Source: Chiloscyllium plagiosum
Taxonomy: Eukaryota
Assembly (NCBI RefSeq): GCF_004010195.1
Contig: NC_057719.1
Span: 29,916,423 to 29,980,422, forward strand
DNA length: 64,000 bases
Direction of reading: 5' to 3'
Position 1 is the first letter of the stretch; each line of letters starts with the position of its first letter. Under the pieces are notes generated by a model. That model was not told the DNA's origin. It worked only from the letters and a program-made list of their open reading frames with translations, and made no database searches. The translations under genes and the position numbers were made by a program. Shown here one piece after another: positions 1-64,000 of this stretch.

Positions 1-590
1 TTTGAGTTTTCTGCTTCATTGATACAGTTGTCTTTCTTGACTTCCTTTGTTCTAACTTTCCCTTCAATTTCCTTCTTAAACATCCAGTTTGTCCCCTCCC
101 CACCGCTACTTAGTTTAAACGTAGTTGTGTTGCAGTAGCAAACCTGCCTGCCAGAATGCTGGTCCCTAACCTATTAAGTTGCAAACCATCTCTCTTGTAT
201 AATTTATGCTTACCACAAAACATACCCCAGTGATCCAAGAATTTAATCCTTGCTTCCTGCACCAGTTCCCCAGCCACACGTTGAAGTCCATTATCTCCCT
301 GTTTCTGGCCTCTCCAGCCCGAGGAACTGGAAGCAAACCAGAGATAATCACCCTGGACGTCCTGCTTTTCAGCCTTCTTCCTAGTTCTCCAAAGTCCTAC
401 TGTAGTATGTTCCTCCTCTTCTTCCCAACATCATTTGTGCCGACATGTGCTACCACCTCTGGCTCTTCACCTTCGTCCTTGAGGATTTCCTGCACTCTGT
501 CTGTGATGTCTTTAACCCTGGCACCAGGAAGGCAACACACCGTCCTGAAGTCCCGCCTGCTGCCACAAAAACCCCGGTCAGTTCCCACTA
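1..590 (-). mobile_element. CR1 LINE fragment, ORF1 SGNH/esterase region
   Basis: Minus-strand ORFs 397..600 (CCLPGARVKDITDRVQEILKDEGEEPEVVAHVGTNDVGK) and 166..351 resemble the CR1 ORF1 esterase domain; the frame is broken. Confidence 0.8.
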
Positions 591-3014
591 TTAATGTCAA
601 ACTGATAGGTCTTTCGGGGGATGAGAAGATTTAATGTGCAATAATTTTGTCTTGTGAAAACAGTATTATTGCCATTTGCACAAGAAATATTGCAAAGTGC
701 TCTTGACTCTATGCTTACTTAAAAATGTTCTGGGGCTATGTTTTCAATCCAGAGCCTTCTGATTGTGAGATGAGAGGCCTAGCAAAATGAGCAAACTGTT
801 GCAGTTAAATGATTAAATATTATTGAATGCATAATGCCATACTGTATTTTTCTTCGGGTAATGTATCCTCTTGTTAATTAATCCCAGTAACTTCCTGGAC
901 TTCTGACTACTGCGCCAGTTTTTCTGCAATCCTGCTGACATTTCAAGATGATAAATCCCCTAGCAAAATGTTATTACAGTGTTTCTGAAACCCAGTGGGA
1001 TATATTAATATTATCGTGTTTTATTCAAAAAGGAAGCAATGAAGTCCCATTGTTTGCAAATCTTCATCTTGAGAGGGTTAACGGATAAGAGGTTAATGTT
1101 GGCTAGCCCCTTTTACTAAAAATAACTCTCTAGCACAAAGGACCAGTTCTATTTTATTGGCAGCAGAGGTTTTTCATTGGTATAGTGCAGCCTAATGGAA
1201 TAATGAAATAAAGAATGTAAATCACTCTTTCACTGTTAGGAATAGATGGGTTTCACTCTGTAAGTGGTTTGGCATTTGAAGAATACATAACTAAAAATTT
1301 AATACAGGAATCAAATTGTATTGCCACAGTTTTATACCTTTAATATTCTAACTGAATCAGACATGTAAAAATAGAAACCAGGTTGTCTGTATGTGATGTT
1401 CTGTGACTAAACATAAGGTTTGGAGACAGTACATAATTAGAAGAATAATCAGCTTAGCGTTCCAAAGATACTAACCATATAACAACAGAAATTAAGTGCA
1501 ACTGAACCTTAATTGCAATTATGTTTGCAAGTGCTTGAATTCAATTCAGTAGTTATAATTTTCACAAATTTTTAGTTTAATGAACTACAGTAACTGAATT
1601 TTATTGAGAATGTTCAGTGCAGAGTAGAATTAGCTGAGTGTGCAAGTCTGATATTTGCCTTTGAGTGAGGAGACCAGTGGACGTTGGTGAAGTTGTGGGA
1701 GATAACAAACAGTTGGTCTGCCAGCACCTTTCAAGAAATTGTACATTTCAGAATGGAAATTGAGTTTGTCTGTGCTGGGAACCTTACGAGCAAGACCTCT
1801 AACCCATAAGCGAACAGTGAATTGAGTTTTAGACAATGCAACAAGACAATTAAAATTTTAAAAGCCACTGTCAGGCAGTAACTGTTAGTTTGCAAATTAG
1901 CTTTTTATCTTTAATTGGAATTTTATTATTTCTATTATTACTTGCACTTCAAATCAGTAACTTATAATAAGTCATTTTTCTTACATTTTATTAAGATACT
2001 GCATTTTAATTTTCGACTGAGATTGATATCCTTCAATGACAGTTGTTGCAGCATAATGTGTCACAGTCTTAAAATTAAAATTTATTCATATATGAATGAA
2101 ATAAGGAAATATATTTTCACAAAGGGTAGGAGAAATTCATGCTTCTCAGAACTTATTTAGGCTGGAGCAATTTAAAATTTCTATGTGAAGATTGACTGGT
2201 TTTTATCTGTGAAGTTATTAATAGATATGGATCAAACACGGGTCAGTGGAGGTGAGGTAGAAATCAAATGTGATCTAATTGAATGGTATAACAGCCTCAA
2301 GGGATTAATAGATTTATTCCTGCTTCCTAGATCTCTAAATTAGGTCAGTATTGGGAACAGAATTAAGTATAAGGCATTCCTAATCTTAAAATGAGAAAGC
2401 ATTATTGTAAAATTGATGTTACCATGATTCATAAATGCAAGAATATGAAAAATACAGGTCTCAGGCAAGATCTAGAAAGCACATCTTTAGAGTCTCCAAC
2501 TGGAGAAGCAAAGCTACAGTTATGGTCCACATTACAAGATGGAACATTTCAGTACAGTTTGGGAGGAACAAAAAAGCCACTGGGAACAATACACATTTGC
2601 AAAAGTCAAATCATATCTTCTGTGAATTGAATGAGTCACTGAAAGCTGTGGAAGTCATTTGATTTTTAGGGCATTGTTTTGAAATCTTTAAATTGAGTAC
2701 TCTCATCTTTCAGTCCTGTGGGTTAGTAGTCTTAAAATTCATTCTGAGTTGAATGGTTTGCAAATTATCTGGCTGTTCTTGTGTTTTGAAAATTTCCTTC
2801 AAAACAACATTGGAGTATCCATGATAATTAAAATATCTATCGCATTCACATAAATTACAATGTTTCTCATCAACTAGGTTAACCAACTACTTTGATTCCA
2901 TTGCTTGTAAATTGTTAGCTCAGCATTATTTATGAGGAACCTGGCTTAGATTTTTATCAGCGGGAGTAGGTTTCTGTTTCTCAACAAGCTAACCCATCTG
3001 GTTCTAGAGATTGA

Positions 3015-3131
3015 AAACAAAAAAATGCTGACGATCACAGTGGGTCAGAGCTGATGAAGTGTTATCCAAACTCGAAATGTTAGTATCCTCTCTCTCCATG
3101 GATGCTGCCTGACCCGCTGTGATTCCAGCAT
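3015..3131. mobile_element. Degenerate fold-back Penelope-like element with decayed hammerhead motif
   Basis: Inverted arms atgctg..gatcacagtgggtcag / ctgacccgctgtgattccagcat around CTGATGA (3051-3057) and GAAA (3074-3077); stem II is not pairable. Confidence 0.55.
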
Positions 3132-6100
3132 AGAGTCATAGAGATGTACAGCACGGAAACAGACCCTTTGGTCCAACTTGTCCATGCCGACCAGATATTC
3201 CAACGCAATCTAGTCCCATCTGCCAGCACCTGACCCATATCCCTCCAAACCTATTCATAAACCCATTCAGATGCCTGTTAAATGTTGCAATTGTACCAGC
3301 CTCCACCACATCCTCTGGCAGGTCATTCTATACACATACCACCCTCTGCATGAAAAAGGTGCTGCTTAAGTCTCTTTTATATCTTTCCCCTCTCACCCTA
3401 AACCTATGCCCTCTAGTTCTGGACTCCCCGACCCCAGGGAAAAGACTTTATCCTATCCATGACCCTCACGATTTGATAAGGTCACCCCTCAGCCTTCAAT
3501 GCTCCAGGGAAAACAGCCCCAGCATATTCAACCTCTCCCTATAGCTCAAATCCTCCAACCCTGGCAACATCCTTGTAAATCTTTTCTGAACCCTTTCAAG
3601 TTTCACAACATCTTTCTGATAGGATGGAGACCAGAACTGCATGCAATATTCCAACAGTGGCCTAACCACTGTCCTGTACAGGCACAACATGACCTCCCAA
3701 CTCTTGTACTCAATATTCTGACCAATAAAGGAAAGCGCATCAGATGCCTTCTTCACTACCCTATCTATCTGTGACTCTACTTTCAAGGAGCTGTGAAACT
3801 CTACTCCAAGGTCTCTTTGTTCAGCAACACTTTCAAGGACCTTACCATTAAGTGTATAAGTCCTGCTAAGATTTGCATTCCCAAAACGCAGCACCTCTGT
3901 ATCCAGATAGCTAGTTCTCCCTATATTCCATGAGATCTAACCTTGCTATCCAGTCTCCCATGGGGAACCTTGTCGAACGCCTTTCTGAAGTTCATATAAA
4001 TCACATCCACAGCTCTGCCCTCATCAGTCCTCTTTGTTACTTCTTCAAAAAACTCAATCGTTTATGAGACATGATTTCCCATGCACAAAGCCATATTGAC
4101 TATCCCTAATCAGTCCTTGCCTTTTCAAATACATGTGCATCCTGTCCCTCAGGATTCTCGCCAACAAACTGCACACCACCGACATCAGGCTCACTGGTCT
4201 ATAGTTCCCTGGCTTGTCCTTACCACCTTTCTTAAACAGTGGCACCACGTTAGCCAACCTCCAGTCTTCCAGCACCTCATCTGTGACTATCGATAATACA
4301 AATATCTCAGCTCACTTCTGTAGCTTCCCACAGAGTTCTATGGTACACCTGGTCAGGTCCTGGGGATGTATGCACCTTTATATATTTCAAGACATCCAGC
4401 ACTTCCTCCTCTGTAACATGGACATTTTTCAAGATGTCACCATCCCTTTCCCTACATTCTATATCTTCCATGTCCTTTTCCACAGTAAATTCTGATGCAA
4501 AGTACTCATTTAGTATCTCCCCCATCTCCTGCAACTCCACACAAAGGTTGTCTTGCTGATCTTTGAGGGGCCCTATTCTCTCCCTAGTTACCCTTTTTTC
4601 CTTAATTTGTAAAAACCTTTTGGCTTCTCCTTAATTCTATTTGTTAAAGCTATCTCATGTCCCCTTTTTGCCCTCCTGATTTCCCTCCTAAGTATACTTC
4701 TACTGCCTTTATACTCTTCTAAGGATTCACTCAATCTATCCTGTCTACCCCTGACATATGCTTCCTTCTTTTTCTTCACCAAACCCTCAATTTCTTTAGT
4801 CATCCAGCATTCACTATACCTACCAGCCTTTCCTTTCACCCTAACAGGAATATACTTTCTCGGGATTCTTGTTATCCCATTTCTGAAGACTTCGTATTTT
4901 CCAGCCGTCTCTTTACCTGTGAATATCTGCCTCAGTCAGCTTTTGAAAGTTCTTGCCTAATACTGGCAAAATTGGACTTTTCTCCAATTTAGAACTTCAA
5001 CTTTTAGGTCTGGTAAAACCTTCTCCATCACTATTTAAAAACTAATAAAATTATGGTCGCTGGCCCCAAAGTGCTCACCTACTGACACCTCAGTCACCTG
5101 CCCTGCTTATTTCCCAAGAGTAGGTCAAGTTTTGCATCTTCTCTAGTAGGTACATCCACATACTGAATCAGAAAATTTTCTTGTATGCACTTAACAAGTT
5201 TCTCTCCATCTAAACCCTTAACACTCTGGCAGTCCAAGTCTATGTTTGGAAAGTCAAAATCCCCTACCATAACCACCCTACTATTCTTGCAGATAACTGA
5301 GATCGCCTTACAAATTTGTTTCTCAATTTTCCTCTGACAATTTGGGGGTCTATAATACAAGCCCAATAAGGTGATCATCCCTTTCTTATTTCTCAGTTCA
5401 ACTCAAATGACAACCCAAATATCCTCCCTCAGTACAGCTGTAATGCTATCCTTTATCAAAAACGCCACTCCCCCTCCTTTCTTGCCTCCCTTTCTGTCCT
5501 TCCTGTAGTATTTGTATCCTGGAACATTAAGCTACCAGTCCAGTCCATCCCCGAGCCATTTTTCTGTAATTGCTATGATATGCCAGTCCTGTGTTCCTAA
5601 TCATGCCCTGAGTTCATCTGCTTTCCCTGTTCGGCCCCTTGCATTGAAATAAATGCAGTTTAGTTTATCAATCCTACCTTATTCTTTGCTTTGTCCCTAC
5701 TTGCCCTGACTGTTTGACTCACTTCTGTTCTCAACTTACCAGTCTCAGATTGATCTCTTTCCTCACTATTCCCCTGCATCCCCCCCCCCCCCAATCCCCA
5801 CCTTAGTAGTTTAAATCCTCCCGAGCAGCTTTAGCAAATCTCCCTGCCAGTATATTAGTCCCCTTCTAATTCAGGTGTAATCCGTCTTTCTTGTACAGGT
5901 CACTTCTACCCCAAAATAACTTTCAATGATCCAAAAATATGAATCCTTCTCCCGTACATCAGCTCCTCAGCCATGCGTTCATCTGCTCTATCCTCCTCTT
6001 CCTGCCCTCACTCGCTCGTAGCATCAGGAGTAATCCAGTGTTACTACTCTTGAGGACCTCCTTTTTAAATTCCTGCCTAACTCTCTCTATTCTCCCTTCA

Positions 6101-6830
6101 GAATCTTGACCTTTTCCCTTCCTATGTCGTTGGTTCCAATGTGTATAATGATCTCATGCTAACCTTTTTCCCCCTTGAGAACATTCTGCACCTTCTCTGA
6201 GACATCCTTGATCCTGGCATCAGGGAAGCAATGCGCCATTGTGATTTTTCATAGCTGGCAACAGAAATGTCTGTCTGTACCTTGGACTAGAGAGTCCTCT
6301 AACAAAATTGATCTCTTGGAACTCGACGTACCCCTCTCTGCATTAGAGCCAGTCTCAATACCAGGGACTTGGCTGTTCGTGCTACATTCCCCTGAGAATC
6401 CATCCTCCCCTACATTTTCCAAAATAGCATACTTGTATGAAATGGGGATAGCCACAGAAGACTCTGCACTACCTGCCTACTTCTCTTACCTTCCCTAGAG
6501 TTAATCCACCTATATGACTGTATCTGCGACTTTTCTCCCTTCCTATTGCAATCCCTTGATCTTGTAAATTCCTCGTTCCATCTGTCTCTCCAACCAACCC
6601 GTTTGATCTGATAGGATTCACAACCAATGGCATTTATTGCAAATATAATCCTCAGTAACATGTAAACTCTCCCTAAAGTCCCACATCCGACAAGAAGAGC
6701 ATATCACTCTACTAAAGGTCATTTTTGCTTCTTTCAATCTATAGACCCTGAAATTAGCTCTGTCTTATTCCTCTACAAACACTGCTCCAGCGATACATGA
6801 ATTCAAACAGCAAAGGCAGTAGCTGTGCAG
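3132..6830 (-). mobile_element. Near full-length decayed CR1 LINE (HER1-like): ORF1, APE endonuclease, RT with internal deletion, 3' UTR
   Basis: Minus-strand ORF fragments YYRPPN..VMVGDFDFP (APE), WRLANVVPLFKKGGKDKPGNYRPVSL and RPLLEYCMQFWSP (ORF2), ORF1 remnant 6249..6455, CR1-type 3' tail at 3132; many stops and frameshifts. Confidence 0.9.
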
Positions 6831-6857
6831 GTTCACTGCTGTGCAATTAGCAATGTG

Positions 6858-6859
<2 letters not shown>

Positions 6860-6892
<33 letters not shown>
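6860..6892. repeat. (TC)n microsatellite
   Basis: Perfect dinucleotide run. Confidence 0.95.
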
Positions 6893-6897
<5 letters not shown>

Positions 6898-8829
6898 ATG
6901 ATGTTGCTCTGACTTTTTTTCCTCCAAAAGTTCCAAACAATGCAACAGCATATAAAACAGTAATTGCTGTTCCTGGAATTCGAGGAAATGACCTCCAAAA
7001 CCTAAAATACCTCAAAAAAGGAGCAGCCTGTGACAGCCAGAAATTTTTCCTCTCCTCCACCTTCGATTATCTGCTGTAATTTGCTTCAACATTGGTTTAA
7101 GAGATTCATACGCCACTGATTACAATTTTTCTCGCAGGAATGCTTCAATAAAAACTCAACAAACATTTCAAAAATGTCTCCTATATCATTCAGGTTACAT
7201 TTCTTAATCTCTAGTAAGACACTTAAATGACCTCGTTTGTACATATAACTATGAATTATGCAGAATAAGTAAACAATGGATTAATGTTAAAAGCACATAG
7301 CCTATTTTTAGAGATAGAAGCCTTGCAAATTATGTCAAATTTTTGTGAGAAGGGAATTGATCTTATTAGTGCAAAAGAAGCCACTGACATGATAGGAAGT
7401 GATGAACAAGATACCGCTATCTTGATTCAGAAGTCTGTGACAATTCCATAAAAAGTTCCTTACATTTAAAGAGAACAGATGGGTATTACTGTTAATAGAA
7501 AAATATGCATGGCATTTATTGGACACATTGTAGGTCATAAGGCATATGATGCAATATGGATGCAATACTTGAGGATGTATGTAACAAGCAAGGTAGTAGA
7601 AATGCAAATGGCAGGGCTAATCATACTATGGGCCAGGACTTCTAAGATGGCAAAGTTTTCCAGTTTACTACCCGAAGAGTCAGTGGAGAATGTATCACCA
7701 CTGGTACTGGCTACCCTGCAGCTATTTAAGATTAAACTGAAAGCATTGCTAGAAACTGTAATAGGTGGGGCTGGGACTATAGGTCCCAGAGTCCAAGACC
7801 AGATAATGGTGGGAATCTCTGAGTAGGGAGCTGATGTGAGGCACATGGGGCATGCAGAATGGATGGGGTGTTGTTGGTGAATGAGGATGGCTGGGACTTG
7901 AAGGAGAGATCACCCATTGAGGACAGACCTTGTTGGTGGGAGGGGCTGAGGGGGTGGTGATGTTGAAAGCAGGCCTTTGATGAAGCCCCACCCACTACTC
8001 TCCCAACCACATCAAAGCTAATCGCCTCAAAACCAAAATGTGAATGTATCATCCACCCACCATCACCACGATTGTCCCAAGCTCTTCATGTTAAGTGATT
8101 TGGAATTTTGAAACCTAGCCAAATATGATAATGGGCTAAACTGGAATAGCAGCCCTTGATGAGTTTAAGCAATTAACTCCTTTGAAATTCTAGGAACAAA
8201 TGACATAGGTCATCTGGTTAAGTTAGGAAAAACTGTCAATCAAAGCAGACCAGCAGCATTTTTATTAAACTCTAACTGACATCAACAGGTTAGTGTTCAC
8301 ATATTATCAGAGTGCTAGGATTTTAAAACACATTAGACCAAGAAATTTAAATGCACCTTATTTAATCTTCACAACCATCTGTGTCTCCTCCATAATTTAA
8401 TAATTTCTAAACTATGAAGCCAAAGATGTAGTCTCTTTGAATTCAACACTATTTTCAAAAGACACTGCTAAATGTAAGTGCCTGTTGATGTCCTATCCAC
8501 TTCTTTCTCCCAATGTAATTGAGAGAATCTGATCATAAGGCTCTGAAAATTCTTGAGATTTCTCCCAAGTTTGGCCTCACTTTTGTTCCTTTTGATCAGG
8601 TATGTAGCATTCCTTACGCAGGAACAAATGCTGCATCTTGAAATATTCTTCTGAAGCACAAAGCAATGATTCAATTAAAATTGTTATGAGTTCCAAAAGC
8701 AAATTGGGGGTGTGTAAAGTCTTTGCATGTGCAAGGAAAGTTAAATCGAAATAGATAAAAAGATAAAACAATTTAGGCATAAAACAACCAAGTAGTACCA
8801 ATTATTAAATGTATTTGGTTTTAAGGTGG

Positions 8830-10210
8830 AGTCCAAATGCCCAAAGATGGATTTAGCAGTCTTGGAAGTAATTTGCAAGGTGGTTGATTGGTTAGCCAGC
8901 AGTTCAGGAATAGTAGACAGTTTCTCCTCTTTAAAATTTAGAACTAGCTCTGTACCCTCATCAAACTACAGCAGTACAAATAAACCACTGGCACCTGTCC
9001 ATAAAGTGGAAAATTGCCGAGGTATCTCTTGTCCACAAAAAGCAAGATAGATCCAACCCAACAAATTACCATCCCAGCAATCCACTCTTGCTCATCAGCA
9101 TTGTGATGGCAGGGATTGTTTACGTGATATTAAGTGGCACTTGCAAAGGAATAACCTGCTCACTGATACTCTGTTTGAGTATTGTTATGGACCAGGCCAG
9201 ACCTCCTCAAAACGTTTCAAGAAGGCAGCCTCGATACTAGCCTTTCAAGCTGTTTTATGCAGGTGTGATTTGGATATTCCATGAGTGATGCAATTGGCCC
9301 AACTAGACAGTTTTAAACAAAACATAATTTATTTACAGAGTACTGAATGAAACATAAACACAAAAAACAGAATACAAAACAACCTAACCTATCTGAAAAC
9401 CCAACAGACTGTTCCAACTTAATGATGCAGTTCCAAAGCCTGCAGGCATAGGTTCTTACAGGAGAGAGAGATGGCAGATAGATTAAGCATGGAACCTCCT
9501 TACACTCTAGCAATTTCTTTGGATTCCCCAGCTTAAGCTGACCAGAGCTCTGAACAGCCAGGGTGCTAACAACCAAAACAAACCAGAGAAAAGCTGAGCT
9601 GGGAGAACTGGTCCCTCCCCTTTATTGTACAACTTTTAAAAAAATACTTACAAGCTTCTTCATGTCGATTAAACCCAGACATCTCTGAATCCATGACTTT
9701 ATGACTACTCTTTAAAAAAACAAGGACAACATAACCTTGTAAAAGGAGCAACATCGTCACAGTACCATCATCTCCACTGAACTCCTGACACCATTACAGC
9801 CTTGGTTCAAACATGATGTGAGGTTAGAGTGACCACCATTGACATTAATACATCATTCAACTAAGTATGGCATCAAGGAACCTGATTAAAACTGGTCTCA
9901 ATTGGAATTGAGGGGATAACTCTCCACTGGTTGGACTCCCACTTAATACAATCGAAGATTGTTATGGTTGTTGGAAGTTGGTTATCTCAGTCCCAGGATG
10001 TGGCTGCAGAGGTTTCTCAGGTTTCCTAGGCCCCACCATCCTTAGCCACTTCTGTTAATCCTGAGAAGTGGAGATGTTTGATGATTGCACAATATACAGC
10101 ACCATTTATGATTAGTCATACTGAAGCAGTCTGTGTCTAAGTGCAGTCCACTTGGACTGACAAGTGCAAAGTAACTTTAGTGCCCACAAGTGCCAAGTGA
10201 TGACCATTTA
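8830..10210 (+). mobile_element. Old L2-like LINE RT fragment, interrupted by a solo LTR
   Basis: Degenerate RT-like sequence (cattacagccttggttcaaacatg; gtatggcatcaagga; gatgattgcac). Reverse-complement matches occur at 39930-41260 and 51000-51300. Confidence 0.5.
9183..9761 (-). mobile_element. Solo LTR of the Gmr1-like Gypsy family present at 53126-59882
   Basis: Both ends are reverse complements of the 53126-53745 LTR ends (tgttatggaccaggccagacctcc ... ccttgtaaaaggagcaacatcgtcaca); TG..CA termini; 4-bp flanks gtat / gtac. Confidence 0.88.
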
Positions 10211-10918
10211 ACAGTCTGCTAAACCCATCTCTTGAATTAAGCAAAAAAAACTTTTGAGATTTGAAAGGATTTTATTTTACATGTACAGTTTAGCATGAAC
10301 TTCAATTTCCAACTTTTCCTTCCGTATCTTTTTCCTCTTCAGAGCGTCCCTACCCTCCCAAATTGGCATAGACGTTGGCTTTTAAATGCAAAGTGAATTG
10401 TGTGTCGCCTGCTCTCAGTCAGCTCTGGAATTGTTTTGTCTTAACCTTAAAGGACCTACATTTATAACATTGCAACACATCTGTGATGGAGTTTTCCCAC
10501 TTGCCTGGATGAGTATAGCTTCAACAACATTGAAAAAGCATGACACCATCTGAGACAAGGCAACCATTAATGAACCTTCCTGGTACTGCTAAATCCAACT
10601 AATAATTAACATACTTTAGTAACTTCAATAAACCAAGCATCCCATTCCTAATACTTTAAAATAAACCCTAACAACTACTATTTAATTAGGAGAGTTGTGA
10701 AAAGTAAATGTGCTAAATAACTTATTGTCACACTTGTGTTTCTCTGAAGTTCACCTACAAAGAGGATGTTTCTTCCCTCTTGCCACCTCTCACATTTTTA
10801 ACTGCTTGCTAGGTTTTTCCTTTCTCGCTGCTTTTTGTTTTAAATTGTTTTAAGCTATTCAAGGACAAAACTATTACAGTTTGCATGGAGTTAATCTGTT
10901 TGGACTCCACAAAACTGA

Positions 10919-11144
10919 TGGTAATGAGTTCAGCCAGGTGGACTTTGTAGAATGAGTTCCCTGACTGTGGCTTTTAATCTGGCTCAATTAGGAAGCCCTT
11001 GCTGACGAGCAAGAATAAGCATGTCAGACATTCTCTTCACTCTAAGAGCTGACTCTGAGGAAGCTGGATCAGTGTCAAGGACTCTCTATGTGTAAATAAA
11101 GGGTGACTTGGTAACGGGATACTTGTTTCTGTGGAGCTATTTCA
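10919..11144 (+). mobile_element. Probable short solo LTR of a different family
   Basis: About 225 bp, tg...tttca ends, AATAAA at 11095-11100 about 45 nt before the end; resembles a shark LTR repeat from memory; no TSD seen. Confidence 0.4.
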
Positions 11145-12088
11145 CTCCCCTTACCAGTCGTGGCTGCCTTTTTATCCAGCTCTCCCTTCTTCTCTTCCCA
11201 CTGATTTTTGGAGGTGACACTGAAAAGGTCAGCTTGAATTGCTAGGCTTATGGGTGAGCATACAGCTATTATCAGTGACTTTATCATTTATCATTCCACT
11301 TTACCCTGCTGGGCAGTTCTATGAACATCGTTGAATTAAAATGCCATTTTCTTATGTTAGAGTAAGGTATTTTTATTGAGTTAGTTTAATGTATTATACA
11401 AATTAACTTTTCTCTTTTTGGCTTCAAACCATTTATTTTGATTTGTTTCTTTTATTTACATTTTTGATTTCAAATTTCATGTCTTGATTTTTAAGGGTAT
11501 ATGTTAGATTTGAGGCCCAAATCCCATTACAGAACAAAACAATAAATGGATTGTTCAATAAAGAAGAGCTTAAGTACAAAGATAATTATTAATACAGGTT
11601 TATCAATATCCTTGTTTTTAAGATGGAGTCCAAAATTCCAGAGCTGGATTTAGCTCTTTGAAATTTCTTTAGAGGGGAATGAGGCTAGGTGTTGTTGATT
11701 GACTAGCTGGTAGTTAAGGAGTGATGAACTGTTTCTTTTCTTTAGTTTCAAATTTCTTCTGAAGAAAATTGCTAAAATGTAAATTCTCCTTTGCTGTTTT
11801 GATGAAAGAAGGCTGATTAAATACTTAGAAAAGGAGAAATGAGGACTGCAGATGCTGGAGATCAGAGCTGAAAATGTGTTGCTGGAAAAGCGCAGCAAGT
11901 CAGGCAGCATCCAAGAAGCAGGGGAATCGATGTTTCGGGCATGAGCTCTTCTTCAGGAATGAGGAGAGTGTGCCAAGCAGGCTAAGATAAAAGGTAGGGA
12001 GGAGGGACTTGGGGGAGGGGCGTTGGAAATGCGATAGGTGGATGGAGGTTAAGGTGAGGGTGATAGGCCTGAGTGGCACCCTTTCCTC

Positions 12089-12124
12089 ATTCCTGAAGAG
12101 GGGCTCATGCCCGAAACGTCGACT
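12089..12124 (+). ncRNA. Minimal type I hammerhead ribozyme motif (intact core)
   Basis: CUGAAGA 12093-99, stem II GGGC-UCAU-GCCC, GAAA 12113-16, palindromic stem III ACGU, GUC triplet ending 12120; stem I is weak. Confidence 0.75.
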
Positions 12125-12872
12125 CTCCTGCTCCTTGGATGCTGCCCGACCTGCTGCGATTTTCCAGCAACACATTTTCAGCTCCAGTTCTGTGGGATCC
12201 TCCCTGATCTCACTGATTCCTGATAAATCACCAACAATGACTCCACAATTTCCTCAGCTATTCCCTGCTGTAGTCCGTGTGGTCGAGGCAATTTATCCAT
12301 TTTCAGACCTTTTAGCTTCCCCAGACCATTATCCTAAGTGATGGCCACCACCCTCACCTCTGCCCCCGAACTCTCTGTCATGCTGTTGGTATCTTCGATT
12401 CACATTTTCCAGCGATCTAATGTCCACTCTTGCCTGTTCCTTCCTTTGTACACAGTATATCTACAAAAAGCTATTTCCAACCTCCTTTTGTATAACAAGC
12501 TAGCTTACTCTCAGATTTCATCTTCTTCCGTTTATTGATGTTTTAATTATCCTTTGGTGGTTTTCAAAAGCTTCCCAATCCTGTGGCTTCTCAATAATCT
12601 TTACTTTCTATTTGCTTCACCCATAAACATAGACATGTCCACCGAGAAAAACATCAGCATGGAACGTAACGGTGTGTATTTTCAAAAACATATATCTATA
12701 AACGTGAACATTTTTCCTAATCTGCAATCTTCTTCCTGACCTCTCCGCCCCCACCCCCACTCCGGCCTATCACCCTCACCTTAACCTCCTTCCACCTATC
12801 GCATTTCCAATGCCCCTCCCCCAAGTCCCTCCTCCCTACCTTTTATCTTAGCCTGCTTGGCACACTTTCCTC

Positions 12873-12908
12873 TTTTCTGAAGAAGGGCTCATGCCCGAAA
12901 CGTCGATT
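12873..12908 (+). ncRNA. Minimal type I hammerhead ribozyme motif (intact core)
   Basis: CUGAAGA 12877-83, GGGC-UCAU-GCCC, GAAA-CG-UC ending 12904. Confidence 0.72.
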
Positions 12909-15679
12909 CTCCTGCTCCTTGGATGCTGCCTGACCTGCTGCGCTTTTCCAGCAACACATTTTCAGCTCTAAATAGTTGGAAAAAACAAGTACAGGTTGTT
13001 GTTTGCTTTTTACAGGTCAGAAGTTCTTAGCCAGTAGTGAGGGCTTTTGATATGATCAGGCAGTGATTATGAAGAAGCATTGGTGCCTTAACTGACCACT
13101 ATTTCAAAATTGTAAGATTATAAGGCCTTTGTTTTCAATTCTGAGGCTGTGACCAAGACTTTATTTGTTGTGAGGAAATCCGTTACCATTGAGATAAAAG
13201 CTTGCACTGCAGATCAACAACTGTTCATGGCCCCATCCCAGAGGCTAAGCAGAAAGTCATTAATACAGCATCTTACAGGAAAGAAGTAATTTGCAATTCT
13301 GCTGTGTATGGCCTTTTCCTGGAGACCATGTGTCTTTGTGGCCATTTATAACATAATATTTAGCATTCCAGTTCCATCAGGAAGTGCATGAAGCATTGAT
13401 TGTCTAGCTGACTCTTGTTTCTGAGAAGCATCTGGAAGGCTACTGCTAAGTCTAGTCATGTGAGTATAGCATCTATGTTTGAATTTTTAATAATTTTATA
13501 ACAGTGACTAAATAAATATAGACATGCATTAAAGTGAGTTCCTCATCCTTTTGTGGCAGTATGGAAATACTACCTCAAAATTACTGATGCTGACTAGATT
13601 TTTTACAATGGAAAGTGATAAGTCTATTTGAAAAACATTTCCCAATTAAGTTAAATATGTTAATTGACAGCGGAATAAATAGAAAGTGTTTTTTTTAGAA
13701 AATACTGTAGCAGGAAAGATGATATAGCAGCTTTCAAGTAAATTATTAATTTACATTTTTGAGGTCACTTCTAAGATATTATAGGAGATGCTATTTTCTT
13801 CTTGTAGAAGGTCTCACAACAGCAGCACAGCTTACTTAGTAACTTGACTCATATAATGTTCTCATTTATTTTTCAAGAGTTCAGTAGATTAACATTTTTT
13901 ATTCTCGAGTCTGGGAATCTACACTGTTTCTGTGGTAATATAATGGCATTTTAAGACTGTTGGCTTCTACTGTCAATGGAGAGTAACTTTGGGTGAAATG
14001 TGCAGTCTAATTTGAGAGACCAATCCAATATAAGACTCCTCGCAATGAGAACCCCTGGTTGTTTGTGTTCACACCAATTTGTGTTCACCCTGGCTGCAAT
14101 CTAACTACAACCCTGTGAAAGCCATATTTTGAGGATGACTGGGTAATTCCTTTTGAAGATTTTCACCTTCAGTCCAAAAGCAGTTTGCCCCCATAATATT
14201 AAAAGTTAATGCATTAGTAACATTTACTTGATTGATATATTTCCATATTCCAAGTTAACTATGCAGTGTGTGGCCATTTAAAATTAGAAGTATAACACTA
14301 AGAATATTCTGTTCTTTTATGAGACACTATGATTGGCCAGTATATAAATTCATATTTTTCAGTCCTGAATAAACAAATTGTCACAAATGATTGCATGGTC
14401 TTTGTAGTACTGGAAACATCATTTACTGTGAAATAGGAACAGGAATGGCCTATTTCAACTACTGCCTATGTCTGCAATGATCCTGCTAAAAGTAAGTGGA
14501 TTCCGGTTAACAGTTCTTGCTTTGTTCTTTTATCTTTCCTTAATTTTCTTCATTCTTATTGTTCATGTCAAGTTCATGTCTGATGAAATATTGACCACTT
14601 CAGGAATTTCACCATTATTGTCAGTGATGAAATTTCTCTACCAACCTCATCAAGAAATATGTAATATTATGTTCCTAAATGCAGCCTCACCTCTTACTCA
14701 TCTTTTGCTTATTGCCTGTTGTCCACTGGTGATAATATCAATATTTACAAAGGTTAACTTACAATGTGTATTCATTGAATATAACAACACTTTGAACTTG
14801 CTTATTTGCTAGTTCTTTTCAAATGTTTTGTTGTTTGCATTGTTTCTTTGTAATGAACAATTCTTCCTAACACTTGATGAGCAGAAATAATTCAAAACTA
14901 ATTCTAGCTTTGTACTTAAAATATGACAGTCTTCTATGACCACTCTTTGATTGTTTGAACACCATCTTGGCAGCAAAGATCGAATACTAAATACGTACCA
15001 CTGTAAGCATAATCGGTTTGGTTCTAATTCATGTCTGATGTCTTGCCACAGTCATTCAAACGTAATGTGACACAGGATTGAATAAAAAAACATGGCACTT
15101 GATGGTGTAGAGAGTTAGAACACTGTCCACACGTGGTAAATTTGCCTGCAGCTATTATTATAGTACATTACCTAGGTCCAAGGCTTTAAATTTACATTCA
15201 TCTAAATATTACTTCACCTGTATGCAGAGAACCTCAGTTATCCGAACGAGGTGAGTGGGCACTATTTCGTTTGGATAATTGATTATTTGGTTAATTGATT
15301 TCCTCCGGGGCTCAGAGTTTTCTGTGACGTCTGCTCCCCATTCAGGAGACTACGCAATAGCACACCGCACGCGAGATCCCACCCCCCGTCCACTCCCCAA
15401 CCCCTTCCGCTCCCACCCTGCCACCCTGTCCACCCCCACGCACCGTCTGACCCCGTCCTTGCCCCTGTGTCCCTGGGGAAAAAGTGATGAGCTGTCCAGA
15501 GTAAGTGTGTAGGAGACATAGAGGCCATGCATGGTTAGTAGCATGGAGGAATTAGGCGTGTGGGAGTGAGAAAGGATGTTGCACTGAATAGTGAGAATGG
15601 TAGAGCATGGATCTTGGTGCCGGAGCAGAAATAGTAAGTGTGAGTTAACAAAGAGAAGAAGATGGTATTTATCAATGAC

Positions 15680-16050
15680 AATGGTCATTGACCTTCTTCT
15701 TCTTACATGCTGGCATTTCTTCCAAGTGGCTGAAACCACACTGACATGGGTGGCAACCTCGGTCCAGGCTGTTAGGATCTGGTGTCATCCCCTTCACTAC
15801 CAGTCCTGGGGAAAGTAGACAACCCCATTGTGCACTACTCTATCCATCTTGTCCAAAAAAAGGGTGCCATTTTCCCCATCCCAGCCATGGCCAAGGCAGA
15901 TGTCCTGAACTGTACAGAGTGGATCTGGAATACCAGCACTCGATTGTTTATGCACCAACCTTTTATATATGATGCTAAGGATGATGGTCTGTTCTGAGAT
16001 ATCTTGGCAGTGGTTGGTGGTTCTTGGCCAAGGGCTCCCATGGGAACAGG
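15680..16050 (-). mobile_element. Harbinger/PIF-like relic with Myb/SANT-like (NAIF1-type) reading frame remnant
   Basis: Minus-strand pieces GKMAPFF..FPQDW..HQILTAWTEVATHVSVVSATW..KKVND; related sequence at 47830-48100 (NEVSGIWQNAQQCRKNITD). Confidence 0.45.
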
Positions 16051-16065
16051 GTAGGTTGTCAATGA

Positions 16066-16250
16066 GGAGAAAGTGAGGACTGCAGATGCTGCAGATCTGA
16101 GTTGAGAGTGTGGTGCTGGAGAAGCACAGCAAGCCAAGCAGCATCCGAGGAGCAGGAGAATTGACATTTCGGGCATAAGCCCTCCATCAGGAATGAGGAG
16201 CCTCATTCCTGATGAAGGCCTTATGCCCGAAACGTCTATTCTTCTGCACC
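16066..16250. mobile_element. Fold-back Penelope-like element with hammerhead motifs on both strands
   Basis: Hairpin centre gaatgagg-ag-cctcattc (16191-16208); + core CUGAUGA 16209-15..GAAACGUC 16229-36; minus core mutated to CUGAUGG; flanks taggttgtcaatga (16052-65) / taggtagttaatga (16251-64). Confidence 0.8.
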
Positions 16251-16464
16251 TAGGTAGTTAATGAAGTATGTTTGGAACAATAGCGTGAAACATTCACTAG
16301 GCCTCGTGGAGAGAAGACTCCTAAACTAAAATGACACTTTTGTCAAAATATTGTAAGATTCAACCCAGCAGGTCTGGACTGGTAAAATTTAGTAAGTTAC
16401 ACAGAGCAGCATGTTTTCCAGAAATGTGTCTTGCTTAAAGAGACCTGAGCTAAGATGGATTTTT

Positions 16465-16815
16465 AAAAATCATTCATGGAATGTGGATATCATTGACCAG
16501 ACCAGTTTTTTTTTTTGCCTATCCATAATTGCTTAGAGAGCATTTGAGAGTCAACCACATTGCTGTGGGTCTGGAGTCGCATGTAGGTGAGACCTGATAT
16601 GGCTGAGGTATATTTCCTTCCCTGGAGGGCTTTAGTGAACCAGATGTGTATTTCTGACAATTAGTTTCATGGTCTTCATTATAGTCTTAGCAATTTTTTT
16701 TGTTGAATTTAAATTCCACTATCTACCATGGTAGGATTTGAACCTGTGTACCCAGAACATTACCTGGATCTCTGAATTAATTTAGTGATAATACCGCTAG
16801 GTCCTTACCTCTCCA
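16465..16815 (-). mobile_element. tRNA-derived SINE with L2-like tail (SacSINE1/DeuSINE-like)
   Basis: Minus-strand head with B-box-like ggttcaaatcc; tail resembles the L2-like 3' end at about 48780-48850; partial + copy at about 45800-45935. Confidence 0.5.
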
Positions 16816-17504
16816 TATACACCTTATATGATGCTGTGATGATAGCATGAGCATATCTCTTAAAGATGTACTGAAATGTGTCTCTGAGAGGTATGCTGAC
16901 AGACTGTGAGACGTATAACAAAAGAAGGTGATCTGCAACTCAGGACTACAGGTCAGTTTAATGACCTGAATTGCAGAGAAAATCAGTCAGCAAAGTAATG
17001 TAAATTTCAAAAACAATAGGAGAAAAATAATATTGGATTTCAACCACCTTAATGTTAACAGACAAAACCAGTGTAAATGGCATTGAGAGCATAAAGCCCA
17101 CCAAGAGAAGATGTAGTTGCAAAATGAGGCAATTAGAATTCAATTCAGGATTTGGAGGCAAAGTAAAGTACTATAAATTGTGGGGTACTAAACAGAAGAT
17201 TTTGGAGTTTATGTCCACAAAACCCTGAAGGTTGTAGCACAAGAGAGATAATGTGGTTATAAGATACTTTCATCTTTTAGCCAAGTTATAAGAACAGCAA
17301 GGTTATGTTAGAACTGTATTACAAACTGGTTCACAGATGTTTGCACACAGCCTGGTCATCAGGCTGTCCAATCACATTGGAAGAATGTGATTGCAGTTTA
17401 GAGAATACTGAAGATGTTAGGATCCATGGAGAATTTTAGCTGTAAGGAAAGACGTAATAGGCTGAAGTTATCATCTTTAGAATGAAGGAGGAGAAGGAAA
17501 GATT

Positions 17505-18790
17505 TAAGACCATAAGATATAGGTGAAGAAATTAGGCCATTCAGCCCACTGAGTCTGATCTGTCATTCAATTATTGCTGAAAGTTTCTCATTCCCATTCT
17601 CCCACCTTTCTCCGTAACCTTTAATTCCCTTGACAATCAGGAACCTATCTACCTCAGTCTTAAATACACTCAATGACCTGGCCTCCACAGCCTTCTGTGG
17701 CAGTGAATTCCATAGATTCCCCACTCCCTGGCTATAGACGTTTCTCCTTATGTCCATTCTAAAAGGTCTTCCCTTTACTCTAAGGCAGTGCCCTTGAGTC
17801 CTAGTCTCTCGTACCAATGGAAATATCTTCCCAAAATCCACTCTATCCAGGCCATTCAATTTTCTGTAAGTTTCAATTAGATCCCCCCTCATCCTTCTAA
17901 ACTCCATCAAGTATAGACCCAGAGTCCTCGAACGTTCCTCATATGATAAGCCTTTTATTCCTGGGGCCATTCTCGTGAACCTCCTCTGAACATGCTGCTG
18001 GGCCTGTACATCCTTCCTGAGATAGGGGCCCAAAACTGCACACAATACTCCAAATGTGGCCTGACCAGAGCCTATTGAGCCCCAGAAGTACATCCCTGCT
18101 TTTAAATTCAAGTCCTCCCATAATAAATGCCCTCATGGCATTTGCCTTCCTAGCCACTGACTCCACCTGCAAGTTTACCTTGAGAGAATCCTGGACTAGA
18201 ACTCCCAAGTCTCTTTACTCTTCAGACTCCTGAATTTTCTCCCCATTTAGAAAATAGTCTATGCCTCAATTCTTTCTACCAATGTGCATGACCTCACACT
18301 TCCCAACATTGTACTCCATCTGCCCTTTTATATATCGAAAGAAACTCTTAAACTCTTCCTTTATGTTACTGGCTGGCTTACCCTTATATTTATTCTTCTC
18401 CCTCTTTATTTGTTTTCTCGTTCCCTCTGTTGATCATTGTAAACTTCCCAATCCTCTGGTTTCGCACTGCCCTTCACCATATTATATGCTTTCTGTTTTG
18501 CTTTTATGCTATCCCTGACGTCCCTAGTCAGCCAGGGTTGCCTCATCCTCCCTGTACCATGCTTCTTTTTCCTCAGGATGAATCTCTACTGTGTCTCCTG
18601 AATCATTCCCAGAAACCCTTGCCATTGTTGTTTCACTCTTTTTCCTGCTAGGCTCCTCTCCCAGTCAATTCTACCTGGCCCCTCCATCATGCTTCTGTAG
18701 TTGCGTTTATTCAGCTAAAAAAGCATTCCCTCTGATGCTGTCTCCCCACTCTTGAACTGCAGAGTAAATTCAATCATAACCATAATAGGA
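17505..18790 (-). mobile_element. CR1 LINE 3' fragment (second family) with internal deletion
   Basis: ORF 17563..18111 (VQRRFTRM..RRMRGDLIETYRKLNGLDRVD), CR1-type 3' UTR; sequence jumps to upstream ORF2 near 18325. Confidence 0.85.
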
Positions 18791-19974
18791 TTACTAATTA
18801 CTAATCATATTATGTGAAGTGAGGAATGAGGAAACTGGATAGCTCAGATTTGTTTACATGGGCAGGGGATTCATCAATGCTTGTGAGCATGTGGTACTGA
18901 ATGACAATAATTTGGGGGAACTAAAGTCATGCAACGTGAATGGGAATGAGCTTCCCACCAGGTGCCAAAGATTCGACTGCAAATAGCCTTGGACATATAG
19001 TATCTGGAGTACATTGCCACATGCATGAGAAGAAGGATGTTTAAACCATAGCAAACCCCTGTGCTTGGGTTTAGGGTCAATCCCTGAGAATATATAGCAG
19101 CTGAAAATATGATTTTTGTTTTCACAGCTATGCTTTGACATGATATCAAGGAAACTTGGGCCTAGATTTTGTAGGCTAAAATGTCATCCGGTGCATAGGA
19201 TTGGACTTGGTGGCAAGAAATCCACCCATTATCCCGACCATTACCATGCAGCAGCTTACTGCTTGGAGCCCTGTTAATCGCTTTAATTGAGACTTGCATT
19301 CCATTCTTGGGTAATGCCTCATTTTAACGAGCTGCTAGCCAATAGGATGGACTGATAGATCCATAGCATCAGCAGCACTAGCTACAGCAGTCTCAACATG
19401 CCAAGCAGACCAAGTACATCCACAGTTGAATGTCTCAGCAAAGTGGATGAGGAGCCACAGTGTCCAAGGGATGGTTGCCTGGCACCAACCCCATAGCTAA
19501 AGCTGCTGAGCTTCCCGAATGAGAAGTGCCTTCCGCTGCTCTGGGTAAAATACTGCCAGAGGCTGCAAGTGTAATAGGCTTTCTGCTGAATGAGGTGAGT
19601 TCAATGCAGACTTGTAGGAAGCATTTTGAAGGTTCTCAAATACCAGATCGAAGACCTTCCAAATAAACTATCTTGTTAAATTTTCTTGCACCAGTCATAC
19701 ATGTTAAACAAAGTATGTTGTCCCTCTATTCTGCCTGTTGCAGTAGTGTCAGTAATTCTCGACAAAGATCACATTTCTTTCATTTCACCCTGATTGCAAG
19801 TACAAAATATTAATGTTTAACTTTTTCATTGATTCAAATATTCTCTGCTTAAACTTTTAATGATTATAAGCAATGTCATTAGCACTCCTTTTGATAACTG
19901 TCTTGTTTGGCAGACTACAGATCTTCCCTCATCATTTGCAGTTCCTTGCCAATATTTAAGAGTTTTATTTCCAA

Positions 19975-20320
19975 GAAAAGATCGCTGCTGCTTGCAGCTG
20001 TTGTCACCAGGAGATCTGCTGTCATGGCATGCCACCCTTGTCTGTCTTGAGCCATTCTGACATATTCACCATAGCTCATCTGCAACAAATCTGACATCTG
20101 TCGTCCAAATACACATGGGTGTGCTGCTCTCTACTTTCTTCTCGAGAAGAGATCTCTGTATCTCTGATCAAGTGGCTGAAAGACTAATAGTTTGTCTTCT
20201 GGATATCACTTTTATTTCAAAAAAGAATAAGATTTGCTCTTGCAAATTCAAATACATCTTCGGTTGTCTTATGGTCTATATGTGGAATATTTAGCATCCA
20301 CATTTCAAAGGCCCCTATTT
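19975..20320 (-). mobile_element. RTE-clade LINE 3' remnant
   Basis: Minus strand encodes AFEMWML (about 20290-20312) and MAQDRQGWHAMTADLL, typical of RTE ORF C-termini. Confidence 0.55.
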
Positions 20321-21490
20321 CATTACTTTATTATCCAGATTTTTAAGACATACAATAAAGGATTAATGCACTTTTTATGCCAAAACTGTGACAAAGAGTG
20401 TTTTTCCAATTCTGGTCAGCCCTAACTTGTCATCAACATGCATATATATTGTAGGTCTCTGTTAAACTAACTAAAAATATCGGTAAGTAAAACCAGAAGT
20501 GTACTATAAGAACCATCTCTTATTAATATCAGTGATGAAGAGCAGTGTTTTTGATGAGAAACACCATTCCAATGTATATGTACAATGGAGACCAAGGAAA
20601 GAAAGCAAAACAGTATTCATTTCACTTTAAGATTTGATGGTATTGGGAAATGAGGAGAAGGTGTAATCAAGAAAGGATGGAATAGGTTGCTGTAAGATGA
20701 TCTCATTAAAATGAAGAAATAAAGATTAGATATCAGGAAGAAAATGAAAGTTTGAACCTAAAGAAAAATAAATACAGCAGGAACATTAGAAAAGTAATTA
20801 GGTTAATGTTCTTCCCTTATTGTGTGGTTAATAATTTTAATAATGTAAATAATAAAATTACAGATCATGAAATTTCAGTAGCTGGCAAGTCAAACACTTG
20901 AAGTACTGTATCAAACATTTTGGATTTGGCAAGGCTGTCTATATAATGAAAAGGTTTCTGTAATGCATATCACAATTAACTATGTAGATAACAGTTAAAT
21001 ATATTCTGCATTACTGTGCCCTTTTACTATCTAAAACATGCTGTAAAGTGTTAGGATGTTCTCCAGTGACAATTACCTTTTGTAATTGTGCTATTTATTG
21101 TTGCATGCCCTCTTCTTGATTTTAATTATGCATTTTAAACTTATGTATTGCCTTCAATAAAACAGTATTATAACAATATTTCCTTTAATATGAAGACTGA
21201 TTTCTAACACATACCGTTACTAGTTTTGAAATCGGTTAAGGACAAAATTGGCCTTCATTCTAAAGAAGCTCGCTGTTGTATCAATAGTTTCTTACGCCTG
21301 TGCTTCATTATTGATGCTACTGCTTCAATTTACTTGTGTGAATCTTGCTGTAAAGGAGAATACCTTCAATGAACTGTTAGTACACAACCTCACATAAACC
21401 ATTTGGACAAATTACAGTATTGGATTAAATGCAGAATTAAGAGCTAAAATCACAATTATCATTGTTCCATCTTTCTCATTTTCTTTTTAG

Positions 21491-22165
21491 AAGTTACAGA
21501 AGGATCACTTGTTAGCTCAACAGGTTTGGAAGAGTATAGTCCAGAGATTGGCACAACAAGACAAGTTCTAAGCTTTGAGTCTCACGGTATGACCAGCTCA
21601 GATTTCGGAATAGAGATGGTACCAGGGGATTCTATTGACTTGGCCAAAGCTTTGGTGGACCCTGTTGGGGCAGAGAAGACAGAATTCCAAAACTACATTG
21701 ATATGTGTCATTCAGAAGAATCGAAAGTTCAGGAGTTATCCAAGATGCACTGGGAAGAGAAAATGTCTTTCCTAGATGACACATCAGCTGACATAGAAGC
21801 CTTCCCAGAAGCTCCGAAAAAGTCAGTTGAGGAGATAAAATTGATAGAAGAAATGAGCCCTTGTCTGAGTCCTGAGGAATCAACGACTGCACCATATGTG
21901 GAAGAGCCTTCAGATGAAGACATTTCAGAGAAATGGGAAATGGAGGACACCCAGCACAACGTTCACACAGTGGATACATGTGCATCACCAGCCCATGTTT
22001 TGCTTACTGAGCTAGAAACCATAGTAGATCCCAATAGCAGGTGCAAGTCTCAGCGTGAACAAGACATGAAACCAAAACAAGGATCCGATGTAGTGCCAAC
22101 TGTGACTGTATCAGAGCCAGATGATGACAGCCCAATCTCCCAAACGCCTACTCCCTCAAGCTCAG
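21491..22165 (+). CDS. RTN1: Reticulon-1A-like internal coding exon (equivalent to RTN1 exon 2), 675 bp, phase 1-1
   Basis: Polypyrimidine tract + tag acceptor at 21490; donor cag|gtaac at 22165/6; open frame with ESHGMTSSDFGIEM, EESTTAPYVEE, PAHVLLTELE and VPTVTVSEPDDDSP..PSSSG, matching RTN1-A motifs recalled from human (SSDSGIEM, EESTFAPY, VPTVTVSEPEDDSP). Confidence 0.85.
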
Positions 22166-23189
22166 GTAACAAATGTTATGTGAGTTACTCTAAAAAGTTG
22201 GCAGTGTGCATACACACCATTCCAAAATTTTCTTTGTTTGTTGAACTAGAGTAATTGTTTGGTGTGTGTGTGTGTTTCTCTATGTTGATATTCTGTTTAA
22301 CTTGAACATCTTTCATTTTCCCTTTTACCTGGCTTGTTTTTGGAAAAAAGTTGAACATTTGTAAATATTTGGCTTTAATGTAACTTACCATGATATTTCT
22401 GTTCCTTATTTGACCATCCTATTTATATAGCTGGGTGGTTTCACCATCAAGAAAGAAAATGAAATGGCATAAAAATGGTCACTGAAAGCACAGTATGAAA
22501 GGACACAAAAAAAATGTGAAATTTAAATGAAAAACTATGCATCCCTGTCCTTGCTCACACAAGTCCACCGTGATTGATGCATGTTTAATCGATGCAAACC
22601 GATTTTTAAAATGCATGTTGTCTATCTCAGTCAGGTAACTTCCACTGTTCCTTTCTTAGTCTTTTTCATGTTTTTTTTCATGCTTCCACTTTATTTAAAA
22701 AAAAATAAAATTGAATAATGAAAAAAACTGCCTCTTTCTTTCTCTTTCTCTCTTTACTTGTCTTATTTTCTCTTCTCTTTGACTCATAAATGTTAAAAAT
22801 TAGAGATGATTTTAATGTACCAGGCTAGTTAAAACTGCACAGGTGACTTAACCACTTTTGACCATATTTTTTAATGCAGACGTCTTGACAGATTTACTTT
22901 AATCTAGTGGTTTGTCACTTAATTTCTATTGAATTAATATTAACTCTGCCAACCGCTAGTTACTGATTCTGTTTTTGGATTACCAGCAAAAAAAAGTTAC
23001 TCTTCAGGACTCAGCAAGGATAGTTCTTGTTAAAAAGTCTGTGATCAGATACCCACCTTTAAATAAAAACATTAAAATTTAGGTCAGTGATGATAGGCAC
23101 ACTCATTTATACCTGCATGTTTTCCCTGTATGAATTTGTGTTGAAGATCCTTTATCACTGAGTGGTCTAAAAAGACAACATTTTGTTGA

Positions 23190-24530
23190 AGCCTTTCCTA
23201 TTCCTTGAATATTTCCAGTATGATAGCATATTTGCTTTCTTTGAAGAATGCAAATATGCATGCAAGAATTTCCTTACGCATCCTCAATGGGATCCATCCT
23301 GCACTCAAATTCACCTTTGAAATGGAATATTCAAATGACCTTCCTTTCCTTGATATGCTCTTTGAGAAAATAATCAGATGGTTTCGACTGCTGTCTACCA
23401 CAAGCCTTTCTTCATTGGTGTGTGGGATTCTGTATGTTATAAGATTTGGTCTTTTCATCAATCTTGTCAGAGGTCCCAAGCCACTTGTTCACTGTGCAAA
23501 CTTGATGCTGAAATAGGGTGCATCAAAGCCATCCTGTGGGATAATTGTTAACTTGATCAGATCATTTCTTGCTACACATCATGTCAATTCAGGAACAGTC
23601 CTAAGGCTGCTACTGTTGGTCCTGAAAAGTGCACCGTTTACCTCAGATTAAAGATTATCAGTTCAAACATTTTAGACAGGTGAAGCTAGCTGTTTTATGC
23701 TGCTTCTTGCTATGCTGTAGGTTACTGAACGTTATAGGAATTTCTACTCCCAGTGATGCTACTATGTCAACTGCACATCTGACAGACTGTTGGATCGTGT
23801 CAAATAACGTATTCATTTTGCTTGTTCACAACACGAAAGGTATTGACTCTATCCAACCAGTCTGCATTTGCACAACTTCAAACATCATGTCAAATTTTGG
23901 ATGTGATTTTGCGTTTAGATAAATGTGCTAAGAATTACACAGACAACCAATTTAAGATTGTCAGTGTGGTGCATTTGTTTGTTTTGGAAGCTACATATAT
24001 TAATGAAGAAGGCCCTGTTCTTTGCAGACAGAAGAAGCTGCATCTGTTTCAGCTGAACAGAGTAATCACCATTCTCTGTTCATTTCTAGGGCAATGCCTT
24101 GATCAACCAGGTTAAAAGTCATACAACAACAGATTATAGTCCAAAATGTTTATTTGGAATCACTTGCTTCCAAATAAACCTGTTGGACTAAAACCTGGTG
24201 GTGTGATTTTTAACTTTGTCCTCCCAATCCAACACCAGCTCCTCCTCATCTTGACCAACCAAAGTCAACTTGGTTTAAAGTAAAACAAAACTTGGCAGTT
24301 AATGGTTATTCATCATCTAACTGGTACATTGTCCATGGCAAGGCCTCTACTGATCAGAATCCACATTCCAATCAATCAGCGCACCCTTTCCATCCTGCGT
24401 AAAAGTGAATGACATTTTTATATTAGGACAATTTACATGAAGAGCACATGAGTATAAGGTGAAAGGTTTTGACAAAATGTGTCTTTTCTCAATATTACTA
24501 AGTTCTCTACTACCAAATGACTATTTAAGC
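23190..24530 (+). mobile_element. Decayed Penelope-like retroelement (RT C-terminal part and endonuclease remnant)
   Basis: ORF 23205..23516 LNGIHPALKFTFEMEYSNDLPFLDML (PLE RT motif) and LFVLEATYINEEGPVLCRQK (endonuclease C-terminus). Confidence 0.75.
24110..24249. mobile_element. Minimal fold-back Penelope-like element lacking the hammerhead
   Basis: Arms gttaaaagtca..tatttggaa / ttccaaataaa..tttttaac plus 3' extension; TSD cttgatcaacca (24098-109) / cttgaccaacca (24250-61). Confidence 0.75.
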
Positions 24531-24791
24531 TTCTAATTTGTGTTTTTTTTATAAGTTACTGTGCCAGTTAAATTTTAGATGTACCATGTTTTCTACAACA
24601 GAGAAGAGTGCACCTCAAAATTGGTTGACCTTTTACAACCTCAACCAATTGAATAGTGCTTTTTATTTAGTGTTAATAAGATTGTATTTCCAACATACTC
24701 CAGAAACTCTCTGAATTTAAATTTTCAATTAAATTTGGCGAACAAACCTTCCTCATGGTAATATAGCTTTGCTACACCTTTTATGTGTCGC

Positions 24792-25118
24792 AGAATCCCT
24801 AAAGTGTGGAAAGAGGCCATTCAGCCCACCAAGTCTGCACTGACCGTCAAAAGAGCATCCCACCTCCCTGCCCATCCCTATATTTACAGTGCCTAATCTA
24901 CCTAGCCTGTACATCCCTGGACACTATGTAAATTTAGCATGGCCAATCCACCCAACCATTACATCTTTGGACTGAAAGGAAACAGGAGCACCTGGCAGAA
25001 TTCCCGGCAGATACTTGGATAATATGCAAAGTCCAGACAGATAGCCATTCAAGGTTGGAATCGAACTCCAGTCCTAGCACTGTGCGGCAGCAGTGCTAAC
25101 CACTGAGCCACCATGCTG
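24792..25118 (-). mobile_element. HE1-like V-SINE (older copy)
   Basis: Minus-strand tRNA-like head (gcatggtggctcagtggttagcactgctgcc..gttcgattcc), V-domain-like body, CR1-like tail. Confidence 0.8.
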
Positions 25119-26844
25119 ATTTTTTTTTCTGGAAATTGCATTCATTCCTTGTTTTTCTTTTCTTTCTCAACTTTCATGACCCTGAAAGCTTTACTTTCCT
25201 ACCAGTTTTCCTCCTCATATCTTCTCTTCTTTTGTCATTGATTTCTTCCTGGGGTAAAATTCCATTATGCTGATCCATTTCTTGTACTATTCACATATGA
25301 GCCTTGATGGTTGTTGACAGAATATCTAACCATGATCAGCATCACAGTAAGACTATTTTGCTGTCTCTTCTTGCCAGCTTCACACATTTGTGTATGATAT
25401 ACTAATCCAACGCTTCCAGAGGACGTGCATGATATACATTGTGTTATTTTGGCCAAAAACTGGATTGGTATTGTACCTTGCTTAGATGTATTTAAAGCCA
25501 TCACCAGTGCTACTCTTAATCCAGTATTTTCAACTGATGTCATTGCATGTTGTTCCCAGCATTATCATAAATAATGGTAGTAAAGATTTATTTAGTACAA
25601 ATAATTAATTGAAAGTGTAAATAATTTTCCTTTAAGATTTGACCTTCATTGCTACTGATATTCATTCATGGTTTATTGTAATTGCATTTAGCTTAAAAAG
25701 AAGCATCCAATATGTTTCCCTAAATTGCCTGGCGCCAGTATGCTTCTGTTTTTTGGAAACTTGCTACTGTGCATTTTTAATTTCCTGCTCTATAAAATAG
25801 AGAGGGATGAAATACACAATTTTTAAAGTGTTTGAGTGTCCCTCTAATTTTTGTTTGTAAAATAGTTAAAAAATGTGAAAAGTTTATGAATTTATATCCT
25901 GTCATGTGCACAAATAGTGGAAGTATTTCAGTGAAATGACATCAGCCCATCTATTTGAAAACCACATCCCTCTGCAATTTAAGAATGAGAATGCTTAGCT
26001 GTATCAAATTAAGTTTCCATTTCCTGATTCCTGACTTATAGAGGGACTTTAAAGTTAAATACACCTTTGTTTTTTTTTAAATGGCTCTTAAAATTCAAAC
26101 AGGGCATTTCTAATAATTACAGCATAGCAGTCAGTCTTTGGGTCAGTGGAATTGTGTACAGTACCTTGAAGTTAGATGGGCATGTAAAGTTTCCAGTTTT
26201 ATATCCCTGATGGTGACACTAGAGCTTCGGTTGTTAAAGTTAATGCAGAGCCTTCCTTTTTAAATGCTCTTCTATGACAGTGAGTAGAATCTGACATGCC
26301 TATAATATTCAGTGGGACAGTACTGGAAAAAGCATCCATGAAAGGTAGACTAAATTATTCACTAGCACTTTAAATGAAGAACTAGAAATAGGCATGTAGA
26401 ATTATTAGGGAAAGCCACATTTGGCATGACCAATTGTTGAATTTCCTGTTACACTCTGTTGTTAAGTAGGCAAATATTAGATGTATATTATAGTAGCTCC
26501 CTAAAATGGGTAGAGAAAAGATTAGTGGCAATACCATTGCTGGCTTGTTCTTGTACACATCCGTAAGACCAGCCAAAGAGCATTTTAAGCAAGGTGTAGT
26601 TTCAGAATGCTTGCCCACCAACTTGATGGCTATGAGATTAAAAAGTCCATTTGCAACAAGAATCTGTTTTACGAGGATGCATTTTCAGTCTAGCTCTTCC
26701 TTCCTCGACATACAACTGAGCTTTTAAAAATGCAAAACTTAACAGATGTGGTGTTGATAATAAACTTGATGTACTATTACAGCAGCAAAAAAAAAACTTT
26801 GGGTGCTCACTGAGCATATTTTCTGTCTGCATTTATGATTGCAG

Positions 26845-27657
26845 AAGAGTCTGATTCACAGATTGAAGCTGCTTACCATTTTCTGGAGGAGGAACACCCT
26901 GTTGCCAGCAAGACATCAGAGCAAACTCAGTGTTTTTCTTTAAATACCACAGAAGAAGAGACCTCCCCAAGTGCTGCCTTAACAAAATTAGATGAGTCTG
27001 CACAGAATTTGTCAAATCTACCAGCAATGACATTAGATCTAGAGGCCAGCAGTGCTGAATCTGGAGATTCTGAGATAGAGGTAGTACCAGATGAATCACT
27101 GTCTGTGGAAGAAGCAGAAGATTGCAGCTATATGGCATTCAGACAGGCTGGTGGGACTCCACCTTCTTCCGTTTCTTCGGTCCAGTATAGCATCTTGAGG
27201 GAGGAACGTGAAGCTGAGCTTGACAGTGAGCTCATCATTGATCCATATGATGTTTCATCAGCATCTGAAGAGAGTCTCCAAAGAGAACAAGGCTCCCCTA
27301 TGAAATCTAATAGCATGGGGAAAGAGTCTGCTGAAAAAGCCTTGATAATGGACAACCAGCAAGAATCAGATCATCAGTCAAGTCAATTAGCTGAGTATGC
27401 TGCAACTTCTATTCTCAAAGGTTCTAATGGAACTGAGGTAGCCACTATTGAGCCCCTTATCCCCCTCGATTATACAGAAGCTTTCATTACACCTGAAGTA
27501 GTAGTTGAAGAACCATCTTCTGAAGAAGTCTCTGAAGAAACAGCTGGAAAAATAAGTGATAGCAAATCCTCAGACAGAGCCAAGACTGGAAAAGATTTCG
27601 ACAACAGCCAGCCTATTACTTCTGAGCAGTTTCTACTGGTACTCAATAAGAAATCAG
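26845..27657 (+). CDS. RTN1: Reticulon-1A-like internal coding exon (equivalent to RTN1 exon 3), 813 bp, phase 1-1
   Basis: Acceptor ttgcag at 26844, donor cag|gtaac at 27657/8, in frame with the upstream exon; encodes EASSAESGDSEIE, QYSILREEREAELDSELII, SSASEES..REQGSP; ends LVLNKKS where human has LFLNKQK just before the RHD exon. Confidence 0.9.
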
Positions 27658-27730
27658 GTAACTTTCGCCATTAGTCTGATATTAATAATTTATTTTAAAC
27701 CATCTTCAAATGTCACTAATTTAAAGTTGA

Positions 27731-28139
27731 AAATCACAACACCAGGTTATAGTCCAACAGGTTTAATTGGAAGCACACTAGCTTTCGGAGCGACGCTCCT
27801 GTATCATGTGATAGTGGAGGGCTCGATCGTAACACAGAATTTATAGCAAAAATTTGCAGTGTGATGTAACTGAAATTATACATTGAAAAATTGATTGTCT
27901 GTTAAGCCTTTCATCTGTTAGAATACAGTGATAGTTTCACTTCTTTCATGTGTAAATCAACTGCAAATTTTTGCTATAAATTCTGTGTTACGATCGAGCC
28001 CCCCACTACAACCTGATGAAGGAGCATCACTCCGAAAGCTAGTGTGCTTCCAATGAAACCTGTTGGACTATAACCTGGTGTTGGGTGTTGTGATTTTTAA
28101 CTTTGTACACCCCAGTCCAACACCGGCATCTCCAAATCA
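27731..28139. mobile_element. Fold-back Penelope-like element (family B), about 130-bp inverted arms, about 100-bp spacer, 3' extension
   Basis: Arms about 27731-27860 / 27960-28100; perfect 14-bp TSD taatttaaagttga (27717-30 / 28140-53). Confidence 0.88.
28009..28046 (+). ncRNA. Minimal type I hammerhead ribozyme motif
   Basis: CUGAUGA 28013-19, stem II GGAG-cauca-CUCC, GAAA 28034-37, palindromic AGCU stem III, CUA triplet ending 28041. Confidence 0.7.
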
Positions 28140-31100
28140 TAATTTAAAGTTGATAATGCATCTGTTCACAACTTGCCTTTTAGAAGTCTTCAAAGCATTG
28201 CTTGACATTGGTTGCATATTTAATTACTTAATATTATTTTATGTTAATCTTTGTTAATTTCCGCAGACTGATTTTTCTCTCCTGCTCCCTATCCCTACCA
28301 TGACCTAGTGTCCACCATCTCTAGAATTTAAGTATGATGTGTAATGCCTATCAACCATTCAGGTAAAGTAAACTAAGTGAAATGCAAACATTTGAATTAT
28401 TTATGAGGCAGTGCACTTAACTAACAGCCATTTATCAAATGCAACTTTTGAAAATGTTTTCAAAGGTCTCACTCTTGGGCACAGCTAACATTAATGTGTA
28501 AAGTTATCTCTCTTGTTAAAGATTTGAATGCTAGTAAAGTAACTGTCAATCTCTGCTTATCTACTGTAATTAGTAAAATTGCTGTCTGATTAATTGGATA
28601 AAGCAGGGGTAAAGATCGTTCTGGATAATGAATTTTTAATGTGTATTTCAACTTGAAAACTGTCTTTATTTAACTACACGAGAATATGCTTTTTAAAACA
28701 TTATCAAATCAATAAAAGGTCACCTTTTCTGGCTTCTACCCAGTGTTGGAAAGGACTAGGCCATTCAGCCCTTCAATTCAGTCAGATCACAGTAAATCTA
28801 TGCCTTAAATCCATTCACTAACCTTAGCTCCACATTATTTTTGTATCCTTGTCTGATTAAAAAACTTTCAATTTCAGATTTAATATCATTGATTTTTGCA
28901 GCATAGTTTCATAGTTTTGCCAGACTTCACATGAATGTGTTTCCTAACTTCACTCTTGGAAAAGCTGGCTTTGATTTTAAATTTGTCCCCTTGTTCCAGT
29001 CTCCCCTATCAGTGAAAAACATTTCTGTTTACGCTTTCAGTTTTTTTTGTAAGATTCAAAAACCTCAAACAAATCAGACCTTAACATTCTTTCCTCCATG
29101 GAATAGAAGTCTGGTTATTCTTCCATCATAATCTAACCCTTGGAAACACAATATCATAAGGATGAATTTATGCTACTTTCCTTCAAAGGGCATATTATTT
29201 CTAAGGTATATTGCCCTGAGCTGAACATAGTACTCTAGATAGACTTCATACAGCTATAACAAATCTACTTTCCCTTCAATTTCTACTCCTCTAATTATAT
29301 GGACTCAGGCCTGCATTTTGTTCCCATGTCAAAGCACTGTTGGGACAAGTCCATGATTTACAAGCTCACCCCAGGTAACGATGCCTTGGAAGTTGCAATT
29401 TTCATTCTTGGCTGGTAGGGTTACCTGAGAAATTAGGTAGTTGACCCCTAAAACACCGAAGAATGTTGGGTGTGGAGATAACTCAGCGGAAGGTCTCCTG
29501 CTTCCATATGCTAGTTCTGCATTGAAGTTCAAGAAAAGAATAAAGCATAAAACAACTCTCCAACCCTTAGTAATCACATAGCCACACACTCCTAATGCTT
29601 CATATATACCATTTATGTATCCACCCCTTGCATCCTCCATTGCATTCTATGCCTTGTACCCAACCCCCATGGTCCTTTTATTGGTAATGTGCCAGCTCAT
29701 ACCCCTTTCTCAAACTCTTGTGACCCTTTGTAGTGCCTGTGTCAATTCACTGCTAATTCATGCCATACCATACTTCCTACTCACCCCTTTAACCTCATTT
29801 CTGCCATATGTATTTACTCCATATTCTCAGTGGTGGCAGTACCACTGTGCTACAAGAGCCCTGAGAGGATGAGGGAAAGGTATAAAGTGCAAAGAACATT
29901 ACCTGCTCTCAATTAACTCTGGAGCTGTTCCAGTTTACACTGGTCCTGCCTTTTTTCCATTGTCATTAACCAAGTCATTCATAGCTATAGTGAAGAGTTT
30001 AGACTCCACCAAAAACCTTGTAGGACACTTCTCTTCTAATAGTTTATGCCTGTTATTCCTAATCTTTATCTTCTACTAACTAACCAATGTCCTGTTTAGG
30101 TTAATAATTTGCTTTCCCTTCGATGAGCTTTAATTTTATCTTGCAGTTTTGAATGACTTGCCTTATTGAATGTTTTGTGGACATCCATATGTATTATAGT
30201 CATAAACATTCTCATATCAATTATTGAGTTATTCCTCAAAACATTCAGTTAAGCTCATCAAACATTACTGACCCTTTACAAATACATGTTTGGTTCTTTC
30301 CAAATAGCTCAAATTTCCCAATATGTTCACTCACTCTGCCCTTAATTATAGATTCCAATAATTTCCCTGCAACAGATGCTAGACTAGCAAGTCTATTATT
30401 TCCTGTTTGAGATGCATGCACCCATCCAGACATATACATTTCCATACATTGACTGGCCTGGATATTTTAACATTGCATTGGCAAAGATCTGGCAGGGGCC
30501 CATCTCTTGGCAAGGTCTTGCACCAGCGATAGTGTGAGAAAAGCTAAGCATTTTTAGAGTAAAGGTCTGCTGTGTATGCTTTACCTTTGTGATTGTCTTT
30601 GGCAGTACCCAGGAATCCCCTCCCAAACTCTCTGATCTGAGGCAGCTGAAAAAGCTATGTTTAATCCCATGGTAAATCTAATATTAACCTCTTGATTTAT
30701 CAGAGGGTTACAAGGACAGGAATGTGAAGTGAAAAGACTAAAATGTCTCATTTCTCTTCATTTTGCATCATAATGGGTCCACACATGGTAGTTTCACAGT
30801 TTCCTTCACCTCAGAAATTCTGGGATTCTATAAGGAATTTAGTGAAACCACAAATTCTGAGTGTCATACAGTGGAATGAAGATTCCTCAAGAGCAAACTT
30901 CAAGAAAAGGGGATTTAGATATTGTGTACACCAATTCTTCTTTAGTTGAAGCAAAATTATTTCTCTTTCATCTCCAATATAATTTTGAGAAAATGACAGG
31001 TCTTTGTGATACAAATATGACTGAATTAATGTGACTAAAGTAGGAATACAATGTGACTGTAAGAAATACACTACTATACCAAGCAAATACATTTATTTGT

Positions 31101-31492
31101 ATGATTTTGCTTTGCTGTTACATACTTTTAAATTATTTGTTCGAATTCCTAGAAACCTCTGTTCATACATTTTTTCCTCATTCCATATTTATTGGACCTT
31201 TCTTAGAAAGTCCATTGTTTCATATTGTTTTGCAGTAAAACGATCTTTCATAATTTACTTTGATGTTCACAAGCTCTGCTTTAATTGCACCAGAAAGTTC
31301 CAATATCATGTTCCCAATGCCCAAGTGCAAGAAGCCATCAAGAATAAAAATGGACCCATCACTAACCATTGAAATACACCCTTCCCTGCCCTTCTTCAAT
31401 GCAAGCTTTTTAATTAAAAAGATGAAGTTATTAACACATCTAAGATAAATGGTTACAGCCCATGTTAATGTACTGGACAAAGCAATTTTATT

Positions 31493-31683
31493 CTGGATTA
31501 GTGGTGCTGGAAGAGCACAGCAGTTCAGGCAGCATCCAAGGAGCTTCGAAATCGATGTTTCAGGCTAAAGCCCTTGCCCAAAATGTCGATTTCGAAGCTC
31601 CTTGGATGCTGCCTGAACTGCTGTGCTCTTCCAGCACCACTAATCCAGAATCTGGTTTCCAGCATCGCAGTCATTGTTTTTAC
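31493..31683. mobile_element. Fold-back Penelope-like element with perfect 65-bp inverted repeat
   Basis: 31491-31555 is the exact reverse complement of 31586-31650; perfect 15-bp TSD caaagcaattttatt (31478-92 / 31684-98); hammerhead core deleted at the centre. Confidence 0.9.
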
Positions 31684-32490
31684 CAAAGCAATTTTATTGT
31701 GATATTGTAAGTCTAACTTATTAATTTCTAACAAAGTAAAATCATGGTTACTGGATGACAATTTATAACTGAAATATCAGGACACACAGTGTGAATTTAT
31801 ACTGACATATACATGGTGATGATGATATTGTTGTCTTTGTGCATGCACTTGCTTCATAGGTTGCATGCACCTGGTAATGACCAGTAAAAAGCTTTCCATT
31901 GATTGTCAAAATACACAAATAAGTTACTCTTAGCTATATCTGTTGGTCTTCATCATTTGGATAATATAAACAGCCCATATTCAAAGCAATAGAGAGCATC
32001 TATTGATCTATCCATACCATTACATTGCTTCCCTAAAAGATAATCGATGAAGCACATAGTATTTTAACAAACCACAATCAATAATAGAGTTTTTGCCACA
32101 CCACCAATTATAAGGATGTCTGGGATGTGGAATGGAAAAATGGGTGGCTGTTCATTCATCATGAGAAAAAGATCTGATTGCTTCTTTCTTAATTGTAATA
32201 CTGACAGTCCATCAATAGTCTTTCCAAGTTTTGTTTTACCATAATACTAGCCATTAAATCAGATCATTGCTTTCACTTTAGTACTGAGTCATATAATTAT
32301 TACTTCTGTTTAGGAAAGCTTGAGAAGCAGAATTTTCAAAGCAAAATTTTTACGTCTTCTATGGGAGATTTCGAGGGGGGATTGCTCAGAAGTAATAACT
32401 TGAGAATTGCTTGACAAACAAAAACTAAGGTCCATTTAGTTTGCCTTCCAGCTTAGCAGTAGTCACATAATAATGAAATTGACTAATAGC

Positions 32491-32618
32491 TTTCCTGATG
32501 AAGGGCTTTTGCCTGAAACGTAAATTTTCCTGCTCCTTGGATGCTGCCTGACCTGCTGTGCATTTCCAGCACCACACCTTCAACTCTAATCTCCAGCATC
32601 TGCAGTCCTCAGTTTCAT
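32491..32618 (+). mobile_element. Short Penelope-like element beginning at its hammerhead motif
   Basis: CUGAUGA 32495-501, GGGC-UUUU-GCCU, GAAA-CG-UA ending 32522; TSD ctaatagc (32483-90 / 32619-26). Confidence 0.8.
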
Positions 32619-33395
32619 CTAATAGCAATTAATGTTTATCAATTATTCTGCAGCTGATCCAGACATAACACAAGAAAACATCTGCTAGGGAAAATCTTTG
32701 GAAAGTGTGGGTCCAACATCACCTACTCAAGTGTTTTTCATTTGCGTATGTCATGTTTTAAATTAGTCATCAACTTAGAACAAAATGTGATTTCTTGAAA
32801 GAAATATTAGCCAATTTATATTTGAATGCATCAATGCTAATGGCTTCACTGTCTCCCCATAGATTTGCCAAGAGCTCACAGAAATAATGTTGCTGCAAAT
32901 TCATGTTGAATTCACCCCTCCTCAAAACAGGTCATGTCTTTCAGCACTACTGTTCTTGTCTGCATAATGTAATCCCTTTGAGTCATAAAATCAACCATCA
33001 TGTTTCCTGCTAATCTACCCCTTTACATTGACAATATGTCCAGTAGCTCTTCATATTCCAGACCCCATAAACCCTCAGATATTCTGGTTTCCTGGCTTCT
33101 GTATCCTTACAATTACTAACATTTTATCACTTTTGCAACTAGAAGAGATACAGTATCCCGAGTGCATTGACATCAATGATTTATAAAATAACTGAATTAC
33201 TGCACTGTTTTGATTCAAAATTCAGGTGAAGGCATCCATAATTAGATAGTGAGCACCCTTTTGGCTACTTTTAACCTGGTCAGTCCAGGAAAAATTGGTG
33301 TTGGGTGACTGCTGACGACATGGTACATGGTAGCGACTTGAATTTGATGCCCAAAATCAAATTGGAAAATCCTGCCCAGGATTCTTTTCAATCAG

Positions 33396-33568
33396 AATTG
33401 AAAGACCCGCGGATGCTCTAAATCGGAAACAAAAACAGAAATTGCTGGAAAATCTCAGCAGGTCTAGCAGCATCTATGAAGGGTCATCAAACCCAAAACA
33501 TTAACTTTGATTCCTCTTCACAGATGCTGCTAGACCTGCTGAGCGTTTACAACAATTTCTGTTTTTGT
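33396..33568. mobile_element. Fold-back Penelope-like element with truncated hammerhead remnant
   Basis: About 50-bp inverted arms gaaacaaaaacagaaattgctgg..cagcatct / agatgctgctag..gtttttgtttc; flanks ttcttttcaatcag (33382-95) / ttcttttaaatcag (33569-82). Confidence 0.75.
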
Positions 33569-34821
33569 TTCTTTTAAATCAGTTTGTGTACCTGAGACCA
33601 GATATAATGCTAACCTGAAAATGAACCGAAAGCATCTATCAAAATATTTAAATGAAATTATAGATACATTATGAAGAGTGATTTGATTAGTCTGTTAAGA
33701 AGGTTGCTATTCTACCAGACATTCACATTTTGTATTAAACAGTAAGTTTATTCTAAACAAATGAACCAAAAGGAAGTTAAAAAATTGGCACAATTTTATG
33801 ACATAATATAAAAGATTTAGAATTAAAATTGGGATGTGCTTTATTTTTCTGGTATTTGAACTGTGAAGCTTTGGGGAATACACTGCCTTTTCACTTCTGA
33901 GATGTAGTGCCACATTTCCTTCCCAAGTGGTTGATCAAGTTTCCTTTTACTATCGGTTGAAGTGATCCCATTTCATAATTTATTGGTTAACAGTTTAAAA
34001 CTTTAGTACTTTGACTTAAGTCTTCCCTAAATTGGGGACATCTGGATGGTTGGTATGGGATTTGTTTTATAATTGTGACAATGTTAATTACATCAATATT
34101 ATGCTACATTTTAGAACACAGTAAATTGAGCCCTACAGTAAAGCTGCAAACAATATAAATTTTCATAAACATATTTTGAGTCAAACTATGTTTAATTTAA
34201 TTGAGAAATTAGACTCGAGGTGAAAGCTATTTTTTATGTTGCAATTCATGAATGCCACGTAGTTGACATGAAAATGTTGCCTTTAATTCTGAATATACTT
34301 GGATCTTTAGAGCATACAAAGTGGTAGAAATAGAAGCAGGAGTATATCATAGACTTTAAGAGCTTGCTCCATCATTTAATAAAATCATGACTGATCTTAG
34401 GCTTCAACTTTTCTCTCTATTCATTGATTCTTTGAGATTTTGAAAAAAACCTTTCTATCCCAGCCTTCTCTCTATTCTAAAATAGCTTCCACACCTCTGG
34501 AGTACAGAATTCCAAAGATTTACCATCTTTTGAGTGAACTAGCTTCAATTAATCTTGTCTTAAATGATTAGCCCCTTATATTGAACATTGTGTCCCTTAT
34601 TCTAGATTCCCTGACCAATGGACACAATCTCTCAGCAACCACCACATCAAGCCCCTTCAGAATCTTGTACATTTCAATGAGGCTGCTTCCCATTCTTCTA
34701 AACTCCAAGGAATATAGACTCCGTTTACTCAGCTCATTGTCAACTGATAACCCTCTCTCTTTGTATCATCAGGACATAGATTTAATAGGCTGTCTATTCA
34801 TGAAAACCATTTATATATGTT

Positions 34822-35134
34822 TTAGATTGCTTACAGTGTGGAAACAGGCCCTTCAGCCCAACAAGTCCACACCAACCCTGTGAAGAGCAACCCACCCACA
34901 CCCATTCCCCTGCATTTACTCCTTCACCTAACACTACAGGCAATTTAGCATGGCCAGTTCATCTAACGTGCACATTTTTTTGGACTGTGGGAGGAAACCG
35001 GAGCATCCGGAGGAAACCCACGCAGACACGGGAGAATGTGCAAACTCCACACAGACAGTAGCCTGAGGCGGGAATTGAACCCAGGTCTTTGGCGCTGTGA
35101 GGCAGCAGTGCTAACCACTGTGCCACCGTGCCGC
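34822..35134 (-). mobile_element. HE1 V-SINE
   Basis: Minus strand gcggcacggtggcacagtggttagcactgctgcctcacagcgcc..ggttcaattccc head (A/B boxes), V-domain, tail gaagggcctgtttccacactgtaagcaatcta. Confidence 0.9.
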
Positions 35135-36199
35135 ACAGAAAGTAGGTGTTGTAAGTAGCTGAGATGCCACCACTGATCTTTGCACCACTCAAGCCTACTA
35201 CAGCCAAAATTGAAACCATTTTCAATTATAGTCTTGCTTAAGTGCTTGCTAGAGACGTGTAGGAAGGAGTGATGATGGGACAAATTTGAGGAGACCTAAG
35301 GGGGAATGAATGATGGCTCAGATGTCCTACTCATTTATAGCCTGTCCAGAGCTGCAGAACGATTATTCAATGGCAGGATCCTCAAATGGAAACCAACTTC
35401 TGCTATTTACACATGTTTTGTGTGCCAGACCTTTAAGATTTCATATGAATTGTATGGGTGTTAGTTTCTGGCACAAAAGCAGAAGTGACGGCCAGTTATG
35501 GTTCTGCTTATTAGAAAAGGCATGCATAGATTAAATTCTGCCTTATGTGTCTAGTTAAGAAAAAGGCTGCATATAACAAAACAGCTTGATGATGAATTGT
35601 GGCCTTTGTACTACAGAGGATTGAGTTAAGTTGACAGTTTATGCATTGAAATGTTATAATGTTTAGGAAAAATTAAAATTTCTATTAGATCAGCTACTAC
35701 CAGTCTATTTTAGAAAAGGAAGCTGAATAAAGTGAAATTATGAACTGTTCGTCTTAAAATGATAGATTATTTCAGCTCTATCCAGGCTATTCAGTCCACT
35801 GCCTCTGTGCGACTTCTCAGTAATTCACTGGATCCCAGTACCCAGCCTTTTCCCTAAAATGTTTTCTATTTAAACGAGAATGAAATCATTAACTGAATGT
35901 GGTGATTTAATGTATTTCCACCACACTCTCAGGCAGTTAATTACAGATTCTAGCCATTTGCATTTCCTCCTGATGTCATAACAAATGAAATGATAGTGTC
36001 AGAAGTAAATGTTCTTAAGCTGTGTCTCCTATTTTCTGATCCTTCTGTCAACGGATAGTTTCTCACAAAATACTCTGTCCTGACCCATCATGTGTTTGCA
36101 TCATGAAGAAAAAGTATTCTGTGAACTTCAAGAATGTTGGAACTCATGCTGCAAGCATAATGTAAGATCACAGCCAAATTACTGGGTTTGTGGGTTGTG

Positions 36200-39100
36200 A
36201 ACATCAATGACTGGGCGAGCTTTAATTGCCCATTCCAACTGCAAGAAGGTGATAGTGAGTTGCCTTCTTGAACTTATGCAGTACTTGGAATGTATATACA
36301 CCTACATTACTGTTAAGAAAGGAGTGCCAGAACTTTCTTACCATGACCAAGAATAATTGGCAATATAGTTCCAAGTCGGGTTAGTGCATAGTTTGGACAG
36401 GAACTTGCAGATGATGATGTTCCCATATATCTGTCACTCTTATTCTTCTAGATGGCAGAGATCATAGATTTAGTGGGTATTAATAAGGAGTTTTGAAATG
36501 GTACACACTACTGCCACTGTGCATATGTGATGAAAGGGATCAATGTTAATGGTGGTGAATGTGGTGCTAATTAAGCTGGCTGCTTAGTCCTGGATGGAAT
36601 AAAGTTTCTTGAGTGTTTTCAAGCTGTATTTATTCAGAAACGTGGAGAGTATTCCATCTAATCTCTGACTTCAGCCTTGTAGACAGAGGACTGACACGGG
36701 ACAGGCAGTGAGTTACTCTTTTCAGAATTCATAGTCTGCAACTTGCTTTTATAGTCATAAAATGGCTGAACTACTCCAGTTTTGGTTAATGTAACCACCA
36801 GGGTAGTGTTGGATTCACTGATGGCAATGCCATTGAATATCAAGAAGAGATGGTTAGATTATCAATGGAAACCAATTCTTGATGTTGTCCAGGACTTGCT
36901 TCATAAAGGTTTCAGCTAGTTCAGTATCTAAGGTGTAGTGAACAGTGCTGAAAATGATGCAATGATCAATAAATACATCAATTTCTGTCCTTGTGATAGA
37001 GGGAAGGTCCATCGATGAAGCTGTGAAGATGGTTGGGTCTTGGACACTACACTGAGGAATTCCTGCAGACTATCCTGGGACTGAGATGACTGACTTCCAA
37101 TCACCACAATCGTCTGTCTTTGTCTCAGTATCACTACAACAAGTGGAAGTGTTTTCCATCTCATTTCTATTAGAGTCATAGACTCATGTAGATGTACAGC
37201 ACGGAAACAGACACTTCGGTCCACATCGTCCATGCCGACTAGACATCCTAACCTAATCTAGTCCCATTTGTCAGCACCCAGCCCATATCCCTCTAAAACC
37301 CTTCCTATTCATATACCCATCAGGTACCTTTTAAATGCTGCAATTGTACCACATCTTATGGCAGCTCATTTCATATATGCACCACCTTCTGTGTGAAAAG
37401 ATTGCCCCTTAGGTCTCTTTTATATCTTTCCCCGCTCATCCTAAACCTATGCTGTCTAATTCTGGACTCCCCCCACATGCCCCTCATAATTTTGTAAACC
37501 TCTATAAGGTCACCCCTCAGCCTCCGACGCTCCAGGGAAAACAGCCCAGCCTGTTCAGCCTCTCCCTGTAGCTCAAATCCTCCAACCCTGACAACATCCT
37601 TGTAAATCGTTTCTGAACCCTTTCAAGTTTGACATTATCCTTCCAATAGGAAGGAGACCAGAATTGCAGACAATATTCCAAAAGTGGCCTAATCAATGTC
37701 CTGTACAGCTGCACCATGACCTCCCAACTCCTAAACTCAATACTCTGACCAATAAAGGAAAGCATACTAAACACCTTCTTCACTATCCTATCTACCTGTG
37801 ACTCTACTTTCAAGGAACTATGAACCTGTACTCTAAGGTCTCTTTGTTCAACAATACTCATTGTGACCTTACCATTAAGTGTATAAGTCCTGCTAAGATT
37901 TGCTTTCCCAAAATGCAGCACCTCACATTTATCTAAATTAAACTTGATCTGCCACTTCTTAGCCCATTGGCCCATTTGATCAAGATTCTGTTGTAATTTG
38001 AGGCAACCTTCTTTGCTGTTCACTGTACACTGCTGTACACCTTCAGGTTTGGTGTCATCTGACTTACGAACTATACCTCCTATATTCACATCCATATCAT
38101 TTATATAAATGACAAAAACTAGTTGACCCAGCACCAATTATTGTGGCACTCCACTGGTCACAGGCTTCCAATCTGAAAAGCAACCTTCCACCATCACTCT
38201 CTGTCTTCTATCTTCGAGCCAGTTCTGTATCCAAATGGCTAGTTCTCTCTGTATTTCATGAGCTTTTACCTTGCTAACCAGTCTCCCATGGGGAACCTTG
38301 TTGAACACCTTTCTGAAGTCCATTTCAATCACATCCACCATTCTGCTCTCATCAATCCTCTTTGTGACTACTTCAAAAAACTCAATCAAGTTCATGAGAC
38401 ATGATTTCCCACACACAGGGCTATATTGACTATCCCTATTTGGTCCTTGCGTTTCCAAATACAAGTAAATCCTGTCCTTCAGGATTCCCTCCAACAACTT
38501 GCCTATCACCAACACCAGGCTCACCGGTCTATAGTTCCCTGGCTTTTCCTTACCACCCTTCTTAAATAGTGGCACCACGTTAGCCAACCTCCAGTCGTCC
38601 GGCACCTCACCTGTGACTATTGATACAAATATCTCAGCAAGGGGCCCAACAATTACTTCACGAGCTTCCCACAGAGTTCTGGGGTACAAATGATCAGGGG
38701 ATTTATCCACTTTCATGCATTGCAAGACATCCAGCACTTCCTCCTCTGTAACATGGACATTTTTCAAGATGTCACCATCTATTTCCTCACATTCTCTATC
38801 TTCCATTTCCTTCTCCACGGTAAACACTGATGCAAATTATTTGCTTAATGACTTCCCCATCTCCATAGGCTGCCATGCTGATCTGTGAGGGGCCCTATTT
38901 TCTCCCTAGTTACCCTTTTGACATTAATGTGTTTATAAAAGCCCTTTGGATTCTCCTTAATTCTATTTGCCAAAGCTATCTCATGTCCCCTTTTTGCCCT
39001 CCTGATTCCCCTCTTAAGTATACTCCTACTGCCTTTATACTGTTCTCAGGATTCTCTCGATCTATCCTATCTGTACCTGACTTATGCTTCTTTCTTTTTC

Positions 39101-41260
39101 TTAACCAAAACCTCAATTTCTCTAGTCATCCAGCATTCCGTACACCTACCAGCCTTTCCTTTCACCCTAACAGGAATATACTTTCTCTGCATTCTCGTTA
39201 TCTCATTTCGAAGACTTCCCATTTTCCAGCTGACCTTTTACCTGCAAACATTTGCCCCCAATCAGCTTTTGAAAGTTCTTGCCTAATACCGTCAAAATTA
39301 GCCTTCCTCCAATTTAGAACTTCAACTTTTAGATCCGGTCTACCCTTTTCCATCACTATTTTAAAACTGATACCTCAGTCACCTGCCCTGCCTTATTTCC
39401 CCAAGAGTAGGTCAAGTTTTGCACCTTCTCTAGTAGGTACATCCACATACTGAGTCAGAAATTTTTCTTGTACACACTTAACAAATTCCTCTCCATCTAA
39501 ACCCTTAAGACTATGGCAGTCCCAGTCTATGTTTGTAAAGTTAAAATCCCCTACCATAACCATCCTATTATTTTTACAGATAACTGAAATCTTCTTACAA
39601 ATAAATCTGTTTCTCAATTTCCCTCTGACAATTTGAGTGTCTGTAATACAATCCCAGTAAGGTGATCACCCCTTTCTTATTTTTCAGTTCCACCCAAATA
39701 ACTTCCCTGGATGTATTCCCCCTAAGTACAGTTGTAATGCTATCCCTTATCAAAAACACCACTCCCACTCCTCTCTTGCCTCCCTTTCTGTCCTTCCTGT
39801 AGTGTTTGTATCCTGGAGCATTAAGTTGCCAGTCCTGCCCATCCCTGAGCCATGTTTTTGTAATTGCTATGATATCTGAGTCCCATGTTTCTAACCATGC
39901 CCTGAGTTAGTCTGCCTTCCCTGTTAGGATTGGTCCCACTTTTGTTAAGGTTCTTTAGTGTCATATTTGATTAAATGCTGCCTTGATGTCAAGAGCAATA
40001 CCCTCATTGCACCATTCAAATCCAGTCCTTTGTCCATGTTTAGAGCAAGACTGTATTGAGGTCAACAACTGAGTGGCACTTGCGGAATCTAAACTCAGCT
40101 TCAAAATCAGAGTAGTTTATTGCTGAGTAAATGCTACTTGTTAGCACTTGATACCCATTTCATGACTTTGCTAATGGTTGAGAGTGGGCTGGCAGGGCAG
40201 TGATTGATTGGGTTGTGTTTGACCTGTGTTTTTGTGGGTAGGACAAACCTGAATAACTTTCTACATTGTCAAGTAGATGTAGTATTGTGGGTGTACTGGA
40301 ACAGGTTGGCTAGGGACCCAACTATTTTTGGAGCACAAGCTTTTGGTACTATTGACGGAATGTTATAATGAATTTTGTAGTATTTGTTTTCCTTAGCTGT
40401 TTCTTTTTAATACGTGGAATGAATGGAATTGGCTGAAGACAGTGTTTATGATGCTTGGGGCTTCTGGAGGATGCAAAGTTGGATCATCCACTCAGTACTT
40501 TTGACTGAAGATGGATGCAAATACTTCAGCCTTATCTTTTGCATCAGATCCACCATCATGGACGATGAGGATATTTCTAGAGCCTCCTTTTCGAGTGAGT
40601 TGCTTAACCATTCACAATTTGCCATAGCATATTGCAGAGATTAGGTCTGATCCTTCAGTTGTGCGATCACTTAGCCTTGTCTGCTGCTTCTGCAGTTTGG
40701 CATGCTTGTAGTCTTGTGATGTAGCCTCACCGGGTTGATGCTCCACTTTTAGGTATGCCTGGGGTTGTGCACATGTCCTGCTGCACCTTTCATTGAACTA
40801 AGGTTGTTCCCTAGCTTGATGGTAATGGGGAAATGGGGAATTTTGCTGGCTTGTGAGGTTACAGCTTGTGGTGAAATATGTTTGATACTTCAGATGGCCC
40901 ACAACATCTCATGGACATCCAACTTTACATTGTTTGAAATCAGTCCCATTTAGCATGTTGGCAGTGCTTTACAACACAATGGGAGTGTATTCTTAATGTG
41001 AAGACAGGACGGAATCTCAAGAACTGTGTGGTGGCCACTCTGACCAATATTGTCTCACACAGGCAGATTAGAGAAGATGAGAACAAATAATTATTTCCCT
41101 CCTATTGCTTTTCTCATCAGCTGCATGCCCAGTCTATCATTTATGTCCTTCAAGCTTCATCCACTTCAGTCAGTAGTGGTGCTGCCAAGCCTGCTCGGTG
41201 ATGGACATTGAAGTTCATCCAGAAGATATTGTGTGCCCTCACTATCCTTGGTGCATCCTC
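36200..41260 (-). mobile_element. Old L2-like LINE split by a younger CR1 insertion
   Basis: Segments 36200-37170 and 39930-41260 are collinear with the similar element at 48780-51300. Confidence 0.5.
37170..39930 (-). mobile_element. 5'-truncated CR1 LINE (APE + RT + 3' UTR)
   Basis: ORFs 38138..38827 (GNYRPVSL..DFRKVFNKVPH..VTSGVPQ), 37517..38137 and 39393..39617; tail tagagtcatagactcatg. Confidence 0.92.
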
Positions 41261-41643
41261 CGAATACAGGACTGGAGGTGGTATATTTTGCATTAGACTT
41301 TTGGGTAAATGGATTGTGTCAGTAGGCAGGTCACAGAACAAGTAATCTGTGGTAAACAATGTTCAACTAACATTCAAGATATTGAATTGAAACAGCATTA
41401 AGTAAGACAGTAAACAGGGACCTACTAGAATGGTTTTATTTCTTGGTTTACTATCTGCAAGCATCCTTTAATCTCATTAATTCTTCACTCTGTATGACTT
41501 CACTTACTGGATGGTACAGACTCACTCTTCATGGTATCCGAATTGGAAAAGGACAAAGTTGCAGTTTAGCTAAATCTTAGTAGTAATCTGTTTTAGAGGT
41601 CCCTGCTGAGTGCTGTCTGCCTCTAGTTGACCATAAAATCCAG

Positions 41644-41837
41644 AGTTAAAAAATCACAAAACACCAGGTTATAGTCCAACAGGTTTATTGAAGGACAACC
41701 TGATGAAGGACAACACCTGATGAAGGAGCAACACTCCAAAAGCTAGTGCTTCCAAATAAACCCGTTGGACTATAACTTGGTGTTGTGTGATTTTAAACTT
41801 TGTACACCCAAGTCCAACATCGGCATTTCCAAATTAC
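41644..41837. mobile_element. Fold-back Penelope-like element (family B) with duplicated, inactivated hammerhead
   Basis: Inverted arms; CTGATGAAGGA occurs twice (41700, 41717); GAAA changed to AAAA; TSD aaaatccag (41635-43 / 41838-46). Confidence 0.82.
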
Positions 41838-41896
41838 AAAATCCAGCCCATTGTAACTCTTACTTCCACCCGTATTGGGAAGAATCAGTAGTTTAT

Positions 41897-41912
41897 AGTG
41901 CCATCTAGTGGC
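41897..41912 (-). promoter_or_regulatory. Candidate CTCF binding motif
   Basis: Minus strand GCCACTAGATGGCACT closely matches the CTCF core CCASYAGRKGGCRS; motif match only. Confidence 0.4.
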
Positions 41913-41929
41913 TATGAAATTGAATAGTA

Positions 41930-42492
41930 CAGGTAGTTTGTGGTTGCATTGCAGTGAAATTATGCTTCATAGAAAATCATTTAATAGAAAAAAATGGAGC
42001 CTATGGGAAAAGTGGGGTCAGGGGCAGACCAGCATTAAATATTACTCGAGATCACTAAAATTTACCCAAAAGTCTAACGCAAAGTATACCACAGTCTGAG
42101 TGAAGGTTGAAATCATATTTATTAATGAAACAAAAGTAAATTTAACACAGTACATCTAAAAAATGTAAGAAGCTGCTGTCTGTACAGTACCTCATAGAAA
42201 GCTGCTCTGCTTGCAGCTGACATCGGCGCATGTGCAGAACAGCATGAAGACTGGCATAGACGTCATGCATGTGCAGACGCTGGCACATGCACAGAATTTC
42301 AAGAACATCTGCGCATGCCAGGAACAGCACAGAGATTTTGGTGCGCACATCAGCACAGGTGCAGAACAAAGCTGCTGGAATCGCACTATTGCCAATGGAG
42401 GTAAACGTTCTCCAAAATACTGTTCCCTAATTCTTCAGCAACATTATAGCCAAATCGCACTTCCAAAACATGCGTTATCCCAGAACTACCTG
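41930..42492. mobile_element. Non-autonomous Tc1/mariner-pogo (Tigger-like) DNA transposon
   Basis: TIRs caggtagtt (41930-38) / aactacctg (42484-92) flanked by TA on both sides (41928-29, 42493-94); no transposase ORF. Confidence 0.7.
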
Positions 42493-43260
42493 TATCCATA
42501 TTTTATTGCGTGCTGTTAATCTGTAGCAGGAGTCCCCTGCTCTTTAATCTTCAATGACCACTTAAGAGTATTCCATAATTTTGACATATATCAAGTTTTA
42601 AAATAAATATGCTCAGTAGTTTGCATTTCACTAACTTTCACCAACAGATCTGTGTTCAGAATTAGAATTCATATGTTAAGAGAGCTGTGTGTCTCAGATC
42701 TTTCATAGATATCAGGGCAATGCTTAAAAGACAGACAGATAGTGGAAGAGCAAAGTGTGTCGGTGCAGGCTTGGAAGTTTGAAAGGCCTGTTCCTGTGCT
42801 ATAATGTTCTTTGCACTGACCCTTCATTGCATACAGTTCTGGTCACCACATTACAAAAAAAATGTGGATGCTTTGGAGAGGGTACAGAAAAGGTTTACTA
42901 GGGTGTTGCCTGGTATGGCGGATTCGAGCTATGAAGAAAGATGGATAGACTGCATTTGTTTTCACTGGAATACAGGAGGTTGAGGCGTGATCTGATAGAA
43001 GTTTTTCAGATTGTGAATGGCATGGATAGAGTGGAAAGTATGAGGCTTTTCCCCAGGTGGAGGAGTCAGTTACTCGGGGATACAAAGGGCGAGGACGAAA
43101 TTCAAGAGAGATGTGCGAGGCATGTTTTTCACACAAAGGGTGGTGAGTTCCTGAAAAGTGTTGCCAGAGGAGGTGTTGGAAGCAGACACAATAGCAGCAT
43201 TCAAGAAACACCCAAACGTACAAGAATAGGAAGAGAATAGAGGGATATGGATCCTCTGAA

Positions 43261-43572
43261 TTGGAGATGCCGGTTTTAGACTGGGGTGTACAAAGTTAAA
43301 AATCACACAACACCAGATTATAGTCCAACAGGTTTATTTGGAAGCACTAGCTTTGGGAGCGCTACTCCTTCATCAGGTGGTTGTGGAGTATAAGAGCATA
43401 AGACGCAGAATTTATAGCAAACGTTTACAGTGTGATGTAAACTTTTGCTATAAATTCTGCGTCTTATGATCTTATACTCCATAACCACCTGATGAAGGAG
43501 AAATGCTCCGAAAGCTAGTGCTTTCAAATACACCTGTTGGACTATAACCTGGTGTTGTGTGATTTTTAACCC
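43261..43572. mobile_element. Fold-back Penelope-like element (family B) with hammerhead motifs on both strands
   Basis: Arms about 43296-43422 / 43444-43570; perfect 13-bp TSD tggatcctctgaa (43248-60 / 43573-85); minus core has GAAA changed to CAAA. Confidence 0.9.
43486..43520 (+). ncRNA. Minimal type I hammerhead ribozyme motif (intact)
   Basis: Stem I CAC/GUG, CUGAUGA 43489-95, GGAG-aaaug-CUCC, GAAA 43510-13, GC-UA ending 43517. Confidence 0.75.
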
Positions 43573-44543
43573 TGGATCCTCTGAAGAGAGTTTTAATATG
43601 GAAAGGCAAAATGTATTGGCACAGCCTGTTCCTGTGCTGTATTGTTCTTAGTTCTTTTTGTTCCTTGAACATCCCCATAGGACGCTGGAAAATACAGTCA
43701 TGGAGACAATTAGCCAGTAGAAAGCTACCCTCATAGGTAGAACAGGCAGATCTCTAAAATGTTTCTCCTCTAATCAAAGGCTGGTTCTCTCTAGCATTTG
43801 CTGCTGGTAAGTTGATAGTGAACCTGCGTGCAGCAAATATGGTAAAGAAGAAGCCTATGCTTTGGAGAAGCATGGAGAAAGTGACTCGTGGCTGTGAGAA
43901 AGGCTGTCAGCCTGAGAGGTGTGGGGATGGTAGCAGGCTATGCAATAAAGGTGGGAGCAAGTTTTCCAGGCAAGTGGTGGGGAGGTGTGAGGCTGCTGGA
44001 TCAAAGGGTGGTGGTGGGAAAGCTGAAATAAATGGGGTAGGGAGGGGTATTTCTAAACCTTCCAACAATGAAATACTCTGCTAATTGGGAACCATTAAAT
44101 CTTAGAGGGTCACTGGGATAATGAATTTCTTACAAATGAATGTGGAGTCTCTATCTAAAAGTTGCAGAAGTTCAGGAGCTACTATACAGGAGAAAATGTA
44201 TTGGATGCCATTGTGATTAACACTGCAGCAATTGTCATTTGAGAGTACGGAGCTGGAGTACTTTGAAGATTTTTGTATTTCACATATCAGGACAATTTGC
44301 ATATATCCCACCACAAGGAGAAAATCTACATCAATACTGCACGAGAGGAGAGTGCTGATTGGTTTGCAGTTGACCCCTGATTAATCATGGCATTGCCCTC
44401 AGAAATGAACCAGTGATTGGCTCTCACTTATTTTGTTGAGTTGAAACAGGCGCAGTGCATATACTTGTTAATGTATCGACTGGATATTTTAACACTGAAT
44501 AATTATAATTAATGAAAATTTGCATTTATAACATTATATGTTA

Positions 44544-44849
44544 TTAGATTAGATTACATTACAGTGTGGAAACAGGCCCTTCGGCCCAACAAGTCCACAC
44601 TGACCCACCGAAGCGCAATCCACCCATACCCCTACATTTACCCTTTACCTAACACTACGGGCAATTTAGCATGGCCAATTCACCTAACCTGCACATCTTT
44701 GGACTGTGGACCGGAGCACCCGGAGGAAACCCACGCAGACACGGGGAGAACGTGCAAACTCCACACAGTCAGTCGCCTGAGGCGGGAATTGAACCCGGGT
44801 CTCAGGCGCTGTGAGGCAACAGTGCTATCCACTGTGTCACTGTGCCGCC
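44544..44849 (-). mobile_element. HE1 V-SINE (young-looking copy)
   Basis: Same head, V-domain and tail as 34822-35134, CpG-rich, (taatc)n tail. Confidence 0.9.
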
Positions 44850-44900
44850 CACATCTCAAAGCATCTCATCACTGTGAGTTCTTTGAAGTGCAGTTAGTGA

Positions 44901-45272
44901 CTAGCCACGAAACGACACGACCAGCTATCCTTAGTAGCCACACACGCAGATGACAAGCAACATGAGTTTGACTGGGACAACACTACTATTATAGGACAAG
45001 CCAAACAGAGAACAGCCAGGGAATTCTTAGAGGCATGGCACTCATCCACTGATTCAATCAACAAGCACATCGACCTGGACCCAATATACCAGCCATTGCA
45101 GCGGACAGCTGGAACTGACAACCGGAAGCGGCAGGTTCAAACCACTACAAATGCCAGAGGAAAGATCACAGAAGCACTTCACAGGAGGCTCCCGAGCACT
45201 GAGGATGTCACCTAGACAGGGGACGAAACGTCTGCAACACAAATTCCCAGCTCGGCGAACAGAACCACAACA
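44901..45272 (+). mobile_element. 3' end of a Penelope-like element: endonuclease C-terminal ORF remnant plus pseudo-LTR
   Basis: Uninterrupted frame 44901-45215: LATKRHDQLSLVATHADDKQHEFDWDNTTIIGQAKQRTAREFLEAWHS..INKHIDLDPIYQPL, the pattern that follows GIY-YIG in PLEs; no ATG, so it is absent from the ORF track. Confidence 0.85.
45196..45235 (+). ncRNA. Minimal type I hammerhead ribozyme motif (family C)
   Basis: Stem I GCA/UGC, CUGAGGA 45199-205, stem II GUC-A-CCU(AGAC)AGG-G-GAC, GAAA 45225-28, CG-UC ending 45232. Confidence 0.8.
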
Positions 45273-46149
45273 TTCGTGTTCTATGCTTTTACTATGAGAT
45301 CATATTTTAAATGCTACATATTATAGAAGTTTGGATTATTACTTGCCTGGATTGAGTTTATATACTGAAGTATTTAGTTTGAAGCTCTCTGTATAATGAT
45401 GTTTGTAGAGATAGAAAATTTCAGAAAATAAGTCAACAGGCGACTTCCCCAGCTATGTCTTCCCATTAGTATCCTCTATTCAAGGAGGAAGTTGCCATGG
45501 TGATAAAGAAATTGAACATCAGCAAACTGGGTCTCTACCTCAGGTAAGTGCAGACAGTAAAATTCTCTCTGTTCAAAATCACAATTGGATACTTGATTCT
45601 CCCATACTGCAACCAAAGCAATTTGCTCAAACTTTATTTTTAACTAAGGTGGATCCACTATTTGGAAGGACAGGCAATTTTAAGCTGTGTGGAGACAAGA
45701 CTACAAATTGGTTGAGCTTGTAGGTATTGGATTATCTCCTAACAGTCTGCGTGTGTTGTTTTGTTTTCTCCCTTGTAGTTTAGGCCCTTGTTTTGAAGGC
45801 AGTAGCATGGTGGTATTGTCATTGAGCTAATGATAAATCAATTATGTAACCATTATCAATTGTTGTTAAAACTCATATGATTAATTAATAACCTTCAGGG
45901 AAAGGAAACCTACCATCCTTAACTGATGTGACTAAAATGAACTGGACCATTCATATAAATACTCTGGCTACAAGTAGAGATCAAAGATGAGGTGAAAGCT
46001 CATAGGGGCCTGAACAACTTTCCTTGTCTATGGCAAGGAAAGTGGTAAGATCGCACAAGAAGTTCAGTGAGCCCAATCTGAATGTAAGGTGAACTCACTA
46101 CATCTTTAATCTAAATTCTGGAAGCCGATTCTTGCTAGGTCAGGGAGCC

Positions 46150-46855
46150 ATTCAGCATGGAAACAGACCTTCCCATCCAACTCGTTCATGCTGACCATAA
46201 TCTCACCTAAACTAGTCCCACCCGGCTGTGTATGGCCCATATCCCTCCAAACATTTCTTATGCATGTACATATCCAAATGTCTTTTAAACATAACTGTCC
46301 TTGCAACACCACTTCCTCTGGAAGTTCATTCCATACTTGAATCATTCCATACTTGAAATGTCCCTTGTGTCTTTCTAAAATCTTTCTCCTCTCATCTTTA
46401 ATAATATGCCCCAAAGTCTTGAAATTTCCCACCATAGAGAATAGACACCTGTCATTCACATTATCTAAGCCCATCATGATTTTATAAACCTCTAAGGTCA
46501 CCCCTTAATTCCGTATGCTCCAGTGAAAAATGTCCCAGCCTATCCAGTTTCTGCTTGTAACTCAAACCTTCCATTCCTGGCAATGTCCTAATAAATCCCT
46601 TCTGAATCCTCTCCAGCTTAATAATATCATTCCTATAACAGGGCAACCAGAACTGGGAATACTGTACTCCAGGAGAGGCCTCACCAATGTCCTGTACAAC
46701 CTCTACATGACATCCCGACTCCTATACACAGGTCAGAGCAGTGAAGTCAAGCATGCTAAGCGCTGCCTTAATCACTCTGTCTACATGTGAAGCAAATGTC
46801 AAACAATTATGTACCTGAGCCCCTATGTCTCTCTGTTCCACAACCTACCCAAGGT
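46150..46855 (-). mobile_element. CR1 3' fragment
   Basis: EVYKIMMGLDNVN..VWNELPEEVV and a CR1-type 3' UTR. Confidence 0.8.
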
Positions 46856-47399
46856 ATTGGCGAGTTGCTTATTAAGGGGGATTATTGCTTGTTAATTATC
46901 TTGCTCACTTCAGATCTCACTAAATTAATATGTAGCTTTCCATCCTACCACCTACTCTGGGAATTTGCACTAGAGACCAAGAATTCTCAGGATGGAAGTC
47001 AGGGCCAAATTCAGCTCACCACTGGCAGTGGCAACTTCCTTGTTGATCATCAGGGAATAGCATTTCAGAGCATGCTGCAGCTGTGTTGGCCACATGCACC
47101 ATACCTCCCCAGACAATGACATCCAACTTGAACTAGCCATAAAACATCCCTTATAACGTAACACGAATGCACTGACAATGTGCTTCTACACTTCGTTCCT
47201 CACCTCAGGGCATAGTACCAGCTATCATTGTAATGCTGCAGCAAGGATACTTAGCGCTTTAGGACATGCACCCGGCTCATATACTGGACAAGTCTGCATC
47301 TCCAATTGTTTACTTGCTGTCGTAGCACTGATTTGGCTGTTCAGCATCAGCTATGCCCTTTTATGCCTTGCCCCTCAGCCAGAGATACAAGCCTCATAA

Positions 47400-48300
47400 T
47401 ATTGCTTCATTGCCTTGCCATTTAGTGCAGACACAAAGCCAAGAAGTTTGTCTTGGTTATCAGCAATCCTTAGTCAACTCAAGGGCAATAACCTTCCATG
47501 ACAAGCTCCAGGCACTGGAAGTTAAGGGCACTCTTTAATGCCAATCCAAGGGCTTGGACACAGTCACTCAGCCACTGGGGCCATCAGGATCACCTCTTCA
47601 TAAGGGGTGAAGAGCCAAATTTTGGACAACCACCACCTGTCTTGTCTGTTTCCGTCCTACTGTGGGGTGTTTTTCTCCTGGAATAAAAGTGAGGCAGGTA
47701 TTAAGGGACATGAAATGTTGTAGGCAAGAGTGAGAGTGGTAGAGCATGGGCCTTGGTGGGAGATAGGTACAGTAGTAGAGATGGAGTGAGTGTGAGGTAT
47801 CGGAGAAAGGATGGTGTCTGTTACATTGGTTCAGTGGACACAATCAGTGATGTTCTTCCTACATTGCTGGGCATTCTGCCAGATGCCTGAGACTTCATTG
47901 GCCCAGTGGTAACCTCCAAACAGGCTGGCATTGTCTTGACTTATGGTATGCTCTGGTGCTGGGGGATAAGGAAGTCCTGACTCTGTATCACCTTGTCCAC
48001 CAGGCCCTCTGTGTACCTGCCTGCAAAGCATGGTGCCAATTTTCCTTTCTCTGCCATTTCTGGGGCAAATGTCAGGAACATGCAGGGCTGAGTTCTTATC
48101 TGGTGCACAACAGCATTTTAAAGATGGTGTGGACTCCTGGGATACTGGTCCATTCCAGATGTCCTGGCAGTGGCAAATTGTTTCTGTTGTGGCGAGATAT
48201 GTAATGGGACTCCAATTGGATGAGAGGGATGCCAGAGCAGAGGAGTAGGAATGAGGTGCACTTGTTAGGATATTGCAAGAGAATTTGATAGGCTTCATGG
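47400..48300 (-). mobile_element. Harbinger/PIF-like relic
   Basis: Myb/SANT-like remnant (..NEVSGIWQNAQQCRKNITD) similar to 15680-16050; weak HARBI1-like ALNF motif at about 47515-47545. Confidence 0.4.
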
Positions 48301-49609
48301 AGAAAAAATGTCATGAAACTGAAACTTACACTGAAAGAAAATAATAAGATCGAACCCTAGGACCCTGGGTGAATAACGCCACAGTCAGGAGTGTATTGGA
48401 ATACATACCTGGATAAAGACAACTTCAACAACACTCAAGAAGTTCGATACAACCCAGGACAAAGAAGCCAGTTGATTGGCACCCTATTACTACTTTGGAT
48501 ATTCACTCTCTTCACTGGTTGTAGATGATACACACTGCTGACAAGGTTCATCATTGTCTCCCAACACTGATCATGATCGACTGGTCCATCCAAGGATTTC
48601 TGACCATTTAACTTCACTGTCCACTATGTTCCCTCACTGCACACACATCAATTGTCATGTTGTAGGATGTCCACTTCCAGAAGTTGCACGAGTAGACAAA
48701 TGTGCATGCTGCTAACAGGCTTGGCCTATTTGTTGAATGATGCTTTAGCTAGTCTATTTGGATGAATCATTTTTATTTATTTATTCACTCATGAAATGTG
48801 GGTGGTGCTAGCTGTGCCAATATTTATTGCACATCCCTAGTTGCCGTTGAGATGGTAGTGAGCTACTTTCTTGAACTGCAATAGTCCCTTTGGTGTAGGT
48901 AAACCCATAATGCTGTTTCGGAGAGAATTCCAAGATTTGATCCAGCAATACTGAATAATGGTGATGTATTTCCAAATCAGGATGGAAAGTGGCTTGCAGG
49001 GGAACTTGGATGTGGTAGTATTCCCATTTATCTGATTCTATTGTCCTTCTAGATGGTAGTGGTCATGGGTTGGGAAGGTGCTGTCTATGGAGCATTGGAG
49101 AATATATGCAGTGCCCATTGCTGCAACTGAGCATCCTTAATGCAGGAAGTGAATATTTATGGATATAGTACCAATCAAACGGGCTACATTGTCCTTGATG
49201 GTGTCACATGTTTGGAGTATGGTTTCAGCTGCACACTCCTGACTTGTGCCTTGTAGTTGGTGGACAGTTTTTTGAGAGTCAGGAGGTGAATTATTCATTA
49301 CAGAATTCCTAGCCTCTGACTTGCTCCTGTAGCCTCTGTATTTATATGGCCAGTCCAGTTCAGCTTCTGATCAATGGTAACCTCCAGGATGTTGGTAGTG
49401 CAGAATACATTCATGGTAAAGGCATCGGATGTCAAAGGGCAGTGGTTAAATTCTCTCTTATTGGAGATGGTCTTTGCCTGAATATTGCTTGCCACATGTC
49501 AGTATAAACCAAGATACAGTCCAGGTCTTGTTGCATTTGACTGCTTCATTATCCAAAACGTTGTAAACAATGCTGAATTTTGTGCAGTCATCAGTGAACA
49601 TCCCTACTT

Positions 49610-50465
49610 TTAGAGTCATAGGGTCCTATAGCATGGAGACACACCCTTCAGCCCAAACTGTCCATGTCGACCAAAATGTCCATCCACGCTACCCCCATTT
49701 CCCTGCATTTGGCCCATATCCTTCTAAATCTTGCCTATCCATGTATTTGTACAAATGCCTTTTAAATGTTGTTAATGTACCAGCCTCAACCACTCTATAT
49801 GGCGGCTCATTCTATATGCACACCACCCTCTGTGTTAAAAAAAGTTGCCCCTCAGGTTTCTTTTTATTCTTTCCCTTCTAACTGTAAACCAGTGCTCTAG
49901 TCCTCACTTCCCCACCCTGGAAAAAAGACTGATTTTAATCACCCTATCCATTCCTCTCATGATCTTGTACACTTCTATAAGATCCTCCCTCCATCTCCTA
50001 CGCTGTAAAGAAAAAAGTCCCAGCTTGTCCAACCTCTCCCTATAACTCAGACTGTTGAGTCCTGGCAACACCCTTGTAAATTTCTTCTGCACTCTTTCCA
50101 GTTTAATAACATCCTTCCTATAGCAAGGTGACCAAAACTGAACACAATACTCCATGTGCGGCCTCACCAACATCCTGTACAGCTACAGCATAGCTTTCCA
50201 CCTTCTCTACTCAGTGTCCTGACTGATGAAGGCCAGTGTGCCGAAAGCATTCTTCACTGTCCTGTCTGACTGTGATTCCACTTTCAGAGAACCGTGCATC
50301 TGAACTCTTAAGGTCCCTCTGTTCCACTCCTTAAGGCCCTACCATTCACCATGAAACTGCTGCCTTGATTTGACTTTACAAAATGCAAGACCTCACACTT
50401 ATCTATATTAAACTCCATTTGCCATTTCTTGGCTTATTTACCCAGCTGATCCAAGTGCTGCTGTG
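49610..50465 (-). mobile_element. CR1 3' fragment
   Basis: ORF 49904..50173 LVRPHMEYCVQFWSPCYRKDVIKLERVQKKFTR; tail tagagtcata. Confidence 0.88.
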
Positions 50466-50614
50466 GTCTCTAATTTTTGATCTTATGATTGTGGGAAAGT
50501 TATTGATAAAGCAGCTGATGATGGTTGGGCCAAGCACACTACCCTGAAGAACTCCGGCAGAGACGTCCTGGACTGAAATGACTGACCTCCAACAACCATA
50601 ATCATCTTTCTTTG

Positions 50615-50929
50615 GTTAGATTAGAGTGGTGCTGGAAAAGCACAGCAGGTCAGGCAGCAACCGAGGAGCAGGAAAATCGACATTTCGGACAAAAGCCCTT
50701 CATCAGGAATAGAGGCAGGGAGCCTCCAGAGTGGAGAGATAAATGGGGGGGTGGGGCTGGGGAGAAGGTAGCAAGGAGTACAATAGATGAATGGGGATGG
50801 GGATGGAGGTGATAAGTCAGAGGGGAGGGTGGAGCGGATCGGTGGGAAGGGATATTGGCAGGTAGGACAGGTCATGAGGACAGTGCTGAGCTGGAAGGTT
50901 GGAACTGAGGTAAGGTGGGGGGAGGGGAA
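50615..50929 (-). mobile_element. Penelope-like pseudo-LTR fragment with minus-strand hammerhead motif
   Basis: Minus strand CUGAUGA-a-GGGC-UUUU-GUCC-GAAA-UG-UC at about 50679-50706 (stems carry transitions). Confidence 0.8.
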
Positions 50930-51840
50930 CTTTTTGCCAAGTATCACTCCAACCAGCAGGCAGTTTTCTATCCTCAATCCCACGGATTTCAGTTTTGCTA
51001 GGATTCATTTATGTCATATTTGATCAAATGCAGTTTGATGTCAAGGGCAGCTGTTCTCATCTCACCTCTGGAATTCAGCTGTTTTGTCCATGTTTGAACC
51101 AAGGCTAGAATGAAGTAAGGAGCTGAATAGCCCTAGTGGAACCCAAACTGGGTGTCAGTGAATATATTATTGATAAGAAAGTGCTGTTTGATGGCATTGT
51201 TAATGATTGCTTCACCGACATTTGAGAGTGGACTAAAGTGGCATTAACTGGCTAGGTTTGGATTTGTCCTGCTTTTTATGTAGAGGACATACCTGGACCA
51301 TATTTTTAGGTAGATCCTAGTGTTGCAGCTTGGGTTGCAGGGTGAAGTAGGTTTTGTGATGCTAATGTAAACGAATAAGAAATATACCGTGAATTGATAT
51401 GTAAAATCAACATATTACAGTATGAGGGATAAAGGACGCTACTCAGCCCATTATCACAATGCTTACATTCTGCTTGTTGCCACAATTCGATCAGCCGTGA
51501 GATTATTGAATGGAGAAGAGACTTGAGGGCTGAATGGCCCATTTGTGTCTACATTTCTAATGTACCTCTCAGAATATTTTAATTCAGTTATCATGAGGAA
51601 TTGGTTCCGCATCGTGAACAAACTACAGAAAAGGGACCCAGTGCTCCTAATCAGGTAAAGTAAATATTGTGTCTCAGTCTCAGTAGTTTGAGAATCTGGA
51701 AGAAACAATTCCATATAATCTATCATTCACCATGTTCAAAACATCACTGTGCATCTGTGGCAGCAACTAAGACTGTCCTGGAGGCCAGATGAAATGCATT
51801 TGAGTGGATTTTAAGGCTGTGATGCTGCTAATTTAGATGG

Positions 51841-51941
51841 GAGGCTTATGCCCGAAAGAAGGGCTTATGCCCGAAACATCGATTCTCCTATTCCTTGGAT
51901 GCTGCCTGACCTGCTGCGCTTTTCCAGCAACACATTTTCAG
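51841..51941 (+). mobile_element. 101-bp Penelope-like insertion with duplicated hammerhead stem II
   Basis: Perfect 15-bp TSD tgctaatttagatgg (51826-40 / 51942-56); ggcttatgcccgaaa occurs twice in tandem; CUGA core missing. Confidence 0.85.
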
Positions 51942-52164
51942 TGCTAATTTAGATGGTAAATTTTGTGAATTCAGCTCACTGACCCAGTGCTGGACAGAGT
52001 CTTTTGCTACAATAATATCCAATCAGATTACAGCACCTAGCCATGAAATATCAATCTAAAAACTTTGAATTTTAACTTTTAATTTTAGGGATGTGCATTC
52101 TACTGCTTACCATTTTCACCACAGTTTCCTTCATCAGAGTCTTCTGCATTGCATGATAGATACA

Positions 52165-53003
52165 TATAGAGTCAAAGAAATATACATCATGGAAACAGAC
52201 CCTTCGGTCCAACCTGTCCATGCCGACCAGATATCTAAACCCAATCTAGTCCCACCTGCCAGCACCCAGCCCATATCCCTTCAAACCCTTCCTATTCATA
52301 TACCCATCCAAATGCCTCCACCACATCCTCTGGCAGCTCATTCCATACACGTACCACCCTCTGAATGAAAAAGTTGCCCCTTAGGTCTCTTTTATATCTT
52401 TCCCNNNNNNNNNNCTAGGAAGGAGACCAGAATTGCATGCAATATTCCAACAGTGGCTTAACCAATGTCATGTACAGCCGCAACATGACCTCCCAACTCC
52501 TGTACTCAATACTCTGATCAATAAAAGAAAGCATACCAAACACCTTCTTCGATAGCCTATCTACCTGTGACTCCACTTTCAAGGAGCTATGAACCTGCAC
52601 TCCAGGGTCTCTTTGTTCAGCAACACTCATTGGGACCTTACCATTAAGTGTATAAGTCCTGCTAAGATTTGCTTTCCCAAAATGCAGCACCTCGCATTTA
52701 TCTGAATTGAACTCCATCTGCCACTTCTCAGCCCATTGGCCCATCTGGTCCAGATCCTGTTGTAATCTGAGGTAACCCTCTTCACTGTCCATTACACCTC
52801 CAATTTTGGTGTCATCTGCAAACTTACTAACTGTACCTCTTATGCTCACATCAAATTCATTTATGTAAATGACAAAAAGTAGAGGACCCAGCACCGATCC
52901 TTGTGGCACTCTACTGGTCACAGGCCTCCAGTCTGGAAAACAACCCTCCACCACCACCACCTTTGAGCCTACCTTTGAGCCAGTTCTGTATCCAAATGGC
53001 TAG
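52165..53003 (-). mobile_element. CR1 3' fragment spanning an assembly gap
   Basis: ORF 52415..52960 VPQGSVLGPLLFVIYIN..SKFADDTKIGG. Confidence 0.92.
52405..52414. other. Assembly gap (10 N)
   Basis: Run of n; comparison with the other CR1 copies shows that more than 10 bp is missing. Confidence 0.98.
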
Positions 53004-53125
53004 AATTAAGAGTAGGCCAATCAGCCTCTCCAACCTGTTCCATTATCTGTACATTTCTTTCTAGTTCATTAACTATAATGTCCTTCAAATAGGAGGCTAG
53101 TCTGTGACGAACAATTTTGTAGCAC

Positions 53126-53745
53126 TGTGACGAAGCTGCTCCTTTAACAAGGTTACATTGTCCTTGGTTTCTTTTTCCAGAGAGGTCATAAAAGACACAG
53201 ACTCTGAAACGTCTAAGTGGAAGGGTCTTAGGGCCAGTTTGATTATAGCTAACAGATACTGCCTCAAGCAACAGGCTTTTAAGTTTTGAAAGAACACTTG
53301 TACAATGAAAAGGGAGTGACCATGTCTCCCAGCTCAGCTTTACTCTGGTTTGGTTTTTTTTTCGCCATAGTATTCTGAAGCTGCTGGACCCAAAGAAATA
53401 GGTCCAGGCTGGTACTCTCTGACATCTCTCCTGTAAGACTTTGTGTTGATGTTTCCTTTTCTGCCAAGGGGTGTTTATGGGGATTGTTGCAAGTACTTGG
53501 AACAGCATCATTAGGTTGGAACGATCTGTTGGGTTTTCAGGTAGGTTAAGTTATTCAGTATTCTTTTCTCTTTTGTTTGTGTTTCATTCTTGTAAATAAA
53601 TTCTCTTTTGTTAAAGACTACATAGTTTGACCAACTGCATCCTACCTGGAATTTGGGTGTTACACCTGCTTAAAACAACTAGCAAAGTCAGTGTCTGGAC
53701 TACTTTCTTCAAATGTTTTGAGGGGGTCTGGCTTGGTTCATAACA
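53126..53745 (+). repeat. 5' LTR
   Basis: Direct repeat of 59341-59882; begins tgtgac, ends cataaca; followed by tggaggttc (PBS-like). Confidence 0.9.
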
Positions 53746-55045
53746 GGTTGGAGGTTCTTTGCGTGAGTTCCAATTTAGGATTAGAATTATTGTACTCTAA
53801 CGCAGAAAGCGGTTAATATCTTTTGTTCCAGGTGTTGAATTCGGTTGGTTTAAACAGTGCTTGGGATAGCAATGACTCTTGCAGGCACCCAAGAGCTTTT
53901 TGGAGGTAGAATTGACCTTGAGGATTTGACAAAAGGTGGTTAAGGCCAAGCTGATAAGCTGGAGTTGGAGCTGCCTGTTCTGTGAGGAAAGGAGAGATAG
54001 CTACAGCAGTAGCTCAGTATTTACATTTGCTGGAAACACCGTCAGAAGCTTTAGAGGTGGCTAAAATTCAATTGAAATGAAGCAACTTAAGAGTTTGAGA
54101 CAAAAGAAAAGGAAAGGGCAACAGAAATGAAAGCGTTTGAATTATGATTAAAAGCAGAGGAAAGAGAAAGAAAGAGAAGAAAGGAAGAGAGGGAGTTTGA
54201 AGTTCAGAAATTGGCACTTAGACAGGAGTTCAAAAATTCACTTCCTGAAGTAGGGAGAACTCATGTGGAAGTTAAAAGAGCAAGATTGGCAGCTGAAATG
54301 ACTGAGGAGTATGAGTTGGTCCATAAGTCAAAGTTTGGCTTCCAAAATTCGTTTCAATCCGTGAGGGATAGAAACTAGGGAAAAGAGAAATCCGCGTGTG
54401 GAAAGGGAAAGGTGAAGATCATATGGATAACTTACCACAGGATAAAAAGGAAATTTGAAGTGGAAGGATAAATTAAAAAGCTCCGGTGTTTTCACTGCAA
54501 TAAAGTAGGCCACATAAAATCAGTGTTGTTGGGTTTGGAAAAGCACTGGGAAGCCAGATGTAGGAAAACAGGATAAGCCAGTGAATTTTGTTGGTGTGGT
54601 AATGGAAAGCACAGTGGAAGCTAGAAAGCTGCATCAGAATGTACAACCTGGTCGAAGGTTGGTTAAGGAGGAAGTGCCAGATATTTTTAAACCAGGTCAG
54701 GTCTACTCGCATAGGCCAGGTGCAGTAGGTAAGTGGTTACAATATTAAGAGATACAGGATCCTCTCAATCTATGATGTTGTAAGATGAGGAGATATATAC
54801 TTCTGAAGGACTATTGCCAGAAAAGGTCCTAGTAACAGGAATTCACGGTGAGACAAAAAGCACACAATTATGTAAAATGAGGTTAGAGTATCCAGTGAAG
54901 AGTGCAGAGATCGTGATAGAAGTACTGGATAAACTCTTAGCTCCAGGAATACAATTTGTCCTTGCTAATGATATAGCTGGTTCATATATAGTTGTGGTTG
55001 AAAAGCCAGTGGAAACTCAGGCAACTGAATTATTGCAGGAGACCT

Positions 55046-56255
55046 ATCATTGCCGAGCACCAAATCCAAAATGACCCTTCCCCTCGTCGGCCTGACTACA
55101 TACTAAGTAAGGAAACCCTTCTGTCACACCTGACAAAAACTGCTCCATCCAAACCATCTGGATGGTTCCAGTCAATATTGGGAAAGTTAAAGTCACCCAT
55201 AACAACAACCCTGTTATATCTACATTATTCCAAAATCTGCCAGCCTATCAGCTCTTCAATCTCTCTACTGCTATTAGGGAGTCTGTAGAAAACCCCCAAT
55301 GAAGTGGCTACACCCTTGCTGTTCCTAATATCCACCCATACTGATTCAGTAGACAAACCTTCCTCAACAACCTTCATTTTTGTAGCTGTGATGCACTCTC
55401 TGATTAGCAATGCTACACCCCCTCCTCTTTTTCCACCCTCCCTGTTCTTCTTAAACGTTCTAAACCCTGGCACATTTAGCAACCATTCCTGCACCTGTGA
55501 AACCCATGTCTCCGTTATGGCCACAACATCATAGCACCAAGTACTGATCCATGCTCTAAGTTCATCACTCTTATTTCTGACACTCCTTGCGTTAAAGCAG
55601 ACACATTTTAACCCAACACTTTGTTTCATCACATGAAAAACCTTCCTGGTAGATTCACTCCATCCTGTCACTGCTCCATCTACAACTACTCCCCTCTTAG
55701 ATGTGTAGCTCTGATTTGTGCCCCTCCAGTTCATGTGCAACCCATCCTTCATGTACAGGTCCCGCCTTCCACAGAAGGCATCCCAATGGTCTAGGTATCT
55801 GAAGCCCTCCTGCACCAGCCTCACAGTCACGTGTTAAGTTGCATTCGCTGAATGTTCCTCACCTCACAATCTCATGGCACCGGTAGCAAACCTGAGATCA
55901 CTACTCTACTCGTCCTGCTCTTCAGCTTCCAACCTAACTCTCTGTAGTCACTTTTCAGATCCTCAATCCCTTTCCTGTCTATATCATTGGTACCAATATG
56001 TACCACAATTTCTGGCTGCTCACCCTCCCCCTTTCAGAATGCTGTAAGCCTGATCGGTGACATTCAGGATCCTGGCACCGGGGAGCAATATACCCTCTGG
56101 AGGTCCTGTTCCTGACCACAAAATCTCCTGTTAATCTGTGTAACTATTGAGTCCCTTATCACTAGCACTTTTCTATTCTCCCCTCTTCCCTTCTGAGCCA
56201 AAGTGGCAGGGTCAGTGCCAGAGACCTGACAACTGTGGCTTTCCCCTGGTAGGCC
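55046..56255 (-). mobile_element. CR1 internal fragment (ORF1 esterase joined to APE) nested in the Gypsy pol region
   Basis: ORF 55225..55830: LYMKDGLHMNWRGT (esterase) joined to CFNARSVRNK..VVAITETW..RGGGVAL..VFYRLPNS (APE). Confidence 0.85.
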
Positions 56256-56651
56256 GTTGAAGAAAGTTGGAATGGAATTAGCAGAGACCTGTTTGATCAG
56301 ATGGTTGAGATAAACCAGGACCAGATAGATGACAATGCAGACATCTTTAGCTCAGAGTTATAGCAGAAAGATGAAAATTTAAGCCAGTTGTATTAAAAGG
56401 CATACACAGGAAAAGAATCCAAATGTATCCCTGAATGTTATTATCTTAACACTGACATCTTAATGAGGAAATGGAGACCATCACATATTCAGGCAGATGA
56501 AAACTGGGCAGAGGTTCATCAAATCGTATTGCCAATGGGGTATAGAAAGGAGGTATTGTGAGTAGTGTCCAAGCTATCAGTAGGGGGTCACTTAGGAGTG
56601 AGAAAAACGCAAGCTAAAATACAGAAACAGTTTTACTGGCCTGGCCTGTAC

Positions 56652-56722
56652 ATTGGCTTAGATTAATTCACAGGTCGACGCAACTTTGAGGGCTGAAGGG
56701 CCTGTTCTGTGCTGTATGTTCT
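56652..56722 (+). mobile_element. Tiny CR1/SINE 3'-tail insertion in the integrase zinc finger
   Basis: gggctgaagggcctgttctgtgctgtatgttct tail motif lies between FYWPGL and EFCQTC. Confidence 0.7.
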
Positions 56723-59340
56723 GAAGATGTATGTTCTAAAGAATTTTGCCAGACATGTCATACATTTCAGGTATTTAGAAAACCAGAGACAGTAATAAAA
56801 CCTGCACCTTCAATACCTATTCCTGCATTTGAGGAACCTTTTATAAGAGCCTTAATTGATTACATAGGACCTCTACCTAAAACAAAAAGTGGGAGTCAGT
56901 ATTTGTTAACAATAATGGATGTGTCGAATAGATTTCCAGAGGCCGTTCCATTATACAATATCACAGCTAAAAGGATTGTAGAGGAATTACTTTTTCAGTA
57001 GATATGAGCTACCCACAGAGATATAATCAGATCAAGGGTCAACCTTTACATCAAAATTGTTCAAGGAAGTTATGGATAGCTTATGAATAAAACAATTCAA
57101 ATCATCAAATCATCCAGTGTACCATCCAGAGTCGCAGGGACCACTAGAAAGGTGGCATTAGATATTAAAGACCATGTTGAGGGCTGATAGTCAAGACTAT
57201 CCAGATAATTGGGATAAGGGAATTCAGTTTGTACTTTTTACAATCAGTGATGCACCAAATGAATCGACCAAATTCAGTCCATTTAAATTAGTTTTTGGGC
57301 ATGAAGTGAGAAGATTACTAAAATTAATTAAGGAGAAGTATGTCAGTAAGAATTCAGAAACCAGATATTTGGACTGTGTGTCAAATTTTTGGGGATTATT
57401 AAATAGAGCAGGTGAGTTGGCTAGACAGTATTTAAAAGTATGACAGCATACAATAAAACGAGAAGCAGACAAGAAATCAAAAACTTGCAATTTTGCTGTT
57501 GGTGATAAAGTGTTAGTGTTATTTCCAGTGATAAGTGAACCTTTTAAAAGCAAAGTTTAGGGGACCTTATCAAATCGAAAGGAAATTTAGTGAGGTGAAC
57601 TATTTGATAAGGACTCCAGACAGAAAGAAATCTGAGTGTGTCATGTGAATATGGTCAAAAGGTATTTTGACAGGGACGGAGAGCCACAGGAGACTGTGTT
57701 ATTGGTGACAACACAGAGGAAACAACAAGTTCAGAGGATTCTGAATTGGGCATTCCTCAAATTAAATTGGTCAGTTAGGAAGTTGTCAAAAATTAGAATA
57801 AATTGAGTTACCTTTCAGAGGAAAATCAAAATGACCTGAAAGAGTTATGACTATCACATAGGGTGATATGTGGAAATAAGCTGGGAAGTACTAATGTAAT
57901 TATGCATGATGTAGATATAGGAGATGCTATTCTGATTAAGCAACATCCTTACAGGCATAACCCTCTCGAGGTGGCACAGGTACAAAAGGAGATTGAACAG
58001 ATGCTCCAAGATGATATGATTGATGTGAGTTACAGTGACTGGAGCTCACTCATAATAATGGTGTCAAAACCAGATGGTACTCTATGGTTATGTGTGGACT
58101 GTCACAAAGTCACTGCAGTTACAAAGACTGATGCATATCCAATTTCATGTTTGGAAGACTGTTGGAAAGATTGGACAAGCACCTTATATTTCTAAGTTGG
58201 ACTTGCTCATAGGGCATAGTTGGATACCTTTGTCAGAAAGAGCAAAAGTAATTTCAGCTTTCATAACGTTGAATAGACTATATCAGTTTGAAGTCATGCC
58301 ATTTGGTACGAAAAATGTGCCAGCCACTTTTCAGAGACTAGCCAACAAGGTCATTGCCGGATTACCCAATTGTGTTGTGTATATATAGATGACCTGGTGA
58401 TTTTTAGTCATACGTGGAAGGAACATTTGCAATATTTATCAGGCTTGTTCAATCAACTTCGGAAGGCAGGCCTGGTGATAAACCTGGCTAAAAGTGAATT
58501 TGCCAAAGTCTAAGTCACCTTCCTAGGCCATGTTATTGGACATGGACAAATGGCCCCACAGAATGTAAAAACAAAGGTAATTGGGGAGTTTTCCACACTA
58601 TTGACAGAAAGTGCAGTACTATGATTCCTGGGACTGAGTGGATTTTATTGAAAATGTGCACCAAATTTTAGCAGTGTGGCTCCTCCACTCACAATTGCTA
58701 AAGAAAGGCAAGAGGTTTCAGTGGACAACGGACTGTCAGAAGGCATTTGACAGCCTGATAGCTGTGTCAAACACTATCCCAGTAATAGCCACACCCAAAG
58801 CCATTCAAGGTAGCTATCGATGCAAGTGATGTGGGTGTCGATGCTGTGCTCTTGCAAGAAAATGACGAGTAAATAGAAAGACCTATTGGGTATTCCTCCA
58901 AGAATTTGAACATTCATCAACAGTTTGACAGTTGAGAAGGAGACTTTGAGCTTGGTGTTGACGTTACAACATTTCAATGTTTATATCTGAGACAATCGTA
59001 TATACTGATCATAACTCATTGACGTTCGTGCAGAAATCTAAGGGCAATAATGCCATACTGTTTAGATGAAGCTTGCTGTTACAGCCATTCAGTTTGAAAA
59101 TTGTGCATGTGGCAGGATGACACAACGTGATTGCCGACGCATTGTTGAGGCTTGAATGAGAAACCGAGGCATTGGGTGGCAGGAGTAAAACAGACTGCGA
59201 CAAAATGTAGTAGTGCATGTTTGCATGATTATTGTCAATGTACTGTATATGTATGTTGTAGAGTACTAACAGTTTAAGGGATTTTAAAATGAAGCCATCT
59301 TTGGATATTGATGGTCCATTTTTTTTAAAGGCGGGGTGGT

Positions 59341-59882
59341 TGTGACAATGCTGCTCCTTTTAACAAGGTTGTGTTGTCCTTGGGTTTTTTTTCCAGAGAG
59401 CTTGTAAAAGGCACAGATTCTGAAAAGTCTAAGTGGATGGGTTTTAGGGCCAGTTGATTATAGCTAACAGATACCACCTCAAGCATCAAGCTTTTAAGTT
59501 TTGAAAGAACGCTTGTACAATGAAAAGGGAGTGACCATTTCTCCCAGCTTTTCTCTAATTTGGTTGGGTTCTTTAGCAGTAGCATTCTGAAGCTGCTGGA
59601 TCCAAAGAAGCAAGTCCAGTATGGTTCTCTCTCTCTCTCTCACTCTCTCTCTCTCTCTCTGACTTCTCTTCTATAAGACCCTGTGTTTGCTTTTTCCTTT
59701 TGAGCCAAGGGCTGTTTATGGGGATTGTTGCAAGTATTTGGAACAGCATCATTCGGTTGGGATGATCTGTTGGGTTTTCAGGTAGATTAAGTTATTCAGT
59801 ATTCAGTTCTCTTTTGTTTGTGTTTCATTCAGTAATCTTCTAAATAAATTCTATTTTGTTTAAGATGACATGGTATGACCAA
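59341..59882 (+). repeat. 3' LTR, truncated at its 3' end, with (TC)n expansion
   Basis: Aligns to the 5' LTR up to about ..tgaccaa; preceded by purine-rich aaaggcggggtggt; microsatellite at about 59625-59660. Confidence 0.88.
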
Positions 59883-59884
59883 TG

Positions 59885-60695
59885 GACTTCAACAGGACAC
59901 CTACCTCAGACTCCTCTTTATTACCTTTAGTTCAGCCTTCAAAACCGTAATTTCAACCAGCCCCATCTCCAAACTCTGAGATCTCAGACTCTGCTCCCTC
60001 CTCTGCAACTGATTCCTCGACTTCCTGACCCGCAGACCGTAATCAGTAAGGATAGGTAACAACACCTCCTCCACACTCACCTTCAACAGCAGTTCCCCAC
60101 AAGGCGATGTACTCAGCCCCTGGTCTCATACACTCACAGCTGTGTGGCCAAATTCAGCTCCAACTCCATTTACAGATTTGCTAATGACGTCACCGTGGTG
60201 GGTTGGATCTCAAACAACAACAAGACAGAGTGCAAGAAAGAGACAGAGAGCTTAATGGCATGGTGTAAAGATAACAATCTCTCCCTCACCATCAGTAAAA
60301 CAAAGGAGCTGGTCATTGACTTCAGGAAGTGGGGTGGAAGCCATACCCTGTCTGTATCAATGGGGCTGAGGTGGAGATGGCCGAGAGCTTCAAGTTCCTC
60401 GGAGCAGACATCACCAATGATCTATCCTGGTCCATACACTTCAACGCTACAGCCTCGAAAGCACACCAATGGGTCTACTTGCTCAGAAGGCGAAGGAAAT
60501 TCAACATGTTTGCAAAGACTCTTCCATTTTGTTGTAGATGCACCACAGAAAGCATCCTATCAGGATGCATCACTGCTTGGTACGGCCAAGACTACAAGAA
60601 ATTCCAGAGAGTTGTGAATGTAGCCCAGTCCATCACCCAAACCAGCCTTCCATCCATTGACTCCACCTACACTTCCCACTGCCTCAGGAAAGCAG
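59885..60695 (+). mobile_element. Rex1/Babar-like LINE RT fragment
   Basis: SLCN*FLDFLTRRP*SVRIGNNTSSTLT, RFANDVTVVG, SKTKELVIDFR, FKFLGADI, ESILSGCITAWYG. Confidence 0.8.
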
Positions 60696-60699
60696 ACAT

Positions 60700-61031
60700 T
60701 ACCAACTTTTCTCAGTCCCAACCCTCAGACTCAGCACCACCTTCTCGACCTGCAATCTTCTTCCCAACCTCTCCTCCCCCACCTCCTCTCCAGCCTATCA
60801 CCCTCACCTAAACCTCCTTCCACCTATCGCATTCCCAACACCCTTCCCCCAAGTCTCTCCTCCCTATCTTTTATCTTAGCCTGCTTGGCATACCCTCCTC
60901 ATTCCTGAAGAAGGGCTTCTGCCCGAAACGTCGATTCTCCTGTTCCTTGGATGCTGCCTGACCTGCTGCGCTTTTCCAGCAACACATTTTTAAGCTCTGA
61001 TCTCCAGCATCAGCAGTCCTCACTTTCTCCT
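60700..61031 (+). mobile_element. Penelope-like pseudo-LTR with intact hammerhead motif
   Basis: Same family as 12721-12968; CUGAAGA 60905-11, GGGC-UUCU-GCCC, GAAA-CG-UC ending 60932. Confidence 0.82.
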
Positions 61032-61644
61032 ATACTCAAGAAGCCCCTATTAAATGGTTGCAAGTGTCTTGGAAAGATGTGATACTGAAGAGATTATAGT
61101 GATATGAAGAGCAGAAGATTTGAAAATAAGATGACAATTTTAATTTCATGATGTGGCTTGACAGAAAACTAGCAAGTAAATGATTACAGAGCTGAGGTGG
61201 AAATGAAAGTTGCTGCCAATTAAGACACAGCAGCATTTTGGACGGCTTCAGGTTTGAGGGGAATAATGTGGAAGGTCAGCTAAGAGTCTATTGGAATAGT
61301 CAAGTCTAGAGTTAATAAAGGCATGAATGAGGGTTTCAGCAGGTGATGAGCTAAGACAGGTAATGTCAGGCAATGTTAGAGGTGAAAAAATGTCTGAATG
61401 TTGTCATAAATATGAAGTTGTGAGCTCCTTTCAGATCAAATGAGACAGAAACTCTTGCTTGTTTAGTCTTCCTGAAATGAAACTGGCCAGCAATGATAAA
61501 ATAATAATATCTTGCAAAATATACATTGAAAGGTCTAATAAATCATCATTTTGCACTTTATCTTTCTGTGTCGTCTAGAGGAGTTACAGAAGAGGATATT
61601 TGAGGATTGCAATTTGTTTCATTTTCAGTTGAAGGAATAATAGG

Positions 61645-62735
61645 AAAAATTCAAGAGTCAAGAATAGCTTTATTTGTCAGTTCTACCATTTACAACTGAT
61701 ATAGTAAAAACATGACAGCATTCCTTCAGGTCTAAGGTGCTACGTGGACAACACAAAATACACGGGACGACAATCACACACAGGGCAGCATAAAGTGCAG
61801 AAGAAAAGTGCAAGACATGTAAGACAGCACAGTAATTCCTGACAAGACAATAGGCACAGTGGTGGACAAATTACAGTGTAATAATAAATGATCATTAATA
61901 AACCATTATTTTGGCAACAATTTGAAAAGTCATGCAAAGAATTGCAGATGGAATACAGTGTGATCATACAGTGTTAAGGAGTCTGATGGCTTGGGGGAAG
62001 AAACTTGCACAGTCTGGCCATTAAAAACCGAATGTTCCAGTATCTTCTGCCAGATGGCAGAAGGGTGAAGAGTTTGAGTGAGGGGTGTGTGCAATCTTCC
62101 ACAATGCTGTTAGCCTTGTAATGGAGGGAAGAGAGACCCCAATGATCCTCTCAGCCGTCCTCACTATCCATTCTAAGGTCTTACAATCTGAGACAGTGCA
62201 ATTCCCGAACCAGGCAGTGATGCAGCAGCTCAGGATACTCTCAATGAACTCTCTGTAGAATATGGTAAGGATGGGGGGAGGGAGGTGGGCTTTCCTCAGC
62301 CTGTGCAGAAAGTAGAGATGCTGCTGGGCTTTCTTGGCTATGGATCTAGGTGAGATTCTCCACCAGGTGTACGTCAAGAAATTTTGTGCTCTTCACGATC
62401 GCCATAGGGGAGCATTAATGTCCAGCGGAGAATGGTTGCTCCATGTCGCCCTGAAGTCAACAACCGATTCTTACATTTTGTCCACATTCAGAGAAAGGTG
62501 TTGACTCTGCACCAGTCTGTTAGCTGCTGCACCTCTGTATGCTGACTCGTCATTCCTGCTAATGAGACCCACTGCAGTCGTGTCATCAGTGAACTTAACA
62601 ATATGATTTGCTGCACAGTCATATGTCAGCAGGGTGAACAGTAGTGGACTGAGCACACAACCCTGAAGGTACCCATGCTCAGTGTGATCGAATTGAAGAT
62701 GCCGTACTCAATCTAGACTGAGGTCTTCCAGTCAA
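61645..62735 (-). mobile_element. Rex1/Babar-like LINE 3' fragment
   Basis: ORFs 62471..62656 (LSPLLFTLLTYDC..KFTDDTTAVGLI) and 62021..62377 ([30 protein letters not shown]). Confidence 0.82.
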
Positions 62736-64000
62736 GAATTCAAGTTAAATTCATAATTTAAATTGCAAATACGGAGAATAGGAGTTCCCAACTGCCTCCC
62801 TGAAAATTGTAATATTTTTGCTAAAAGGAAGAAGATTGGGCTGGCCACTCCTGTCTCATTGCCCTGCCCCAAATGCTCGTACTGCTGATGCATGGTTCAA
62901 GTCAAATATAAATGGCAACTGCCCAGCAGTTATGGGGTCATGACAGATTCGTGAACTAAATAAATACGAAGCAATGTATGCAGAGACTACATAAAATTGA
63001 CTTCTATTCCTTTCAGCAAAAGTGATTGAGGTATGATTTAATCAAAGTGGTTAAATTATTAGAAGGATTTGACTGTGGACATAAGGAGAATCTTTGTGGA
63101 AAAAAGGATACACATCTAAAATGTGATCCAGGTCATTCAGGAGCAAAATTTAGAAGCATTTATTTTCTGTATATAATGTTTAGCGCATGTTTGGTGCACT
63201 TCTTCACAGATCTGTGGTTTCTGGGTCAACTGAAGCATTAGAGGCTCAGATATTTCAAATTTCTTTGCTGTAACAAACCTTTGCTGGATCAAAGGTGCAG
63301 AATGGTTATTGAGATGTGAGCCATTACCAAACCTTTGGTTGGAATGCTATCTGAAGCTTGCTTGACTTGAATCATTGAATGGCACAGCACAGAAGGGAGC
63401 TGTACTGTTTTGATTGAGGCCCTCAGGTAATTACACATTCATGCTTTTTCCTTAGAGCCCTGTAAAATTTTATCTTTAAAGTATTTATCCAATGCCGTTC
63501 TGAAAGGTACTGCTTGGGGAGATTCAAAATCTGTGTGGAGCTGTTCATCCAATCAGAGATGGCACCTTCCCATGCTTGCTGTTGTAAAGTTCACAGACAA
63601 GTAACCTGTGAATGGGCAAACAGCGAGAAGGTGAGTAGCAGCCATGAGCTAGTCTCAGGGATGCTGGAGCTGGAGCTCAAGCCTGAGGAAGAGCGACTGG
63701 AGCCAGAAGGAGGGAGGCCAAAGCTGGTAAGAGAAGCAGGATGGCCTAATCCAAGAGGCAGATGATGATTCACCTGAGGAAGATAGGGCCTGTATAGTGT
63801 GATTTGTTGTGGGCCCCATATCCATTACAGATGGCCTAGATAGAAACATTTGCAGTATTCTGATTTATATATTAAAAAATATTTATTCTTAAATACCACA
63901 CAATCTTTCTGAATGTTGTGATCAAGAAGATAATGAAGTTGAAAGGAATATTGTGTCACAATGTGTCCCAAATATTGCCTTGGCTTTTGAAAGAGTAATG

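Follow-up and report, generated by a model that had tools for sequence, protein, structure and literature searches.

How short fold-back units bearing hammerhead-like ribozyme motifs came to be scattered through one gene is the question raised by this locus, a stretch of 64 kb (the window) that falls within RTN1a of a shark resembling Chiloscyllium. An earlier note, made from the letters alone, had set two answers side by side: truncation and inversion products of Penelope-like element (PLE) integration, or a non-autonomous class of ribozyme-processed palindromic elements mobilized in trans. Its attribution of the DNA to a shark proved right, since a reticulon-1a exon in a stop-to-stop frame (26814..27674, plus strand; neighboring elements lie outside the frame) matches Chiloscyllium punctatum RTN1a at 96%. 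We find that the units are almost certainly 5'-truncated, often inverted 3'-end insertions of three autonomous Penelope-like families (A, B, and C). The whole account, in which they are PLE truncation products and the short A and B stubs are cDNAs that ran off at a predicted transcription start, is in our judgment probable.

Hammerhead cores in the window and the genome

Cores were identified by a strict pattern (CUGANGA-N-stem II-GAAA), with position 0 set at the C of CUGANGA. The window contained nine matches, compared to a mean of 0.32 in shuffled sequence (maximum 1; 50 shuffles), and the UH cleavage triplet was present in eight of them. The match at 50223, which is without UH and embedded in a different repeat, was rejected as a core. 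A relaxed family scan gave 16 cores, of which 10 belong to A, 5 to B, and 1 to C, in good agreement with the "about 15" motifs first noticed; the accompanying claim that stem II pairing is kept in all families needs qualification, as in family C the first 3 pairs are followed by an A-G mismatch. In a 1.34-Mb sample of the genome, UH followed 99 of 110 strict cores, and 64 of those 99 had the palindrome. The motifs have the core, extra nucleotide, stem II, palindromic stem III, and short stem I of minimal type I hammerheads, with stem I pairing of 1.7 to 2.7 bp inside the three main groups versus mostly 0 to 1 bp between groups. Rfam returned no hammerhead match at the gathering score or at E ≤ 10, only miRNA-like hairpin noise; minimal motifs are without stem III. 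Minimum-energy folds of four window copies gave no hammerhead dimer, the method being uninformative for an unpaired core. Dimer cleavage was reportedly described by Lunse et al. in 2016, according to a review passage. Genome-wide, we counted about 120,000 exact cores (87,506 A, 20,157 B, and 12,054 C).

Fold-backs, solo copies, and target site duplications

The inverted-arm structure of the units was borne out (fold-backs are given here without strand). Family A forms a head-to-head fold-back at 11832..12184, with an intact core at 12093, a tailed minus arm (-120..+126), a plus arm (-26..+91), and no target site duplication (TSD) found; a second at 16065..16254, whose arms both start at -9, placing it in the hotspot class described below, with an imperfect TSD; and a third at 31478..31698 (arms +6..+91 and +14..+113; 15-bp TSD), in which the core is truncated. 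The same family supplies a solo 3' end with no tail at 12714..12969 (plus strand; core at 12877), a tailed solo stub of the hotspot class at 32483..32626 (plus strand) whose start, at about -3, immediately follows an 8-bp TSD, a solo member of an older subfamily at 50626..50929 (minus strand; core at 50706), a stub with a short internal duplication at 51826..51956 (plus strand; 15-bp TSD), and a tailed solo copy at 60702..61031 (plus strand) that reaches back to the last open reading frame (ORF) codons and has an intact core at 60905.

Family B fold-backs lie at 24105..24245 (joined 3' of the core, with no complete hammerhead and one mismatch in the TSD), 27717..28153 (14-bp TSD at 27717/28140; TATAAA at 27975, initiator-like A at 28005, core at 28013), 41635..41846 (arms +30..+87 and -8..+117; 9-bp TSD), and 43248..43585 (arms -64..+121 and -53..+83; 13-bp TSD; TATAAA at 43449, core at 43489). 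The junction of the last falls at a TTACA/TGTAA palindrome and is similar in several diverged copies. Family C is represented by one Penelope/Poseidon-type 3' end (44901..45272, plus strand) that carries the last 104 ORF codons and a core starting at 45199, the stop codon TAG (45213-45215) falling within hammerhead stem II. A decayed copy of a related family, its core broken, is found at 3040..3135 (plus strand), and at 33382..33582 another decayed repeat family, whose 3' motif is related, forms a fold-back with one mismatch in its TSD.

Some of the earlier description held only in part. Six of nine claimed TSDs are exact at 8 to 15 bp; the other three (24098/24250, 33382/33569, and 16052/~16253) are 12 to 15 bp with 1 to 3 mismatches, judged by eye. 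Not all units are non-coding, as 44901-45212 encodes 104 amino acids that share 95% identity with the C-terminal endonuclease region of a longer copy, and not all carry a hammerhead, as no complete core is left in the fold-backs at 24105 and 31490.

The units belong to three Penelope-like families

Fixed 3' ends with variable 5' ends, and direct continuity of longer copies into reverse transcriptase (RT) and GIY-YIG ORFs, support the first of the two original alternatives. In each of the three families the 3' ends have a bimodal distribution, and a tail of 30 to 40 bp at one end is accompanied by an adjacent inverted 5'-truncated copy, as in PLEs. Longer family A copies (L028, L012, and L023) extend into RT, a CxxxxCxxC linker, and GIY-YIG sequence (Pfam GIY-YIG, E = 5e-4; RVT_1, E = 1e-5). 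In family B, L236 carries RVT_1 above the Pfam cutoff, and L234 and L239 have the order pseudo-LTR (pLTR)-ATG-ORF-pLTR. For relatives of the family C ORF, RT (PF00078) was matched in about 40 of 41 rows, along with PF26215, and GIY-YIG (PF01541) in 2 rows. Each family thus has RT followed by GIY-YIG in one ORF contiguous with the repeat, as expected of endonuclease-positive PLEs. Pfam gave no domain in six of seven fragments of one set and two of four of another, and no single intact ORF was present among the copies examined, all of which were broken or partly N. A search of PDB sequences returned no match for the family C ORF and one for the family B RT (E = 0.81).

A pLTR direct repeat or pLTR-ORF junction was seen in family B (L234, L239, and L050) and family A (L005 and L220), and no pLTR-ORF junction was found among 22 family C ends. 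Exact TSDs of at least 8 bp were observed at 66/207 A, 21/57 B, and 3/29 C insertions, compared to about 1% of shuffled pairs. The linker reads CNRKKCKTC in A and CHGRRCKTC in B and is missing from C; by this sequence criterion for the Neptune clade, taken from the available text of PMC8557442, A and B are Neptune-type. Family C is probably Poseidon-type; Neptune and Poseidon are the only two groups given for vertebrate PLEs in the available part of bioRxiv 10.64898/2026.07.22.740005. An estimated 0.8 million insertions make up about 4.6% of the sampled DNA.

Arms stop at the 5' edge of the hammerhead

Arm-end statistics were collected from the 1.34 Mb of genome, sampled blind. In families A and B, arm stops were about 10-fold enriched within 10 nt of the hammerhead 5' edge: among arms reaching +9, 121 of 168 (A) and 37 of 60 (B) had 5' ends at -10..+9, with a hazard of 0.06 to 0.12 per nt in this hotspot versus 0.003 to 0.01 elsewhere. 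This pile-up was observed in abutting fold-backs (70/80 A; 21/25 B) and in TSD-bounded solo copies (9/11 A; 3/3 B), and equally in long and short arms, indicating that it is bound to position rather than length. An apparent hotspot at -2 in family C was rejected as an alignment limit, since the diverged copies still share sequence further upstream; family C has no hotspot.

Family B has TATAAA at -38/-40, about 30 nt upstream of an initiator-like A at -8. The box is present in 15 of 17 copies, is the sole TATAWA within the 755-nt 3' untranslated region, and lies 28 to 32 nt from the A in 14 copies; the family also has a poly(A) signal, accompanied by A-tailed reads. Family A has an initiator-like A at -4 and no TATA box, with TTATCT at -34..-36 instead; conservation of its initiator-like ATTC has a second explanation, because these bases form the 5' strand of stem I. 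The one RNA run with reads (a poly(A) single-cell library) showed neither a start nor an end peak, so that no RNA 5' end was seen. On balance, we lean slightly toward the very short A and B stubs being cDNAs that ran off the RNA 5' end at the predicted transcription start. Counting against run-off, about 23 A arms reach -5..-9, past the predicted -4 start.

The strongest competitor, which we consider unlikely, keeps the units as PLE truncation products and attributes the hotspot to the folded hammerhead, where RT would stall or a protein would leave its footprint, aided by near-palindromes, on RNA that starts further upstream with no role for a transcription start. Both hotspots coincide with the 5' edge of the core, where near-palindromes occur (TTC-CT-GAA in A, ATCA-CC-TGAT in B) that could add to the pile-up; junctions recur at other palindromes, such as TTACA/TGTAA near 43435, and the anole hammerhead is protein-assisted (PMC11167929). 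However, solo copies bounded by TSDs stop at the hotspot too, with no need for arm-to-arm annealing, and family C, with the same kind of hammerhead, lacks the hotspot. Moreover, equally good palindromes elsewhere, stem II included, are much weaker break points, and the TATA-initiator spacing in family B is left unexplained.

Recurrent junctions probably do not mark a replicating palindrome

Fold-backs joined one tailed to one untailed arm in 82 of 86 cases (A 54/58; B 28/28), where independence predicts 50%. The two arms also agreed in subfamily, with concordance at polymorphic sites of 0.87 in A and 0.74 in B (0.58 after shuffling in each). In family B, the arms were mutually closer than to 90% of other arms in just 3 of 16 fold-backs.

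Recurrence of identical junctions at different loci had been proposed as the sign of a replicating family. Such recurrence was seen (650 copies in A, 47 in B), but it proved misleading. A non-autonomous palindromic or SINE-like mini-element family, replicating as a unit and mobilized in trans by PLE protein, would account for it, as well as for the preponderance of insertions of at most 300 nt (184/217 A, 50/57 B; 84 to 88%) and for a 35-nt arm variant found 9 times genome-wide, always beside the 47-copy junction; non-autonomous PLE derivatives are known (available text of PMC8557442 and bioRxiv 10.64898/2026.07.22.740005). We nevertheless regard such a family as improbable. To judge by its sequence, the 650-copy A junction arises afresh at each locus: across the 20 of 650 loci examined, the tail lay on either arm, several subfamilies were represented, and no arm asymmetry was common to loci, while 3 of the 20 had locus-private variants in both arms. 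The apparent inheritance of the B junction is best explained by mis-assembly, as set out below, and no junction was found to be inherited across loci together with its arm asymmetries. In addition, the common family A stem II variants occur in long copies as well, and arm ends in the sample formed no peak at the cleavage site, so the ribozyme-processed palindromic class of the earlier note was not upheld. A small excess of B ends at +31..+35 was set aside because it follows a 2-nt indel between subfamilies.

The 47-copy B junction is probably an assembly artifact of gap-filling. An N run lies within 300 nt on one side at 25 of 40 loci and on the other side at 0 of 40 (1 of 100 for ordinary fold-backs), the runs begin at recurring offsets, and private changes are about one third as frequent in the junction-side arm (13/3438) as in the other arm (64/5399; P = 5e-5). 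Together, these features indicate collapsed reads rather than insertions, the mutation asymmetry bearing most of the weight since the N runs are not certainly assembly gaps. A fold-back inherited from a master copy was rejected on this evidence. The center of the 27717..28153 unit (27723-28139), which has this junction, was probably mis-filled. In gapped assemblies, therefore, tests of junction recurrence can mimic a replicating palindrome.

Templates set by hammerhead self-cleavage, with cleaved or circularized pLTR RNAs reverse transcribed as in retrozymes, are very improbable for the stubs: the fold is conserved over unrelated families with stem II and palindrome kept, and cleavage with circularization has been proposed for PLEs (available text of PMC4209133), but most arms span the predicted cleavage site, A +27..+30 holds 9 arms, the same level as neighboring bins, the units are head-to-head rather than tandem, and insertion in vitro was unaffected in hammerhead mutants (PMC11167929).

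A model for stub formation

In the run-off model, a promoter in the pLTR upstream would drive transcription of the element (TATA and initiator-like A in B, initiator-like A in A). The endonuclease would make a staggered cut of about 8 to 17 bp, and an RT dimer would prime from both nicks on a single uncleaved RNA at two sites about 35 nt apart (+90/+126 in A, +86/+121 in B). If priming took place at the 5' pLTR-ORF junction, both cDNAs would reach the RNA 5' end after 90 to 130 nt and would then either anneal via 2 to 10 nt of microhomology, giving a fold-back, or join target DNA, giving a solo stub. Stubs would be dead ends, and the ribozyme would be a passenger with no role in their formation. 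In vitro, extension of both DNA strands by an anole PLE begins at two sites that flank the tail, takes place on uncleaved RNA, and depends on the first 172 nt of the ORF (PMC11167929). Break points at the predicted transcription start would hint at the PLE copying mechanism.

Taken jointly, the features of family B allow a further reading, which we offer tentatively: the shark Neptune pseudo-LTR may function as a true U3-R-U5 LTR with a strong-stop cDNA jump. With a start at -8 and polyadenylation at +57/+60, the RT start sites (+86/+121) would be present only at the RNA 5' end. The first product would be a target-primed "strong-stop" cDNA, which would have to jump via the repeated R (holding the hammerhead) to the RNA 3' end before copying the ORF. 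A second such jump would restore the promoter upstream and yield the partial tandems typical of PLEs. If so, several hundred thousand stubs and fold-backs would be failed jumps, and the palindromic hammerhead may pair two RNA ends rather than cut the template.

Comparison with known systems

Retroviral LTRs have a U3-R-U5 layout and give rise to minus-strand strong-stop DNA. The family B terminal repeat resembles them in the order of TATA, predicted start, poly(A) signal and A-tail site, and RT start sites. It differs in being target-primed, with no tRNA primer, a GIY-YIG endonuclease, no integrase, and a strand transfer that is putative.

The minimal type I hammerheads of metazoan PLEs described by Cervera and de la Pena (2014, PMC4209133; available text) share the extra nucleotide before stem II, the G-C closing pair, palindromic positions 15.2-16.2, and a short stem I with the shark motifs. 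There, single motifs and opposite-strand pairs 100 to 700 bp apart were ascribed to truncated PLEs. Counts with that paper's descriptor were about 4,000 in coelacanth and 9,000 in Xenopus, compared to about 120,000 exact cores here, and sharks are absent from its available text; the axolotl has 126,247 canonical hammerheads (available text of PMC7229834). Non-LTR retrozymes, found in one chondrichthyan, share PLE origin, the hammerhead, and short non-coding repeats (available text of PMC7229834 and bioRxiv 10.64898/2026.07.22.740005). They are head-to-tail tandem repeats, whereas the shark copies are scattered, lie singly or head-to-head, and have TSDs; no head-to-tail tandem with a hammerhead in each repeat was seen in the window or the sampled copies.

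Anolis Poseidon PAc (Frangieh et al. 2024, PMC11167929) has in common with the shark families two RT start sites bounding the tail, extension of both strands, a pLTR end adjoining or overlapping the ORF start, and, in our model, an uncleaved RNA template. In contrast, the shark A and B ORFs start at or after the tail, and the C ORF stops inside stem II. The main text of that study does not discuss where the 5' ends of genomic copies fall.

Inverted arm, tail of about 35 nt, TSD, and minimal hammerhead together match the published pattern for insertions of endonuclease-positive PLEs (Craig et al. 2021, PMC8557442; Arkhipova et al. 2013, PMC3846280; available text of both), which consist of a pLTR, an inverted 5'-truncated copy, and a 30- to 40-bp tail. 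Complex insertions there share head-to-head inverted arms with a tail at one end, TSDs of 8 to 10 bp or more, microhomology junctions, and a pLTR hammerhead, and a TATA plus initiator was noted in one rotifer pLTR. The shark units differ in their very high copy number and in being mostly stubs of 90 to 130 nt that end at one site; the breakpoint hotspot and strict tailed/untailed pairing are absent from the available text of these papers. In the freely accessible literature covered, neither these shark families nor the hotspot is described. As a class, the units are already known PLE debris and not a new class of element. How pLTRs are regenerated and how tandem and inverted structures form is stated as an open question for PLEs (available text of PMC2377424 and PMC8557442), one made directly testable by the strict pairing of arms, the hotspot, and the poly(A) and TATA-initiator motifs. 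The shark genome itself offers an extensive natural archive of the products of PLE integration.

Hammerhead-bearing repeats in the window and the genome

A strict scan of the window found 9 hammerhead cores (0.32 in shuffles) and a relaxed scan found 16, spread over repeat families A, B, and C, which bears out the dispersed hammerhead-like motifs of the earlier note; an Rfam search gave no match for these minimal motifs. The inverted arms of the units are present as described there, and six of the nine TSDs it claimed are exact at 8 to 15 bp, the remaining three carrying 1 to 3 mismatches. Across the genome searched (3.56 Gb; 101,977 contigs), we counted 87,506 A, 20,157 B, and 12,054 C exact cores, compared to 0 for reversed core patterns. 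Insertions in a blind sample of 140 stretches of 10 kb (contigs C1 to C29 except C10; 1.34 Mb without N) numbered 217 for A, 57 for B, and 29 for C (226 per Mb), indicating that the window is typical. All catalytic bases were intact in about half of the A cores (81/156) and in 19 of 48 B cores, with losses mostly at CpG and at the 5' edge of the core. Stem I showed 1.7 to 2.7 bp of pairing inside families and mostly none between them. These sequence patterns are consistent with selection for the hammerhead at the level of the parent elements.

The frame at 26814 to 27674 matches Chiloscyllium punctatum reticulon-1a at 96% identity, which places the window in the RTN1a gene of a bamboo shark. 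Another long, acidic frame (21448 to 22254, plus strand) is probably a further RTN1a exon. Minus-strand pieces of an abundant LINE-like RT family, which we take to be CR1-like, lie at 3094 to 5634, 37177 to 39928, 46150 to 46844, 49605 to 50464, and 52161 to 53003. A SINE-sized dispersed repeat of ~300 nt has three copies (24779 to 25116, 34811 to 35137, and 44549 to 44851), and the family C copy at 44901 lies a short way past one of them.

Identity of the three families

Here, we compared the 3' ends of the 30 best loci per family, the window's own copy included. Within each family the 3' end was common to all copies and the 5' ends varied; an inverted arm was frequent, terminating ~35 nt before the common 3' end. 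Longer copies extend into coding sequence. Those of family A encode an RT, a CxxxxCxxC linker, and GIY-YIG, and two of family B (L234 and L239) have the order pLTR-ATG-ORF-pLTR, the 3' end of the B stubs coinciding with the start codon of the ORF. Family C also has an ORF, with relatives carrying RT, PF26215, and GIY-YIG in two rows. The window's C copy codes for the final 104 residues and has its stop codon inside stem II of the hammerhead at 45199 to 45232, so that the catalytic CUGANGA doubles as protein-coding sequence. Among the matches listed for this ORF (query L232:3861-4781), most relatives are Spirometra/Sparganum tapeworms (38 to 46% identity), probably a consequence of where PLE ORFs have been annotated.

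By the linker criterion of PMC8557442, A and B classify as putative Neptune-type and C as putative Poseidon-type Penelope-like elements (PLEs). Diverged Poseidon-like copies with their own stem I and stem II sequences (L108:520-626, L132:9440-9549, L151:6039-6150, and L166:9651-9764) show that the genome has several additional hammerhead families. A family A fold-back (two head-to-head inverted arms) at L234:3880-4078 interrupts a full-length family B element in its 5' pLTR, beside a short tandem duplication.

Arms stop at a hotspot with promoter-like surroundings

Taking the C of CUGANGA as position 0, arms reaching +9 terminated at -10 to +9 in 121/168 A and 37/60 B cases (arms close to stretch edges or N excluded), ~10 times the rate elsewhere. 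The hotspot was also seen in abutting fold-backs (70/80 A; 21/25 B) and in TSD-bounded solos, which have a single arm (9/11 A; 3/3 B), and equally in long and short arms. Several joints at -9 to +2 of B in contigs derived from a DNA-like read run lend slight assembly-independent backing. No peak of arm ends was seen at the cleavage site, and family C showed no hotspot.

Promoter consensus motifs and the rule of 30-nt TATA-initiator spacing served as the yardstick for the surrounding sequence. In family B, TATAAA, the sole such hexamer within the 3' UTR, occurs at -36 to -40 in 15/17 copies, and an initiator-like A at -8/-9 in 16 of the 17; the two are 28 to 32 nt apart in 14 copies, although the spacer sequence has diverged. 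Family A has an initiator-like A at -4 (44/52 copies) and TTATCY at -34 to -36 (40/52). The hotspot and its promoter-like surroundings are the part of the finding that deserves follow-up.

Family B also carries A(A/T)TAAA at +38 to +40 (15/17 copies), and in a poly(A) single-cell run A-tails followed +57 in 379 reads and +60 in 460 reads; these reads may originate in few loci, host mRNAs, or a related species. In the B pLTR at L239:79-99, A-tailed reads in the hundreds closely follow this signal, and host genes may draw poly(A) sites from B stubs. No poly(A) signal of this kind was found in family A.

Arm pairing and junction recurrence

Two-arm fold-backs combined one arm bearing the ~35-nt tail with one untailed arm in 54/58 A and 28/28 B cases (50% expected), and arms agreed at polymorphic sites more than when shuffled (A, 0.87 versus 0.58; B, 0.74 versus 0.58). 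These patterns suggest that priming took place twice, in a coordinated way, on one RNA or on RNA of one source locus; possibly, a single cDNA primes itself instead.

Of 40 candidates scored for the window junction at 12075, one is a close relative over the full span; the junction at 43435 has loose recurrences in diverged copies, where it coincides with a natural palindrome. The family A junction TTC-CT-GAA occurs 650 times genome-wide. Across the 20 of these loci that were read, the tail was on either arm, TSDs were mostly 13 to 17 bp, the two arms had similar mutation rates, N was absent, and 3 loci had private variants in both arms. This junction arises afresh at each locus.

For the window's family B junction near 27956, 47 occurrences were counted, and one arm variant was confined to its flank (9/9); at first impression this looked like a replicating fold-back, a reading dropped given one-sided N runs and fewer private changes on the junction side. 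An N run lay on that side in 25/40 loci and on the other in 0/40, compared to 1/100 ordinary fold-backs; start offsets recurred between loci, and beyond the run the element often continued in its original orientation. The junction-side arm had one third of the private changes of the opposite arm (P = 5 × 10−5). The copies probably arose when gaps were filled using reads that belong to one or a few real loci; however, the gap span is often ~200 nt below the simple-continuity prediction, and the N runs may be other than assembly gaps. Identical junctions do recur, but this does not establish a shared replicating unit, and the non-autonomous palindromic class offered in the earlier note is not supported.

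Proposed mechanism and comparison with published elements

We propose that priming at the 5' pLTR-ORF junction would yield cDNAs that run to the RNA 5' end within 90 to 130 nt, that these would be the observed stubs, and that they would join each other via microhomology or join target DNA. The main rival, a stall at the hammerhead, would also place arm ends around the core, and we consider it less likely. A bolder extension of the run-off model, LTR-like strand transfer via an R segment, would fit the motif order of family B.

For an anole element in vitro, both strands are nicked and extended, with two start sites, one at each tail boundary; ORF sequence past the start sites is required, the protein is a predicted dimer, and uncleaved RNA serves for insertion (PMC11167929). 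In Drosophila Penelope, a promoter was demonstrated in the upstream pLTR, and pLTR regeneration was described as unexplained (PMC2377424). Dispersed minimal hammerheads, opposite-strand pairs included, were attributed to truncated PLEs in 2014 (PMC4209133). The pattern described here is real, and its class is a known one; its shark members are new as far as the papers searched show, Repbase and Dfam being outside that scope. The window units share the inverted copy, the tail, and the TSD with published PLE insertions (PMC8557442; PMC3846280).

Follow-up and report, generated by a model that had tools for sequence, protein, structure and literature searches.

Probable capture of foreign DNA between Penelope-like end-pieces at the RTN1 locus of a shark

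The locus and the anatomy of the unit

Two exons of RTN1 (reticulon-1a) lie on the + strand of the window, that is, of the whole stretch of 64 kb of Chiloscyllium plagiosum DNA that was analysed. The exon at 21490-22164 is 98% identical to P0001, a protein named for Chiloscyllium punctatum; the other exon is at 26841-27656. By protein comparison residues 1-87 of RTN1 have no match within the 64-kb window, so the insertion described here most likely sits, in sense orientation, in the intron before residue 88. A self-comparison of the window gives a direct repeat, 12067-12184 and 12851-12968, of 118 nt with 92% identity at a spacing of 784, together with an inverted arm. The earlier note on this DNA had described two directly repeated hammerheads 784 nt apart in one unit bounded by a target-site duplication (TSD), and this description is borne out. 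From left to right the unit consists of the TSD, the inverted arm with its tail, a first direct copy, the foreign DNA, a second direct copy and the TSD again. The features are as follows; the repeats are called pseudo-LTRs for the reason given below the list.

11818-11832, + strand: left TSD, 13/15 identical to 12969-12983; its final base is common with the tail end
11832-11863, - strand: putative pseudo-LTR tail, 31-32 nt, on the inverted arm only; has a match in the tail-bearing copy that ends at 61031
11864-12076, - strand: inverted putative pseudo-LTR arm, 5'-truncated, 213 nt, 95% complementary to 12757-12969
11929-11956, - strand: minimal hammerhead core on the inverted arm, damaged, with changes at 11947 and 11931; does not match the core pattern
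12067-12076, no strand: junction of arm and direct copy, a 10-nt imperfect microhomology where both repeats overlap, with letters partly of one and partly of the other
12077-12184, + strand: upstream direct putative pseudo-LTR stub, tail-less; in 108 nt it differs from the downstream copy at 7 positions, 5 of these being private changes
12093-12120, + strand: minimal type I hammerhead core 1, by the core pattern; helix II at 12101-12112, predicted cut after 12120
12184-12617, - strand: decayed CR1-type non-LTR ORF2 piece (EN-RT linker and RT start), with stops, frameshifts and deletions
12618-12713, no strand: further cargo DNA joined to the CR1 piece, 96 nt, with no significant match in the window
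12714-12969, + strand: downstream direct putative pseudo-LTR, tail-less, 5' edge at 12714-12722, 91% identical to 60750-60998
12877-12904, + strand: minimal hammerhead core 2, by the core pattern; predicted cut after 12904
12969-12983, + strand: right TSD, joined to the pseudo-LTR end in organism B too (contig 12924-14300)
21490-22164, + strand: exon of the host gene RTN1 beginning at residue 88; sets the host strand as +

The repeats appear to be pseudo-LTR end-pieces of an abundant Penelope-like (PLE) family. An inverted 5' arm, an optional tail of 30-40 nt and a TSD are given as marks of endonuclease-bearing PLEs in two papers (PMC3846280; PMC8557442). No PLE ORF linked to the repeat family was found at any copy in the 64-kb window, so the label is one of anatomy. 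The same pseudo-LTR repeat occurs at seven other examined loci in the window, several of them with inverted arms, and short insertions of an arm plus a stub are present at 16k and 31k. Flank duplications of 8-18 nt are found at five of the seven loci (12/14, 17/18, 8/8, 13/15 and 15/15) and weak flank matches at the remaining two (10/12 and 7/9), all scored with a wider search slack than the random-pair null used below. The target at 51942-51956 is similar to the TSD at 11818-11832, a hint of sequence preference. Copies of the family end at one of two 3' positions, about 31 nt apart; the arm extends to the farther one and both direct copies to the nearer, with the tail missing after 12184 and after 12969. 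The presence of the tail is accounted for by two RT start sites bounding it in Frangieh et al. 2024 (PMC11167929), and the shark unit is like the internal initiation described there in its two 3' ends at this distance and its AT-rich target. That element is an autonomous Poseidon of Anolis. None of the papers that turned up in searches for the shark family names it in the title or the opening of the abstract; the supplementary tables of the preprint on retrozymes cited below, with one chondrichthyan genome, might list it.

The arm and the stub show 10 differences in 212 and the two TSD copies 2 in 15; a close match to the arm is the 5' part of the downstream stub, with 2-3 differences in 104. 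The unit amounts to 784 nt plus 108-118 nt, i.e. 1.14 units, and TRF, whose period limit of 500 is below the 784-nt unit, gave no tandem array. Note that the match of the outer flanks, 11818-11832 and 12969-12983, is equalled by 4 of 1500 random boundary pairs, and that no duplication is seen at the inner boundaries for any of the 4 alternative boundary pairs tested. Could the stubs have been inserted independently around a CR1 remnant native to the site, the flank match being due to chance or to target preference? Stubs are dense, about 5% of them having a same-strand neighbour within 800 nt, and the similar target at 51942-51956 would agree with such a preference. However, the absence of inner TSDs, the rarity of the outer match among random pairs, and a cargo about 13 times deeper in reads than the flank make independent insertion very improbable indeed.

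The foreign DNA and its copies

What is the DNA between the direct copies? The earlier note had taken most of it for a foreign CR1 piece in antisense, and the alignments support this. Non-LTR ORF2 proteins of the EN+RT type can be aligned, in antisense, with 12184-12589 (27 of 120 queries matched, with 28 of 28 matches on the minus strand), the best match being residues 384-547 of P0071 with E 1e-19, and DNA similarity stretches the piece to about 12617, with 67% DNA identity to 18355-18491. The last 49-aa cargo frame, for which pairwise BLASTP, Pfam and a protein search had no match, was identified via this ORF2 alignment instead. The analysis itself gave Pfam domains only; these EN+RT proteins, from birds, turtles and sharks, are of a group that goes by the name CR1. 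No continuation of the CR1-type piece was found in either flank.

Reads from 4 of the 24 listed runs were mapped to the stretch 12145-14300. X1 is DNA of organism A (84% of the run read), X9 and X13 are DNA of organism B, a related species, and X21 is RNA from a poly(A) single-cell library (2% of the run read). In X1, two contigs lie wholly on the cargo, both with 0 gaps. The contig 12165-12527 has a depth of 145.4 and 4 other letters, and 12536-12679 has a depth of 157.6 and 1 other letter; they are 12.8 and 13.8 times as deep as the right-flank contig (depth 11.4, no difference in 1353 nt). Since the cargo contigs carry other letters while the flank contig carries none, the cargo contigs represent other copies. 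The contig 12536-12679 spans the boundary between the CR1 piece and the adjoining DNA with 82 and 62 nt, and this bridge, together with the shared CR1 deletions, argues that a decayed composite was copied and not an active CR1. The depth suggests that the cargo is a small multi-copy family of about a dozen copies, a number that comes from a rough measure in a single run (X1, organism A). The contig 12165-12527 enters the upstream stub by 20 nt and has a non-window letter at 12198, so the sister copies probably share the junction of upstream stub and cargo, the overlap of 20 nt being below the 31-nt bridging rule. A junction motif scan of metagenome contigs gave 0. The read contigs also show loose ends of the family before 12714 and 12722, which mark the 5' edge of the downstream pseudo-LTR, and a loose end behind 12969 with the tail letters of 11832-11863.

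Is the unit also found in organism B? Its flank is 2.4-2.6% different from the window (X9, X13), and there, too, the right flank directly follows the end of the downstream stub (X9 contig from 12924; X13 contig from 12961, with only 9 nt of stub), so there is no empty site in organism B. No cargo pieces are listed in X9 or X13, where coverage holes prove nothing; the depth in organism B is 0 at 12198 and about 6.8 times that of the flank at 12226, and a word share of 0.40 is compatible with the cargo being present or absent. One scenario is that the unit arose in two steps. An inverted and a direct PLE stub with their TSD would have come first, before the split of organisms A and B, and the cargo with a pseudo-LTR would have been added later into the resident direct stub, via homology-primed reverse transcription or recombination with cDNA and without a new TSD. 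The cargo does seem younger, with 5 differences in 507 from the family majority against 12 in 454 per copy for the outer parts (Fisher p 0.08). Organism B, with the right junction, no long cargo piece and the zero depth at 12198, would agree with this, as would the short insertions at 16k and 31k; nicking of the element's own pLTR is proposed in PMC11167929. However, an old cargo donor would be expected in organism B and is also unlisted, so the hole may be technical. The closeness of the 5' part of the downstream stub to the arm speaks against a later addition, and a single age of about 1.6% per lineage, by estimate, fits all counts. We regard the two-step course as possible, though unlikely.

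Another scenario makes the RTN1-intron locus the parent of the family. An opposite-strand transcript ending in the tail-bearing arm would be a competent PLE template, from which arm, stub and cargo were copied again. It would agree with the majority sequence, only 1% from the RTN1-intron copy, whose ends look older, and with the tail being on the minus strand; antisense templates are argued for in PMC3846280. But a minus-strand transcript was not seen, the depth along the cargo does not drop (145 vs 158), and the age difference is not significant, so a parental role is quite improbable.

Hammerhead cores and the folding of the transcript

In the 64-kb window the core pattern has 6 matches, where 0.02 are expected by chance; two of them begin at 12093 and 12877. 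Both direct cores have the CUGANGA box, one extra base, a 4-bp helix II, GAAA and a loop-less ACGU palindrome, and C17 lies at 12120 and 12904. The inverted third copy reported before is there as well, though damaged: the change at 11947 loses a helix-II pair and that at 11931 loses the ACGU palindrome. As to the + strand hammerheads, which had been called intact, the conserved core is indeed so, while helix I of the downstream copy is not. Its 5' strand has two private changes, 12873 and 12876, where 95-99% of the family contig depth in three DNA runs has the other letter. Core, helix II and loop-less helix III are therefore those of a minimal hammerhead in both direct copies and not in the inverted one, and at both sites helix I falls short. 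Rfam gave nothing at gathering score in the whole window, and by E-value 8 weak matches in 11700-13100, none of them a hammerhead. The loop-II C12890, common to all three copies, was considered as proof of one template and rejected, as C makes up 31-58% of the family contig depth.

The cores are like the minimal type I hammerheads of PLEs in having no loop 3, a palindromic 15.2-16.2, an extra base between 9 and 10.1, and G10.1-C11.1, and in print these too have near copies on opposite strands, as in the shark unit. They differ in helix II, which is 4 bp in the shark and 7-8 bp in schistosome families, and in helix I, which in the predicted shark ribozyme has 2-3 pairs with a central mismatch.

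Would the locus release a 784-nt RNA, as had been proposed? When the whole unit is folded, the partner of the arm is the downstream copy (p 0.999; duplex -436 kcal/mol). With the arm and upstream copy only, as in a partial transcript, the arm pairs with the upstream copy (p 0.999; -192 kcal/mol). The model thus returns what the earlier note had named as the other outcome, an antisense arm that blocks folding: a hairpin of 100-200 bp with one stub or the other would form in RTN1-sense RNA, so that the dimer could not. Without the arm both helices II form, and dimer helix III has p <= 0.001; even then the full dimer has to be forced, at a cost of about 20 kcal/mol, and helix I has a pairing p of 0.0 in all folds. 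In the dimer, helix I at the 12904 site would be C-G, U-A, U.U, A-U, with three pairs kept, and at the 12120 site U-G, U-A, U.C, U.U. The latter site uses the altered helix-I strand of the downstream copy and is weakened by it. Note that the folds are equilibrium models which ignore help from protein, and that one PLE hammerhead needs protein, as described in PMC11167929. With one core always paired to the arm in the model and the 12120 site relying on a decayed strand, release of the 784-nt RNA is not what the folds predict, and self-excision of RNA from the RTN1-intron copy is unlikely. In the literature, PLE minimal hammerheads show weak cleavage as dimers and 1 of 9 frog hammerhead dimers was cleaved; PLE hammerheads are dispensable for insertion in vitro, where uncleaved RNA serves as template (PMC11167929). 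The hammerheads at the RTN1-intron copy are probably passengers, cleavage being absent as far as the fold model can tell. X21 gave 1610 RNA reads, nearly all on the high-copy stub, with depth <1 on the cargo and with starts and ends not piled; a poly(A) single-cell library cannot reveal a ribozyme cut, so these reads are neutral on cleavage.

Is the unit a retrozyme, as it had been labelled? Cleavage of a dimer would give a circularising 784-nt monomer, and reverse transcription of more than one unit, locally or from a tandem source array, would have made the direct repeat. Both conserved cores and ACGU palindromes are intact, the cargo is multi-copy, and sister copies may be without the helix-I changes of the RTN1-intron copy; published consensus lengths of the pLTR-related animal retrozymes are up to 972 bp. 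Compared with the animal non-LTR retrozymes described in print (PMC7229834; bioRxiv 10.64898/2026.07.22.740005), the shark unit is like them in being non-coding and pLTR-related, with directly repeated type I hammerheads, a TSD >4 bp and a GC of 45%, and is multi-copy as judged by depth in one run. It differs in having 1.14 units where retrozymes have at least 2 tandem units, in a hammerhead that is minimal and not canonical, in a monomer that is not self-paired (folding z -0.20, with 10 of 20 shuffles folding as well), and in the inverted tail-bearing arm. What is more, the arm sequesters one core (p 0.999) and helix I is poor at the 12120 site. A circle would be without the tail, yet the arm carries it. 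The 7 differences in 108 between the stubs are above the 1-1.3% age expectation for one template (p 0.007-0.025; p 0.33 at 2.6%). The poor cleavage and dispensability of the printed PLE hammerheads also count against it. A single circle as template fits worst, given the tail on the arm and the difference of the stubs. A retrozyme origin is highly unlikely, and capture by a PLE fits better than that label. A mixed form may be thought of, a nascent retrozyme. Here the stubs would have trapped a scrap of dead LINE, the 784-nt unit would be a self-propagating family of about 13 copies, and intact sisters, free of the arm and of the helix-I changes at 12873 and 12876, would release a circle re-inserted by PLE protein, the RTN1-intron locus being a silenced member or the parent. 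We consider this distinctly unlikely.

Probable capture by a Penelope-like element

The reading that we prefer, with a probability of about 0.6, is a non-autonomous PLE retro-insertion with captured cargo. How might it have come about? The donor would have been a site where about 530 nt of old DNA, a dead CR1-type piece and its neighbour, had become enclosed by two pseudo-LTR stubs on the same strand. Because stubs are as dense as noted above, DNA trapped between two of them can arise by chance. A read-through RNA of the donor, ending in a tail-bearing pseudo-LTR, might then have been bound in trans by a PLE RT/GIY-YIG protein, which would have cut the AT-rich intron site with a 15-nt stagger. 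Strand one would have been primed at the internal start, without the tail, and have copied the downstream stub, the cargo and part of the upstream stub, while strand two would have been primed at the outer start, with the tail, and have made the inverted arm. The two cDNAs would have been joined at the 10-nt microhomology, and about a dozen copies of the cargo unit would have been made. The donor, the binding in trans and the two-strand priming are steps that we infer. The unit has these features of PLE capture: direct and inverted pseudo-LTRs, a tail at one end, a TSD round the whole unit, and unrelated internal DNA. In favour of the capture, there is a TSD at the outer boundaries and none inside, only the arm carries the tail, and both direct copies end at the same place. 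Against it, no empty site was seen in the reads of organism B, whose runs list no cargo piece and have zero depth at 12198; the cargo seems younger than the arm, stub and TSD (p 0.08), the depth is from one run, and the PLE label is by anatomy.

PLE capture between pseudo-LTRs has already been described, and the shark unit would be a further, vertebrate case. In the rotifer Adineta vaga this layout comes with a proven empty site, together with further non-coding captures (Arkhipova et al. 2013, PMC3846280), and the shark unit has the same layout. Compared with that account, the shark unit has a vertebrate host and a 15-nt TSD in place of 8-10 nt, and its cargo is a piece of a dead LINE, apparently multi-copy; the empty site is proven in the rotifer only. 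If the capture holds, PLEs would move and multiply unrelated DNA in a vertebrate with nothing but their end-pieces; accounts of this way of shuffling genomes come mainly from rotifers. A family tagged by its cargo, with about a dozen members, has the further advantage that its reads can be mapped, unlike those of the very abundant bare stubs. Such a tag would permit a direct test of cutting by PLE hammerheads in vivo and of direct repeats formed from circles, a question since 2014. The RTN1-intron copy itself probably does no more than give the intron a long hairpin.

Pseudo-LTR copies elsewhere in the window

The end-piece of the Penelope-like (PLE) family found in the insertion at 11832-12969 recurs in the window. 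The pseudo-LTR stub at 51826-51956 is bounded by a perfect 15-nt TSD, and its helix-II region is repeated as a short internal tandem. Its target is similar to the TSD of the 11832-12969 insertion, and this likeness of sequence hints that the family may have a target preference. There are also short pseudo-LTR insertions of related subfamilies, all four with flank duplications of 8-18 nt and three of them with inverted arms:

16052-16264, short pseudo-LTR insertion
31478-31701, short pseudo-LTR insertion
32483-32626, short pseudo-LTR insertion
33382-33583, short pseudo-LTR insertion

The longest copy of the repeat in the window, 60715-61031, carries the 3' tail and adjoins a decayed non-LTR piece; no TSD was found at this copy.

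A distinct hammerhead core

At 44901-45232, a 104-aa frame that looks similar to a PLE C-terminus ends in a distinct hammerhead core. A Pfam search with this frame gave no significant match.

Other retroelements, host gene and related species

The remains of an LTR element at 56690-58388 include decayed integrase-like and RT frames, of which 58059-58388 matches RVT_1 (Pfam) while the rest comes from reading of the frames. Two long decayed non-LTR copies on the minus strand, 3896-5634 and 38224-39928, are 83% alike. Two large exons of reticulon-1a (21490-22164 and 26841-27656) are located in the window, and its remaining coding exons lie beyond it. At 13718, 12 additional bases are seen in a related species, in both of its DNA read runs.
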